NCBI GenBank assembly: GCA_002269645.1
Contig: NIVC01001638.1
Coordinates: forward strand, 186,001 to 250,000
Source: Macrostomum lignano
Taxonomy: Eukaryota
Reading direction: 5' to 3'
DNA length: 64,000 nt
The position numbers were made by a program, and so were the translations under genes. Positions 1 through 64,000 of this stretch are shown piece by piece. The notes under the pieces were generated by a model. The model did no database searches. It saw only the letters and a list, made by a program, of their open reading frames with translations, and was not told the origin of the DNA. How positions within the stretch are numbered: position 1 is the stretch's first letter; the number at the start of each line of letters is the position of its first letter.

Positions 1-1064
1 CAGTCTCACTTATAGGCCATAGACACCTAGATAGAAAAAACAGATTTGCAAAATTACCAAACAGATAAAATTCAGCTGCTAAAATGTTATGACTGCATTG
101 CAATCCACTCAATTGTTTAACATCGAGTAAACATCAAATTTAGTGTGCACCATGTTATAAAAATAAATTCTACACTTAAATTTGATCTGAAAAATTATTA
201 GCAAAAAATAAAATGAAGCGTATTTGGCAATCAAATACAAATATGTACGGACAAATTAAAAACATTATCTATAACAAACACTTTCTTTTAAAATATTCAG
301 TATAATTTAGTTAGACTTATTAATCAATAAAAGTGTATTTAACTGTTAATAAATTATATTTTTTAAGATCTTACCGTAAAACAATACAAACTCTTCTTTC
401 TTTGATTTTTTTGCTAAAGTGTTTTGTAACAGCATAGTATTCTACTAGTAGTAGAAAAAAAAGAAAATGAATACTATATTTTATGTTTACGTTCGAAACA
501 TACATGACATATTTCTGCAATAGTAATAATCACTTGACAAAATAATTAAGCATGAACAAAAGCCACTTTGCTGCAACATCATCTTGCTATATAGTAGCTA
601 GGGTGCAATTAAAAAAAATGAAAATTAATAATTGAAAAAATTGCAATTGCTCTTTCATTCAAATTGCAATTCAAAAAATTAAAAATTAATAATTGAAAAA
701 ATTGCAATTGCTCTTTCATTCAAATTGCAATTCAAAAAAATTATTCAATTAAATTGCAATAAGGAAAAGTTTCGCAATTTTATTGCAATTCTTTTATATT
801 TTTTGTGCAATTCGGGTGCCAGGTGTAACTACAATTCTGACTCATGTGGATAGAATTTTTTCTGCATCTGGCATGAGCCTGCAAAGTTGCATTCCATTCA
901 CCCGGTGTCGCTTTCTCATTGGTTGTCATCAATGAGGCACCAATGAGAATTGAGTTTATGCGCTGCTTTTGTATTTTCACATAATATTAATACAGGAATG
1001 AATTTGGAAAGATGGCTGATAATTTTCTCCAAATTCATTGCAACAATAAAAAGCTTTAATAGAC

Positions 1065-1517
1065 ATGCCATCCGAAAATGAACTTCGCAAGAGATATAGG
1101 GATCATCGAAAGGAATTCGAACTCACAAAGCAAAAGATTCGAAGGTTCATGCCATTAACTATATTTGCAGATCTAGATTCTGAGAGACTAATCAATAAGC
1201 TACAAGGTTTAGATACATTCAAGTCCTTTACAGAGGAGGATAAGCTCCTGAAGGAAAATGTGTCAAAAAGAAAAAGCATGCAAGATATTGCACTATCCTA
1301 TCAAAGCCAATCTCAAGCCATGCAAGCGATTGGTGATTTGGATACTGAAGAAGATAGCCTTCCACCACCCTATGAGATCGCTGCTGACAACCGAGGCACT
1401 GCTGACAACCGAGGCACTGCTGACAACCGAGGCACTGCTGACAACCGTGGCACTGCTGACAACCGAGGCACTGCTGACACCCGAGGCACTGCTGCTTCAT
1501 CACCTAACCAAAACTAG
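1065..1517 (+). CDS. Orphan 150-aa ORF with PPPY motif and C-terminal (ADNRGT)x6 repeat
   Basis: ATG-initiated ORF; six 18-bp repeats at ~1383-1490; AATAAA at ~1561; no recognisable family. Confidence 0.4.
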   Translation: MPSENELRKRYRDHRKEFELTKQKIRRFMPLTIFADLDSERLINKLQGLDTFKSFTEEDKLLKENVSKRKSMQDIALSYQSQSQAMQAIGDLDTEEDSLPPPYEIAADNRGTADNRGTADNRGTADNRGTADNRGTADTRGTAASSPNQN

Positions 1518-2740
1518 ATGATTGATGACTTGTGGTGACCATGGACTAATTTGTCAATATTAATAAATTGCTCTAATGTTTTAATTTTGTTCTTCATAGG
1601 CGTTTGAGGACTTTTTGTTTCTGTTTTAATAATCACTACTTTAATATTTAAAATACAAAACCATTATTATTATTTGCATAAGTTATGCGAAGTGTAACCT
1701 AAGAACGGATTTTAAGGAGTGAAAAAATAGTATCTCCGCTGTTATCTTTTTTAAATTTTTATAATTAATTTTCATTAAAGCAATTTTGATTTACGTGAAT
1801 TAAATTTAACTTTGTGTAATGGAAGCTGTCCTTGACCAATTGTTAGAGTTCCTGCGAGAGCCTATTTGACCATACGCTTCACTCAGTGTGGGTTTCGCAC
1901 GACGTTAAAGCTGAGTCACAATATAACAATTGCTTTGAGGAGAATTTCTCATACTTTTTGTTCCATTTTTAAGATACATAATTTAGAAAAGGGTTAGTGA
2001 AATCGTCCGTAGGTAGGGTTGCGATTGTTCGTTCGTTTGTAACTTGCGTGGCCCACTTCATGTCTTTTTTTACAGCTAGATAGAGGGTGAACACAAAAGA
2101 TTTGCACGAGCCACTCCTATTGGATGCCAGAACCAAACACTTTTTGGCAGAAATTTTGGCAAAAATTTTGGTTTTGGCAGAAATTTAGGCAGCCAATAGA
2201 AATGTTGAGTGCTGCGGTTAGTGCTCTAGTAGTCGAGTATGCATGCCACGAAAAATTTAAATAAGCACTCCATGTTCTTGAATGTCCTCTATTATCTTTA
2301 AGTAAAAATCTAAAACAGCATTAAAGCCATTTTAAAGTCTCGGGACAAAGCGAATGTGGAGCAAATTATTGACTTTTGTAGAAGCATTGTATTGCCTCGA
2401 GTGGACAATTTTTATGCATAGATGGTAGCTGACTGATCGTTAAAAGCAAAGCTAGTAAGATTGGCTTATTGAAGGGCGTTATGCAATGGGAGAAATGACT
2501 ATTATTAAATTTGATGCTAGTTTTGAAATGATTAAACCTGAAAATAGGTTATTTTAACCCACGAATCAAAACTTTCTTGTGGTTTTAGTCACGAAATCGC
2601 GCAAAAAGCAATTTTTCAAAAGTTTTGAAAAATCACTAAAATCACTGTTTTCAGACAATTTTCACCTGTTTTTAGTCGATTTTTATCTGTTTTTTGTGAT
2701 TTTTCAAAATGGGTTGCGCTCAAACCTACTTTTCCTATAC

Positions 2741-3290
2741 TACTGAGAGCGATTTTATTGCCGGCCGGCCGTTGCTGATCCGTTGACTTTACTGAGACTA
2801 TTTGAGGCCTCCCATTTTCTTAAGGGATTGGATAGGATCTGCGGACCGATTCCGATACCCTTAGAGGATTACTGACTGTTGATTTGGATTATACTAGATT
2901 AACCGATAGGAGCACACGACTCCGATTCCGTTAGATCTAGAAGAAGACGCCCCCTTTGGAGGACCTCGCGTTAGAATTTGAGCTTATTAGGGCGCACTGT
3001 TGATACTGATTTGACACTCGAGAAACGTACTGAATCCCGCACTCAAGGAGATATTTCGACGTCGACTTCACTGTTCTGCTCTCACTCTCGGCCGACTTTG
3101 GACTTCGAAGACTTCAAGAAGATTCCTCCGGAGAAGAAGATTGGAAGAAGCGAACTCTACAAACGCGCGCAACAAAGAAGAAACAAGGAAGGAGCTCGTA
3201 GAACCTGCCCGACACAGAAGAAGAGCCCGCCACAGTAAGTGATCACTGATTCTGTTCCCAGGCTTAAGTGTCTGGAAGTGGGAGTTTTCG
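2741..3290. repeat. Truncated copy of a dispersed repeat also present at ~54825-55290
   Basis: Collinear shared blocks, e.g. GGATAGGATCTGCGGACCGATT, AGAAGACGCCC..TGGAGGACCTCG, GATCACTGA..TTCCCAGGCTT..GTCTGGAAGTGG; cut off by the Polinton TIR. Confidence 0.75.
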
Positions 3291-3735
3291 GGTAGAAGGC
3301 ATGAGGGGGCTTCTGGGACAAAATTTTTCACTTCCTTCATAATCCACCTAAATCCATTCATATTATCCCTGACAGAATCAGAAAAAAGGGGGGTCGCACT
3401 CGCTCACAAAACGTCCTCCATAATCCCATTAAATCCATCCATATTATCCCCGACAGAATCATGAAAAAGTGGAGGGGTCGCACTTGCTCCGAAAACTTCG
3501 AACATAATCGTATTAAATCCATCCATATTATCCCTGACAGAATCAGTGCATAACAGATGTCCACTAACACCTGTTATGTTCACTGACACTGACATAATCC
3601 ACTGACATCCACCCAGAAACAATCAGAAAACAATCTGCATTCTTCTCCCCACATTCAATTTGCAACGCGAAACCAGATCCCTAAAACTTTAAATCATCAG
3701 CGCAGGGTCCTTACCCTTTGAAAAAAAATCTAAAT
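3291..3735 (+). repeat. Left TIR of Polinton-1
   Basis: Reverse complement of 17099-17543 with ~3 differences; three internal sub-repeats CATAATC..TAAATCCAT.CATATTATCCC.GACAGAATCA. Confidence 0.95.
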
Positions 3736-3765
3736 TTTCTCTGAATCTTGATTGTCTTTTATATG

Positions 3766-4443
3766 CTTACGAAGCTTCGTAAATTGAAATATTTTGTCGC
3801 TAAAGATATTCACTCTAAACTACTACTTCTACTAGCAGTAGGTTAAAAACATATTTTAGAATTTTCTGCTTTTTCATTAAAGATTTTACGAAGCTTCGTA
3901 AATTGAATTTTTCTGTCGCTAAAGATATTCACTCTAAACTACTACTTCTACTAGCAGTAGGTTAAAAACATATTTTAGTATTTTCTGCTTTTTCATTAAA
4001 GAGTTTACGAAGCTTCGTAAATTGAAATTTTCTGTCGCTAAAAATATTCACTCTAAACTACTACTTCTACTAGCAGTAGGTTAAAACATATTTTAGTATT
4101 TTCTGCTTTTTCATTAAAGAGTTTACGAAGCTTCGTAAATTGAAATTTTCTGTCGCTAAAAATATTCACTCTAAACTACTACTTCTACTAGCAGTAGGTT
4201 AAAAACATATTTTAGTATTTTCTGCTTTTTCATTAAAGAGATTACGAAGCTTCGTAAATTGAAATTTTCTGTCGCTAAAGATATTCACTCTGAACTACTA
4301 CTTCTACTAGCAGTAGGTTAAAAAACATATTTTAGTATTTTCTGCTTTTTCATTAAAGAGTTTACGAAGCTTCGTAAATTGAAATTTTCTGTCGCTAAAG
4401 ATATTCACTCTGAACTATTACTTCTACTAGTAGTAGGTAAAAA
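3766..4443. repeat. Subterminal tandem array, ~5.7 x 119 bp, each unit with an 18-bp palindrome
   Basis: ACGAAGCTTCGT recurs at 3769, 3888, 4007, 4125, 4244, 4364; palindrome TTTACGAAGCTTCGTAAA; CTACT-AGC-AGTAG mini-hairpin. Confidence 0.95.
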
Positions 4444-4601
4444 ACGTGTCGAGTCAGATTCCAATTAACGAAAAAACCGAATTATGTTGATTCAGTTATT
4501 ATTTATTTTATTAATTATAAGCAGGCTTTTATTTAACGACTAATTAATTTATATAAATCACCATTTCAAACACAACAGACAGCCATGTAGTAGTCACTTC
4601 T

Positions 4602-5246
4602 TCACTCCATGATATTTACTCCGTCACCTGGGTCATCTACTTCGTCACCTGGGTCGTCTACTTCGTCACCTGGGTCATCTACTTCGTCACCTGGGTCGTC
4701 TCGAACGTCCAAGGCCCAATTGGTCAGGGCAATCTCGGCTGTGACGCCTTCTTCGTTTACGTATTCGAACGTCTCATGCTCAACTTCCAAGGCCAGACGA
4801 AATTCTTCGTCGTCCTTGGCAAAATCGACGATTGCCTTCTTGTATTTCAAAATCGTTGTAAGGCAATATCCAGTAAATGGCAGAGCTATGTAACGCATCG
4901 CTAGCTCGTAGTACGCTACATACTCTTTCGCCTTTCGGACGGTCAATCCGAATTCCTCCGCAATCTTCTCGATAGGCCTAGTTTTCGTACTGAAGACGAT
5001 TGCCCGAGCCTGCTCGAACATTCCTAGGCTTTTTAAGTTGTCTAGCGGTCGCAGACAGTCCGAAATGGTCACAAATATACTGCGGACCTCTTCGCTAGAT
5101 TTATTCCGTAGATCTTGTCCTAGGCTGGACAGCAGCGTCTTAAGCAGGCCACCGTCAATGCGAAGACCTTTTGCGGCCAGATCAGTGAGCCTCCGTTTGA
5201 GATTTCGTAGGAATGTCTCCTGCTCGTTGTCGGCATTGCGATTCAT
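4602..5246 (-). CDS. Polinton accessory protein, 214 aa, possible HTH, acidic (DDPGDEV)x4 tail
   Basis: Clean ATG ORF inside the element; KIAEEFGLTVRKAKEYV is HTH-like (inference). Confidence 0.65.
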   Translation of the reverse strand: MNRNADNEQETFLRNLKRRLTDLAAKGLRIDGGLLKTLLSSLGQDLRNKSSEEVRSIFVTISDCLRPLDNLKSLGMFEQARAIVFSTKTRPIEKIAEEFGLTVRKAKEYVAYYELAMRYIALPFTGYCLTTILKYKKAIVDFAKDDEEFRLALEVEHETFEYVNEEGVTAEIALTNWALDVRDDPGDEVDDPGDEVDDPGDEVDDPGDGVNIME

Positions 5247-5422
5247 TGGTCTCCTTCTATGTTTTTACTCTTGTTTTTTCCATCTTCTTCTAGCTTGTCA
5301 AGTTTCTCCTTAAACTTCTTCAGCTCCTCCGGCGACCAAAACGCTAACGCCTCCGCAAGCGAAATATCACTTTTCGCATGCAGCTCCTTCAATTTCTCGA
5401 TTGTTTTCTCAATGTTGCTCAT
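5243..5422 (-). CDS. Small 59-aa helical ORF (MSNIEKTIEKLKELHAK...EGDQ), below the ORF-track cutoff
   Basis: ATG at 5422; its TGA overlaps the ATG of the 4602-5246 ORF (ATGA). Confidence 0.55.
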   Translation of the reverse strand: MSNIEKTIEKLKELHAKSDISLAEALAFWSPEELKKFKEKLDKLEEDGKNKSKNIEGDQ

Positions 5423-5702
5423 TGTTGTGAAAATTGTGGCAATCGTTGTCGATAGACTTGATAGTGAATTTAGCGCATAACCCCCAGACGAGGATTATGA
5501 TTCGCTTTTATAGCTTTGGAAGGCGTGGGATTCTCTTTTTATTCTAGAATATTCTAGGAGCAGAATTCTAGAAGGAAAACCCTTTTCTTTGCTATAAATA
5601 CGCCGGAATTAGACCACCCTATCCCGTCTCTCCCACTCCCATATAATCCCCTTTACAAGCTTTCGCGCAAGGTTTTCTTTCCAACCACTTGAGGCACTTG
5701 AA

Positions 5703-6203
5703 TCATTCTGCTCTCTCTACCCCCAGCTCTTTCAGCAGTCTTCCCAATTCATTGTTAGGAGCGCACAAAACAAACCCCGCTCCTGAGCCTCCGCCGTCTC
5801 TCCTCGTGCACCAGCCCTCTCTCCCTGTGCACCCGCCCTCGCCTTCAACCCCCAACCCCAACTTTGTTTTACCAAAAATAACAGCTTTAACTAGCTTCCG
5901 AGCAATCGACTCACGAAATCCGCTTGAAGCCCCTATATTGTCTAGTCTCTTAAGCATTTCTTTGTCCCAGCGATTCTTCTCCTCAGGAAAATCTCTATAT
6001 TTAACATCGTGCCACATGCAGACAGAGTCTAGCTCGTTCACAGGCTCATGCCCAGGATGTGGATTATTGTTTTTATCTAACTGTATTTCAAGTGGATTCA
6101 AAGGCCCGCAATATTTATAGCCGGGAAGTGTCCAGCCTTTGTTTGGATGAGGAAGCTTTTCTATCAGTCCATGTGAATCTATTTTACCACCAGAGCGCTG
6201 CAT
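5703..6203 (-). CDS. Parvovirus VP1u-like phospholipase A2 (adintovirus PLA2X type)
   Basis: Ca-loop TLPGYKYCGP and catalytic D..C..HD..Y (ELDSVCMWHDVKY); C-terminal KLGLG. Confidence 0.9.
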   Translation of the reverse strand: MQRSGGKIDSHGLIEKLPHPNKGWTLPGYKYCGPLNPLEIQLDKNNNPHPGHEPVNELDSVCMWHDVKYRDFPEEKNRWDKEMLKRLDNIGASSGFRESIARKLVKAVIFGKTKLGLGVEGEGGCTGREGWCTRRDGGGSGAGFVLCAPNNELGRLLKELGVERAE

Positions 6204-6233
6204 TATTTTATTTTAAATTTTCTTTTCAAATAA

Positions 6234-7270
6234 ATGACAGATCAGAAACTTAAAAAACTCAACTACAGCGACAAAGGATTCTTTGTAGGCAAAAATGCCG
6301 TTAGTAAACTCATGGAGCTGAGTAAGGAACCAAAAGCTACAGTAGAAAAATGGCTCTCTAAGCAGGCTGTCTTTCAAGTCTATTTCCCACCAGTAAAATT
6401 TGAAAGGCCCCATTTCAGTATTTATAAACCTAATGAGGCGCACCAAGCAGATCTTCTGTTTCTCCCCAATGACTCGGGCTACAAGTATGCTCTCACAATT
6501 ACAGACGTTGCCTCCAGATATAAGGAAGCGAGACCGCTTAAGACGAAGAAGTCAGAAGCAGTTGCAGCCGCCCTCCAAGATAGTTATAAAAACTCTCCGC
6601 TCACACACCCAAAACCCTTATAACCGACCCGGGTAAAGAATTCATGGGTGCAGTGAAATCACTTATGGAAAAGAAAAATACAGAGATTCGCTATGGCAGA
6701 ACTGAGCTCCACAGAGATCAGGCTTTTGTGGAAAGATTCAATCTAACTCTAGCCAAGAGGCTATTCACTAAGCAGACAGCTGAAGAGCTGAAACTAAAAA
6801 GTGGCCAATACTATACCAAGTGGACAGACCGGCTCCCCACTGTTATAGAACAACTGAACAATGAAGTCACACGCATGACTGGATTGAAACCGTCCCATGC
6901 AATTAAACAAGACACTGTCGAACTTAAGTCATCTCATAAAACAGACAACAACACGACAACCCCACACAACACACACAGCACAAAACACACCTCGAACTAC
7001 CCTAAGCTTCCAGGAGTTGAATCACCATACATAATGACAAACTCTGAGTTTCTACGCTTTTTATATCTACCTGGAGAGCTAGAGAAGGACACTAAAAGAA
7101 GAGCTACAGATCCATACTTCAGCCTTGATGTACATAAAATAGACAGACATTTTACCTCCGACTCCGGTGACTATTACTTTTTATCTCAAACCTTTAACCC
7201 TAAATCCCCCACGCGGTCATTCACTAGAGCTGAACTCCTAGTGATACCAGCTGACACGGAAATTAATTAA
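6234..7270 (+). pseudogene. Retroviral-type DDE integrase of Polinton, one 1-bp frameshift
   Basis: HQADL..., TDVASRY, (I)TDPGKEFMG, VERFNLTL; one extra base near 6607-6610 joins ORFs 6234-6623 and 6644-7270. Confidence 0.9.
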
Positions 7271-7286
7271 AATATTAAAATAAAAA

Positions 7287-7733
7287 ATGACAAAGATTGA
7301 AACCAGAACCATCAATAAACTCAATAAAATCATTGAATCAAAGAAACCAGGTCTTATATCAATTAAAGGTGTCAAAGTAAAAATCGATCCCACGCAGCAA
7401 ATAGTTGAGTGTAATGAGCAAAGACACAGCATAACAGATGAAAAGTCAGGAGGAATCCTACCATTAGCAGCTCTTATTCCGATCATTGCAGGCGCTGTAA
7501 GTGCCGCAGGTGGTGTAGCTGGAGGTGTAGCAACTGCTGTTAAAGCTGGGAATGATAGAGCCCACCCGCTAGAATTGCAAAAGATTGCAAGAGACAAAGG
7601 TATAACAATTAAGGCAGGAGAGGGCTGCCCCGATCGTGATGATTGTGAGCATGAAAATTCTGTAAGCAAGTCTGACATTGTCAAAGCCATCATGACACTG
7701 CACAATGCTGGGTTCACAATAATGCGGATGTGA
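7287..7733 (+). CDS. Adenovirus pX(mu)-precursor-like membrane-active/core protein
   Basis: KSGGILPLAALIPIIAGAVSAAGG resembles adenoviral pX C-terminus GG(I/F)LP.LIP.IAAAIGA. Confidence 0.7.
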   Translation: MTKIETRTINKLNKIIESKKPGLISIKGVKVKIDPTQQIVECNEQRHSITDEKSGGILPLAALIPIIAGAVSAAGGVAGGVATAVKAGNDRAHPLELQKIARDKGITIKAGEGCPDRDDCEHENSVSKSDIVKAIMTLHNAGFTIMRM

Positions 7734-7857
7734 TGAGGTTTAAAATCCCACTTTATCCAGCTTCATAAACCTAACGCTACTTATAGTATGTAGAAACAGT
7801 TCAACTTTTCTATCAGGGTGGTCACCCTCAAAATTTTTTTTTATTTTAGAGAAAAAA

Positions 7858-9208
7858 ATGCCAAAAGCTAATCCAGCAAAAGATTTAGTAAATTACTTTT
7901 GTCTTGAAATGAGACGCCTTTTGAAAAATATTTGTTGACTAAGAGAAGCATGTAAACAAACGTTTAACACAGACCCTGGTCACCTGGGAAGCTATGAAAA
8001 ACAGTTGGAAATCATCAATCAATTAGAATCCAACCAGTATGCGCCTATAAAAAATCCTGCAAAGGAACACCAAGAGAGGAGTCGCAACTTAGTTAACAAA
8101 TATGAAACTCTCACTGGTGAAAAAGCAAAGTACCCACAAAATAAGCAGGAACAAGAGAAATTAGAGAAATTAATCCATTTAAAAGAGTCGGAGCTTGCCA
8201 TTGAAGAGATTAATTTTGCACAGAGGAAGTTTACAGAACATTACATAGAGTACACAATCCCAATTAAGGATACCACCACAAACATCTACGACTATAAAGA
8301 CAGCATCCAATCAGTTGTTGATCACACACTCAAAACACGCAAGACCTTTAAACTACAGATATCATTCAAGATTGCGTTTTATATGCCTGCAAAACCCACT
8401 GAGCATCTCGAGTATTACATGACAACAAAGGCAAAGCCATTCACCCCAACAGACACACTGGATCCTTTCCTTCAAGATGTCACCAAGAAAATTGAAGCGT
8501 TCACATCCAGAGGCTCCGGATGGGTCGCGGGAGGGACTCAAAGAGCAACTGTCATGGTCATGAAATATGACCCACTTAAAGCCTCCTCTTATATAGAGCT
8601 CCCGCATAAGCTTGCCGGCAAAAAAGCTTGCATAAATGTTAAAAATAAAGACAATTGCTGTGCTCTATGGGCAGTTCTTTCTGCACTTCTTCATGATGGT
8701 GTCCCTCACCACCCCGAAAGAACCTTAAATTATCAAAATTATTTTGATAATTTTGCTGCAGCAAAAAGATTTGTTTGACTTGTCTGAGTATGATAAATCT
8801 TTCAGGACACAGAATGGCGATCAAGTGTTTGACGATACTAACAAGAAAGTGATTGGGAAAATGAAGGACGAGATTGCTGGGGACATAATCACTGAATTCA
8901 TAGGGTTGAGAGCAAAGTCCTATTTTGTAAAATGTGAGTCGTCAGACCCAATTAAAAAATCAAACGGAATTCCGAAACGTGTGGTTAGGAAGGAAATTAA
9001 TGAAGCTGAATACAGAGACGCCTTGAATTGCAACAAAAAGACATCTCATGAGTTCTCAAAGCTACAATCTAAAAACCATATTATTCACACAATTCAGCAA
9101 AAGAAGATTGGACTGTCAGGTGCAGATAACAAGAGATTCATTTTTGATGACAATATTAACAGTCTACCGTTCGGGCACTGGAGATTAGGTTTAGGAGATT
9201 GGGTTTAG
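7858..9208 (+). pseudogene. Protein-primed PolB with large internal deletion
   Basis: N-terminal GSGW / SYIELP..L..K..IN..N.D..C..W segment abuts (~8745-8775) the C-terminal NKKVIGKMKDE..EFIGLRAKSY..DNKR..PFGHW segment; Exo I-III and Pol A-C motifs absent. Confidence 0.88.
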
Positions 9209-9261
9209 GAGGTGGAGATTGGGTTTAGGTTTAAGAGAAAGTTTAATAAACCTCACAAAAA

Positions 9262-9663
9262 ATGACGACAAATAACTTTCTTGAAGATTTGGCTAACGAA
9301 CTGGAAATCCCAAACTTTAGAGGAATATTTATGAGGGACACTCTGCCTGATTTTCCTCTAAGAAAAGAATGTGGCATCATGAACTTTGACACCACCGATA
9401 AGCCAGGATCTCATTGGGTTTGCTGGGTGATTGATCCCGATCGCAAGCACAAGTGTTATTACTTCGATAGCTATGGGACGGCAGTACCAGAAGAGCTAAG
9501 AAATTATATGAAGGGGAAAAATAATAAAAAAATTTATCGCTCAGACTTTATTCTCCAAGGTCTTAGCAGTGATATTTGCGGTGAGCTGTGCATGACTGTT
9601 TTGTATGCAATGACCAAAACACGAAAGACCTACAAGGAAATTATTCTTGGCTGTGTTTCATAA
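9262..9663 (+). CDS. Adenain-like cysteine protease (maturation protease)
   Basis: GSHWV (His), YFDSYG (Asp), LQ...SDICGELC (oxyanion Gln, Cys). Confidence 0.92.
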   Translation: MTTNNFLEDLANELEIPNFRGIFMRDTLPDFPLRKECGIMNFDTTDKPGSHWVCWVIDPDRKHKCYYFDSYGTAVPEELRNYMKGKNNKKIYRSDFILQGLSSDICGELCMTVLYAMTKTRKTYKEIILGCVS

Positions 9664-9667
9664 AAGT

Positions 9668-10396
9668 TCATTGTGCATTTCTCGTCGTCCTTCTTGCCGA
9701 ATTTCTTGCCGACTTTCTTTCCGCATAATGTTGAAAAACTTTCTCGAGTTCATTTTTCAGCTGACTCATGTCATCAGTACCGACCATGTTCAAGTTCATT
9801 CGAATTGATTGTTCATAAAGATCCTGAATGGTTTTGAACTCATCCTCTGAAATGAACTTATCCTCGATTGCCCTTGAAATGTACCCTATGATTGATGTGT
9901 GCACCCCTTTCTCTTTTACTTGCTTCTCCTGTAGCTGCTTTAGTTTTTTTCGCCTGTTTCGCGCTACTGCTCCAGTAATTGCTGAAATAAGTCCACATGC
10001 AGCACCTACTGAACCAAGTGGAATTGCGATTGGGGCTGTGATGGCTGGCAACACTGAGACAGCTGCAGCAGATCCAGTTAGAACAGACACAGATCCTAGA
10101 ATCATATTGCTGTAGTCGAAAAATTTACAGTGGTTGTCATAGCGCTTAATTTTCTTTGTGTTGTGGAAAATATTTTTTTCAAGATCATCGCGCATTTTTT
10201 GAATCTCCACCAGTCGAAACTGTTGAGAGTTACAAGTAATGACGGGGTAGAGTTTTTGCTGCTCATATTGGGGTGCATTCAGATTCGGTGCATTCAGGCT
10301 TTGTGTGTTCGAATTCGGTGCCATTGAGTTTGGTGCTGTCGGTATTTTAGGTTCAACGTATTGAGACTGATCGTATAGAGAATTTTGTTGGGCCAT
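9668..10396 (-). CDS. Conserved Polinton membrane/coiled-coil protein (gasderminX/PW-like)
   Basis: FRL..I, central hydrophobic G/A-rich hairpin, RAIEDKFISEDEF motif recalled from Polinton proteins. Confidence 0.6.
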   Translation of the reverse strand: MAQQNSLYDQSQYVEPKIPTAPNSMAPNSNTQSLNAPNLNAPQYEQQKLYPVITCNSQQFRLVEIQKMRDDLEKNIFHNTKKIKRYDNHCKFFDYSNMILGSVSVLTGSAAAVSVLPAITAPIAIPLGSVGAACGLISAITGAVARNRRKKLKQLQEKQVKEKGVHTSIIGYISRAIEDKFISEDEFKTIQDLYEQSIRMNLNMVGTDDMSQLKNELEKVFQHYAERKSARNSARRTTRNAQ

Positions 10397-10488
10397 TTTT
10401 TTCTCTAGAAAAAATAAAAAAAATTATAAAACTATCCGGTTGAAAGATCTGTTTTCTTTTTGATAATTCCATCTGCACCGCCGGTTGT

Positions 10489-11999
10489 CTAGGCGGCTCT
10501 CGTGACGCCGGAGGATCGCGAGTCCAGCAGGCAGCGGCTGGGCGGCTGACGTTTGAGAGCGTGCCGGATTACTCCGTCGGGGTCCAGAGCTCCTTCTACT
10601 CGATCTGTAGACATGACCGGACGAGCAGCAGATTCTGCTTCATCAATAGCAATATCACGAAGATTGAGTGTTCTCTCCAGACGATCAAGCCTCCTTATTA
10701 TTTTACCCCAAGAGCTATACATTCCGTTTAGATAGCTACTGTGTGATACATCCTTTCTCTTTAATGCTTCAAGTCTTTCTTTGATTCGATCATGCAACGA
10801 TGTTGACTGAGTCATGAACTCTTCTAAATTATTGACTTTAACTGTGTTGGTTGCGACGTTTTCTTTAATTCTATCATGCAACACTGTTGACTGGTTCATG
10901 AACTCTTCTAAATTATTTACTTTAGCTGTGTTTGTGAAAACTCCTCCTTCGAGAATACGCATCCGTCTATCAGTGGAATTTCCCAGAAGATTAACTGATG
11001 ATCTCAAGCCGTTGATTAGCGAGACTATCGAAGTTATTTCTGACCTTAGTTCATTAGTTGCGTTTAACAACGGCACATAAAGCGGGTCCATGAGAAATGC
11101 CCGCAGACAAATTGCCCGCCGAGATTTGCCCGTGGAGATTTGCCCGCCGAGCTTTTCCCGCGGAGATTTGCCCGCAGTGCATTTTGCCTGTGAGCGAATT
11201 GCCTGTGGAGATTTGCCCGCCGAGAATTGCCCGCCGAGATTTGCCCGCAGTGCAATTTGCCCGCGAGCGAGTTGCCCGCCGAGTTTTTTCCCGCCGAGTT
11301 TTTTCCCGCCGAGGTTTGCCCGCAATGCTTTTTTCCTGCAGCGCATTTAGCGACGCGGCAGATTTTGTCGATCTGCATTGCCTTCCCAATGCTTAGTACG
11401 TGTTAATCTCAATAAAGAGATTTACACGATCAAAACGTTTTGATAGTAACTGCATATCAAATGCATATTTTTTTTTGGGGGGGGGGCAGTGCAGACAGAA
11501 TCCAGCTGCCAAATGCGCTGCAGGAAAAAAGCATTGCGGGCAAACCTCGGCGGGAAAAAACTCGGCGGGCAACTCGCTCGCGGGCAAATTGCACTGCGGG
11601 CAAACCTCGGCGGGCAATTCTCGGCGGGCAAATCTCCACAGGCAATTCGCTCACGGGCAAAATGCACTGCGGGCAAATCTCCGCGGGAAAAGCTCGGCAG
11701 GCAAATCTCCACGGGCAAATCTCCTGCGGGCAAATCTCGGCGGGCAATTCGTCTGCGGGCATTTCTCGGGCTCCCACATAAAGCTTATCACTTTCAAACT
11801 TCTGCCTAGCTACTTTAAGCCTGAGATCTTCCATGTTGATTTGCAACTGGTGCATGGAGCGCTCTAGGGCTTTCAGTCTGTTTTTATTCAGTTTGATCTC
11901 TGGGATCTCTTCATCAATGTTAATGTAGCGCTTGTCAAGGAAGGAAGTTGTGAGAGTGCTGTTGCCTGTAGTTGATTCACCTGCAAAATTAATAGACAT
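10489..11999 (-). pseudogene. Coiled-coil (possible fibre-like) gene of ~269 aa interrupted by the foldback element
   Basis: Removing 11084-11774 plus one TSD restores the frame: ...FESDKLYV|PLLNATNEL...; internal duplicated NT.KVNNLEEFM.QST.LHDRIKE. Confidence 0.8.
11084..11774. mobile_element. Non-autonomous foldback/MULE-like DNA transposon, 691 bp
   Basis: 10-bp TSD CACATAAAGC (11074-11083 and 11775-11784); ~260-bp inverted arms built of ~15-bp TTGCCCGCCGAGA repeats. Confidence 0.88.
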
Positions 12000-12014
12000 T
12001 TTTTAAATGAAAAA

Positions 12015-12812
12015 TTAAATTAAAATTCTTTTCTCCTTATTAATCATGACAAACTGATAGGGTTGGTTCCACTTTTCATAGCATATGTTAACAAATTCCT
12101 CCTGTGATATTGTTCTGTTAGAGTTCTTAGCTGGATATGTAATGTGAGCTGGGGCAATGACCTCATTATAAAATCGTTTCAGTCGATCTTGTGGTATGGT
12201 TGGGAAAAGGAGAATCAAATTACAGTTACCTCTAATTGTTTTATTTGGCAGTTCAAATCAGTTTTGGGCAATGTAAATAACATTGCAATTATTATGTCTA
12301 CCCCGGGTGAAATAATTTTCTATCTGTTTCTGGGGACCGGTCATGCAGTCATCAAAGACAATCAGGTGCTTTCTCTCCTTTTCTAGTTCATCAGGTTGAG
12401 GTAAGAGTTTAGTTTTAGGATCTATCTGTGGATCTCCATAAGTGAAAACTTTAATGTTTTGCCATTTTTCATTGTCTGGGATGTGCTTTGCGTATTCAGT
12501 GGCTACAACTTCCGGGTAGTTGAGGTCTTTTTGATGTCTAAAACATTGAATAATATCTTCCTTGTTGAGTTTGTTCTGTAGGCCCGCTACTAGCATTTTA
12601 TACTCATCTTGATACAGAGTGGGTGAATAGATATGTAGTGTGTCATAATCGAGGAATCCAGGTCTGAGGAGCATGTTAAAAACTCTGAAGGTTTTCCCTG
12701 ACCCAGATGAGCCAACAACAATGCATCGGAAGTGCCCTGGAATTATCTCGTTGTGAGCAAATTTTATCTGATTGCGTGTCCAGTGGGGATGAAAGTCGTT
12801 TGTGAAGTCCAT
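12015..12812 (-). pseudogene. A32/FtsK-type genome packaging ATPase with one in-frame TGA
   Basis: Walker A GSSGSGKT, Walker B LIVFDD, RGRH..C.VIYIAQ; TGA at 12258-12260, same frame continues FELPNKTIRGNCN. Confidence 0.92.
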
Positions 12813-12844
12813 TTTTTATGTAAAAAAACTTTTTCTTTTTAAAC

Positions 12845-13010
12845 TTGTGTATTTAAGACGCGTGTGTCTTTTTTCGGGATGTGTATGTGTGTGTCTCTTT
12901 GCGGGATGTGTGTGTCTTTTTTCGGGTTGTGTGTGTCTTTTTTTCGGGTTGTGTGTGTCTTTTTTTTTCTACTAGTCCTACATCCGACTAGTCCTACACC
13001 CTCACACCTC
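12845..13010. repeat. Short tandem repeats (GTGTGTGTCTTTTTTCGGG units; CTAGTCCTACA x2) upstream of the ATPase
   Basis: Visible direct repeats. Confidence 0.7.
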
Positions 13011-13033
13011 TTTTACCGTCAGGGTGCACCAAA

Positions 13034-13414
13034 TTAGTCAAATTTAAAACCGCCTCCTTTCTTATATTCAGCTCTCATCTTTGCGTAGATGGCTGGATCG
13101 ACACTATCTGCACTCGGTGCAAGGGGTTGAATATCTGGTATTGATTTCCGGGTTTCATTAACCGTATCCTTTATCTTTTTGGCTGCTGTGGCTACACTGC
13201 CAGCCGCTTCGGCAACGTTCTTGATGTTCTCTTTGTTCTCTCCAATGACCTTAAAAATCTTAGCCCCCTGAGCGATCAAATCGGCAAGGCCATTCCCAGA
13301 GCGTTCTTTTCTTGGATAGTGGCCTGCAGGGAAAAGTCCAGATCCGCGTTTAATGAGATTAAGTTCCTCTTTGTCATAGTATTTGTCAATGTCTTTTTCG
13401 AAAATAATTGGCAT
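13034..13414 (-). CDS. Small Polinton structural/core-like protein with three G-x-G motifs
   Basis: RGSGLF, SGNGLA, KGGGFKF; ATG ORF between ATPase and the polyQ gene. Confidence 0.65.
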   Translation of the reverse strand: MPIIFEKDIDKYYDKEELNLIKRGSGLFPAGHYPRKERSGNGLADLIAQGAKIFKVIGENKENIKNVAEAAGSVATAAKKIKDTVNETRKSIPDIQPLAPSADSVDPAIYAKMRAEYKKGGGFKFD

Positions 13415-13430
13415 CTTTTTAAATAGAAAT

Positions 13431-14642
13431 TTATTTTATGTTAAACCGTGAAAGCAAAAGTTCTCTTGCTCTTTTATCGATATATTTTCTCTCAAGCATT
13501 TTGTCCAGGATGTTGACAAATTCTTTTCTATTCTCGTCTTTCATTCCGGTCTTTGCCGCTCCTAGAAGAACAGCTAACCGCTTGTAGAATTCAGGCATGC
13601 CTTTTCCGGAAGAGCTTGGAGGTGATTCGAATGATTGGTCAGAAGAGGAACTGTCATGTGGCGCTTGTCTTTGTTGAGGTGTGAATACTCTGTCATTGAT
13701 TCGCTTCATTCGTTCTGGGGAGAACTGTTCTAATTGTCGCCATTCATCTGGGCGCTGGTTTCTGTACTGGGAAATCTCATTTGGCCCTGCTTTTTCAAGC
13801 GCTTCTAGTACTTGTTCGGGTGTGATTTGTTGCTGTGGCGGTGGAGGTTGTTGTGGTTGTGGTTGTGTTTGTGGTTGCTGCTGTTGTGGTTGTTGTAGTT
13901 GTTGTTGTAGTTGTTGTTTTGGTTGCTGCTGTTGTGGCTGTGGTTGTTGTGGTTGTTGTCTTATGACCTCTTCTTGATCCGGCAAACCAAACCATTGTTT
14001 AAAGTATTTGTATTTTCTAAACCTGTTCAAGTCAATCCTGTTTTCATGTAAAACTTTCAAAACACCGTTGTTCTTGAGAATGTCTATGTCCCTCTCTAAA
14101 GCGAAGGTAACCAGATCTCTATAATTCTTTAATTGCTTCTCGGATATTTTTTCCTGATTTTTAGTCATGTAGTCGAGTAAACTTTGAGTGAAGGGGATTC
14201 GTTTAGTTTCTGCGCCTTTATTGATTGAAATAGTTTCCTTCGTCACTTCAATGTTGTAATCCGCCGGTTCCCCGGTAATATTTTTTCGCCAGGCGCTAAT
14301 TCCAAATATATATTTTCCATCATCCGTTACGGGGCCAAAAAAGTTATCCGTCACTTTCATCTGCACTGGTTGTCCTGGTTGCTGAGCCTGTGGTTGTCCC
14401 GGTAAAGATGGGATTTTACCCAATGTGTTTTGCAACTGGCTCTCTTGAATATCATCAATTGTTTCCTTCACAGTGTCGATGTTTTTCTTCGCTTCTGTGT
14501 ATCCAGGTTTGTGAAACTCTGTGGCTGCTTGGACAAACTCATTGTAGGATTGCTGCTCCTTATTTATTAGCCCGGTAACTCGTTTCTCTGCTTGTGCTAG
14601 CTTCTCCAATTCAGATATCTGTTGTGTACTTTTTCGCTTCAT
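13431..14642 (-). CDS. Conserved Polinton protein with polyQ/P tract
   Basis: 403-aa ORF; C-terminal GKG....KRLAVLLGAAKTG....EF..ILDK.L motif typical of Polinton structural genes. Confidence 0.7.
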   Translation of the reverse strand: MKRKSTQQISELEKLAQAEKRVTGLINKEQQSYNEFVQAATEFHKPGYTEAKKNIDTVKETIDDIQESQLQNTLGKIPSLPGQPQAQQPGQPVQMKVTDNFFGPVTDDGKYIFGISAWRKNITGEPADYNIEVTKETISINKGAETKRIPFTQSLLDYMTKNQEKISEKQLKNYRDLVTFALERDIDILKNNGVLKVLHENRIDLNRFRKYKYFKQWFGLPDQEEVIRQQPQQPQPQQQQPKQQLQQQLQQPQQQQPQTQPQPQQPPPPQQQITPEQVLEALEKAGPNEISQYRNQRPDEWRQLEQFSPERMKRINDRVFTPQQRQAPHDSSSSDQSFESPPSSSGKGMPEFYKRLAVLLGAAKTGMKDENRKEFVNILDKMLERKYIDKRARELLLSRFNIK

Positions 14643-14672
14643 TTCTTATTTTATTTTATTTTTAGTTAAAAA

Positions 14673-15959
14673 ATGAACGACCCACTGACACCAGTTTTCT
14701 ACAAAATTAACAAGCCTATTTTGAGTGATGATAGCACAATCAAAGCGACTCAGGTAAGAGTTCCCAGTCAGGAAAATCAGAATGAAACTAATCTTGGTCC
14801 TGGCCAAACACTGACATTTACATACAATGGATGTTCGTCTTTGGTTAGTGTGCACAGTCTTAAGAGCGGCTTCCATATGACATTTCAATTCAAGACAAAG
14901 GGTGGTGCGGATGCGGCTCGTGCTAACGTTGACAAGCATGATGCGGATGTGGCTCTGATCAGTAACTTTTGGGCGTACATGTTCAAGGAGTTTAGTGTAT
15001 CGAATGGGAGCACTGAGTTGGAGCGAATCGCTAACTTTGGAATTGTCTATGACGCTCATTGTTTGATCGAGAATCCTGATTTTATTCAGTTGGGAAGTGG
15101 TGCGGGTTTTATTGCAGATGAAAAAGAAGGAGACATCAATGACAGTGGCTATAAAAAGAGGAAGAAGAGATACAACTATGCATTGCAAGGTGCTGATGAT
15201 GCTGCTAAGAACCCGCTGTATCGGTCTGTTGATGTATTTGTACCATTAAGATTCATGAGTGGATTCTGTAATACATTTAATCGACTGACTAGTAACTTTA
15301 GCTACACTTTTAAGATGACTAGAGATGATCGCAGTAGAGTGTTGTGGACTGGGGCGGACCACACAAGGATGGAGGTGAAGCTAACCGGAATCGAGCTGTA
15401 TTTGGAAGTCATTGAGCCAAAGACTGCACTAAAAGCGGATTATCTCAAGGCAATAGAGAAGGACATTGATGTTGCATACACGGCCTACATGTGTCGAGAT
15501 GAGCGAAACGAAACTAGAACAAACATCTGCATTAAAGAGGGATCATGCAGCAATCCAAGGTATATTATTATTAACATGAGAAACCCAAATAGCATTATAC
15601 GCTACATGCATGGAGACGTGCGGTCCATTCAGCATGAAATCAGTGATAATCTTTACCCTGCACTGCCACAAAATGGAGATTTCAGTCAGAACAAGATTAG
15701 CAAATTTTACAGCGAGTTGGTCGACTTGGCTGTGAAAGAGAACAATGGAATTGCTATCACTGCTCTTCAATATGGAACTCTATATCCAATGTTTGGCGCT
15801 GATGTGTCTGCCAGACAAATGCCTACTGATAACAGCCCTGTGAATATCGTGACTAACATTGAAAGGACTGCCGCAACACCCGTGGACCTGTACATTGTCT
15901 ATGCATTTGAGAGGAAGGTGAAGCTTAACATGATCAACAATTCATCCAGTAAAGTTTAA
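14673..15959 (+). CDS. Double jelly-roll major capsid protein (hexon-like)
   Basis: 428 aa, beta-rich; SDDST, ALISNFWAYMFKEF, PRYIII, YPALP motifs; head-to-tail with the penton gene. Confidence 0.85.
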   Translation: MNDPLTPVFYKINKPILSDDSTIKATQVRVPSQENQNETNLGPGQTLTFTYNGCSSLVSVHSLKSGFHMTFQFKTKGGADAARANVDKHDADVALISNFWAYMFKEFSVSNGSTELERIANFGIVYDAHCLIENPDFIQLGSGAGFIADEKEGDINDSGYKKRKKRYNYALQGADDAAKNPLYRSVDVFVPLRFMSGFCNTFNRLTSNFSYTFKMTRDDRSRVLWTGADHTRMEVKLTGIELYLEVIEPKTALKADYLKAIEKDIDVAYTAYMCRDERNETRTNICIKEGSCSNPRYIIINMRNPNSIIRYMHGDVRSIQHEISDNLYPALPQNGDFSQNKISKFYSELVDLAVKENNGIAITALQYGTLYPMFGADVSARQMPTDNSPVNIVTNIERTAATPVDLYIVYAFERKVKLNMINNSSSKV

Positions 15960-15978
15960 ATATTTTTTAGGACAAAAA

Positions 15979-16842
15979 ATGGAAGCTATAGCCGAAAGAC
16001 TAAATAACATTGTTTCACACTCTAAGGAGAGCATTCCTATTACAATAACTGGGCGAATTAATGACTCAAACGGGATGTTTGTTGAAAAATTAGAGCAGGC
16101 GATTCGCCTGGATCCAGGTGCTAATTACCATGTCTATCTTAACGACTTCACTGGTTGGTCAAACGTTCCCAATGTGATGGCAGCAAATAATAAGTTTTAT
16201 TACAAATGGAAAGATGCAGCAGCAGACCCTGTGGTATTCCATGTGAGCACGCAAAGTGTGGATACCTACAATAACTTTCTAGAAAATGTCTTTACTAAGA
16301 GAGGCCATTTTGAGACACCTGATGCGAGTAAGCCAGAGAAGAAACTTTTCCCTGTCAAACTAACCTATGATCTCACTGTAATGAGAGTGGTCATGCAAGT
16401 CCACAAAGATGCGGAGGTTGAGTTTAAAGATGACACTTGGTATAGGGAACTGGGATTCGAGAAGAAAGTTTATAAGGCAGAATCCGCGGCGCGGACCGCC
16501 ACTCAAGCATCGGGGACTGTTAAAATGGTCCGGGAAAGTGCAAGCGGTTTGTTCTTAGCACCCAATATTGCAGACATTGTAAAGGGTTTGAATATTCTAA
16601 TCAGAAGCAATCTCAGTCTTGATTGGGTATTTAAGGGAAAGCGAACGAATATTTTGTACAACATCTCCAACTCTGTTGCTGGAGGACAGATGGTGGTAGA
16701 GAAACCAAATCCAGTGAAAAGAGTTGTATTGAGTAATAAGGAGATTCACGAGATTGTGCTACAGTTTGAGACTGAAGATGGGGTGGGTGTTGATTTCAAC
16801 GGTGAAGAGTTTGTATTGACGTTGATCATTGAGAGAATGTAA
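15979..16842 (+). CDS. Single jelly-roll minor capsid protein (penton)
   Basis: VPNV...NNKFYY, ELGF, I.I.SNL, NILY, VDFNGE..VLTL.I motifs. Confidence 0.88.
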   Translation: MEAIAERLNNIVSHSKESIPITITGRINDSNGMFVEKLEQAIRLDPGANYHVYLNDFTGWSNVPNVMAANNKFYYKWKDAAADPVVFHVSTQSVDTYNNFLENVFTKRGHFETPDASKPEKKLFPVKLTYDLTVMRVVMQVHKDAEVEFKDDTWYRELGFEKKVYKAESAARTATQASGTVKMVRESASGLFLAPNIADIVKGLNILIRSNLSLDWVFKGKRTNILYNISNSVAGGQMVVEKPNPVKRVVLSNKEIHEIVLQFETEDGVGVDFNGEEFVLTLIIERM

Positions 16843-16846
16843 GAAA

Positions 16847-17086
16847 TCACAATTGCTTAATGATTTCTGCAAAGTTATAGTAGCTGTCGTAATCTTTTAC
16901 GTAGGTTACTCCGTACTTATGAAACCAGTGTCTTTGAAGAGCTAGATTAATATTAGGGACATTGATATCAACGCAGGGCCAATATTTTCTCATGTACTCG
17001 CTGTATTCCTTCTTGCATTGGTACTTACTCTTGTAATTAGGCTCGTGCGCTTTGTAATAAGAACCTGGAGAGACAACTGGAAACAT
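16847..17086 (-). CDS. Small Tyr-rich ORF of unknown function next to the right TIR
   Basis: 79-aa ATG ORF preceded by AAAAA like other genes of the element. Confidence 0.45.
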   Translation of the reverse strand: MFPVVSPGSYYKAHEPNYKSKYQCKKEYSEYMRKYWPCVDINVPNINLALQRHWFHKYGVTYVKDYDSYYNFAEIIKQL

Positions 17087-17098
17087 TTTTAGATAAAA

Positions 17099-17543
17099 AT
17101 TAGATTTTTTTTCAAAGGGTAAGGACCCTGCGCTGATGATTTAAAGTTTTAGGGATCTGGTTTCGCGTTGCAAATTGAATGTGGGGAGAAGAATGCAGAT
17201 TGTTTTCTGATTGTTTCTGGGTGGATGTCAGTGGATTATGTCAGTGTCAGTGAACATAACAGGTGTTAGTGGACATCTGTTATGCACTGATTCTGTCAGG
17301 GATAATATGGATGGATTTAATAAGATTATGTTCGAAGTTTTCGGAGCAAGTGCGACCCCTCCACTTTTTCATGATTCTGTCGGGGATAATATGGATGGAT
17401 TTAATGGGATTATGGAGGACGTTTTGTGAGCGAGTGCGACCCCCCTTTTTTTCTGATTCTGTCAGGGATAATATGAATGGATTTAGGTGGATTATGGAGG
17501 AAGTGAAAAATTTTGTCCCAGAAGCCCCCTCATGCCTTCTACT
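17099..17543 (-). repeat. Right TIR of Polinton-1
   Basis: Ends ...GCCCCCTCATGCCTTCTACT; mirror of 3291-3735. Confidence 0.95.
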
Positions 17544-18603
17544 GGTGACTGATCACCTCCCGAATCAACTCTTCAATCAGACTGCCGCGAGAAACTTTCT
17601 TGGATCCGACCTACGACACTCAGCGAAGCCTTGCGAGCACTGAAGAGGATGGACTAGCCAAAGACCTGGCTCATCCTTCGAACGAGCCCCCGGTCAGAAT
17701 GTTGGACGGGGAGGGACAAGCCTCAAAGGAGCCCAACAACAGCGCCCTTTCGAAGTTGGAAAAAGTCGTTGAGCAACAATCTGTAATGATGCAGCAGCAG
17801 CAGCATCTACTCAACACGTTGGCACAGCAGGCCACAGCCGAACACTACCCGAACACTACCCGGAAGAGTATGGCCCCGGAGCCGCGGTAGCTGACTCGTC
17901 CGAGTCGTCAGTAATCGAAGAAACGGTCGATGGAGGTTTCGTGAACGCCTCCTTTGTAAATACAGTCCATGCGCGTGACGCCGATCCATTTATTACAGGA
18001 CGAGTGGCTCGACGAGAGGTCGCTTTTCTGCTAGACAGCGGAAGCAGAAGAAACTTCCTCGGAGCGTCCACTTGGGCCGCCATTAGGCGTCGTCCACCAC
18101 GTTGTATAGTTGCACCTGCTTACCCTAACCGAGTCGCTATGTACGACGGGACCGAGTTAAGTCTCGCCGCCAAGGTTATCCTATTAGTTGAATTCTGGGA
18201 CTATGTCGCATAAACCGAATTCTTCGTCGCCAAAGGAGACTGTGAAAATCTTTTAGGAATTGATTTCATGCGGAGTCATTGCCAAGGACTAGACTTCCAG
18301 CAAGGAATGCTCACATTCCGACAAGGCACCCGACTTCCCGTACGCTATTCAAGGAGAGAACTGAAGGCCTGCCGAGTGTACGTCGCTGAAAAATGCACTC
18401 TGCCGCCTCAATGTTCCTGCCTCGTCGCCATTAAACTAGCCGAAGGTCATCAGCAGAACTACGGTTCACCGATGATTATCGAACCACTCAAATCAGGACT
18501 GCGAGCGAAGCATCACCAGTTAGACGCAGCCCCGGTCCTGCATACGATGACAGAAGGTCGAGGAGTGATGGAAGTACTTAACCCATCAGATACAGAGGTC
18601 CAT
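17544..18603 (+). pseudogene. Ty3/Gypsy gag C-terminus and aspartic protease remnant (5' half of the split element)
   Basis: PTTLSEALRA gag-like motif; FLLDSGSRRNFL protease motif; LGIDFM; post-protease ...IEP...MEVLNPSDTEVH; stops and frameshifts. Confidence 0.75.
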
Positions 18604-18970
18604 CCAATGTGAGAATCGATTGGTCTTTTAAAACTTTGCTTGTCCTTTATAGTCTATGGCTCATAGACTAGGCTGAACGCAGCTAGGCCCTTCGTATTCA
18701 GCGTAGGCAGGATTCTCACTTTGGATGGCTTTATTCTCAGTTAGGCTGACAAAACCAATATTAGTGTAGTAGGCCCTAATAAAACACAGGTAGATACAAG
18801 TATAATGCAGACTTACTTTCAATACATGTGTGTATAAAGCGTAAAGAACATATCAGATTAATGTATAAAGCAGGTTTAAAAAGTCTACTTTCGATACATA
18901 GCAGTTTAATGTATAAAGCAGGTTTACAAAGTCTACTTTCTATACATATCAGATTAATGTATAAAGCAGG
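18600..18970 (+). repeat. ~370-bp repeat, inverted copy of 33237-33596
   Basis: ~98% identical in reverse complement; internal ~45-bp TATAAAGCAGG repeats; GTCTATGGCTCATAGAC hairpin. Confidence 0.93.
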
Positions 18971-20232
18971 CAAACACACAGGTGCAATTTCAACAGACGC
19001 ATAATTAATGTCTCACCAACTAAAGAGTAAATATTGGTGCGATTGTGTAACCAGCAGGCGCACAGCGGTTTAGGGAAACCCCAAAAGGGAGGTTCACGGC
19101 CTAATGACCCGATATACTTTCAACACGATTAAATTGAATGGCGACGCGGGGGCCGGAAAAGTCTATAGCCCGCAGGAATCGATCCTGGGTCACCCTGTTT
19201 TAAACCACCAGGGTTACCCCCTAGGCCATTAACCTCCCGGGGACTATAGTCTCATTATTGTCAAAAATAGATGGGCAAAAGGGAGGTTTTTACCGCCCGA
19301 GCCCTCTCACATGTTCAATCGGGTTGAAAGTATTTCAAGTCATTAGGTTGTAAGGTCCATTTGTTTAGGACCGGCCCACCTATATTTCGGGTGGGCAGAC
19401 TCGAGCCCGGGGCCAGCCCATTACAGTTTTCGGACCGGCCCCCTCTGGCAATTTCCTCCCTAGGGGCGAGCTATCAGAATTGGTGTTTTAACCCTGTGCA
19501 TGCGCACATGAGAACCCAGTTAGCGCCCATTCTAACCTACCCAGTGTACAGTGTCAGGTTCCCCAAACCGCGTACAAAGAGAAATAGCTTATCAGTCAAT
19601 CTCCATACGCTCCCTCAGGGCTGTCTCGTACGCGGCCTCTTCCTCCACGCTCTCGAAGCAGTAGTCGGATGACTGCCAATGTGAAAATTATAACATTCTA
19701 TATAGACAAAATATATGAAGTACAGATTATACGAAATGTATATATACTGTAATATCTTACCAAATCTAAATCGTCCTCCAGCCGCCACAGACGTAGAGAC
19801 GCTGTATAGCGCACCAGCGAAAGGTGCTCCTCCCAGTTGGAGGGCCAGATAGCTGCAGCAGGCTCATCCCAAGCAGTCGGGCGCGCTCCCGGGCCAGCCA
19901 GGTACGCCTCCGAGTCGGGGGCATGCGAATTGCGCCCCATTAGCCAATCCTGGTGTAACGTCTCCGCCTCCAACACCTCCCGTAGGCAGGCCCCCCTCGA
20001 AACCAAAGTATCGAGAACCTGATTAAATGCTCTGACAAAGGTGTCTTGGGAGGGCAGGCCGCCAGGGTGGCGAGACCTCAGCCAGTCGATATCCCCGCGG
20101 AAAAACGAGGCAACGATGCGTGGAAAGTGTGGTGGGCGTGTCCTCGCGGCTAAGCTACTGGTTTTCTATTTGCTACTAAGGATTTTACTAGTGGATTATT
20201 ATCTGCTGTACTGATTTGAGATTTGGTAGAAT

Positions 20233-20243
20233 CGCTGCCACCA
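20233..20243 (-). promoter_or_regulatory. Primer-binding-site-like TGGTGGCAGCG (complementary to a tRNA-Leu 3' end)
   Basis: 11-nt match on the minus strand, 26 nt downstream of the LTR end. Confidence 0.55.
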
Positions 20244-20269
20244 GGCTTCCTGTTCCCTAGTCCTATTAT

Positions 20270-20685
20270 TGTAGAGACAAAGGATTGACTCAGGAAAACC
20301 GAATTGTTTAACAAAAGTTTTATACTTCAAAAGAAAACAAAATGAAAAATAGCATGCAATGGTTGGTGCAAAATGTCAGGCATCGACTACCTGTAGGTGT
20401 ACTGCTTCGGCATCAACTACCTCGACAGTTTTACTTAAATTTTTCCCAATATTCCCTGTCTCTTACCTTCCTAATTTCTGAGATCTGCCGCCAGCCAGCG
20501 AAAATAAAACTAACTAACAAGTCTGCTTTCCCAAGCCCCAAACTGTTCTATACTTCTAGAGAATCCCGAAAACTAGCGATTTTCCCCCACTCTAATTACT
20601 TTCCCAAACCTAAACTACTGACAGTAGGCAAAAAGCATATCTGCTTCGCTACTAACTCCCGTTCCTAAAATAATGCCCTACTACA
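20270..20685 (-). repeat. LTR of the Gypsy element (416 bp)
   Basis: TGTAG...CTACA termini; immediately preceded by polypurine tract AAAAGTAGGGGGGAGG (20701-20686). Confidence 0.85.
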
Positions 20686-21256
20686 CCTCCCCCCTACTTT
20701 TAAAAGTTTGCAATCCCCATTGCATACTTTCCTTCTTATTAGTTCGTGTATATTTGATAAATGTTATTATAATGGCGCGTGCAAGATGGCGTATTGAGCT
20801 GGATATAATTGATAAAATTGTACTAATAATAGGTACCATTACAGTTGTGAACAAAAGAAAATATGTATGGCTATATAAGGAATAATGTCACGTTAGCGCT
20901 GGAGAGATTTAGGCACAGATCATAGCTAATAACAGAATTGATAAAAAAATTGGTGATGACACACAGGTAATGCACGTATGAATTGGCAACAGTATAGAAA
21001 ATAATTTTTATCAGGCACAATTAATAGGCATAATTGCACTTTCTAAACGATAAGTGTAGCTAGTTAACATCATAAATGTAAAATGTAGATATTTATTAAC
21101 GCAGAATAATAATAGGCCTAATTGGACTGTCCTGTAGAATAACTAGATAAACTATTAATGTATGCGTATTTATTTGTTAAGCATGCATAAAGAAAAGCAT
21201 ACCGGCTCAAATCCAAAATGTAATTGTTTATGCTAATCTCAGCGTAACTACTTGGT

Positions 21257-22114
21257 TCAGTCATTACGTTCATCCTCTAGCCTCCTGCTTCTGGGGGGTA
21301 CCAATAGGTACATCAGCCCATTAATGGGGATATTCGTGGCCTTGAACTGGTACCGGATGTCATCTAACATCTCAAACATGGCCCGCTCTCGCCAGGGCCC
21401 TCCGGCGCGCCGCTCGGCCTCTTGCAGTACGTAGGTAGTGGCCACCTCGTAACTAGCCGTTGCTTCTTCTTCGGATGCCATCCCTAAGAACTCCTGGCAG
21501 GCCGTCGGTAGTTGATGGTTCCACTGCCCAGTCCTGCCGCTGGATAGAATGGCCTTCTTTAAGGCTTTCGTGCTGGCCTTGAAAAGCTGCTTAAAGGCCT
21601 CCTCGTTCCGCTTCGGGGGCTCGGATTCTCGTGGCGCCGCAATCGGCCATTTTACTTGACCAAAGGGGTTCGGCAGCAGCTGGAATTTTGGCATCGGCGG
21701 TTCTGTTGCAGCTGCCACTGGCGCGCCTGAGCCAGCCGACCCTTCTTCGTGTTCTTCCTCCTGCGGCTTCGTCTCCTTTTCTTCATTAGACTGCTGTTCC
21801 GTCTCATCTTCTTCATCTTCTACCTTTCGTTCTACATGTTGGACCAAGTCCTCCATAAACTGCTCTATCTCCCTTCTCAGCTCCTCTTCTCGCGTCGCCG
21901 TTCCTAATGCCTCGAAATCGATGTCGATTTGTAACTCTCTGTGGACTTCTCCCTCCTCCTCCTGCTGCCGGTCCAATTTCTGCCTTTTATACGTTTCTCC
22001 ACATTCTGCCAACTGCACTGCCCTAATTCGCGGGGGCTCGTTCTCTTCTCGACTAGTTCTGCGCTGGCCGTAGATTCTCTTCCTAGGGTACACGCGCAAT
22101 GGTGCGTCGGCCAT
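21257..22114 (-). CDS. Extra 3' ORF of the Gypsy element (285 aa, acidic/basic, non-env)
   Basis: Intact ATG ORF between pol and PPT; no signal peptide or TM segment visible; NLS-like PRKRIY. Confidence 0.7.
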   Translation of the reverse strand: MADAPLRVYPRKRIYGQRRTSREENEPPRIRAVQLAECGETYKRQKLDRQQEEEGEVHRELQIDIDFEALGTATREEELRREIEQFMEDLVQHVERKVEDEEDETEQQSNEEKETKPQEEEHEEGSAGSGAPVAAATEPPMPKFQLLPNPFGQVKWPIAAPRESEPPKRNEEAFKQLFKASTKALKKAILSSGRTGQWNHQLPTACQEFLGMASEEEATASYEVATTYVLQEAERRAGGPWRERAMFEMLDDIRYQFKATNIPINGLMYLLVPPRSRRLEDERND

Positions 22115-22116
22115 AG

Positions 22117-25100
22117 TTATTCAGATTTGAGCTGCAAGAGGTTGAATGGATTAAACAACGCCGCTATCCTCTGTACATAACTCTTCTGGTTCGGCCTGAC
22201 AGTTAATCTATCCGGAGCATGACGCTTTCTGGCTGGCCTAGCTTCTAAATTAATCCCTAGATTATTGTTATTATTTAATTGTACTGGCATAACTCCTTGT
22301 ACACCTACTAAATTATTTAGATTATTATTTTGATGCTGCACTTGTTGATTTGGCACTGACTGCACATTATTTGATGTTGCACTGGCATTAACTGCTCATT
22401 ATTTTGATGTTGCACTGGCATAAATTGCACTGCGTCCTCGTACTCGTCGTCGCTTTCTGAGTCACTGTACACATTCGGCTGAATATTGGCTAGCTGTTCC
22501 CTATTGCACTGCTTCTTTTGTTCCTTTGGCTTAGTACGAGCTTCTTCCTCCTGATAATCTGCTTGCGGTACTTTCATTAAATTGTCTCTATGCATGATAA
22601 GTTCTTCCTTCCTAGCCTTCTTGTTTTTGGTGACTGGTCTAATCTTAAAGACTACTTCTGATAATTGTTCTACAATTTCGTAAACTGCCCTTTGCTTTCT
22701 GTGAAATTTGTTAGCCTCTGTGTTAGCAATTACTGGATTATTGATAAATACTAAGCTTCCTACAGGCAATGTTTCCGGCTTAGGCTTGTTAGAGTACTCC
22801 TGCTCACGGTTTTGCTGCACTAATTTTAATCTCTTTCTTGCTAGTTCTTGGCCTTCCTGCAGATTCTGCTGATGTTCCTGGACATAAGATGGCAGGTCCT
22901 GAAACTGCTTTGGCTCGTTCAGCTCATTGTCACAGGGCATTCTGGCCTCTCGTCCAAAGATTAAATAGTGCGGACTAAATCCTGTGGCAGTGTGCGTGCT
23001 GGTTCTCAGAGCTGTTATGCAACCTGGCAACAGAACGTCCCAGTTGGAATGCTCCTTCTCCAGTAAACAGGTGAGAATTGATTTAATCTGCTTATTAAGG
23101 TTTTCTACTAAGCCATTGCTCTGCGGATGATAACTAGTTGTTCGAGTGTGTCTAATGCCATAGAGGTCTAAAAATTTCTTAAAGGCCCTACCAGTGAACT
23201 GTGTTCCCTGGTCTGTGTGAATCCACTGTGGAATCCCAAAATCAGCGAAAACTCGTTCTTGTAGAATTTTGATAACTGTTTTAGCCTTCTGATTCCTAAT
23301 TGCGAATGCGAATGGAAATTTGCTAGTGCTGTCTATGACTGAAAGTACATATTTGTTGCCTGATTTGCTGGTTTGGCCAATAGGTCCTATTAGATCTATG
23401 TGCAATCTACCGAACGGTTCGACTACAGGATAGTTCTGAATTGGTGCCTTAATTCTTCGTCTAGTTTTGCTTTCTAGGCATGATTTACATTTGGCTACGT
23501 AGCGCTCAACTGCTGTTGCTAATCCTGGCCTCCAAAATCGAATTTTAATCCTCTGATAAGTTTTATCTCGACCTAGGTGTCCCGCTAACGGTGAATCATG
23601 GAATTGGTGAAAGATTTCACTATCCAGAGACTTGGGCAACACTACCTTTGGATCAGTCTGCCCCATAGATAAGTCTACTTTGAGTACACCGTCCTCAATT
23701 CTGAGCAACTCATAGTAACCTAAGAGGTTCCTACAGTCGTGGGTTAACTCTAGTCGTTCTTGAAATGTCGGTTTAGGCGAGTCATTCTCAATTAAATTTC
23801 TAACAAAGCCTACCGCCGGATCGGCTAGCTGTGCTGCGATCAATTGGTCACGGCGAACTGGGCTACGGAGATAGTCACTGAGCAGGGCATTGCATGCAGG
23901 CGGATTTCCGGTTTTAGGCTCCTGTCCCTGTCTATTGTCTAGCCTACTGCTACTAAAGATCGGAGTATTGTGTCGGTTCGTGACAGTGTCTTGTGACGAA
24001 CAGCATGACGGAACTCCACTGCTCGAGCTACAGGTTTCAGCGAACGCGGAATTGCCTGAGCTGACAGTAAAAGCTGATGCTGGGTCTGTATTCACTGTTG
24101 CCCTACAGCTTAGCGACCTGGCATGTGGGGACATCTCTTCCGGTTGAGGATCAGGGATCCTGGATAGGGCGTCAGCATTCACATGTTTAGGGCCACTTCT
24201 ATGTTCTATCTCAAAATCAAATTCGGAAAGTCTTTCGATCCAACGACCTAAAATGCCTGTCTGTTCGGTTTGGCGAAGCAACCAGGTTAGGGCATTGTGA
24301 TCAGTGCGCACCTTAAAATGTTTTCCTACGAGGTAAAATCTAAAATACTTCAGCGAGTCAACAATCGCTAGAAGCTCCTTCCTCGTAATCGGATATCTAG
24401 TTTCTGACTGCCTCATCTTCCGACTATAATAAGCGATCGGCCTTTCAATGCCGTCGTTCTGTACTTGATTCAAGACCGCCCCAATTCTGACATCTGATGC
24501 ATCAGTGTCTAACACAAAATAAACTTGGGGGTCTGTATTGAACTCTGGGTAAGCAAGCACTTCTTCGGAACACATCCGTTCCTTCAACAATTCGAAGCAT
24601 TCATCATGAATCCTGGTCCATTTGTCCTGGATACATTTGATGTTCTTCTTGGTTAACTCACAGAGTGGTACTGCTACCTCGGCAAAATCTCTAACGAATT
24701 TTCTATAGTAATTACAGAGTCCGAGAAAACTTCGAAGCTCTGTTACAGATTTAGGTTTCGGCCAGTTCCTAATTGCTTCTAATTTTGACGCATCTCTCTT
24801 AATTCCTGCTTTGCCTATGACGTGTCCTAAATATTGTAGCTCTGATTTGAAAAGGTGACATTTCTTAGCCTTTAGTTTCATGTTAGCTTGTATTAGTCTC
24901 TTGAGCACTTCTTTCAGGTGTTCTAAATGCGATTCAAAGTCTGCACTATAAACTATTACATCGTCTAAGTAAGCTATAGCGAACTTCTGTGCAATGTCCT
25001 TAAGAACTAAGTTCATGCACCTTTGAAAAGTTCCTGGAGCTCCTTGCAATCCCATTGGCAATACTTCGTACTCAAACGAGCCTCGATGTAAAGTTGGAAA

Positions 25101-25710
25101 GCTAGTCTTGCACTTATCTTCTTCCCTAAGAGCTATCTGATAATATCCCGAAAATAGATCTAACGTAGAAAATTGACTGGCTCCATGGAGACATGAAAAT
25201 TTTTCATTGATATTAGTTATTGGATACGGAAAGTACTCCGCTTTATTGTTTAGTGCTCGATAGTCGTTGACTAATCTCAGCGAACCATCTTTCTTAGGTA
25301 CTATGACTAATGGAGTCGAGTACTGCGAGTAACTAGGCCTAATGATGCCTCTAGCCAACATGAGATCTAACTGCTCATCTACCTCCTTGATCCAATGAGG
25401 TGGAATTTTCCTAGCTGGTATCTGAACTGGGTTGTTGTCCTTCAAGATAATCTCATGAGTGACTAAATGCGTTCTGCCTAAGTCTAACTCGTGCTGCGAG
25501 AAAGCTGCTGAATGTTCCTTGACGACCTCGATCACCTTCTGTCTCTGTTCCTGAGTCAGTTCAGTTCCTATGTTAATCTCACTAATCCACTTAGCAACGG
25601 CAAGCAAGAGGATTTGTCCTGAACAAGGTCACAGCCTCAACTCTAGCACAGTCATAACTCATAAGCCTTGAGCTAGTTGGTTGGTAGGCACACCAACCCC
25701 TTTTTTATGG
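22117..25710 (-). CDS. pol: Ty3/Gypsy pol (RT-RNaseH-integrase), 3' half of the split element
   Basis: VPKKDGSLRLVNDYRALN, YLDD, TDASD, TDH, ADALSR, H..GH.G..C..C, DLIGP, DQGTQF, NGLVE; frameshift near 22370 before the RPARKRHAPDRL tail. Confidence 0.95.
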
Positions 25711-26084
25711 TAGCGGGGGGCAGCCCTGAAGCGCATTAGCTAAGTTAGGAAGTGTTCCCGCTTCTACCGAGACCTCTTTCCTACTGTTCGTTATCCCTTT
25801 CCCCTTCATCGATCCAGTCTTCTTGTGCGGTCCCGGCCTTCTCCGGCTTTCGTCTCCAGGCGGGGTCCAGGTCAACTCCTCATCAGTCTCCCCCGCGGGC
25901 CGGTTCCAACCAGTTCCAGTTTTGCTGTCGGTCCGGGCCGCGTTCGCACTGTAATGAAAGGGTGAGCTCCGGGCGTGTCCTCATCTAACCTCTCTGCTTT
26001 CAGTTGCTTGCCCTCTCTACTGTTGCTATTTTCTGCCTGATTTTATCCTAGAGCTCTCTTGAATTCGTTTCAGATTTCTAAGTC

Positions 26085-26618
26085 TTATAGAAAGCGCTCG
26101 CGAGCCATGGCAATCTCCCCAGGCACGTCCTCGTCCTCATCGTCGAAGAGAAGGAGCGTAGCGGCTGATGATATTGAGGCCCGGCGGGAGGCAGTCGAAG
26201 CAGAGGCGGCAGCAGCGGAAACGGGCGCTGCAGAGACGGGCGCAGCAGAGACAGAGGCGGCAGCAGCGGAGCCAGAGACAGGCGCGGCAGAGGCAGAGAC
26301 AGGACCGGCTGTGGTCAGCTCCTCAACAGAGACCTCAAAGAGGGTGGCTGAGGCGGCAGTCAAATCGGAGGCAGTAGCAGCAGGGGCGCCGTTCACAACC
26401 CCTCCAATAGCCAGCAGCGGGAGGTCGAAAACTTCAGACTCGGTGTCACGATCATAGGCCATAGCCCAAGCTAAATATTGATCAACCTCCCAATTATCAG
26501 TTCCGTTGTTTTCAGTGCCTAGGGGGACTATGTGTTCGGGGATATCACCGTCGAGGCTAGTTAACTCTTCAGTCGGGCGATTTTTATCCCAGAGGTTGGA
26601 TAGAGCTCGGCGGGACAT
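26085..26618 (-). CDS. Unknown ORF with Ala/Ser-rich repeat, in the Polinton-2 module
   Basis: 177-aa ATG ORF downstream of the PC4-like gene, same strand. Confidence 0.45.
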   Translation of the reverse strand: MSRRALSNLWDKNRPTEELTSLDGDIPEHIVPLGTENNGTDNWEVDQYLAWAMAYDRDTESEVFDLPLLAIGGVVNGAPAATASDLTAASATLFEVSVEELTTAGPVSASAAPVSGSAAAASVSAAPVSAAPVSAAAASASTASRRASISSAATLLLFDDEDEDVPGEIAMARERFL

Positions 26619-26734
26619 GTTGGAATCAACAGAGAGTAAAGTATCAGAGCAAGGATGGGGTTTGGCTCTCTGGAGAGAGAGGAAACACTAATTATATAGT
26701 AGGTCCAAGTGAGGTGGTGTGAGCCAATAGGAAA

Positions 26735-27280
26735 CTACCAGTGCCGACCCTCGTCATACAGATTTTCCCAGGGCGGGGATTGGTAGGGTTTGAGACCCAC
26801 AACCTGAAGAACGTCCTGCAGATTTTCCTCCTCAGTCCTGGCTACCGGAGGGGTCTCTGTCTTGGCTCGCTTGGCAGGCGGTGGGGCCTCAGGTGCCGGC
26901 TTAAAGAGCTTGTCCAAACGGGAGGCAAACATCCGGCGCCACAGTTCAGGCGTGAATTCGATCGTGTAGCGCCAATTAAACTTTGGGTCCACGTTGAGCC
27001 AATCGCGCAGCAAACGAATCCTTCCTTGCGAAGCCTCGACAGCCTTGAAATTGCCCAACACGACCCGCTTGTACACGTGAAGGCGGGCAGCAGCCTCCAG
27101 GTCAGGGCGTGCAGACTCGAGCTTCTTCCACTCTGGTTCGGTCAAGTAGATTGCAGGGAAGCCGTCCTTCCACACTCCAGCCTCGTTGGTGCAGAGACGC
27201 CGAATTTCAATCAAGTTGTGCTCAGTTTCAAATGTGGGCTTCCGCGCCACAAAGTTTTCGTATAGAGAGTTAAAAGACAT
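26735..27280 (-). CDS. Tandem PC4-like ssDNA-binding protein
   Basis: IEIRR....AG.WKDG...IYLTEPEWKKL and a second RIRLLRDW...YTIEFTPELWRRM resemble the PC4 signature IR...G..GI.L..EQW..L; PPAKRAK NLS. Confidence 0.65.
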   Translation of the reverse strand: MSFNSLYENFVARKPTFETEHNLIEIRRLCTNEAGVWKDGFPAIYLTEPEWKKLESARPDLEAAARLHVYKRVVLGNFKAVEASQGRIRLLRDWLNVDPKFNWRYTIEFTPELWRRMFASRLDKLFKPAPEAPPPAKRAKTETPPVARTEEENLQDVLQVVGLKPYQSPPWENLYDEGRHW

Positions 27281-27519
27281 GATTTAGCAGCAGCAGCAGA
27301 GAGCTCTCTGGCAGCCGTGCAGCGCCTTATATACCCCCGGATGGAGGGTGGGGTGGGTGGTGATTTTGGGGGTGATTTTTGATGATTTTGGTTGGTTTTT
27401 GGCGATTTGACCAATAACCAGCAAGCTGGGCAGATTTTTTAGTATATATACAGACCCCCAGAACAGGGATAGAGAGATAATCCTTCTCTCTCCGCTCTCT
27501 AACACTCTCTGTTTGCAAA
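27281..27519. promoter_or_regulatory. Putative bidirectional promoter between the PC4-like gene and pPolB
   Basis: 239 bp between divergent ATGs; TATA-like CTTATATAC (~27327) and AGTATATATAC (~27441). Confidence 0.45.
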
Positions 27520-30500
27520 ATGTCAAAGCGCAGCGCAGCACCAACTGCTTTCCTGGCTGATAAGAGGCAGCGTCTTTATGGTAAGTTTTTAATTAATTTC
27601 TGGCCAGTTGTTTATCAGTCTAGACTAGAGTTACTAGGGTGGGGTGCTGCGGCAGGAGGTGAGCTGCTGCGACAGCTGCAGGGGTTTAGCGCTGTCTAGA
27701 CAAGTTTCAGCACGGTGAGCTGCGCGTGTAAACAAAGACTGGGGCTGCAGATAGGGTGCGTGTACGTAGCTGCCCAGACAAGCTGCAGCTGAGGTGCTGA
27801 TAAGAAATTGCTGCAAAAACAGATAATCGTTGGGTGCGGTGACAGAGAGTTGCTGGGGAGGACTAGACATCATTTAGCAGCAACAGCTGCAGGATCCGTG
27901 GGAATTGGAGGGGTGCAGCAGAGTAAACAACAAAGACTGGCGCTGCTGCGCTGGCTACACGGGTCTAGACTAGAGTCACTAGGCAGGGGGGGGGGTACGT
28001 TGCTGATAAGAAATTGGCAGAGGCTGTAACAGATAATCGTTGGGGTAAAATTGCAGACAAGTTTCAGCAGGGCGGTGGCAGAGAGTTGCTGGGTCTGATA
28101 ATCGGTGTGCGGGGACAGCGTGAACTCTGATAAGAAATTGGTGCAGATTTCTGGCGCTGCCCAGACAGGCTGCAGCTGGGGTACAGATAAGAAATTGGCA
28201 GGGGCTGTAACAGAGAGTTGCTGGGGCGGGCTAGACACGTTTCAGCAGCAACAGCTGCAGGGTCTGTGGGCAGCAGAGTAAACAAAGACTCTTGCAGAAT
28301 AGAGTTGGTGAATTGCTGCTTGCTGCGACATAGGGCTGATAGGAACTTGCTAGGGCGGGGGAATGACAGATTCTTCTGGTTTGTTATCTCCTTGTGTTTT
28401 TTTCAGACGCGTTTGTCCCGCCTGTACAGCCAGAATCTGTTACCGGACCGGGTGAGTTATCTAGCCCCCATTCCCCAGACAGACCCGGGCTGACTCACAC
28501 TCCCCTTCATTCCCTGCAGGTTTTACGGCCCGGCTAGATAATCAGCGCAAGCTGCCCAAGTTTAGGGCAAAGGGTGTTGAGTATGTGGTGCGTATTAGTA
28601 ACACCGAAGATTTACGCTAGACATTCGCTAGTATGCTCGAAGTTTTCAAGCAGGATTTGGCGGGGGAAGACTTTATGGCCGCGAAATTCGAGAGCGACAA
28701 CATGCTCAAAGCCGCCCATACTCCCCCCAGTGCGTGCAGCCCGCATGACAGCCGAATTATTATTCAAGCACATTGACAAGATTGTGCAGTCGGAGGCAAC
28801 TGTCTTGACGGGCAACTTTTCTATCCGACTGCTAAAGGCCTGGGTGCCTCGAGGTGGCTGCTCCCTCGAGAACAAGCATCTGGAGGACCGCCATGTCTTC
28901 TCCAAGCACTATGTCTGCATCAACAACACTGACAAGAGGTGCCTGCTGCGAGCGCTTGTTGTCGCCTGCGCCTACCTGCAATTTGTGGCCAAGACAATCA
29001 CCGAGCAACTGTGGCGCACGATCAAGGCCAATTCACTCAAGCAGACTAAGCTGGTGGCTCAGCTGCAAATCAAAGCCGGTCTCTACACGGTAAGTTGGGC
29101 ACTGATTTTCCTGATAAGAATTACTAAAAGAACCATTTTTCTGCTATTTTCATGGATTACTAAAAGAATTTTTACATAGTATCATGGAATACTAAAAGAA
29201 CCATACTCTGATAAGAATTTTTACGATAAGAATTACTAAAAGAACCATTTTCTGGTAGGAATTTTTACATAGTATCAGGGAATACTAAAATAAATATTTT
29301 ACCCCCACACAGACTCTTCAAACCGTCTCGCAGGCCGGTCCTTTCGGGGTGGATGTACTACCCGAGGCGATCCGTGCCCTGAACCGGCTGCATCCTGGCC
29401 ACAACTTTGGTGTACGAGTGTACCGGGCAGAGGAGGCCAACAGGTGCATCTTCAACCTGCCTGGCATCGAGATTCTGCACCTCCACCTGATTGAGCAGCA
29501 CTTCAATGTGGTTACCAAGCTGCCAGCGTTTTTCGGCAGCCACCACTACTGCTCCAAGTGCGAGATGGCCTATGACTGCACCAACGCTGAGCACAAGTGT
29601 GCTGACGCCTGGAGTACATGCAAGACGCCGGGCTCCAACTGCAAGGTCAACCGCGCATATGTGAGATGCCATGATTGCGGGCTAAATTGTTATAATGCTC
29701 AGTGTCTAGAGAATCACAAGCGCAAGAATAAGGCGGGTAGATCTCGCTGTGATTCAGTCCACGTTTGCGGCACGTGTGGCTATCTAGAAGAACTGAAAGT
29801 AGGCCAGGCCCCCGAGCATCAGTGCGGTCACTCCAAGTATCCAGTCTGCAAGCAGTACGATGAAACAGCCACCTACGAGTGCTTTGTCACCCCGCCCAAA
29901 GCCAAAGAGTCTAGCGCCCCGTACGTTTACTACGATTTCGAGACGTACGTTGACTCTGGCAAGCAGCACCGGGTACACTTGGTTACGGCAGCTACCTCCT
30001 GCGAGGCGTGTCCCAAACTCTTCCCCAGGCCCCGCTGCAGCGCGTGCGGGGGTTGCACCGCTCAGCCAATTGCATTGCGGGACGCGATTTGGCGCGCGAT
30101 TTTACGAGCTGTGTCTCCCACAATGACTGTGCTTGCGGGATGCGAGAGTTTTTATCAGTCGGGCCTCACTCTATCGATGCATTTTACTGCTGGCTGACTA
30201 GCGTGTTCAAGCAGGGGGCAATTGCTATTGCGCACAATGGCTCTGCGTATGACGCATTCCTCCTGCTCGGAGCCCTACTCAATGGACTGGCCAAGAAAAA
30301 GCCCCAGGTAATCTTCCAGAACAGCCGCCTGATGTACATGAAGAGTGACAAGATCACGTTCAAGGACAGCCTCAACTTTATCCCTATTGGTCTGGCGCAA
30401 TTCCCAAAGGCACTTGGTTTGAGCACCCAACTGACCAAAGGAGATTTCCCGCACGTGTTGAATCAGCCGCAAAACTGGGGCTACGTAGGACCCTACTGCT

Positions 30501-32694
30501 CGATTGATATGTACGGAGGGAAAAAGAATAAGCAACACGACTCCATCGCTGACTGGCTGGCCCAGCAGGAGGGCCGAGTGTTTAATTTCAACAAGGAGTA
30601 CCTGGACTATTGCCTGCAGGACACGCTAATATTGCGGGAAGGCTGTCTAAAGTACGGCCGCCTAATTAAGGACATTTGCGGACTGGACGCATTTGTCCAA
30701 TCCAACACCATTGCGGGCTTGGCCATGGCAGTATTCACCACCAAGTTTATGGTGCCCAACACTCTTGGGGTGATTTCTCGCCGGTCAGATGTGCAGTCGC
30801 ACAAGGCGCGGTGCTGGCTTGCACATTTGAATGCAACCGAGTTTGGCGGCCGGTTGCGGACAGCCGACTTTGGCGGCGAGGCTTTCGCCATAGGCCGAAA
30901 GGTGTATGGCTTCGACCCAGAGACTAGGACGGTGCTCCAGTTTCATGGCTGCTTCCACCATGGCTGTCCCAAGTGCTTTTTCAACGGCGACGTGCTGCAC
31001 CCGCTCAAGAACCAGCCAATGCGGGCAATTTATGAGGAGACTGAGCGCTTCACCCGGCTGCTCTCTACAGCCTACAATGTACGTGTTCTGTGGGAGCACG
31101 ACTATCAGGGCGGGGGAGCGCCAGTCCAGCAGCCTATTCGTCTGGAGGAAGCCCTGTTTGGCGGCCGCACCGAGGCCTTTGTTCCGCACGCCGAGGCCAC
31201 TGAGACTGTGGAGCTGCGCTATAGGGATGTGGTAAGTTTTTTCAAAATTTCTCACACACACGCACACACACACAGTTGACTTGCGTTTGAGTTTAGCCTA
31301 CTTATCCTCTAGGTGTCGCTCTACCCGACTGTCAACAAGTTTGACAAGTACCCTGTCGGGCACCCGGTTCACCACCCCGAGCCTCATCTACTAGATGAGC
31401 AGCAGCTGGCTCGGTATTTTGGCATCGCCGAGGTCTCAATTCTGCCGCCAACCAATCTTCACATCCCGCTACTGCCCGCCAAGATTAGCAAGAAGCTGGT
31501 TTTTGGCCTCTGCCGCGTCTGCATGGAGACACAGTGCAGCAGCGAGTGTACACACACTGACGCTGAGAGAATGCTCCGCGGCACGTGGTCGACCCCAGAG
31601 CTCCACAAAGCCCTGCAGTTGGGTTACAAGCTGCAGTCAGTTCATGCCCTGGCGTATTGGACCGAGACTCGGTCCGGGCTGTTTGCAGATTATGTAAACA
31701 CCTTTTTGAAGCTCAAAGCCGAGTCTAGCGGTTCGCCGGGGATGACTGAGGGCGCCAAGGCTGCCTACATGGCCAGCTTTTTCGAGCGCGAAGGTGTCCG
31801 GCTTGACAAGGTGGAAGAGAACCCTGGTCTGCGCTTTGTGGCCAAGATTTTTCTAAACTCGTAAGTTGGGGAGACCGTGTTTTTCTACTTACAGTAGCCA
31901 GATATACTAACTGCTAAAATTTATTTTTCCCTGCAGGCTCTGGGGAAAATTCTGCCAGCGCGACGACTTGACCTCCACAGAGATTGTGGACAGCTACGAG
32001 GCGTGGCTCCAGCGTCTGACAGACCCCTCCATCAAGGTCAAGTCGTGCGAGCCTGTTGGGGAGAGCTTCATGATGCTCGAGTATAAGCCCCGATTTGGCG
32101 GTGCCAGCGAGCGAGCATTTAAGTACGCCAATGTACCAATTGGCGTTTTCACCACCTCCCATGCCCCGCTGCGACTCTACGAGGCTCTGGAGGGGCTAGG
32201 ACCAGAGTCATTTACGCCGATACCGATTCGTAAGTAATTTTTTCACTGTCTCTGTGTCTCTTTCTCCCCCAACACTTTTTTATCCTCCTCCTCCTCCCAG
32301 GGTCGTATACCGGTGCTCTCCGGGCGAGTACGAGCCTCCGGGCGGTTCGAGTTTGGGGCAGTGGACTGACGAGGTACCTGCCGGCTGCCGTATGGTACAG
32401 TTCACCACTGGGGGCCCCAAGCTCTACCGCTATGTGGTGGAGAAGCCCGACGGGTCGGTGTACTCGGTACTCAAGTGCAAGGGCATCCGAGTCACACCCG
32501 AGATTTCCGAGCGCGAGGACGAGCTGCAGGAAATTCTGCGCCACGGCTGCTCTGTAAGCCTGCCCCAGGTCCAGTTCAGGCGCGATATGGCTAGCTGTAC
32601 AATCAGGACCCTGGAGATGGACAAGACTTTCCAGCGAGTAATGACTAAGAGAGTGTATGGGGCCGCCAGCCGTCCGTATGGCTTTCGGGAGTGA
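27520..32694 (+). pseudogene. Protein-primed DNA PolB (Polinton-like), 7 exons, ~1276 aa, with 1 stop and 3 one-base frameshifts
   Basis: Exons 27520-27580, 28407-28451, 28520-29089, 29313(or 29334)-31231, 31313-31860, 31937-32229, 32301-32694; all GT..AG with compatible phases; ExoI YYDFET, ExoII HNGSAYD, ExoIII YCLQDT, inserted FHGCFHHGC nuclease-like domain, YRDV|VSLYP, LNS|LWGKF, YADTDS|. Confidence 0.9.
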
Positions 32695-33236
32695 GTGATA
32701 ACGATCTGTCTTAGGGGAGCGGTTTTCGTGAGTGATAAGGATCGGTCTTTGTACGTCTCCCAGCCTGGGATTCCCCTATGTGCACACTTGGGATCCCTTC
32801 AAGTGTTAAAACTCCCATTTGACACCTATTCCCCCGGGGCGGTTTGTAGCCCGTTGGTCCACCTCTTGGAGTAGAACTCCTGCAAAACGGACATAAACTG
32901 CTGCGCCGATTAGCGTCCCGATAGCGCAATCGAAATACGTTTCCGCTCCCGAGCCCTCTCACGGGTTCAATCGGGCTGAAAGATGTTGACGCGTTCAAAA
33001 GCGTCGTGATAATAATATATTGTGGGTTAGGGCGGCTAAAAACTCCCTTTTGTTTTTTGTTTAATGCACCTGTGGGCTAGACAATTGCAGCAATATTTAC
33101 ACCTGCAGCACCTACGTTTGTATAGCTTTATTAATCTGATATGTTTCAAAAGTGAATATGCTTTATACATATGAGTCTGTATTTTACAACTATATATTTA
33201 CGCCTGCTGATATTTGCACTCGCGCATGCATACCAT

Positions 33237-33596
33237 TATTAATCCGATATGTATCGAAAGTACACTTTGTAAACCTGCTTTATACATTAAACTGCTATGT
33301 ATCGAAAGTAGACTTTGTAAACCTGCTTTATACATTAATCTGATATGTTCTTTACGCTTTATACACACATGTATTGAAAGTAAGTCTGCATTATACTTGT
33401 ATCTACCTGTGTTTTATTAGCGCCTACTACACTAATATTGGTTTTGTCAGCCTAACTGAGAATAAAGCCATCCAAAGTGAGAATCCTGCCTACGCTGAAT
33501 ACGAAGGGCCTAGCTGCGTTCAGCCTAGTCTATGAGCCATAGACTATAAAGGACAAGCAAAGTTTTAAAAGACCAATCGATTCTCACATTGGATGG
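33237..33596 (-). repeat. Inverted partner of the 18600-18970 repeat
   Basis: Direct sequence comparison; ends ACATTGGATGG. Confidence 0.93.
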
Positions 33597-33734
33597 CTTT
33601 TTATCACTTTGCTTGTCCTTTATTGTCTTTGGCCCATAGACTAAGGCTGCACGCAGCCAGGCCCTTCGCAGTCAGCGTAGACAGGATTCTCACTTTGGAT
33701 GGCTTTATTCTCAGTTAGGCTGACAAAACCAATA
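33436..33734. repeat. Long imperfect palindrome (arms ~128 bp, 42-bp spacer)
   Basis: 33436-33563 versus 33606-33734 in reverse complement, ~93% identical. Confidence 0.88.
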
Positions 33735-33929
33735 CGTACCCGCTTTGTATTTTGTCTGCTTTACCGTCTGTCAATATATCGATAATATGCACCTACATTG
33801 TGTGTTTTTTTGCTGCTCATATACCTATTATGCACCATTATTCACACCTACCAATATGTTTTATCTACTTTTTTATGTAAATATACTCAATTTCGCCTAC
33901 TATAAGTAGTTTTCACTAGCCTAATATCA

Positions 33930-34240
33930 TTGACTACATATCGGTGTACACATACATATCGGGAGAGTGTACTGGGGAGAGTGTACTGGGAAGAGTGTAC
34001 TGGGTAGAGTGTACTGGGGAGAGTGTACTGGGAAGAGTGTACTGGGTAGAGTGTACTGGGGAGAGTGTTCACTCGGGGTGCCTGCGGCATACATATCGGG
34101 GTACATATCGGGAGAGTGTGCATACATATCAGGAGGGTCGCCTGCGGCATGGGCGCCTGCGGCATACATATCGGGGTACATATCGGGAGAGTGCGCATAC
34201 ATGTCGGGAGGGTCGCCTGCGGCTGGACGGCGCTTGGCGA
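33930..34240. repeat. Minisatellites (GAGTGTACTGGG(G/T)A 14-mers; CATACATATCGGG/GCCTGCGGCAT blocks)
   Basis: Visible tandem repeats. Confidence 0.85.
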
Positions 34241-34765
34241 TACGATACGATACGCGTATCGATCACCTAGTGATCGGGGCGCCAGCCAATGAGAGGCGAG
34301 GAGGGTTGACACCCACCTCACCTCCAAAATCAACGGAAACGGGGTTGTATAGTAGTGAGGTAGACCCAAAGTAGTGAGAGACCATATTTAAAATATTTCA
34401 CTATGTACCCAAGGCCGGGCAATTTGAGGCCGCGGAGGCAATAGAGCTTGTGCATGTGGGAGAAATAATTTCTCTACACGGAGCCAGCGTGCCTATGAGG
34501 CCGCCTGCTGGGGGAGAGATTTTCTCTCCCGAAGTCAGCGTGCTCGGGGGTCGCGTGCATGGGAGAGAGAAGTAGCTATTATTATTACTCCATAATTATG
34601 AAATCAGTGAGGTTTGAATACTAGATTTCATGTTTTCTAGTAGAAGTTAATCTCAGTTTTTCAGGGCATTTTTTTCTCGAATACTGTGTTGGGATAGCTA
34701 TTTCAGCCATAAGAGCTTTGTACGTCAATCGATTTTAGTATATGTTGATCTAAGGGGGATTTGGT

Positions 34766-34795
34766 TGTCCCAGAAGCCCCATCATGACAACTACT
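34766..34795 (-). repeat. Polinton-type right terminus, putative end of Polinton-2
   Basis: TGTCCCAGAAGCCCCATCATGACAACTACT matches the Polinton-1 terminal 30-mer at 26/30; weaker second copy at 34959-34986. Confidence 0.7.
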
Positions 34796-34999
34796 ATCCC
34801 GTTTAGATCAGTAGTTAAAATTATGACGATGAGGTAGTTGGTTTTTGGTATTAGGGCATGATGTTTAAATAGATTTTAGTACTCGTAGATAATGATTTTT
34901 TGTTGCACCAGAAAAGGGGTAGTGGTTTTTTTCCCAAAACTTTGCGGAGGGAATTTGCACCAGAACTCCCCTCATGACAACTTAGTGTCATAGTGGGTG

Positions 35000-36070
<1,071 letters not shown>

Positions 36071-37509
36071 TATGTTTAGTTAGCAAACGCACGCACTCGT
36101 TTCTCTTTTTTCCGGACGCGCGCCCAACGGCGGCCCGCCCGCTTTTTATCTCAATCGCCTTAATTGTGGCCTCAGTCGTCTCAAACGGACAGACATGGGT
36201 CGCCGTTGGTGGCGCCTCCGGCCTTGGGGCCGCCGTTGCTCCCGCTGCTTTTTTTTCGCTCTGCTGTCATTTAGCTGCAAATGGTTACAGAAATTCTAGT
36301 GAGTGTTTTTATATAGTAGCCGTGATTTTTGGCCAACCGTGCTTTTGTAAACAGGATTGTCTGTCTTCTGCACCACGTAGAGGTCATCACAACGCAGGAG
36401 TGGTGATCTGGATGTTTGCAAAGTGACCATAAATACCCCAGCAAATTATGCAAAAATGAACTGCAAAGTAGACAGAGTCACAGCAATGAACCAGATCTTC
36501 TGCCACAGCATTTTCTGCAAAGCGGCCAGTCTTGCAAGAGACTGTAGGATTTCTTTACTTAGCATAAAATCGGTGATTTTAAGTTTAAAAAAGACTCCAA
36601 AAAAGTTTTTTGTCGGCTCCAAGGACTAATTAACAACTACTTAACTACTTAACTTACTTAACGTGTTAAGTAGTCCTTGGTTGGCTTTTAATTCGAATCA
36701 AAACAAGCTTAAGTAGCAGTTGAGCGGCCGAATAAAGTGATACTCTGAGCATTCGGATTGGCTGTTGTCTCTAAAGCTGAATGAGACGTGCCTGTCAGAT
36801 TACTGTTAGCACTTGCGCTGCTGGATGTTGCGTTAGTCAGTACAGCAGGAGCTCCCTGCGGCTGCGCTTCCACTGTTGCACTGCTTCCATCCAGTGACGG
36901 AGGAAAAAAACGTGTCCAGGTCCAGGTCCAAGCTCGATGTCGTCAGAAATGCTACTGTAGTTATCAATCTCATCAGATTTGTCTGCCGGGATGTTCGTTT
37001 CAGCTCTCGTGGCAGGTGTAGCAGCGCTCGGTAATTGACAAATACCAACTCAGTATTTTCCAACTGTTCGGCCACCTGAACGCATTCTGCCCTGTTTAAA
37101 TGATGGGGTGATTTAAAGTCGAGAGAATCTGCCGCATGCAAACCTGGTATTGTTTCGCTTGTCACTCTCCATTTGCTTCCAGGGAATGGGGCCTCTATTT
37201 CAAGCTCTCTTGAAAGCACTTCTGCCGCAGCTTCCATTCAGGTTTGAGCAGCGATTTTATCTTCTTGATAATATTCCTCTCCTTTCTTGATTACTTTAGA
37301 AAGCTGTTTCACCGTTGCAGGTAATTCTCATCTCATCTGTTGGTATGGCTGGAGGGATAAAGACGCAGAGAAATTTACGAGCTCTTTTCAAGTGGTCCAC
37401 AATGCTTTTAATCTCTCTCACACGATCTTTGGCCCTCTCTCTCAGAGCACTTTTCTCGTCTGGCGTAAGAGCCTGGAATTCAGCATTGAGAGCAGGTGTC
37501 CATTCTAAA

Positions 37510-37686
<177 letters not shown>

Positions 37687-38039
37687 AATATTGTATATTT
37701 TGTGCGATATACAGGGACAACCAGAAATATTTGACCAGAATAAATGCTAAGGTCAGTGCTAGTTGCTAAAAACTAGTGCAAACATGGTTGAATAAAGATC
37801 TTGAATACGTCGTACTTGCTACAAACAAGTGTGAGGTGTAAGCGCTTTTAATAAAAATGCAATAAAAATTGGCCACCTTTTGAGTAGTGAAGATAACATC
37901 AATGCGCGTATGGTGACAGTCACGGCAGATATCAGTCAGCCTTTTTTTAATTTAGTACTTGGCATTCCGATGTACGGAATACTGATGGTTGGTTTCCTTT
38001 CGGTAGGGTTAGAGGTACGAGCGTAGAGCCAATTTTGTG

Positions 38040-38386
38040 ACAAGCCTAAAAAGCAAAGTACCCTCCACCCTGTGTGCTGGTGTCGTCTATTAATTTGTTT
38101 GCCCTGCTGAGCAGAGCCAGTCGTACATCGGTAAGACTGATCGACACCTGTACACTAGGATTGAGGAACACCGCAAAAAGGCGAGAGCGATTCATGACCA
38201 GCTGCTAATGCGCTACGCGTGTGCCGACATCAAACATGATCAAAAGTTTAAAATTATTGATCGGATTCGACACCACACCACCACAAACTAAATGTGTTGG
38301 AAGCCCTGTACATCAAACAGTTAAAGCCTACCCTGAATGTACAACTGACAGGAAGGGGGGCTAGCACTATCCTTAGAATTTTTTGA
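38040..38386 (+). pseudogene. Penelope-like element GIY-YIG endonuclease remnant
   Basis: GVVY*FVC...SYIGKTDRHLYTRIEEH ... KLNVLEALYIKQLKPTLN; one stop (38091) and one frameshift (~38280). Confidence 0.85.
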
Positions 38387-38456
38387 CTATCCTACGGCTA
38401 CTTAAACCTGGTTTTTAAACTCTTGGCCCGTACTTTCAAATTATTACAAAATATTG

Positions 38457-38497
38457 TCACCTGATCATGCTGACAGTTACAGCGAAACATGTTGTGA
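38457..38497 (+). ncRNA. Minimal type I hammerhead ribozyme fold (core G8 altered to C) in the Penelope 3' region
   Basis: TCAC-CTGATCA-T-GCTG(acagtta)CAGC-GAA-ACATGT-T-GTGA: stem I TCAC/GTGA, stem II GCTG/CAGC, palindromic stem III ACATGT; followed by AATAAA repeats. Confidence 0.65.
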
Positions 38498-38889
38498 ATA
38501 AAATAAAATAAAATATTTTCGTCTTAATATTTGTCAACAATATCTATTGTTGTAAAGAATGCAAATGTTTACAATTATATTCTTGTTTTTGTGCATTTCT
38601 TAAGCGAAGCAGCATTCCTAAAATTTACTTTTAATAAAAGTTTACTCACTTGCAACGCTGTGCTCGCTTTTAAACTGTTGGACTGTCCTATCAACCGTAT
38701 CTGAGGGGAAACAACAGGGAATTTTGCTGTTGTCAGTAAAAGAGTGAACGGTGTAATAAACAAAACTCAAATCAAATGACGCTCACTCAGATCAAATGTC
38801 ACCTGACAGTGTTGCCCCCGACTCTTGGCTCGCAACAATCGCATGGGCAATAAAAAATCGCAGCTACTTCGAAATAAAAAACATTGCTT

Positions 38890-39804
38890 TGAGCATGATT
38901 CTTACCCCGAGAATCTCACAATTCTAACCCCCAGAACCTCACCATTCATACCCCCCAGAATCTCAAGATTTTACACCCATAATCTCACGATTCTTAACCC
39001 CAGAATCTCACGATTCTTACCCCCAGAATCTCACGATTCTTACCCCCAGAATCTCACGATTCTTACCCCAGAATCTTATGATTCTTACCCCCAGAATCTC
39101 ACGATTCTTACCCCCAGAATCTCATGATACTTACCCCCAGAATCTTATGATTCTTACCCCCAGAATCTCACGATTCTTACCCCCAGAATCTCATGATACT
39201 TACCCCGAGAATCTCACAATTCTAACCCCCAGAACCTCACCATTCATACCCCCCAGAATCTCAAGATTTTACACCCATAATCTCACGATTCTTAACCCCA
39301 GAATCTCACGATTCTTACCCCCAGAATCTCACGATTCTTACCCCTTAGAATCTCACGATTCTTACCCCAGAATCTTATGATTCTTACCCCCAGAATCTCA
39401 CGATTCTTACCCCCAGAATCTCATGATACTTACCCCCAGAATCTTATGATTCTTACCCCCAGAATCTCACGATTCTTACCCCCAGAATCTCATGATACTT
39501 ACCCCGAGAATCTCACAATTCTAACCCCCAGAACCTCACCATTCATACCCCCCAGAATCTCACGATTTTACACCCATAATCTCACGATTCTTAACCCCAG
39601 AATCTCGGGATTCTTACCTTCAGAATCTCGGCATTCTTACCCCCATAATCTCACGATTCTTACCCCAAGAATCTCACGGTTCTTACCCCAAGAATCTCAC
39701 GATTCTTACCCCAAGAATCTCATGATTCTTACCCCCAGAATCTCACGATTCTTACCCCAATAATCTCACCATTCCTAGCTCCAGAACCTCATGATTCTTA
39801 CCCC
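38890..39804. repeat. 23-bp satellite GATTCTTACCCCCAGAATCTCAC, left block
   Basis: Tandem units with internal GATTCT/AGAATC inverted repeat and higher-order variants. Confidence 0.97.
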
Positions 39805-40888
39805 CTTGACTTACTTGACTTAGCTGCAGGGGGCGTCCGGCGGATGCAGCGAGGAGGTGGAGGAGACCGCCCATTCCGCTAGCCCCTGGCGACCAATGAC
39901 TTCCATCGAAGCGATGTCGCTCAGGGGGACCCGTCGGTCTCGCCTGCAGCGCGGTCCTCCTCACCGGCGGTGGGGAAGAACTCAGCTCGTCCCGTGTCCC
40001 TGAGGTACCGGGCGAGCAGCGGGATGCTCTCAAGCCTGCAAACGTCGGAGAGAACCGGATTTGGCCCGAGGTGAGTGAGCCTGGCCCTGGTGAAAACCGG
40101 GCACTGGCAGATAAAGTGCTCGGCGTTTTCACTGCCTGAGCGGCAGTAGGGGCACCGCTCCTCGGGTACTTGGCCCTGAAGGAAACGGTGGCGAGAGAAA
40201 GAGCCATGCCCGGAGAGGGCCGCGGGAGTTGATCACCGAGGCGGGGATGGGGGCTCCCGGGCCCGGCCCCAGCAGCGCGCCGGCGGAGCCAGCCTTGGCC
40301 AGCAGGTCAGCGCGCTCGTTGCCGAGGAAGCCGGCGTGGCCCGGGATCCATCTGAGCTCCACCTGGTTGCCTAGCGCAAGCCCGTTGAGCTAGGTGTTGC
40401 AGTCCAGGACGGACCTGGAGCTGGCGGTGCTGCGGCGGAGGGCCCGAAGGGCTGCTTGGCTGTCAGAGTGAAAAATAAATTTCCGACAGCTAAGCTGCCT
40501 TCGGCGCAGCTCTGCCGCGCAGGAGCTGATGGCAAGCACCTCGCTCTGAAAAACACTGCAGTTAAGCCCAGTGTGCTGGGAGTAGCTCCACACCACTTCT
40601 CCCTTAAAGAAGACGCAAGCTCTGAAGCCTGAAAGACTATGCCTCATAGAGCCGTCAGTGTAACAGTGGACTTCAGAATCGCTCCAGCTGTCACTCGCCT
40701 CGTGTCGAGGCTGAATAGTAACCTTATACCTTTGGCTCAGGAGCAGGGTGGCTGGGATCGAGTCCGTGAGGATGTTGAGCCCGCCACACTCCTCGAGAGC
40801 CTTGAGGCAGAGGTCAGAGTGCGGGATAAGCAACCGCTTCTTAAAGGCCCGCACTTTCTTGAAGGCCACCCCAACATCCAAAAGACGC
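39805..40888 (-). mobile_element. 5'-truncated non-LTR retrotransposon 3' end with RNase H domain
   Basis: YTDGS, SVFQSEVLAI, HSDSQAAL, WIPGHAGFLGNERADLLAK; 3' tail (AAGTCAAGT) repeats. Confidence 0.9.
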
Positions 40889-42100
40889 CGATTCTTACCC
40901 CCAGAATCTCACGATTCTTACCCCCAAAATCTTACAATTCTTACCCCCAGAATCTCACGATTCTTACCCCCAGAATCTCACGATTCTTACCCCATAATCT
41001 CACGATTATTTTTTCCAGAATCTCGGGATTCTTACCCCCAGAATCTCACAATTCTTACCCCCAGAATCTCAAGATTCTTACCCCCAGAATCTCACGATTC
41101 TTACCCCCAGAATCTCACGATTTTACCTTCATAATCTCACAATTCTTACCCCCAGAATCTCACGATTCTTACCCCCAGAATCTCACGATTCTTACCCCCA
41201 GAATGTCACAATTCTTACCCCCAGAATCTCACGATTTTACCCCCATAATCTCACGATTTTACCCCCATAATCTCACGATTCTTACCCCCAGAATCTCACG
41301 ATTCTTACCCCCCTAGAATCTCACGATTCTTACCCCCAGAATCTCACGATTCTTACCCCCTTAGAATTTCACGATTCTTACCCCCCAGAATCTTACGATT
41401 CTTACCCCCGGGAACCGCACGATTCTTCCCCCAGAATCTCACGATTCTTACCCCCAGAATCTCACGATTTTACCCCCATAATCTCACGATTCTTACCCCC
41501 AGAACCTCACGATTTTACCCCCATAATCTCACGATTCTTACCCCCCTAGAATTTCACGATTCTTACCCTAGAATTTCACGATTCTTACCCCCTAGAATCT
41601 CACGATTCTTACCCCCAGAATTTCACGATTCTTACCCCCCAGAATCTCACCATTCATACCCCTAGAACCTCACCATTCTTACCCCCAGAATCTCACCATT
41701 CATACCCCTAGAACCTCACCATTCTTACCCCCCAGAATCTCACGATTCTTCCCCCAGAATCTCACGATTCTTCCCCCAGAATCTCACGATTCTTCCCCCA
41801 GAATCTCACGATTTTTACCCCTAGAATCTCACGATTCTTACCCCCAGAATCTCACGATTCTTACCCCCCAGAATCTCACGATTCTTACCCCCTAGAATTT
41901 CACGATTCTTACCCCCCAGAATCTCAAGATTCTTACCTTCAGAATCTCACAATTCTTACCCCCAGAATCTCACGATTCTTACCCCCAGAATCTCACGATT
42001 CTTACCCCCAGAATCTCACGATTTTACCCCCATAATCTCACGATTCTTTTTCCCAGAATCTCGGGATTCTTACCTTCAGAATCTCAGGATTCTAAGGCCC
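40889..42100. repeat. 23-bp satellite, right block
   Basis: Same unit as the left block. Confidence 0.97.
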
Positions 42101-42571
42101 AGAATAAAGAATCACTGCAAGTTGCTGAATATGACAAACTTAGGGGTTAGGCGAGTGACGAAGACCGAACGCAGAACGTGGGCACAAAGCAGCGAGCAGG
42201 GGAGCAACCCCTGGCTGTTCGACGAGTTATTTATTTGAAAGGCTGTTCGATGAACTACGAGCGTATTACTTGAAATTGGTATTTAAAAGACACTAAGAAT
42301 CAAAGAATGCATTACTTCGAATTTTTAAAAAATAAATTGAGCAGGTGTGCGACACCGCGAGCAGAGCACAAGCTGGGGGTTAAAAGCTAGCCGCCCCGCG
42401 ACAACCCCCCAACGCAGACGCCACCCCGCCACCCCTAACACACTTTGTACGCGGCCTACGGCCGCCCACAAAGCACACTTAGGGGTTAGGCGAGTGACGA
42501 AGACCGAACGCAGAACGTGGGCACAAAGCAGCGAGCAGGGGAGCAACCCCAAACTCCAAAAAGCAGGCGAG

Positions 42572-43597
42572 TCAGAGGGGAGAGGAGGCAAATGATGAAC
42601 AGTAGGAGCCAAGGCAAGCAGACATAGATCGACGGGCCGCTAGGTTACCGGCATTGCCATCAGAGATGTACCGCGAAACCGCCGAGCTGCGCCAATCTCC
42701 CAGCAGCTTGATGCGGTCCACGCTCAGCCCAGCATTGAAAGCAAACGTCGCTCCACCACGCCGGAGCGAGTGCGCCGAGAAGCTAGAAGCTTCCAGTCCG
42801 GCCTTGCAGAACAGGCGATGCAGGCGGTGGCGAACCCCCCGCTGAGTCAGAGGCCGCCAGGATCGCGGCGCTGATGAAACTGAGAATATGGGCAGACTGT
42901 GAGACGCATCAAAAAGGCGATTCAGCTGCCAGTGATGTCGGAGCGCAGCCACAGGACACAATCTGAGAGCAGCTGCTGAGCTCGGGCCCATGACCGGGAG
43001 CTGGATGGTGTGAATGCGCTCACCGAACTGCACTGTCTTTGAACGGGCTACAAAGATGGTAACACCAGCGCGGCTGAACTTGACATCAGATATCCTTATC
43101 GCGCTCGCCGAGTCACCCGATTTCTTGCGGGCGCACAGATTATCGAGGCGAAGCATGCCGAACCAGCCCGTGAGCACGAGAGCCCACAGAGCAGCATCTG
43201 CCGGATCTGACAGCAGCAGGTGCTGGCGAATGCGCATCAGATGCTCCGGCCGGAGTGGTTGCTTAGTGGCTGGGGTCCACGACTTGCTTAGGTCCCGTCT
43301 GATTCCTTTTAGGATGAGTGGCAGAATTGGAGCTCGCGCGACTTCGTCAAGACCGAGGCAGCGGCAATACCAGCTCAACGCTTGCAGATGAAGCTGAACA
43401 CTGTTGAACGAAAGTAGGCGAAGAGAGATGTCGGACAGGTAGAGAACGAGAAGCTCCACCGTGGGCTGCTCAGGTCGTTCATTTAGCCCTTGACAGAAAC
43501 GACACCAGGCTCGCCAGACAGACTCGTAGGTCAGCCGTGTCGACTCCGCCAGAGACAACTCGATCAGACGAGCCGCCCGCCCCCGAAGCCGCCGCAC
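42572..43597 (-). CDS. Tyrosine recombinase of Ngaro (intact, 341 aa)
   Basis: GMLRLDNL (R), SKT (K), HSLRRGGA (HxxR), LGDWRS (W), RYI (Y). Confidence 0.95.
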   Translation of the reverse strand: MRRLRGRAARLIELSLAESTRLTYESVWRAWCRFCQGLNERPEQPTVELLVLYLSDISLRLLSFNSVQLHLQALSWYCRCLGLDEVARAPILPLILKGIRRDLSKSWTPATKQPLRPEHLMRIRQHLLLSDPADAALWALVLTGWFGMLRLDNLCARKKSGDSASAIRISDVKFSRAGVTIFVARSKTVQFGERIHTIQLPVMGPSSAAALRLCPVAALRHHWQLNRLFDASHSLPIFSVSSAPRSWRPLTQRGVRHRLHRLFCKAGLEASSFSAHSLRRGGATFAFNAGLSVDRIKLLGDWRSSAVSRYISDGNAGNLAARRSMSACLGSYCSSFASSPL

Positions 43598-45360
43598 CGC
43601 AGGGTCAGGACCTGTAAAAGCAGAAAATGGGAGGCAGCAGAGGCCAGCGCGTGGGAGGCAAATTCAAGCGGGCACACTTGCACAGTGCCATAAAAACGCA
43701 TGCAAAAGTTAATGAGGCCACTCCGAGAATGAAGACGCGAAATGGGGTCAGCATAGGTCTGAAACCAGCCCGGCACATGAAAGAAGCTTAACACAACTTT
43801 GTTAGCGAAACAGAAGAGACCAATGGTCTGAAGCAGGCGCAGCAGCTCAGGGTCCTTAGAAGCAGCCTTGTTGAGGATGAAGACAGCTGGGTCATTGTCA
43901 ACGTAGCATACGACCTTGCACTGGCTCAGCAGCGGGCGCAGCACCATCAGAGTGAGAAGCGGCACGAGAGCTTCTTTGTAGTTGATCGGGTACTTGGCAA
44001 ACTGGCCATTGAAGTCCTTCTCCCAGTCGATGAAGATCCAGTCACAAAAATTGTGGCTGCGGACGATGCAGCCGCCCGCCTTCTCGGATGAGTCACTCTC
44101 CAGCACCCACTCATTGAGATACTTGGGCCAGAGCTCGCGGCCATTCAGCTTTCGGATAGCCAGGGTCCACCACTCCAGCTCGCCACGCAGCGACTCATCC
44201 ATACGGACGCAGTGCCTAGGATGAGCTAGAGAGTTAACTCTGGAGATAAGGTTGCGCAGGAAACTTCTACCCACGGGAGGAGCGACCTGGCACCACCAGT
44301 TAATCTTGCCACACAGCTTCTAAAGCTCCCGCTTAGTCAACCGAGACTTCAGCTTCATCTGCTGGACGAGGTTGACAGTCAGATCGATCTTATCATCGGG
44401 CAGGCAAAGCAAACCAGAACTCGTGTCGATGTTCACACCGAGGTAGGTGACGGTCTGGGCTGAGGCGCTGCTCTTCTCCCAGTTGATGTCGAACCCGAGA
44501 CGTTGGAGAAGGCCAGTTAAAAACTCAAAGGCCTCTTCACACTTGGCTCTACTGTCAAAGGCAAGGCCAAAGTCGTCCAAATAACCAACGACATTGCTAA
44601 AGCCAGACCGCTGCATAATTCGGACAATCGCCTGCGAGATTCTGTGAAAAATGGACACGGAGGCAGCTGCGCCAAACATCAGCCGGGTGTCAACCAGGTA
44701 GCACGGCGAGTCGGCTCCTTTGAATTTCCATTGTAGACCGGCTGCCGGGTAGCAAGAAGGGTGAATGCCAACGGAGCGATAGGCATGCTTGATGTCGACT
44801 TTTGCCACAAAGCAGCCAGGATGGAGCAGACGATAAAATTCATCGATAGACTGAAAGCGGATGCGTTCCTGCTGATGGTAGTGACTGTTGATAGAATTTC
44901 CATACGGAGCGCTGGCGTCGTGAATCAGCCGGATTGATGAGCTGCCCTTAGGGATTGCTGCCAGCGGGCTGACCTTCGTAGGCTTTGTGGAAGACATCAC
45001 ATAGCGGCCTGTTCTTAGCTCTTCTTTAATTTGCTTATCCACGAGCTCCTGGTGCGCGAGCGCAGAGTTGTAGTTAGGCTTAAAGCTTTCGCAGAATTTG
45101 GTATCATCAGTGATCATAAACCCGGCACTAATACCATTTAAGAGAAACTCGGCATCTCTGTCTTCATCAAGATACTTCGACCATTCACAAAAGCGCATGT
45201 CACCGCAGCTGGATGTAGGAAAATTATCAGGAATAAAATCGCGGATTGATGAACTATTTACAATGGCGGGCGGGCGGTCATCTAGTTTTTTGACGCTGAA
45301 GCGTGCAGATGACCCGGATGGTCCCTTCTGCAGATGACGCAAGCATGCTGAAATTTGCAT
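43564..45360 (-). pseudogene. Ngaro RT/RNase H with one in-frame TAG
   Basis: DIKHAYR, LMFGAAAS, YLDDF, YLGV; TAG at 44320-44322 then KLCGKINW; RH motifs LESDSSE, YKEAL, VDNDPA. Confidence 0.92.
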
Positions 45361-46289
45361 TCCTCGCCGAACTTACAGCCGGTATCGCGGTTGAAGAGCA
45401 GGCAGATTTGGCGATTCCTCCTATTCTGTGGCTGCTTTCTACGCTGCAAGTTGCTGTCTATAGCGCTAAGCCGATTCGGAGCAAGCAGGTGTCGTGAGAG
45501 CAACTGGAAAGACTCGTTGTCCCAGTGACGACTGGTTTCATGCTGGAGCCTCCGAAAGCTGTCATCATAGAGCAGGACATTACTGACGTCAAATCCACTA
45601 TTCAGCAGTTCGCCTAACTGGCGGTTGTAGGCAAGGTACTCATGCAACCTTGGAGCAGCGCGCGCTTCCCAGTCAATCATCTCGCCAGATTCGATCAGGG
45701 ACTGGAGAATTCTCGCATTCGCACTTATCCACTCGCCGATGCTAATCTGCTCCAGAGGCTTCTGTCTGGTATTTGTTCCTTTCTTATTGCCAGCGCTGAC
45801 ATTTCCGGAGTCTTCGACGAAGTCAGGTATGAGAAGTGGGCCCCTCTTGGTGGGGTCAGCATCTTGCTCCAGGAGGGGAATATTCTCCAAGGCAGAATGG
45901 GCGGCGCCCCAACTAGCAGAAAAAGCTGGCTTACCATACGTCTTCGTGCCATGGCGTCTGCCGCTGAGCTCGGCTGTCAATTCCGCTTCCTCCTTTTGGA
46001 GCCTCAGTAGCCTGATGCGTTCCTCGGTCGCTTCGATCTCATCGCGCAGGTCCTGACCCTTCGTCGAGCGGTGGCGGTTGGGGGGCGGTGGCTGGGGCTG
46101 CGGTTGGCTGTCGGTCTCGCTGTCAGTTGATTCTTCTCGTCTGCTGGTTGAGTCGTCTTGTTCAGGGTCTCTACCTTGCAGACTTTTCAGGCGCGCTAAC
46201 AGAGTTCTCTTGTTACCATTAGTTGGCTGGCCAGCCGCGGAGAGTTGGGCTTTCAATTCTCGGGCTGTAAGTTTAGCAAGGCTAGCCAT
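45282..46289 (-). CDS. gag: Ngaro gag-like ORF with N-terminal SAP domain and C-terminal CCCH/CCHH zinc fingers
   Basis: LTARELKAQLSAAGQPTNGNKRTLLARL; CLLFN...CKFGEECKFQHACVICRRDHPGH; likely start ATG 46289. Confidence 0.85.
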   Translation of the reverse strand: MASLAKLTARELKAQLSAAGQPTNGNKRTLLARLKSLQGRDPEQDDSTSRREESTDSETDSQPQPQPPPPNRHRSTKGQDLRDEIEATEERIRLLRLQKEEAELTAELSGRRHGTKTYGKPAFSASWGAAHSALENIPLLEQDADPTKRGPLLIPDFVEDSGNVSAGNKKGTNTRQKPLEQISIGEWISANARILQSLIESGEMIDWEARAAPRLHEYLAYNRQLGELLNSGFDVSNVLLYDDSFRRLQHETSRHWDNESFQLLSRHLLAPNRLSAIDSNLQRRKQPQNRRNRQICLLFNRDTGCKFGEECKFQHACVICRRDHPGHLHASASKN

Positions 46290-46619
46290 CGCGCAAAAAA
46301 AATTGAGCAGGTGTGCGACACCGCGAGCAGAGCACAAGCTGGGGGTTAAAAGCTAGCCGCCCCGCGACAACCCCCCAACGCAGACGCCACCCCGCCACCC
46401 CTAACACACTTTGTACGCGGCCTACGGCCGCCCACAAAGCACACATAATCGCTCTGCTATTTAAATCGATCAGCGATTAAAATTTGCAGGGGTGGCAACA
46501 GTGCACCTGATGAGGCTTAATGAACTTTGGTGGTTCAAAATGAGTCGGTTTTGAAGAATCGCCGCAAGATCACAATAGGCGGTCACCTGGACGACGCTGC
46601 TAAATGGTTTGTAAAGCTG

Positions 46620-46745
46620 GACCCTGGGGAAGAAAGTATGTTGAAACTCAAAGTAGTTGAAATGAAATATTACAGAATAATGCTAAGGATTTCATGGAAA
46701 GAGAACGATCTAAATGCCTGGGTTAGGAGAAAAGTGAATTCGGTT
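46620..46745 (+). pseudogene. Short RTE/CR1-type LINE RT C-terminal remnant
   Basis: LKVVEMKYYRIMLRISWKE...N.WV resembles the L.AFEM.CYRR.L.ISW motif. Confidence 0.5.
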
Positions 46746-48027
46746 TTGGGAATAATATATTAAATAAGAATTCTTCCAATATTGCAAATAAAGTTAAGGT
46801 AAAAGTAAAACAGCTAGGGTATGGAAGTCAGTGCGTAATTCAGCTTCAAGGGGGGAAACTGTCTGACAGGCACAGTCTGAAACTTGGAAATTAATGAGAG
46901 AATTGGGGGGGTTACGCTCGAATGTCAAGTGTTCAGTTAAATCAATTGAATACGCTCGCTTCGGATCAGGTTAGCGGTGTTCATATGTGCATTGAAAATG
47001 TTGAAAAAGTTTGTTTCTTGCTATGACTGCTTCTATGTGGAGATATGGATGACGTAATCGTTCTAACTGCTTGGTGAAGAGGGTTCTTTCTGAGGGAGGC
47101 TGTGCGACCCGTCAGAATGTACACTGGAAATGAGGTGAGAGAACGATTGTCAGAGAACGTGAACAGGGACGAGTGTTTGTCTCTATACATGTACATGTAC
47201 AGGTATTTGATTTGCTCGTATATGGGGTTGCTTTGTGAAATCCTATAATTCTATAATTCTAAAGATACTCGAATGGCCATGCAGTTTAATATGGCAGTTA
47301 CATCAGATATTGGGGCATTTAATGTTTAGTATACTACACTGACATTTGCGAGTAGTAGTATTAGCATTTTTCTTGACAAAGTTTCCCAAAATTAGCTGAT
47401 AAATGCATCCTACAAGTTAGTGATGAGAATAATGCTGCTGGCTGCGATGATGCACAGTAAGAATTTCTTGTGTTAGTGGGGCCGAGGGGAAGTTTGGGCA
47501 GTTTTTGGACACGTTTGGACAGAGCGTGAATAATGGTTTGAGCTAAATATATAGAAGCAACTCTCTCTGAGGCCTCTCGATCTCGTTCAGTACTACTGAA
47601 TAGACACTTTCTGCAAAAACTGCATGGCACCACTGAGAATTCCCTCTGAGAGATGCTTGGGCCTCTTCATTGGTAACGAAACTTAAGTCATGCCTATTGA
47701 ATCCTAGTTGGGCATGTGCCGACTGAAGACTGCAGCAGCCGATGCCAGCCATTGTCTCATCGTTGCATACGTAATTACATGTAACTGCCATGCACTGCTC
47801 TTGCGGAGTTTTAAGTCTGACTTGTGACTGCGGAGAGTGGTAAATGCCTAAGTTTAGCGATCGGCTGCTAAACATGTATCTAACAAGTGTTGATGAATAA
47901 ATTTTCTTCATTTCCGAAGCTGTTTATAGCATTATACCATTGATTTCGTACCCAGTCACAAATTACATGTTCTTATCCACTTAGCTAGCACAGCAGGCCA
48001 TCAGAAAGCGATCTCAATCACAGTCAG

Positions 48028-48578
48028 AAATTCGCCACACACATGTACTTTAGTGATAGGGATTCTTAACTCTCACCGTCAGATACTCGCCACACACATG
48101 TACTTCAGTGATAGGGATTCTTAACTCTCACCGTCAGATACTCGCCACACACATGTGCTTCAGTGATAGGGATTCTTAACTCTCACCGTCAGATACTCGC
48201 CACACACATGTGCTTCAGTGATAGGGATTCTTAACTCTCACCGTCAGATACTCGCCACACACGTGCTTCAGTGATAGGGATTCTTAACTCTCACCGTCAG
48301 ATACTCGCCACACACATGTGCTTCAGTGATAGGGATTCTTAACTCTCACCGTCAGATACTCGCCACACACGTGCTTCAGTGATAGGGATTCTTAACTCTC
48401 ACCGTCAGATACTCGCCACACACATGTGCTTCAGTGATAGGGATTCTTAACTCTCACCGTCAGATACTCGCCACACACATGTGCTTCAGTGATAGGGATT
48501 CTTAACTCTCACCGTCAGATACTCGCCACACACATGTGCTTCAGTGATAGGGATTCTTAACTCTCACCGTCAGATATT
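48028..48578. repeat. 55-bp tandem satellite, ~10 copies (53-bp variants)
   Basis: ATACTCGCCACACACATGTGCTTCAGTGATAGGGATTCTTAACTCTCACCGTCAG; period 55 (48083, 48138...). Confidence 0.97.
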
Positions 48579-49721
48579 CAGCCTCTGGTGGTCAGCTCCT
48601 TCCTAAATACTTTCCAGCGATGTTGAAGTGCTCTGTCACAAACGCAATCCTCTCATTCTTGGGGTCAATGAGCATCAAAGGATGAGCTAATAGGCACTTC
48701 TGTGGCTGATAATTGGTTTTGGTTTTAACTCGAACTCCAAGCAGTATTTGTTTTCACAAATCGAGGTCTATTAGAATGAGTTTCTGGTTTTGTCTCTTGC
48801 ACTCATACAGCTCGTAAGAGGACACGCTGCAAAGGACACAAGGCTAGAAGTTAAGGTTTTATCCAGGGACAACTAAGGTTTTAGGTTTTAGTTGTCCCTG
48901 GTTTTATCAGAACGTTCAGGTATTAGCCAGAAACTAAAAATTGTAAAGCTTTCAGTTGTACTTTTACCAGCTAGCTGGTTTCAGAACTAAGCTTATCAAA
49001 TTGATCAAATATGCATTAAAACGATAATAATTTTGATTTTTAAGGCTCCGCCGCCGACCATGGGAAACATGGCGCAAAATCCCTTCTGAAAGGCCCAGAG
49101 AGTAGCTCCAATCAAGGCCAAGAGCACTTGTAGAAAGAAGAGGGATTTAAAAGAAGTTTAGTGCTAAACTTGATAGAGTCCATCTCCCCAAATGCACTGT
49201 TGCGTGCCTGCTCAACACTGCAAACCTCTGATCGATTATTCACACAGGAAAATCAGTTATTGCGCTGCTGTTTATTCAATAAACTAAAATCACTCTCACA
49301 ATGCCAAGTCTCTCACATAACGATCATTTATTAACATTAAGTCAATTTTCTCGGTCGATATCCCCTCAAGTAAAGTCAGCGATGCAAATTAATAACATTC
49401 CTGCATGATATGTCAAACTTGTGGACACGATTTCTTTTAGAAATTGAGGCCGGAAACAGGGCTTATAGGAGTTTGGGGGTGGCCAACAGACAGTATGAAT
49501 TAACAGTTGTCGGAACTGAATGCACATTGCGCCAAGCGCTACCATTAACCGTCTGAATTGAATGGAAATATTTCAAATTTGACTGCACATTTAACAAATT
49601 AGGATGGGAAAATGTGTAACGATACGACAAACTCACGCTCCTTTTCTAATAAAACCAAACTAGCGTCCCTCCATCGTGATACTTCCAGCTGTCTAAGAGT
49701 CAGTCAATCCTTGGATGAAAA

Positions 49722-52656
49722 TCATTTTGTACAGACGGAACTGTCCACAAGAGATATTTCCACCTTCCCATCAGGTTCAGTGTTGCCTCCATCCGTTCCT
49801 GAGACTTGCTCAGCTGAAGCATCCGCGTAACTGGAGCCGCCGCCGCCGCCTGGACTGCCTTTCGCCCCTCCGGAGCCGCCGCAGTAGCCGCCAGCGCCAC
49901 CACCTCCGGCTTCATTTGCTCCAGCTCCAGCAGTTCGGCCTCCTCCGCCTCCACCGCCGTAGCCACCGGAACCGCCACCGGCACCGTCGCCTCCAGCCCA
50001 GGTGGTGCCTCCAAAGCCATTACTATCTCCAGGAGGTGAAGCCGCAGGTGACTGCCATCCAGCACCAGCAGCGCCACAGTTAGTACCCGACGGGTTGCTA
50101 CCGGCGTTCTGATTGGCCGATCCGGGGCAAGAGCCATGCGAATGAATTCCAGCTTTGCCTGCAGTTGTCTCAGTGCCTCCGCCTCCTCCCCCGGCCGCCA
50201 ACAGCAGGGTGCTGCTGCTCGTGTAGACAAAAGTTCCGCCTCCTCCACCGCCGCCATCGCCACTGCTTCCGCGTTTTCCAACAACAATGGTCAGCGTCTG
50301 AGAACTAGTCAAGGTAAAGTGAGCAATTTTTTCTGCTCCGTTGCCACCAGCGGCTGCTGTGCTTCCATCAAAAGCTGTACCGCCTTTGGCACCACGCGCT
50401 ACAAATCGATAGCAGCCACCGTCCACAGGTGGCGTGTAGGTCACCGACGTTCCTAATTGGTATGACGCTGATGCTGGCACTGAAAATGTTTGAGAAAATC
50501 AGATTCTAAATTATGTTATCATTTAATAAATAGTAAATACCAACTTGAATTGTTAAACAGGCATGTGCATGGAGAACATTGAGCGATTCATTGATAGCTA
50601 GAATCCATAGATAAAGCCAATCAAAGCCACTGCCACAGAGCTGCAGTCGGCCAAAGCCAATAAAGACAGTCCAGCTGATAAAAAGTCAATTAAGGACGTA
50701 ACTCCATTAAAAATCAGCGAAATTTTAGAAACCAATTTTCTGTGGCCGGAATACTTGCTTTAAGATTATCCACTTTATTGTCTTTTAGCCAGAGAGAATT
50801 AAGCCTTTAACAGCTTGGCTTGGACTGTAGTGGACTGTAGTCTATGGACTGTAGTCTGCGGGAGAGTGGCAGCTTAGAATTCCGAGCTGTCCGCTTGATT
50901 GGCTTTATTGTCTATGGCCGACTGCAGCTCTGTGACAGTGGTTTTGATCGGCTTTATTGTCTATGGCCGACTGCAGCTCTGTGACAGTGGTTTTGATCGG
51001 CTTTATTGTCTATGGCCGACTGCAGCTCTGTGACAGTGGTTTTGATTGGCTTTATTGTCTATGGCCGACTGCAGCTCTGTGACAGTGGTTTTGATTGGCT
51101 TTATTGTCTATGGCCGACTGCAGCTCTGTGACAGTGGTTTTGATTGGCTTTATTGTCTATGGCCGACTGCAGCTCTGTGACAGTGGTTTTGATTGGCTTT
51201 ATTGTCTATGGCCGACTGCAGCTCTGTGACAGTGGTTTTGATTGGCTTTATTGTCTATGGCCCAGTGAAGTTCTGTGGCGATCTCCTTCTGCTGTTGCGA
51301 ATGGGGATTCCTATCTTGATTTGCTTAATTATGAACTTCACTGACAGAAGCAATTTACAGTTCAGTATGGCTTATACCACTGAGCAATACGAGTATTAAG
51401 AAGCTTTTGTATCTAAATCCGAATGAAACTGACTACCTAAACACGAGAGAGCATAGGAACTCGTGAAATTTAGTCTTGAAAATTTGATTAGAATCTGATG
51501 ATAGCAAAAACTGCTTTTAAAAAGAGACTTCGGGGCGAATGCATTCACAACTGAAGAAGTCGCAACAACTCGAGCTTCTTAGAATTGAGCTGGTAAGAAA
51601 AATACATATTTGTCGGATTGCTAGTGCATTCAGTATGCTCTAAAAAAACGGCATTGTTAGTGCCGGATTTGTCTGTGTCGAAGCAATATTGAGCGCCATG
51701 CGTTCTCTCGAGCATGCTATAATATACATTACTTACGGGCCTCAAGCTTATTTCTAAGAAATTCGAGTTTAGGTTCCTACTACGATCGTACAGCAATCCA
51801 ATTTGCAAATGGTGCAAAAGGAAGATTCTATTTTTCTTAGTATTTCACTTAAATGAAAAAAATGTATACATGTATACCTACCAGTCAGTGCCAGTGGACC
51901 CGGAGTCGTATACGTTGTCGTTAGAGTCGTAGTAGTAGCAGTGGTAGTCGGAGTCGTAGTGGTCGTAGTCGTAGTGGTCGTTGGAGCCTCTGTGCTCGCA
52001 GTCGTAGTGGTAGTTGGAACCTCTGTGGTCGTAGTCGTAGTGGTCGTTGGAGCCTCTGTGGTCACAATTGTAGTGGTCGTTGGAGCCTCTGTGGTCGTAG
52101 TCATAGTGGTCGTTGGAGCCTCTGTGGTCGTAGTTGTAGTGGTCGTTGGAGCCTCTGTGGTCGCAGTCGTAGTGGTCGTTGGAGCCTCTGTGGTCGCAGT
52201 CGTAGTGGTCGTTTGAGCCTCTGTGATCGTAGTCGTGGCTGTCGTTGGAGTCTCGGTGGTCGTTATCGGAGCCGAAGTCGTAATCAGAGTCGAAGTGGTC
52301 GGAGCCGTAGTTCTCATCGAAGTAGTCTCACAATCTGCTCTGGTTCGCAGCACCTGCGTGTTGCAGGCCGGTCCGCTACTTTGCTGCCAGTAAAGCAGCA
52401 GGTCGCAGCTGTCTCCGAGAATGCATGACCGGTTGCTAGGCAAGTACTCATAGACTGAGCACAGGGTCGTGTTGCTCGCGCATTCGACAGCGCACACTCG
52501 AGCATCGACAACCCCGAGCACTGTGCACTGACCGCTCGCTGCAGTCGCAGAATTGTAGCACAGGTCCGGCCTCTTGTCGAAGACAAAAGATAGGCCATCG
52601 GCGAATGAAATCAGGGCTGTCAAAGTTATGACAGCTTCGCCTACATGCAGTGACAT
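49722..52656 (-). CDS. Secreted signal peptide-PAN/apple-Thr-rich mucin-ALK/LTK-like glycine-rich domain protein, 2 exons, ~510 aa
   Basis: Exon 52656-51882 and exon 50479-49722, phase-1 GTAGGT..TTTCAG intron; C..C..C PAN pattern; TTTEAPTTT repeats; Y..VARGAKGG, TIVVGKRG, GGGGGGTFV, LLAAGGGGG, GGGGGSY. Confidence 0.78.
50895..51262. repeat. 49-bp tandem array (~7.5 copies) in the intron, with an inverted copy at 50605-50665
   Basis: Unit TTGATTGGCTTTATTGTCTATGGCCGACTGCAGCTCTGTGACAGTGGTT. Confidence 0.95.
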
Positions 52657-54747
52657 TCTAAGACGCTTAGACTAGTAAAGGCTTCTTTTAGAAGGGTTCT
52701 AAAGCCAAGAATGTTGCTTGACAGAAAGTCAGAAACCGCAGCTCCTAAATACAATGCCTCAAGCAGTCTCGAGCAGTTTCCTTCTTCAATTCTTGTTGGC
52801 TGGCTCTCTAGAGTCCAGCGGGTAGAGTTTGTAGTCATCATCACCATGAAAACCAGCCCAAGACAGTAACTATCTCTGGGACAGAGAAAAACTCTTCCCA
52901 CTGCCTGTTGTGTGGCAGTTCAGTATAAGTGGTGGCTTGAAGATGCTTCAAGTTGGTTTTGAGCAATAAGAAGGGTCTTTTTACTTTGTAAAGGAGAGCT
53001 TTTCTAACAAGTTTTGTTGTTCAGTAGCTTTGGCATTTGTGGCAAGCTTAAATTAGCTGAGAGCTGTCGTCAAGAAGTGAATTCTACGTCCCATCTATAT
53101 CCCTTCATGCTTTTCTCTGACTAGCTATAGCTCTCTCGACCCTATCTACAAGTGGCTACCGCAACTCCGTGCACCGCGGCACGGACCACTCGCCAAACGA
53201 CATCTTATCCAACAGAGCCGTGAGCGACGAGGCTACCAAGGCACGTTTTGCCTTGCTTTAACTTGCGAGTAATTATTGTTTTGGCATAAGCACAACCGTT
53301 TATCAGACACAAATTTTCTCAATTTAACGTAGGATGCAAGTTGTTAGCTGCGTTTAGAATACCAAGTCACAAGGAGATTAGGAGCTACAATTAGTCTGGT
53401 TAGAAAGTCATTGTCATTGTCACTACTTATTTTTCTACCTCTTCACAATTCCAATTGCAGAAGTAGTTTCTCTAGCAGAGAGCAGACTCCATCCTTGGTT
53501 CATTTGAGGCTTAAATTGTTTATGCCATCGCAGAGAGCCAGCGTCTCCCTTCCACAGCTAGAGGCTTTCAGCTTTCACTGTCGTCCTTAAGTGCCAGAAA
53601 AGCGACAGAGATTTCCACGTACATGTATTTTCTTTAGAAAACGTTTTTTCACCGGAGTGGGCTAAAACGGCACATATTCAACTCACATGACGTTTAAAAG
53701 ATGAAAAAATTAAGTTTTCTTGTACCTTTAGTGGGTTGAAAAAATTACTCATGTTCATCTTTGGTTATCCTATCAAGCTTGTCTAAATTACCTATAAGGT
53801 ATTGCATGGATAAGTAAGTTTGAAAAAATGCTGCATGATTTTGAACTTTACTAGTGGTCGATTTTTATTGCTACATTCGTGTATAGTAACGATATTGGTA
53901 AATGCAAGTTTTTGTAATAAGGAAACGATTTTGAAAACTGACTTAAGATCATTTATTTCGGTCCCTGAGTGGTTTAACAAGATTTATCTATTTTAATTTA
54001 TACAGAAAGCTGGGAAAAATTTAAAATTACAACTCCACCCTACTCTTCCGTGAATTTTTGTCATCCATTGAGCTTGTCTATGGTAAAACCTCATCTGGTC
54101 CAAAATGGTCTACAAAAACGAAAAAATCTGTTGAGAAACCAGTTGAAGGAAAATGCATAATTTCATTCATATTTGTAAGAGAGATGTGTCCCACAACCAG
54201 CGCTGAAGCGATTATGCCTATTCAGCTGACTCCAGAGAACATAGCAAGTGCACCAATACTGTACGCAAGCACGCACTCATACACACGCTCACACAGGATG
54301 TTCAGCAGCCCTGACTTTCTAATCGTCAGACATGTACACTCTGTGCTCTCTGTTGGCCCTCGTGGCTGCGAATCGCACGGCAACCCACGCCAAATTTTCG
54401 TGCACACAAGCCTCAATTCAAGTATTCGAAAACTGGTGTAGAGATCTCCAAACCTAGTAGACTACTAGAAGTAGTAAGATAAAATTACATGTACGAATGC
54501 AAATTTAAAAAAGCATGCGTCATACTCTATTTTCAGTAATACCAGTAATATCACGAAAACAGTGAGTGATCATTCCACAGTTCGAAAAATCGGTTTTCAA
54601 CCTATATTTCCAAATATGGTAAATGTTAACTCAAATGCGACCCAAGTTTCACCCTTTTTTTATTAGAAACCGCACCGATCAAAGGAGAAAGTTCATTTCT
54701 TGATTCTTATCAATAAAACCGGTTTAGGGCTCAAGGTCAAATAAAAT

Positions 54748-55376
54748 TGTGTATAATTAAATACAAGCGAAAAATCCGAGCTGAAACCTCAGACTCGGAG
54801 CAGTCAGTCTTTAATTGTTAGTTGATTATTGAGAGCTGTGTTATTGCCGGCAGTTACTGATCAGTTGATTTAACTGAGTTTATTGAATTTGAGGTCTCCT
54901 CTTTTCCTAAGGAATTGGATAGGATCTGCGGACCGATTCTGATACTCTTAGTCCATTGATTGATTTTGGTACCCTAGAGTAACCGAAGGAGCATTACGAC
55001 TCCGATTCCTTTATTTCTAGTAGAAGACGCCCTTTCTGGAGGACCTCGTTATCGTCATAGAGTTGACTTAGTTATTAGGGCGCATCTCTGCACTCGAGGA
55101 ATATATTGACGTCGACGGATTAAATTGAAGTGCTCTCATATTCGGCCGATTTTAACACTCAAGAAGACTACTCCGGAGGAGGAAGATTTGAAGAAACGAG
55201 CTCGGAGAACCTGCCCAACAAAGAAGAGGAGCCCGCACCACTGATCACTGAATTCGTTCCCAGGCTTGATGTCTGGAAGTGGAAATTCGTGCGTTTAGAC
55301 TTAATTCTCCCTCTCTCTTCTCCTTCTCTCTCTCTTTCCATCGCTCTCTGTAGTGTGCTAAAACGAACTCTTCACA
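54748..55376. repeat. Dispersed repeat, possible solo LTR
   Basis: Homologous to 2741-3290; TGTG...CACA ends but no TSD found (AAAAT vs AGGGT). Confidence 0.45.
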
Positions 55377-55934
55377 AGGGTACAGTCAGCATCTGATCAA
55401 ACGCATACCAACTTAATGCGCATATAGGACTGATTATAAATTGGTCCAGCATCTAAACTTTTCAGGACTAAAGTGTCAATAGAATTCCTTCATCCAGTAC
55501 AGAATAAAAGTACTTTTTAAATTCTGTATTTGATTATATCCGGTCTGGAAAACAGTTTAGGCACGGTATAGTTAAAGTACGTTGCATGTATATCCCACGG
55601 GTTCATTCAAGATTAGGGTTTAGGGTATAGGGTTAGGGTTAGGGTTGGGGTATTGCTGAGATTTCTAGACTGATGGGGTATTTGCTAAGATGTCATGGCT
55701 CACGGGGGGAATAGCTGAGATGTCAAGGCTTACTAAGGGAATTGTTGGGGTCATATGAGAGAAGAAAGAATGCTACATGTAGTTTATTCAAAAACTTGTA
55801 TTCAATTTTTGTTGGCCCAACGGGGGGCGCTGATTGCTAGTATACATCTAATAATAACTGACAACAATGGTTTTCATTAATGAATGAGTATCATGTCTTC
55901 TTCCACTATCACTTCTTTGAGACGGACTCTTTGA

Positions 55935-56660
55935 AACATCCTCCGGGGTGCTTGATTGAGATACGCAAGCGCCGTTCCTGTTCGTTCTGGTGCTTGACTG
56001 GGTGCTGCGGACCGCTCTTCCTACCAACGACGATGGTTTTCTGTTGCGGCGACGCGTGTCGACGCCAACCGGAGAGGCGGCTCCGTGTGCTTGGCTACGC
56101 CGACGATCTTGCCCTGCTGTCCTCGATCGTCGAGGGCGCCCAGCGCCAGCTGGACCCTCGGCAGAAGACCGTTTTGCTCTGCGTGCCGGACAACATTCGA
56201 GACTTCTATTTTCTGCCGAGGTGCTGACCGGCAGGTGACGAGGCTTCCGCGCTATCAGCAGTTTGTCAACCCCGGCGGTCCGGTGCCTCACGTTCGCGAG
56301 AACCGGCGACGTTTCCGTGGACTTGCCTGGGCTGCTTTCGTTCCGTGAGGGTTGTCCTGCAGCCCGTGGCCCTGCCTCACAGCCAGAGGACGGCGTTGTT
56401 CCAGGCGGTGTTCGTGACCGTCCTGTGGTACAATGCCGAGACCTGGACTCTGACGAGTTTGCTCAAACAGCAGGTCGATGCAGCGCACGCTGGCCTGCTG
56501 CGCGCCGCTTTCAAAGATCGGCTACGAGCCTCAATGCGTCAATGCGGCACTCTATCGCCGCACCTCAAATTTGTTGCGCCGTCGGCGACTCCAGCAGGCC
56601 AGTTAGGTCATATTATCCGAGCCGAGTCGTACTGCCCGCAACCGGTGCAGGAGCTGGAGG
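55935..56660 (+). pseudogene. Decayed RTE-clade LINE reverse transcriptase fragment
   Basis: SGV...DT.APFLFVLVLDWV, GYADDLAL, VLWYNAETWTLT, LGHIIRA; frameshifts and internal deletion. Confidence 0.82.
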
Positions 56661-58377
56661 TGCTCTCTCTTTCTCTGCACCGCACACCCCGAAGTCAGCG
56701 CTGCTGCGAGGGGCGGGCGGGGGCGTCAAAGTTGGCGCCCCAGTCTGCGAAGGAGCCTGAGAACTGCCTGCGCGTCACAGAGGAGAAGCTCACGATCGGC
56801 CGGGCGGGCCGCGTGTACTCTGGGGCAGTCGAAAAGAAGATGCTGCTCGGTGTCCGGGTCCCCGCAGTCCAGGCACAGCGCGCGGGTTGTCAGACAGGCC
56901 AAGCCGATGGCGAGTGGCGGCCGCTTGGAGGCTGCAGCCGGCGCGAAGCGGATTAATGGCCACCTCGGCCCTTCTGGGTAAAGCTGGCAGTTGTGGCCAG
57001 GAGGTTTCTCGGCCCCAGAACTCGAGGTCGAGGTTGGATCTCAGATGGTGGAGGCTGCTGACGCTGTAGGCACCCTACCAGCGGGGGCAGGCGCGCACTC
57101 GGCGTTTCGTCGACTGCCTGCTGGCTGATGCCGGCGCCCCGGACACTGCCGGCAGTGCGGCCTAAGTTCGCGCCCAGGCCCTGAAACCCGCACAGCAAAA
57201 TTACGTATCCAATAGAAAGTGGGACGTCTCCCGTACGTAACTTTTTTCGTTGCATGAACGTCCTTGATACGTATCAAATTTTTATGATCCTCTAAAGAAG
57301 CTCGTTTCTACAAAAGTTGGACTTTATTTTCACTGAAAATATTTTTAAACTTTATGACAGAATTTACAAAAAAAGAATAGATAAAAACTAGCAATTAATC
57401 TGTTATATTTAGACATTTCAATTTCGAAAAAGTTAAAAAAATAGTGAAACATTCATTTTTTCCGTAACCTTAAAAAATATGATTTCGGTGTACAGTGCAT
57501 GTACTGTAGAACAGAAAACTTGCGTTTTATCTACTAGCAAGTAGTGTTTAGATTTTAAGCAAAATGGTTGATTAAAAGTTGTAAATTGATATTAGAAAGT
57601 TTATAAAGTACAAAAAAATTTAAAGATTAAATTGTAAGACAGAAAGGTTGAAAACGTTATTTAAAATTTTTTTAAACAAAAAGGTAATATTTCAAAAGAT
57701 TTATTTTAATTCTCATAAATTTTTATAATTTAATATATTATTTTCAATAATTATATTTATTAATTTAATAATTTAAATAATAATTAAAATTATTTTGAAA
57801 TAATATTAAATTATATAACAATTTTAATAACATTTAAAATTTTTCATTTTACATTTTACATTTCTATAATTTTAATAATTTTAAAAATTTATTTTTAATT
57901 TTAAAGGTTACTTTTCGAACAAAAAGGTACTGTTTCAAAAGATTCTTTTTAATTCTCAAAAAGTGGCCAGTCAAAAAGAAGAATGGATAAATATTTTCCT
58001 AAGCCACAAGAAAAGTATATCAAAAGGAACTTAATTCAAAGCAAAGATAAAAGGGCGGCTGCAAAAAAAATCAAAATTACCCCGGCGAACACTGCAGTGG
58101 CAGGATACTGGCTGCACTCGATTATCTTTAGAAATGAACTGGATGCCGGCTAAGCTAAGAACCCTCTTCCAAAAAGGGTTTTACCACTGATACCTACTAT
58201 GCCTTAGGCCGTAAATTTAGTGCTATAAACGAGATATTTATTATATTCTTCTAATGCAACATCCCTCGAAAACTAGGTTTCAAGTGATATCTTGTTCTAT
58301 GTTGTAGTTGGCTGTTCGATTTCACAATAAAGATCTTGAAGCAATTTCCTCCTTGATGTCCAGCGATTCACTCTAAC

Positions 58378-59241
58378 TCATTTGCAGTAAGAGTTGGCGA
58401 CGGCTGCAATGACGACCTTTCCAGCAGGACCGCTATTGTGCCCATTCGATCCCTCGGGGTTCCTGCCCGATGCGTCCACGAAGCTGCCGCCTCCGCCTCC
58501 TCCATCTCCGCTGCTGCTTCCAGTTCCGCCGCAACCACCGGAGTAGCCGCCGCCTCCGCCGCCGCCGCCTTCACTGTCACTACCGTCTGTGCCGCCGCCT
58601 CCGCCGCCTCCGCCGTAGCCACCATCGCCGTTGCTGTTTGCGCCGCCTCCCGCCCAGCTTCCGGTGGCGCTCTTTCCTCCATAGCCTCCATCGTCGCCTG
58701 TGGGTCCGGAACCTCCAGCAGAGCCCCAACCAGCACCACTGCCGCCAGACCTGTCAGTGCCCTTGCTGGGACCTCCCTGTCCGACAGTCGAGCCGGAACA
58801 AGTGCTGCTAGTGCCATCGCTGCCGTCTTTTCCCGTGTCCGAGTTGGAGCCATCACCGCCTCCGCCGCCTCCTCCGGCAGCCAGAAGCAGCTGATCAGAG
58901 TTACTGCTTCTGGTTATATAGACAAAGGTTCCGCCTCCACCACCGCCGCCGCCATTAGAGTCGCTATCGCTTCCGGCATCGGTCCCAGACTTTCCCACGA
59001 CAATCGTGAGCGTCTCAATCAGATTGAAATAGGCCATTTTGTAAGCTCCCTTGCCTCCAGTTGCACCTTTTGTTGACTGGCCACCGTTGGCGCCCCATGT
59101 TTCGATTTTGTAGCAGGTGTTCACTTCCGGTGGTGTGAAGAATTGCACTAATCCCGTTTTGCCAGTTGTGCCACTCGCTGAAATGCGGTTGATAGAGTGT
59201 GCGTTCAGTGGTAATGCGATTGTAAAGACACAGAACTGCAT
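58378..59241 (-). CDS. Stand-alone secreted ALK/LTK-like glycine-rich domain protein (copy A)
   Basis: Likely start ATG 59241 with signal-like MQFCVFTIALPLNAHS; YKIETWGANGG, TIVVGKSG, GGGGGGGTFV, LLAAGGGGG, GGGGGSFV. Confidence 0.75.
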   Translation of the reverse strand: MQFCVFTIALPLNAHSINRISASGTTGKTGLVQFFTPPEVNTCYKIETWGANGGQSTKGATGGKGAYKMAYFNLIETLTIVVGKSGTDAGSDSDSNGGGGGGGGTFVYITRSSNSDQLLLAAGGGGGGGDGSNSDTGKDGSDGTSSTCSGSTVGQGGPSKGTDRSGGSGAGWGSAGGSGPTGDDGGYGGKSATGSWAGGGANSNGDGGYGGGGGGGGTDGSDSEGGGGGGGGYSGGCGGTGSSSGDGGGGGGSFVDASGRNPEGSNGHNSGPAGKVVIAAVANSYCK

Positions 59242-60202
59242 GATGTTTTGAATGCAGCTATCAGTATTATCAGACATATATCACAGCCAAGTTATGGCCA
59301 AGAAGTCAGAACTAAGAGACCTGCCGTCACCCAGATTCAAAGGGTGTAGTGCTTGTGTTGACATGCTGTGGCGTTTACGGGGATAGTCATACTATTGTTA
59401 ATTCTGGCAAAATATTGTTCTACCGGATGAAATAGATTAACTTAATAAAATATCTGTGTATGTAAATTTAAATGTGGCTTTTGTTAGAGTTTTATAAGTT
59501 TCTTGAGTGCTTGCAACCAAGAGTTTGTGGCGTCTGTGATTCCTGAAGTTTGATTGCAGATCGAATCCTACCTCGCAAAAGTGGAAGGCTTATACCGTAT
59601 TGCTTCGCTTTTCAATATCTGAGGCAATTAATTTTTTTAAGAATAAAAATACGTATTTTTGACTCGCAGTCGCTGCTCTGCTGTTAACGCCGAGGTACTG
59701 TACACTCAGTCTACTTGTATGAAGCACTTGGATTCACTTTGGTATGAGTATGCCAAGCCAGAAAACTTTGACACACGACAGAGTTCTCAAATTTTGTATA
59801 CATTCAACCAGTTTATGCCACTTCATTAAAGCATGAGTATGTCATTATGCTGTCTGTCGCCAAGAGTAGAATTTTAGGTGTAAAATTTATACCCCTCTGC
59901 AAAGTAATAACGGCATGCTATGAACTTGTGACGCTTAATGAAATGCGCGTAGTAGGCTGTTTCCACAAAGTATCAACTACGTAAATGGCAAAGTGTCTAA
60001 CGATTGTAGAGGAATCTAAATAGATTCAGTAAGTAAATGACATGAAGTAAGGCTTTGACAAGCTATTGATATATACCTCAGCAAGCGCAGAATAGCATGC
60101 AGCCAGGCTTTGACAAGCTATTGATGTTTACCTCAGCAATCGCCGTTCTTCACCTAAGTCGTAACCTAGATCTTCGAGGGAACAATCGAGGCGCTGTACG
60201 AG

Positions 60203-62995
60203 TTGAGCGACGAGTTGCAACGAAACAACAGCGACGCAGCACAGCACTCTCGGCTGCTCGATGAAATAGAAACCGTCGAGGAGGACTACCGCGTCAGCAT
60301 GCGAGAGGTCCAGCGTTTCCGGCTCGCACCCGAGACCTCAGAAGATCCGAGGCAGGCCCAGTCACAACAACAGCAGCAACAGCCACACTTGGAAATCGGT
60401 GGCTATGGTGAGTTTGGCGACGAGTTTGCTCCGAACCATGCCAGTAGACCCGAGGCAGAACAAGCTAGCTTAGCGGAGGAACTGCTGGCAGTCAAGGTGC
60501 GAGTTCTACGGAACACGAACTGTCAAAAGAACTTTGGAAGAATGTTGCGTCGAGTTGAAGTTCCTTACCTTCTACGGAGAAAAACAGCAGTACGAGGTGT
60601 GGAAGGCAGCGTTCATGGCTTGGATCGATAGGGCCGCGCCACACCAGAGTTCAAACTGCTGCAGTTGCGTCAGTATTTGCGTGGATCGGCGCTGAAGGTG
60701 ATAGAGAGCACTTGGGTCATTCGGCTGCTGCCGACCAGGCGGCTAAGGAGAGATTGGAGCGTGAGTACGGCGGCAAGCGACGAAAGTTGGCGCACTACTT
60801 GGAGGAGCTAGATAGTTTTCCACCCGTGAAGCAGAATAGTGCCGAGAAGCTGAAGAAATTCGCAAACATCCTCGATGTGGCTGTAATTAATTTGGAAGAA
60901 GCTGGTAAGAACTCCTAACTTAGTGATGGACTGCTTTATGCTAGATTGCAAAAAAGTTACCAGAGCCGATGGTCGCAGCATTTCGTCGATGGATCTTCGA
61001 GAAGGCAAAAGCAGAAGGCGTTAGGACCCTTGAGAGTGGGTTTTGCGTGAGGCAGAGTTCCGGACTGAGGCAGCAGAAATTGTGTACGGGTGGCCGCATC
61101 AAGTCAGGAGCAACGGCGGCAAGGACAGCAAGCAGAAGGCCTTCCATGTAGCGCAGCTAAGCAAGAGCTCAAGCAAGGGGAGCTAATCCTGTGTCGTCTG
61201 CAAGGAGACACACGATCTATGGAAGTGTCCCGCGTTCGGGAAGCTGTCGGCTGAGAACAGATGGAAGGCTGCTCAGGAAGTCAAAGCCTGTTTCCGCTGT
61301 CTTGGCCATGGTCACATCGGTATGAACTGCCGACGAGGTGGAAAGTGCGGCGTTGATGGTTGCAGAAAATTCCACCATCGTCTGCTGCATTCGACAACAA
61401 GGTCGGAATCGAAAGAGAAGCCAGAAGGCAAAGCCGGCGCTGAGCAAGAAATGCAGTCGAAGCCGAAAGCTGCAACCGTGACAATGGTAGCTAGAGAAGC
61501 CAGTGCGGTTTCACTTCGAACGGTTCCGGTCATTCTTAAGGCGAATAGGCGAGCTGTGAAGATCAATGCCTTACTTGATGACGCCAGCACAAAGACCTAT
61601 TTGAATACGGCGATAGCATCCAAGCTGCTGGAGGCCTGCACGGCAAACAGGAATCAATGCAGGTAAACGTGTTGAACGGACAGGTGGAAACCTTCATAAC
61701 AGCACCAGTGTCATGCACCTTGGAGAGTACTGACGGCCAAATAAGCAAGGAGATTACTGCGCTGACGGTAGATAGAGTGACCGGGAGCATGGAAGTAGTA
61801 GATTGGCAAAAATTGGCGTCGAAATGGTCGCACTTAGGAAACATTCCGTTTCCAAGAAGGCAAACATCAGCGGAGGTTGACTTGCTGATCGGAGCTGATC
61901 ACACCGACTTGCATGCGTCGCATCTAGAAGTGTGTGGCAAGCCTGGAGACCGCAAGCCCGTCTAACACCTTTAGGTTGGACCTGCATTGGCAAGGTTGAT
62001 GGAGCTTCGGAACGCTCTTTATTTGCGAGCACATTCTTCAGCGGAGGCGAATTCGAGAACTTGGCCCCATTGTTGCGCCAATGCTGGGAAGTTGAAGAGC
62101 TTCAGCGGGTGGAGTCACCTTCATTCACGAATTCAGAGCAGCTTGCCCTGGAATGCACTCGATCATCGCTGAAGTTCATTGACGGGCAATACCAGGTTGG
62201 GTTTCCATGGGAACCGGATGCCAAGCTACAAGACAACAACTTCGAGATGGCCATTAAGCGGCTTGGAAACTCTGAGAAGCGGCTCCTCAAGGATCTGGAA
62301 ATAGCCAAAAAGTACCAGGACGTCATCAATCGCTGCGAGAAAGTAGGCCACGTCAGAAGGGTGCTGCAGAATGAGCATCAGGCTATGAAAAGGTACTACC
62401 TTCCGCATTTCCCAGTGGTGGCAACGCGTGCAGTTCATTTAAAAATGGCGTATGGCCTTGATACAAGCAGCTTCCTAAACTCGTTGTTTCGCATGATCAG
62501 TCGCCGAGGTCAAGTTCTGGAAATCTTCTCAGACAATGGAACTGATTTTGTTGGTGCAGATAGAGAACTAAAGGAGCTGTGCAAGTCGATGGACAAGAAC
62601 GCATTGCAGTCATGCACATCTTACGTACCGATCAAGTGGCACTTTAATTCGCCTGCGGCTCCGCACTTCGGCGGTGTGCATGAGTCAATGATAAATTTAA
62701 CAAAGAGGGCGATAAATGCGATCTTGAGAACGGCAGAAGTCAGCGATGAACAGCTTGTAACAGCATTTGCCGGAGCAGAGCCGCTGCTGAACTCGCGACC
62801 TTTGACCTACCAGTCGTCCCATCCTGGCGACGATCCGGTCCTGACGCCAGCGCACTTCCTGTACGGGCATGTCGGCGGACAGCTGGCACCAGAGACCGCG
62901 GCTGACGAGGTGTTCAACCCAACCAAGAGGTAGCGCTACGTGCAGCAGCTGGTGCAGTCCTTTTGGCGGCGATGGCTCCGAGAGTGGCTGCCAGC
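60203..62995 (+). mobile_element. Decayed, internally deleted BEL/Pao LTR retrotransposon
   Basis: Gag EVPTFYG...FKLLQLRQYLRG; three Zn knuckles; ALLDDASTKTY protease; RT start fused at ~62418 to integrase TRAVHL..SDNGTDF..PHFGGVHE; FWRRWLREWLP; LTR-like remnants shared by ~60090 and ~63000. Confidence 0.9.
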
Positions 62996-63135
62996 TAGTG
63001 AATAGCATGCAGTCAGGCTCTGACCTCAGCAAGCAAACATCTCGATCAAAATACCAAGTGCACTTCCGCTCTTTCATGTCAGACCTGACAAAGTGATTTG
63101 CCTTTGAGGGAACAAAAATTTAAAATAGCTATATA

Positions 63136-64000
63136 TTACTTACAGGTAAATGTCACCGGAATAGAGGCGTTGATTTCGCAATAGGAACTGGCGACGGCTG
63201 CAATGACGACCTTTCCAGCAGGACCGCTGTTGTGCCCATTCGATCCCTCGGGGTTCCTGCCCGATGCGTCCACGAAGCTGCCGCCTCCGCCTCCTTCATC
63301 TCCGCTGCTGCTTCCAGTTCCGCCGCAACCACCGGAGTAGCCGCCGCCTCCGCCGCCGCCGCCTTCACTGTCACTACCGTCTGTGCCGCCGCCTCCGCCG
63401 CCTCCGCCGTAGCCACCATCGCCGTTGCTGTTTGCGCCGCCTCCCGCCCAGCTTCCGGTGGCACTCTTTCCTCCATAGCCTCCATCGTCGCCTGTGGGTC
63501 CGGAACCTCCAGCAGAGCCCCAACCAGCGCCACTGCCGCCAGACCTGTCAGTGCCCTTGCTGGGACCTCCCTGTCCGACAGTCGAGCCGGAACAAGTGCT
63601 GCTAGTGCCAGCGTTGCCGTCTTTTCCCGTGTCCGAGTTGGAGCCATCACCGCCTCCGCCGCCTCCTCCGGCAGCCAGAAGCAGCTGATCAGAGTTACTG
63701 CTTCTGGTTATATAGACAAAGGTTCCGCCTCCACCGCCGCCGCCGCCATTAGAGTCGCTATCGCTTCCGGCATCGGTCCCAGACTTTCCCACGACAATCG
63801 TGAGCGTCTCAATCAGATTGAAATAGGCCATTTTGTAAGCTCCTTTGCCTCCAGTTGCACCTTTTGTTGACTGGCCACCGTTGGCGCCCCATGTTTCGAT
63901 TTTGTAGCAGGTGTTCACTTCCGGTGGTGTGAAGAATTGCACTAATCCCGTTTTGCCAGTTGTGCCATTCGCTGAAATGCGGTTGATAGAGTGTGCGTTC
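63136..64000 (-). CDS. Near-identical second copy (B) of the glycine-rich domain gene, 5' end beyond window
   Basis: Offset 4794 bp from copy A, very few substitutions, different C-terminus. Confidence 0.78.
   Translation of the reverse strand, partial: NAHSINRISANGTTGKTGLVQFFTPPEVNTCYKIETWGANGGQSTKGATGGKGAYKMAYFNLIETLTIVVGKSGTDAGSDSDSNGGGGGGGGTFVYITRSSNSDQLLLAAGGGGGGGDGSNSDTGKDGNAGTSSTCSGSTVGQGGPSKGTDRSGGSGAGWGSAGGSGPTGDDGGYGGKSATGSWAGGGANSNGDGGYGGGGGGGGTDGSDSEGGGGGGGGYSGGCGGTGSSSGDEGGGGGSFVDASGRNPEGSNGHNSGPAGKVVIAAVASSYCEINASIPVTFTCK

Follow-up and report, generated by a model that had tools for sequence, protein, structure and literature searches.

An intron-bearing pPolB element without capsid or integrase genes beside a defective Polinton in Macrostomum lignano

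A 64,000-nt stretch of the Macrostomum lignano genome (contig NIVC01001638.1, positions 186,001 to 250,000; hereafter the window) carries, next to a Polinton (Polinton-1), a member of a discrete transposon family, Element-2, which has neither capsid nor integrase in every complete copy read. We consider, with a probability of roughly 0.57, that Element-2 is a Polinton-derived satellite that replicates itself and would depend in trans on a Polinton-type integrase for its insertion, and that the two elements lie side by side by chance, as independent mobile families in a repeat-dense region; this is the best explanation of the locus as a whole (Table 1).

Table 1. Features of the locus (window coordinates)
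Feature	Position	Strand	Basis
Polinton-1 copy (GSGW-type pPolB), defective	3291..17543	.	TIR 3382-3745/17088-17451, 99%; ends read; gene matches
Polinton-1 PLA2-like ORF	5703..6203	-	PF08398, E=6e-14
Polinton-1 rve integrase, split over two frames in this copy	6234..7270	+	PF00665, E=2e-5
Polinton-1 pPolB remnant	7939..9208	+	about 2.5 kb with Exo and Pol motifs gone at ~8750
Polinton-1 adenovirus-type cysteine protease	9262..9663	+	PF00770
Polinton-1 packaging ATPase	12258..12812	-	PF04665
Polinton-1 major capsid protein (MCP)	14673..15959	+	PF21738, E=5e-5
Polinton-1 probable penton (minor capsid protein)	15979..16842	+	position after MCP; no Pfam match
Gag/protease fragment, presumably Gypsy-like, between Polinton-1 and Element-2	17544..18599	+	translation, aspartic-protease-like motif; no Pfam match
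Element-2, pPolB TIR element without capsid/integrase; left TIR truncated, Gypsy insert inside	18600..34356	+	
Element-2 left TIR remnant	18600..18958	.	99% inverted to 33238-33596
ORF-X, 3' part (accessory)	19698..20127	-	
Gypsy-type retroelement insert	20128..26089	-	1103-aa RT-RNaseH-integrase ORF; 5-bp duplication at borders
ORF-X, 5' part	26090..26618	-	
PC4-like ssDNA-binding protein	26735..27280	-	30% over 114 aa, E=4e-10, to a PF02229-matching Polinton ORF
pPolB-2, at least six exons	28400..32694	+	PF03175; GT..AG joints; introns in genomic copies; phi29 fold/PDB matches
Element-2 right TIR, terminal AGTAGT at 34351-34356	33238..34356	.	
Decayed Polinton-1-family TIR ends, outside Element-2	34690..34986	.	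27/31 match to Polinton-1 end

The Polinton-1 copy of the window has TIRs of 364 nt that are 99% alike, and no target-site duplication (TSD) at its two ends. The initial annotation had credited it with MCP, penton, protease, ATPase, PLA2 and integrase genes, and with a pPolB devoid of Exo and Pol motifs. This description holds: Pfam matches were obtained for PLA2, rve integrase, Adeno_PX, adenoviral protease, A32 ATPase and double jelly-roll MCP, the penton being presumed from its position and, in part, from general knowledge, and the pPolB retains its GSGW N-terminus and its C-terminus, with none of the ExoI, ExoII, PolA, PolB and PolC patterns that we take to be diagnostic in any of six frames. 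The integrase is a single 362-aa frame in two other copies. The initial annotation had asked whether the polymerase deletion is fixed in the family, and this was not borne out: the segment is present in 11/11 other loci (partial reading) and in the three whole copies read, where pPolB is broken into 2-4 frames, and no other copy among the 40 scored spans the 2.5-kb deletion junction. The copy on C522 (16.5 kb, AGTAG ends, 6-bp TSD) has pPolB, integrase and virion genes inside AG-ended TIRs, as befits a Polinton/Maverick. The window copy is an ordinary decaying member of this family, and the deletion is private to it.

Element-2 is a multi-copy family with a native length of 8.7-10.5 kb, the greater span of the window copy being due to the Gypsy interruption. 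Its termini read 5'-ACTACT...AGTAGT-3' and not the 5'-AG...CT-3' of Polintons/Mavericks; its TIRs (~1.2 kb, 93-98.6%) are long, as in those elements. A 6-bp TSD flanks 18/18 end pairs (12 complete copies and 6 more), as well as 2/2 end pairs of subfamily 2b. The same capsid-less layout is found in two subfamilies whose dS is saturated (one polymerase-bearing 2b copy was read), and two copies at different sites are 99.4% alike over 8 kb, which points to recent movement. Thirteen of 14 end pairs are no longer than 9.9 kb; the exception (C271, 40.6 kb) contains a nested Polinton. C271 and C2525 (17.5 kb), the Polinton-sized end pairs considered as autonomous parents, both proved to be nestings.

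The question raised by the initial annotation, whether pPolB-2 modules ever carry an MCP, has a negative answer in the copies read: the virion and integrase proteins of Polinton-1 gave no tblastn match inside the ends of 12/12 complete copies. Integrase, transposase and capsid families were likewise absent among 79 frames of at least 60 aa taken from two copies outside their polymerase, a Pfam search on short frames that a small intron-split integrase could escape. MCP, penton, protease, packaging ATPase and retroviral-like integrase, all part of the Polinton/Maverick definition, were not found in Element-2. The statement that neither capsid nor integrase lies near pPolB-2 was right for the capsid; an integrase does lie nearby, and is that of the Gypsy retroelement inserted in Element-2 (22317-25628).

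The second pPolB, described initially as bearing an FHGCFHHGC insert and accompanied by a PC4-like ORF, was confirmed at 26735-32694 (PF03175). That it sits in a TIR element of its own and is split by spliceosomal introns had been overlooked. pPolB-2 comprises a vOTU domain, a Cys-rich region, Exo, a VSR-like insert and the palm, and is interrupted by five introns (28452-28519, 29090-29312, 31232-31312, 31861-31936 and 32230-32300), whereas Polinton/Maverick genes are intronless by definition. The five GT..AG joints were found in contigs from RNA-like runs of four studies; these runs are presumed to be RNA and the contigs matched at 88%, so that the signal is that of the family and not of the window copy. 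In 17 genomic copies, 68 intron positions could be located, and the intron is present at every one of them. The window copy is frameshifted near 28723, 30052 and 32200, and exons 3-6 are open and in phase in 4/12 complete copies; dN/dS values of 0.08-0.20 over the exons (pairs not independent) indicate purifying selection. Exo and Pol motifs are present in 15-17 of the 17 copies, as in a protein-primed family B polymerase, and the VSR-like insert motif in 17/17. The top PDB match to the fold model is the phi29 polymerase. The 5' start of the gene was not located, nor was a terminal-protein domain in the part modelled, whose N-terminal 107 residues have a pLDDT below 50.

As to the proximity of the two elements, the initial annotation had proposed a bipartite system in which Polinton-1, devoid of polymerase, pairs with Element-2. 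The complementary gene content that inspired it was correctly observed in the window, pPolB is broken in the three whole Polinton-1 copies, and one Element-2 copy sits within a Polinton-1 PLA2 gene; moreover, 4/19 Element-2-type loci have Polinton DNA at a distance of 5 kb or less, vs 0/14 control stretches (duplicates C3314 and C3940 and the window excluded). This enrichment is not significant (p=0.095; p=0.32 for Polinton-1 alone), two of the four neighbours belong to another family, and the trend weakened from 4/15 (p=0.057) when four loci were added, three of them known by their ends only. The terminal sequence said to be shared (34770-34797, 34960-34986) lies 400-630 nt beyond the true end of Element-2 at 34356, in decayed ends that match a TIR pair on C957 flanking a Polinton-1 pPolB match, and the best local match between the two termini proper is 8 nt. 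Juxtaposition is not a rule either, and the duplicate locus C3314 has Element-2 without Polinton-1. With the deletion private to the window copy, a dependence of Polinton-1 on its neighbour's polymerase is contradicted by the very test that the initial annotation had set for its refutation, and complementary gene loss fixed in both partners was not found, which makes the reciprocal system highly improbable. What stands is its one-way half: a pPolB-2 family without capsid or integrase in 12/12 copies.

How, then, would such an element be integrated? Element-2 appears to retain a set for copying linear DNA (TIRs with a trinucleotide-repeat end, a full pPolB and a PC4-like ssDNA-binding protein) and to have lost capsid, protease, ATPase and integrase. 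Its spliced mRNA would yield pPolB-2, which would carry out protein-primed amplification of an excised linear copy. Duplications that are always 6 bp long, at exact ends, are characteristic of rve integrases, and the occurrence of such duplications in an element without an integrase of its own implies that the enzyme is supplied from elsewhere: Element-2 probably relies on full-size relatives in the same genome, one of whose Polinton-type rve integrases would insert it in trans. The genome contains no fewer than three Polinton families with an integrase; the ends read, those of three full-size families, start with AGTAG, not ACTAC, so recognition of Element-2 ends by resident integrases is an assumption. 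That movement in trans does happen is indicated by non-coding elements of 4.1 kb and 6-9.5 kb, which have Element-2 ends and are multi-copy; they would borrow both polymerase and integrase. A three-tier arrangement can be tentatively envisaged, with Polintons giving the integrase, an old, intron-bearing, capsid-less and strictly nuclear pPolB satellite, and non-coding palindromic elements parasitising both.

The mismatch between the ends of Element-2 and those of the resident AGTAG families is also what one would expect had Element-2 long persisted as a reduced derivative of an ACTAC-ended cognate, be it a Polinton or an exogenous polintovirus, which provides or once provided the integrase and is here rare, extinct or absent from the assembly. 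The nearest outside relatives are indeed intronless pPolBs of 1200-1500 aa, one cluster of which lies on 17-19-kb contigs, the size of a whole polintovirus, and an adintovirus polymerase is the top BFVD fold match. We nevertheless regard this origin as rather unlikely: a search with an intronless relative yielded only split copies among the 34 of 990 candidates that were scored, both Polinton-sized end pairs are nestings, and the recent movement and the layout common to two old subfamilies argue against it. The genome searches scored 34-91 of 59-990 candidates, a depth at which a rare autonomous relative could escape; scans of viral contigs (window exon, multiple alignment and two further queries) gave no confirmed locus. 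Bidnavirus-type polymerases occupy ranks 2-6 of the same fold search and termini are common to bidnavirus segments (PMC8502044), so that Element-2 might be one segment of a bidnavirus-like virus whose sister segments, sharing its termini, carry capsid or integrase; end candidates (266 and 219) do outnumber polymerase candidates (90). No coding content was found, however, in the 4.1-kb (17 of 35 listed frames scanned) and 6.7-kb (central 4.9 kb read) end pairs tried as such segments, and the three polymerase-free interiors read are non-coding or hold a nested Gypsy only, several intermediate-size pairs being left out (interiors left out: C100, C3682, C1580, C4573, C125, C977, C1651 and C558). 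We hold this reading to be very improbable.

An absence of helpers with matching ends, as found here, would be of no consequence if Element-2 integrated by itself, with staggered nicks made by its VSR-like nuclease and the ends joined by pPolB or by host repair. A D-G-x-D...FHGCxxHGC pattern is retained in most copies, E. coli Vsr aligns weakly to the insert, at the right place between Exo and palm (E=0.18), and a JGI homolog bears the name 'very short patch repair protein'. Against this, VSR-type pPolB2 occurs in marine nematodes and molluscs within ordinary Polintons that do carry an integrase, according to 10.1101/2023.08.22.554363. The constant duplications and exact ends point to an rve integrase. 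Vsr itself is a mismatch nickase. Self-integration therefore seems improbable, and we favour integration of the satellite in trans.

Non-autonomous, MITE-like DNA transposons owe their movement to an enzyme of another element, acting in trans. Element-2 would have this in common with them; unlike them, it encodes a replicase of more than 1000 aa under purifying selection and appears to support non-coding satellites. The closest likeness is to the VSR-fused pPolB2 Polintons of a marine nematode and molluscs (10.1101/2023.08.22.554363), with a PF03175-like pPolB containing vOTU and a VSR-like insert, long TIRs and a 6-bp TSD; Element-2 differs in being half their size, in its five spliceosomal introns and 5'-ACTAC ends, and in the lack of integrase, MCP, penton, protease and ATPase. 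That survey set a threshold of five Polinton proteins in 20 kb, which Element-2 would not have passed. In the accessible part of PMC8097293, vertebrate Mavericks have a 6-bp TSD as the norm, trinucleotide-repeat ends and, in one eel family, a 5'-AC start, the 5'-(ACT)2 of Element-2 not being listed there; unlike Element-2, they are intronless, 12.7-24.6 kb long and endowed with eight core genes. Transpovirons, cytoplasmic linear plasmids and fungal pMVREs (PMC11071308, PMC13215967 and PMC3671162) are also polinton-derived, have lost the virion module and retain TIRs and pPolB or a derivative (a pPolB-helicase fusion in transpovirons); they are plasmids or giant-virus parasites of protists and fungi, whereas Element-2 is a nuclear animal element with a 6-bp TSD and host splicing. 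Bidnaviruses and bidnaparvoviruses, as described in PMC8502044 and 10.1101/2024.03.25.586562, share an Alpha-class PolB and ITRs with Element-2, which has no NS1 or VP gene, integrates exactly with a TSD, and showed no coding sister segment in the three interiors read. A literature search returned no report of a capsid-less, integrase-less, intron-bearing pPolB element of this kind.

To our knowledge, it is still debated if Polintons should be seen as transposons or as endogenous viruses, transposition never having been directly shown. An element that has lost all virion genes, gained host-type introns and still spreads under purifying selection suggests that a pPolB element can live entirely within the cells of an animal and that its integration need not depend on an enzyme of its own, and it exposes a blind spot of Polinton surveys. 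The three-tier system, if true, would show in a living organism the step that has been proposed to lead from polintoviruses to replicons without a capsid; it would also represent a class of self-synthesising transposons missed in other animals by five-gene Polinton screens and intron-blind searches. The host being a tractable model flatworm in which Element-2 is transcribed and spliced, it should be possible to identify the helper and to observe linear intermediates.

Concerning the remaining genes, no LTR pair was found around the Gypsy-type insert. ORF-X, ~337 aa when whole, is missing from some Element-2 copies and had no Pfam or Atlas match, nor any family. The single-sequence fold of the PC4-like protein (pLDDT 37) was unusable, and its Atlas score of 0.86 serves as a lead only; its ORF has a dN/dS of 0.16.

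The window, which comes from a large, repeat-rich eukaryotic assembly, contains two pairs of long inverted repeats and therefore two separate elements: Polinton-1, which bears the virion genes, and the capsid-less Element-2.

Features of the window, with positions in the window
Feature	Position	Remarks
Polinton-1	3291-17543	PLA2, rve integrase, Adeno_PX, protease, ATPase, MCP (Pfam)
Inverted repeats, first pair	3382-3745/17088-17451	99%
119-bp unit x5.7	3767-4445	immediately inside left TIR of Polinton-1
Unmatched segment	11083-11775	unmatched in three whole Polinton-1 copies; may be a small foldback insert
14-bp-unit inverted arrays	11094-11347, 11536-11769	within Polinton-1
Element-2	18600-34356	left TIR truncated at 18600
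Inverted repeats, second pair	18600-18958/33238-33596	99%
Gypsy-type insert	20128-26089	interrupts Element-2
Glycine-rich ORFs, duplicated	49700-50257, 58368-59277, 63136-63999	probably host genes
Thr-rich 33-bp-repeat ORF	51769-52656	probably host gene

Element-2 is a family of its own, mobile, transcribed and selected, without integrase or capsid. The large exon of its polymerase occurs in at least 40 copies (91-99%; 90 candidates). Both ends were present at 12 of the 17 loci read; these copies measure 8.7-10.5 kb, start with ACTACTA, finish with TAGTAGT and are all flanked by matching 6-bp TSDs, as are six further end pairs (18/18 in total, every TSD different). The TIRs span ~1.2 kb. Among 266 candidates for the ends, the 40 scored gave 14 pairs, 13 of them at 1.3-9.9 kb; the last (C271:276939-317558), its TSD intact, measures 40.6 kb because a full-size Polinton is nested in it along with further inserts. 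The family carries a PC4-like gene (an assignment supported via a related Polinton ORF), the polymerase and, optionally, ORF-X, for which no known family was found. Polinton-1 virion and integrase proteins used as queries had no match within Element-2 ends, and in two copies the sequence other than the polymerase exons gave 79 frames of at least 60 aa, none of which matched an integrase, transposase or capsid family, the two stray sub-threshold matches being to unrelated families. Note that one copy (contig C1158, L038-L039) has its last polymerase exon replaced by an inverted ORF-X/PC4 duplicate, with ends and TSD still intact.

The nearest named proteins to the polymerase are Macrostomum lignano gene models (up to 96% identity), from which this flatworm is taken as the host. 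The gene is split by five introns whose donors read GT(A/G)AGT and whose acceptors read CAG or TAG; three of the introns sit within motifs A, B and C. Introns 1-5 were located in 12, 8, 17, 17 and 14 of the 17 genomic copies, with no absence seen, and vary in length whereas the exons are conserved. Precisely these introns are skipped in contigs of four RNA-like runs from four studies (joints in 3, 2, 1, 4 and 4 of 4 runs), the RNA status of the runs being guessed and the contigs reporting the family rather than the window copy. For the exons, dN/dS comes to 0.08-0.20 between family members and, at saturated dS, to 0.08-0.13 against a second subfamily (pairwise, non-independent comparisons). 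Catalytic patterns are present in 15-17 of the 17 copies, and exons 3-6 are open and in phase in 4 of the 12 complete ones; the window copy has three frameshifts. A profile and the predicted fold of a database gene model match phi29 polymerase as well as adintovirus and bidnavirus-type polymerases. The FHGC insert aligns weakly to E. coli Vsr, which agrees with the pPolB2 polymerases carrying a fused VSR domain in marine nematodes and molluscs (10.1101/2023.08.22.554363).

Element-2 works like a Polinton reduced to its replication module. It departs from Polintons in having no integrase or virion genes, in its end motif and in its introns; Mavericks of vertebrates are reported to be intronless (PMC8097293). 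Capsid-less pPolB replicons are known, namely transpovirons, linear plasmids and the fungal pMVRE lineage (PMC3671162, PMC11071308, PMC13215967, as available). An integrated, intron-bearing, integrase-less animal pPolB family was not found in the full-text literature searched, including the accessible parts of PMC8502044, PMC5718144, 10.64898/2026.10.13.758929, 10.1101/2024.03.25.586562 and PMC3014272; Repbase, subscription papers and supplements may contain one. The words Polinton and Maverick are absent from the main text of PMC5730564.

The initial annotation had proposed a reciprocal system in which Polinton-1 supplies packaging and integration and Element-2 replication. Its observation that the Polinton-1 pPolB lacks Exo and Pol motifs was borne out: none of the patterns tested is present in this GSGW-type polymerase. 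Rather than being fixed in all copies, the deletion is private to the window copy among the loci scored and read. Indeed, an 801-nt query spanning the junction matched end-to-end in the window alone, the other 39 of the 40 scored (the best of 549 candidates) starting at the junction, and all 39 non-window matches to a 221-nt junction query (scored among 515 candidates) were one-sided. All 11 Polinton-1 loci read elsewhere have, upstream, at least one motif missing from the window copy (PolC in 10, PolB in 9). Three whole copies each retain the 2.5-kb segment, plus integrase and MCP; in one of them the ends read AGTAG and are flanked by a 6-bp TSD. Their pPolB is spread over 2-4 frames, in which decay and assembly indels are not distinguishable, and this counts against full autonomy. 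A TSD was looked for at the ends of the window copy and none was found.

Nor do the two elements share a terminal sequence, as had been claimed: the terminus in question agrees with the Polinton-1 end at 27/31 bases but is situated beyond the boundary of Element-2, and the true end of Element-2 shows no such agreement. A TIR pair similar to this terminus surrounds a Polinton-1 polymerase match on contig C957. The locus recurs as a duplicate on contig C3314, where Element-2 is present together with the two flanks and Polinton-1 is absent. When four Polinton families were tested, their DNA lay within 5 kb of, or interrupted, 4/19 Element-2 loci versus 0/14 control stretches taken from those contigs (p=0.095), a possible mild enrichment; for Polinton-1 alone the count is 2/19 (p=0.32). 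With a private deletion, differing ends and no special tie, the reciprocal model is refuted and keeps almost no credence; its one-way part, Element-2 as a satellite, is likely, since Element-2 has neither integrase nor capsid.

By analogy with Polinton biology (PMC11071308, as accessible), pPolB would copy a linear form of Element-2, protein-primed from the repeat ends and assisted by the PC4-like protein, and an rve integrase would insert it, yielding the 6-bp TSD. As Element-2 has no integrase of its own, the inserting enzyme must be supplied by another source. The genome holds at least three Polinton families with an integrase; those with ends read start with AGTAG, versus ACTAC in Element-2. 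Recognition of Element-2 ends by resident integrases is thus an assumption, though a smaller one in view of the Mavericks published with 5'-AC ends (PMC8097293, section 7). A hidden cognate parent would remove the mismatch and is the least improbable alternative, though we think it unlikely: with an intronless relative as query for an autonomous ACTAC-ended parent, the best 34 of 990 candidates gave split copies only. Two Polinton-sized end pairs considered as such parents both proved to be nestings. Self-integration through a VSR-like domain we hold to be improbable. More doubtful still is a bidnavirus-like segment.

Satellite behavior also agrees with the non-coding elements that have Element-2 ends: they are multi-copy and young, and movement in trans therefore occurs. 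One, of 4.1 kb, is found in three places (C1923, C1300 and C1242, L107:515-4646), with a 6-bp TSD in the one copy read; a copy on C428 is a chimera of an arm of this element and a polymerase half. Another family, on C440 and ~30 other contigs (L118), is 6-9.5 kb long, near-palindromic and apparently non-coding, has the ends of the second subfamily and is young (copies 97-100% alike). Several more full-size Polinton families (C114, C393, C2466, C506, C925 and C2285; L068-L084) have intronless pPolB frames of 1125-1478 aa, and two of these families have a PC4 gene akin to that of Element-2. The second subfamily itself (C566, L081-L082; one copy read) is 9.5 kb long, with ACTACG ends, a 6-bp TSD and a polymerase split likewise, 58-71% alike in amino acids to that of Element-2.

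Follow-up and report, generated by a model that had tools for sequence, protein, structure and literature searches.

The window analysed here is a stretch of 64,000 nt from Macrostomum lignano (assembly GCA_002269645.1, contig NIVC01001638.1, positions 186,001–250,000 of the forward strand), and the gene studied, pPolB2, lies on its plus strand at positions 27520..32694. Exon 1 (27520..27580) starts with ATG and encodes a short basic peptide; it has a matching location in 9 of 10 other copies of the same lineage, termed A, and its equivalent in a second lineage, B, reads MASKRSAA..KRRQL and ends at a phase-1 GT. Intron 1 (27581..28406, 826 nt, phase 1), which measures 657–980 nt and has GT..AG ends in all 10 A copies where it was mapped, is followed by exon 2 (28407..28451), intron 2 (28452..28519, 68 nt, phase 1) and exon 3 (28520..29089), labelled a terminal-protein / OTU-like region by position, after a passage in PMC11161782. 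Intron 3 (29090..29333, phase 0) has its acceptor at 29312 or 29333. Exon 4 (29334..31231) covers a Cys-rich region, the exonuclease, a VSR-like insert and the start of motif A, in which intron 4 (31232..31312, 81 nt, phase 0) is located; exon 5 (31313..31860) leads from motif A to motif B and to intron 5 (31861..31936, 76 nt, phase 2), exon 6 (31937..32229) from motif B to motif C, at whose last residue intron 6 is placed (32230..32300, 71 nt, phase 2), and exon 7 (32301..32694) runs through the stop. PF03175 matches on exons 4 and 5 identify the product as a protein-primed PolB. A polymerase tree, proposed in the first-pass annotation, nests the window polymerase among pPolB2-type proteins with a support of 1.0 for the Macrostomum clade.

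The first-pass annotation had predicted six introns with compatible phases, a product of ~1276 aa and a split in each of three palm motifs, and our analysis confirms the observation. All six introns lie at the predicted coordinates, with GTAAGT or GTGAGT donors and a pyrimidine tract plus YAG as acceptor, and their phases (1, 1, 0, 0, 2 and 2) match the flanking frames. Summed exon lengths give ~1,276 codons with the 29312 acceptor and ~1,270 with 29333. Intron 4 divides YRDV/VSLYP, intron 5 the Ser codon of LNS/LWGKF and intron 6 the Ser codon that ends YADTDS.

The copy in the window carries a stop at 28618 and a frame shift at ~28725, both in exon 3, and further shifts at ~30053 (exon 4) and ~32201 (exon 6), confirming the breaks seen earlier. 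These had been attributed to either decay or mis-assembly. Two near-identical copies, L002 and L003, have no exonic indel relative to the window at 30053 or 32201 and four other copies differ from it at both positions, which identifies the two breaks as inherited decay and rules out mis-assembly for them. Broken exons were found in 6/10 A copies and in 6/10 B copies.

The window copy belongs to a 9.5-kb mobile element, which we term segment P (8.8–9.7 kb; ~49 A loci and at least 29 B loci) and which holds the intron-split pPolB2, a PC4-like gene and ORF2. The PC4-like gene (26735..27280, minus strand) is divergent from the polymerase and encodes a predicted single-stranded-DNA-binding protein: the product shares 42% identity over 128 aa with a B-lineage protein that passes the Pfam PC4 cut-off, and a profile search with it gave 7 matches, without context. 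ORF2, on the minus strand, is separated into a 5′ part (26090..26618) and a 3′ part (19592..20127) by a nested insertion; the 3′ part holds one intron (19760-19673, 88 nt), a B copy has a GT..AG intron at the matching position, and a search of the Atlas with ORF2 gave no match. The nested 5.96-kb insertion (20128..26089, minus strand; 5-bp duplication at its ends) is foreign to the element and carries, by Pfam, a Gypsy-like RT-RNase H-integrase ORF (22317-25628), which was ruled out as an element gene as it is missing from other copies. The right terminal inverted repeat occupies 33238..34356 and ends in ..TATAGTAGT at 34356 (5′-ACTACTA on the minus strand); a remnant of the left repeat lies at 18600..18958, the left end proper being missing in this copy. 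Perfect 6-bp target duplications flank 6/6 A and 8/8 B copies whose ends were read.

Segment P lacks the remaining core genes of a Polinton. Fifteen tblastn queries for integrase, capsid, ATPase and protease, which matched a control Polinton, found none of these in 14 P elements, 5 other elements and 8 partial stretches, and among 142 frames only PC4 and dUTPase exceeded the Pfam cut-off. Larger B copies were considered as integrase carriers and ruled out, as they contain LINE insertions; chimeric and fold-back structures occur among the B copies. Viral contigs searched with exon 4 alone gave no match.

We examined the introns in contigs from sequencing runs. Introns 2, 5 and 6 are excised exactly, at GT..AG ends, in contigs of X1, X2 and X5 (two studies), which we presume to be RNA-type, an assignment supported by these joints; the same introns are not skipped in the DNA-type run X15. 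The spliced form of intron 4 is seen in one X5 contig, as a 27-letter loose end matching the end of exon 4. For introns 1 and 3 no spliced joint occurs among the matches listed in the contig search, and they are called spliceosomal from conservation only. The contigs hint weakly at frequent retention of intron 1, the sole pointer towards the splicing-controlled replication that the first-pass annotation had also put forward. Junction mapping had been suggested as a check on the claim that the polymerase can be produced only after host splicing. With joints found for introns 2, 4, 5 and 6 and all six introns conserved, that claim is supported, and polymerase expression is tied to the host spliceosome.

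The GTRAGT..YAG ends of all six introns are kept over many copies and the interiors drift; intron 3 retains its two alternative acceptors in every mapped copy (11/11 A, 16/16 B), and precise intron loss was seen in none of 30 loci. Introns 2–6 are located at the same places in lineage B, whose polymerase is 71% identical to that of A and saturated relative to it at silent sites (pS 0.65–0.76). The possibility that B is an intronless sister with 867-aa frames was ruled out, since its intron 4 keeps the reading frame and contains no stop. The introns are older than the separation of the two lineages. The conservation percentiles at introns 4, 5 and 6 are 99.5, 97 and 91 (P ~0.01 by permutation, for a comparison chosen after the fact), so that intron siting in conserved positions modestly exceeds chance. 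Within three copies the six introns are mutually unrelated, at 11–57% global identity; there is thus no introner signature, and an introner origin was dismissed. Parts of PMC7019647 and PMC12166617 describe introners and spliceosomal introns in viral genes of dinoflagellate polinton-like viruses, from which the introns of P differ in being unrelated to each other and common to two old lineages, and one spliceosomal intron conserved in the B-family DNA polymerase of chloroviruses, compared with six here.

Among 83 outside polymerases, some of which may be spliced gene models and so need not come from intronless DNA, there are no extra residues at the positions of introns 4, 5 and 6 (exact in 80/83, 72/79 and 50/68, respectively), and in 14 DNA relatives a strict pattern finds motif A contiguous in 12, motif B in 13 and motif C in 7. 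The portion of PMC8097293 consulted is in line with the earlier remark that Polinton genes usually contain few introns, in that intact vertebrate elements have no polymerase introns as against six here, but the polymerase of a full group-2 Polinton has one GT..AG intron. Polymerase introns in Polintons are therefore not unique to P, and taken alone are less distinctive than was first thought.

The six conserved introns and spliced transcripts, together with purifying selection on the polymerase exons (dN/dS 0.03–0.16 among A copies), could also be expected of a polymerase gene domesticated by the host, with introns gained as a host gene, as the first-pass annotation had suggested. We regard this as very improbable: the gene resides in whole-element repeats at ~49 A and at least 29 B loci, with differing target duplications and with broken exons in the majority of the copies assessed. 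What is observed is a multi-locus mobile element with terminal repeats and not a single fixed copy.

The genes that P lacks are found on a second element, segment M, of ~10.5 kb, which carries integrase, major and minor capsid, protease, ATPase, Fic and a TBP-like gene. Its core genes are single frames, in contrast to pPolB2. One A-type M element was read whole (G000 C807; 10,541 bp, repeats of ~650 bp, 6-bp duplication) and shows integrase, capsid, protease and ATPase matches and none for polymerase; for the other M elements the lack of a polymerase is judged from their size and from searches of the genome, with 124 of 210 candidates scored in one of these. There are 64 occurrences of the M-type end, against 0 for the control, and 15 of 15 end pairs spaced by 10.3–10.7 kb enclose an integrase match. 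In lineage B, at least 10 end pairs, detected with a loose pattern that has a weak control (245 matches vs 127), enclose an integrase that is ~80% identical. Duplications of 6 bp were found at 5/5 tested B end pairs and 4/4 further A-type M elements. Two copies of the M major capsid differ by 8 silent and 0 replacement changes; both P and M are under purifying selection, the capsid count coming from these two copies.

P and M are alike at their ends over the terminal 31 bp only. Three terminal 31-mers each occur unchanged in a P and an M copy; past base 31 the two match at 50–53%, and not even the 650–900-bp repeats are held in common. The elements end in ACTACTA or ACTACGTA, giving (ACT)2..(AGT)2, which differs from the (AGT)2..(ACT)2 or (AG)3..(CT)3 ends in the consulted part of PMC8097293. 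Non-coding palindromes of ~9 kb, present in each lineage, bear the ends of their own lineage. They have no tblastn or Pfam support as coding partner segments, and they are unlikely to be long-read artefacts because their flanks differ and direct 6-bp duplications surround 5/5. Inside the end lies a variable stretch of 20 nt whose variants recur across P, M and palindromes, but only between elements of one lineage; this pattern suggests that exchange has continued.

No A- or B-type polymerase was found joined to an integrase at the loci surveyed. By eye, 0/28 A-type and 0/28 B-type integrase loci have a polymerase match within 40 kb, no full element occurs among these 56 integrase and ~80 polymerase loci, and a query with an outside group-2 polymerase recovered only A and B loci (124 of 210 candidates scored). 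The split is found again in sister lineage B, which has the same introns but an end motif of its own. We weighed whether P and M arose by deletion from an ordinary one-piece Polinton, unassembled or recently lost, that mobilised both. DNA transposons often give rise to deletion derivatives, sequence may be missing from the assembly, and chimeric or fold-back B copies exist; nonetheless we consider this origin unlikely, given that no similarity between P and M extends past 31 bp, that the split recurs in a second lineage, with silent sites saturated between the two polymerases, that both halves are under purifying selection and that the full element is missing from all loci surveyed.

The genome also contains a group-1 Polinton family with at least 150 integrase loci, which makes 6-bp duplications as well, and further integrase and capsid families at 38% identity; any of these could serve as helpers. 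P might then be a self-replicating element resembling a linear plasmid, and M a separate polymerase-less element, each borrowing a group-1 polymerase or another integrase from the other Polintons present and sharing ends through ancestry only. We give this little credence: group-1 ends (AGTAGAAG..CTTCTACT) differ from ACTACT..AGTAGT, and the end variants common to P, M and palindromes within a lineage speak for exchange that has continued.

With complementary gene sets on segments that share termini, we favour, at a probability of roughly 0.8, the reading that the window holds a decayed polymerase segment of a bipartite group-2 Polinton, whose same-ended segments P and M likely complement each other in trans. 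Cooperation between P and M is deduced from the structure of the elements and is likely. In such a system, (i) host splicing would yield the pPolB2 message, (ii) pPolB2 would start protein-primed replication at the ACTACT ends of P and M, (iii) the M integrase would insert both, (iv) the M capsid module may package either segment and (v) the 9-kb palindromes with the same ends would be carried along as satellites. More tentatively, and at somewhat under even odds, the elements may constitute a multipartite dsDNA Polinton virus still active in the germ line, in which one segment supplies a spliced replicase, another supplies capsid and integrase, and the non-coding hairpins are satellites of similar size. 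A shared, fast-shuffling 31-bp origin would permit independent replication, packaging and integration of each, and retention of intron 1 would gate polymerase output.

The name Polinton denotes polymerase and integrase on one element. In the papers searched we found no description of a split Polinton genome, although Repbase or supplementary files may contain one. Surveys require intact frames and, according to the part of 10.1101/2023.08.22.554363 consulted, a clustering of core genes (five within 20 kb); since both filters miss split, intron-rich Polintons, such elements may be overlooked elsewhere. P and M would represent a naturally segmented genome within a dsDNA virus lineage, parallel to bidnaviruses, and because the host is a laboratory animal for which public data include spliced transcripts, Polinton particle formation and the choice of ends by the integrase become testable.

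Comparison with known systems places the combined elements closest to group-2 (Beta, pPolB2) Polintons/Mavericks/adintoviruses, which likewise have a pPolB2 with VSR-like insert, RVE integrase, capsids, ATPase, protease and PC4, long terminal repeats and 6-bp duplications; the gene set of one full group-2 element (L142) is covered by P and M together. Group-2 Polintons measure 12.7–24.6 kb, compared with 9–10.5 kb for P and M, and here polymerase and integrase reside on different elements. Bidnaviruses (Bombyx mori bidensovirus) similarly have two segments with conserved termini and, in the part of PMC4061559 consulted, a Polinton-derived pPolB on one of them; their segments are packed separately, as P and M may be. 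Bidnaviruses differ in their single-stranded DNA, parvovirus-type capsid, lack of integrase and placement of capsid and polymerase on one segment. Cytoplasmic linear plasmids and capsid-less Polintons, as portrayed in portions of PMC11161782 and PMC4028283, resemble P in combining pPolB and terminal repeats with loss of the capsid module; unlike them, P is nuclear, spliced and integrated, also lacks integrase, and is matched by a partner element in which the capsid module is preserved.

The pPolB2 gene (window 27520..32694, + strand) comprises seven exons, and the positions of the six introns proposed by the first-pass annotation proved correct: in the window sequence the splice sites at both borders are strong and the phases fit together. 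Exons 4 and 5 match PF03175 in Pfam, and the closest named proteins of the window polymerase are from Macrostomum lignano itself (85–99% identical). We aligned contigs of four sequencing runs, whose type (RNA or DNA) was guessed automatically, to window 26000-33150; the contigs differ in sequence from the window copy and therefore derive from other copies. The predicted splicing is borne out for introns 2, 5 and 6, which are skipped exactly at GT..AG borders in RNA-type contigs of runs X1 and X2 (study P1) and X5 (study P2), and these skips are absent from the DNA-type run X15. A single X5 contig joins exons 5, 6 and 7 intron-free, and the 27 letters with which it starts match the 3′ end of exon 4, in support of splicing of intron 4. 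Among the joints listed for the four runs over this interval, no splice joint was found for introns 1 and 3. An X5 contig lacking intron 2 extends at least 89 letters upstream, beyond the 45-nt exon 2, so that the end of intron 1 is kept in this contig, a weak hint of intron 1 retention.

Searching the 764-Mb genome with exon 5 returned 49 loci of 91–100% identity (lineage A, the family of the window copy) and at least 29 loci of 68–73% identity (the sister lineage B). GT..AG borders are found in every mapped intron of the window copy and ten fetched A copies (10/10 for introns 1 and 2, 11/11 for introns 3–6). For 20 B-type copies, the mapped counts for introns 2–6, which leave out unmapped copies, are 12/13, 16/16, 18/18, 16/20 and 16/16, at codon and phase identical to A; intron 1 was located in two. 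A check of another 30 loci matched intron 4 in 26, intron 5 in 27 and intron 6 in 29, and no precise loss of any of the three was found. Intron lengths vary irrespective of reading frame, and intron identity is 69–90% among A copies, compared with 97% for exon 5, and about 27–53% between A and B, where silent sites are saturated. The exons are under selection, with dN/dS of 0.03–0.16 per polymerase exon among A copies, and exons 2–7 are unbroken in 4/10 A and 4/10 B copies. The window copy is decayed, as the first-pass annotation had allowed: exons 3, 4 and 6 are broken, and two of these breaks recur in two near-identical copies. The window copy also lacks its left end and carries a 5.96-kb nested insertion. 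This Gypsy-like element (window 20128-26089) has an RT-RNase H-integrase frame of 1,103 codons and is flanked by a 5-bp duplication; no terminal repeat pair was found for it. In B copies L061-L064, two different LINEs have inserted into the CAG tract of exon 1 of the polymerase gene.

The sites of introns 4–6, in motifs A, B and C, are highly conserved (post hoc P about 0.01). These three motifs are also where inteins of B-family polymerases insert, to within a few codons. An introner family as the source of the six introns was rejected by intron-to-intron sequence comparison within three copies. In L142, a full group-2 Polinton from a metagenome contig, the VSR-like polymerase region holds a single GT..AG intron (L142:6817-6935) and motifs A–C are contiguous. 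The pPolB2 introns probably exemplify a more widespread trait that has been little described.

The polymerase segment (P) also encodes a PC4-like gene and ORF2, the latter with one intron common to A and B; one B copy has an additional dUTPase. A-type copies span 8.8–9.7 kb, have ACTACTA..TAGTAGT ends and carry repeats about 0.9 kb long; B-type copies end in ACTACGTA, and a 6-bp duplication flanks 14/14 copies with both ends read. Homology searches of P elements and Pfam found no integrase, capsid, ATPase or protease on P. In several B polymerase copies (L055-L056, L059-L060, L067-L068), the PC4/ORF2 arm has given way to one akin to the non-coding palindrome, and the 3′ end of the polymerase gene is also present in the left repeat.

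We used L142 as an outside query. Its polymerase matched A and B loci only (124/210 candidates scored), and its capsid and ATPase matched at least 96 and at least 150 genome places. One capsid family resides in 10.5-kb A-type elements (M); the one read whole encodes integrase, minor and major capsid, protease, ATPase, Fic and TBP-like genes, has a 6-bp duplication and an A-type end, and gave no polymerase match. Predicted right ends of M have the A-type end in 7/8 cases. The M-type end has 64 matches genome-wide (control, 0), and all 15 end pairs spaced 10.3–10.7 kb enclose an integrase match. B-type ends enclose members of a second integrase family of about 80% identity (10 such pairs, spaced 8.3–11.0 kb, among the matches listed), with duplications in 5/5 elements tested. 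Other group-2-type capsid/integrase families (L144-L147; 38% integrase identity) showed no group-2 polymerase within 15–16 kb, and one has a frame resembling a group-1 polymerase start.

P and M are inserted separately: for 28 A-type and 28 B-type integrase loci, tables compared by eye gave no polymerase match within 40 kb, and the closest match (44 kb away, contig C1485) belongs to the other lineage. P and M have only the first 31 bases in common; the variants of the 20 variable bases therein are shuffled and recur across P, M and palindromes, and three complete 31-mers of P copies are matched exactly by M copies. Within these 31 bases (e.g. window 34326-34356), the 20-nt stretch between ACTACTA and TTTT is fixed in length and hypervariable, its blocks being shuffled among segments, and the two ends of a single element are sometimes unlike. 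Since P has duplications without an integrase and M has ends without a polymerase, each likely uses its partner's enzyme. By analogy with Polinton biology (available parts of PMC11161782 and PMC8097293), spliced pPolB2 would prime at the short terminal repeat, the predicted PC4-like protein would bind the displaced strands, and the integrase would make the 6-bp duplications. We reject the domestication suggested by the first-pass annotation and read the locus, with a probability of roughly 80%, as the replicase segment of a Polinton that is likely bipartite.

Segmentation is a rarer finding than the introns. According to the available part of PMC8097293, intact vertebrate Mavericks are without introns and hold two gene modules on one element; the accessible part of PMC11071296 describes genomes with virion genes and no recognisable PolB or integrase, and does not mention partner segments. 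No description of a segmented Polinton or of these Macrostomum elements was found among titles and abstract openings of the open-access literature, related work being represented by parts of PMC12166617, 10.1101/2023.08.22.554363, PMC8502044, PMC12220804, 10.64898/2026.10.13.758929, PMC4028283, PMC4061559, PMC7019647 and 10.1101/2022.07.12.499685.

Gene-free elements with A-type ends are palindromes of 8.5–9.3 kb, 98.7–99.5% perfect, and a 6-bp duplication of its own flanks every one of the five that were read; an inner 25-mer has 93 matches, mostly in inverted pairs. Eight B-ended polymerase-less elements have a single non-coding arm in common, with a fold-back centre in 5/8 within the stretch fetched. 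P, M and palindromes are all 8–11 kb, a common size that would fit a packaging limit. Each lineage has one such family of near-perfect palindromes of about 9 kb (L101-L105, L134-L141), with element ends and target duplications. One-arm forms of 4.1 kb occur too (L107-L109), and one B-type palindrome contains an inserted transposase frame (L137:3890-4999), presumably mariner-like. The window also holds an ordinary group-1 Polinton (3300-17550) with PLA2, integrase, protease, ATPase, major and minor capsid genes, AGTAG-type ends, an internally deleted polymerase and a GC-rich inverted-repeat insert (11094-11750); its family comprises at least 150 integrase loci, along with long polymerase pieces in a single frame.
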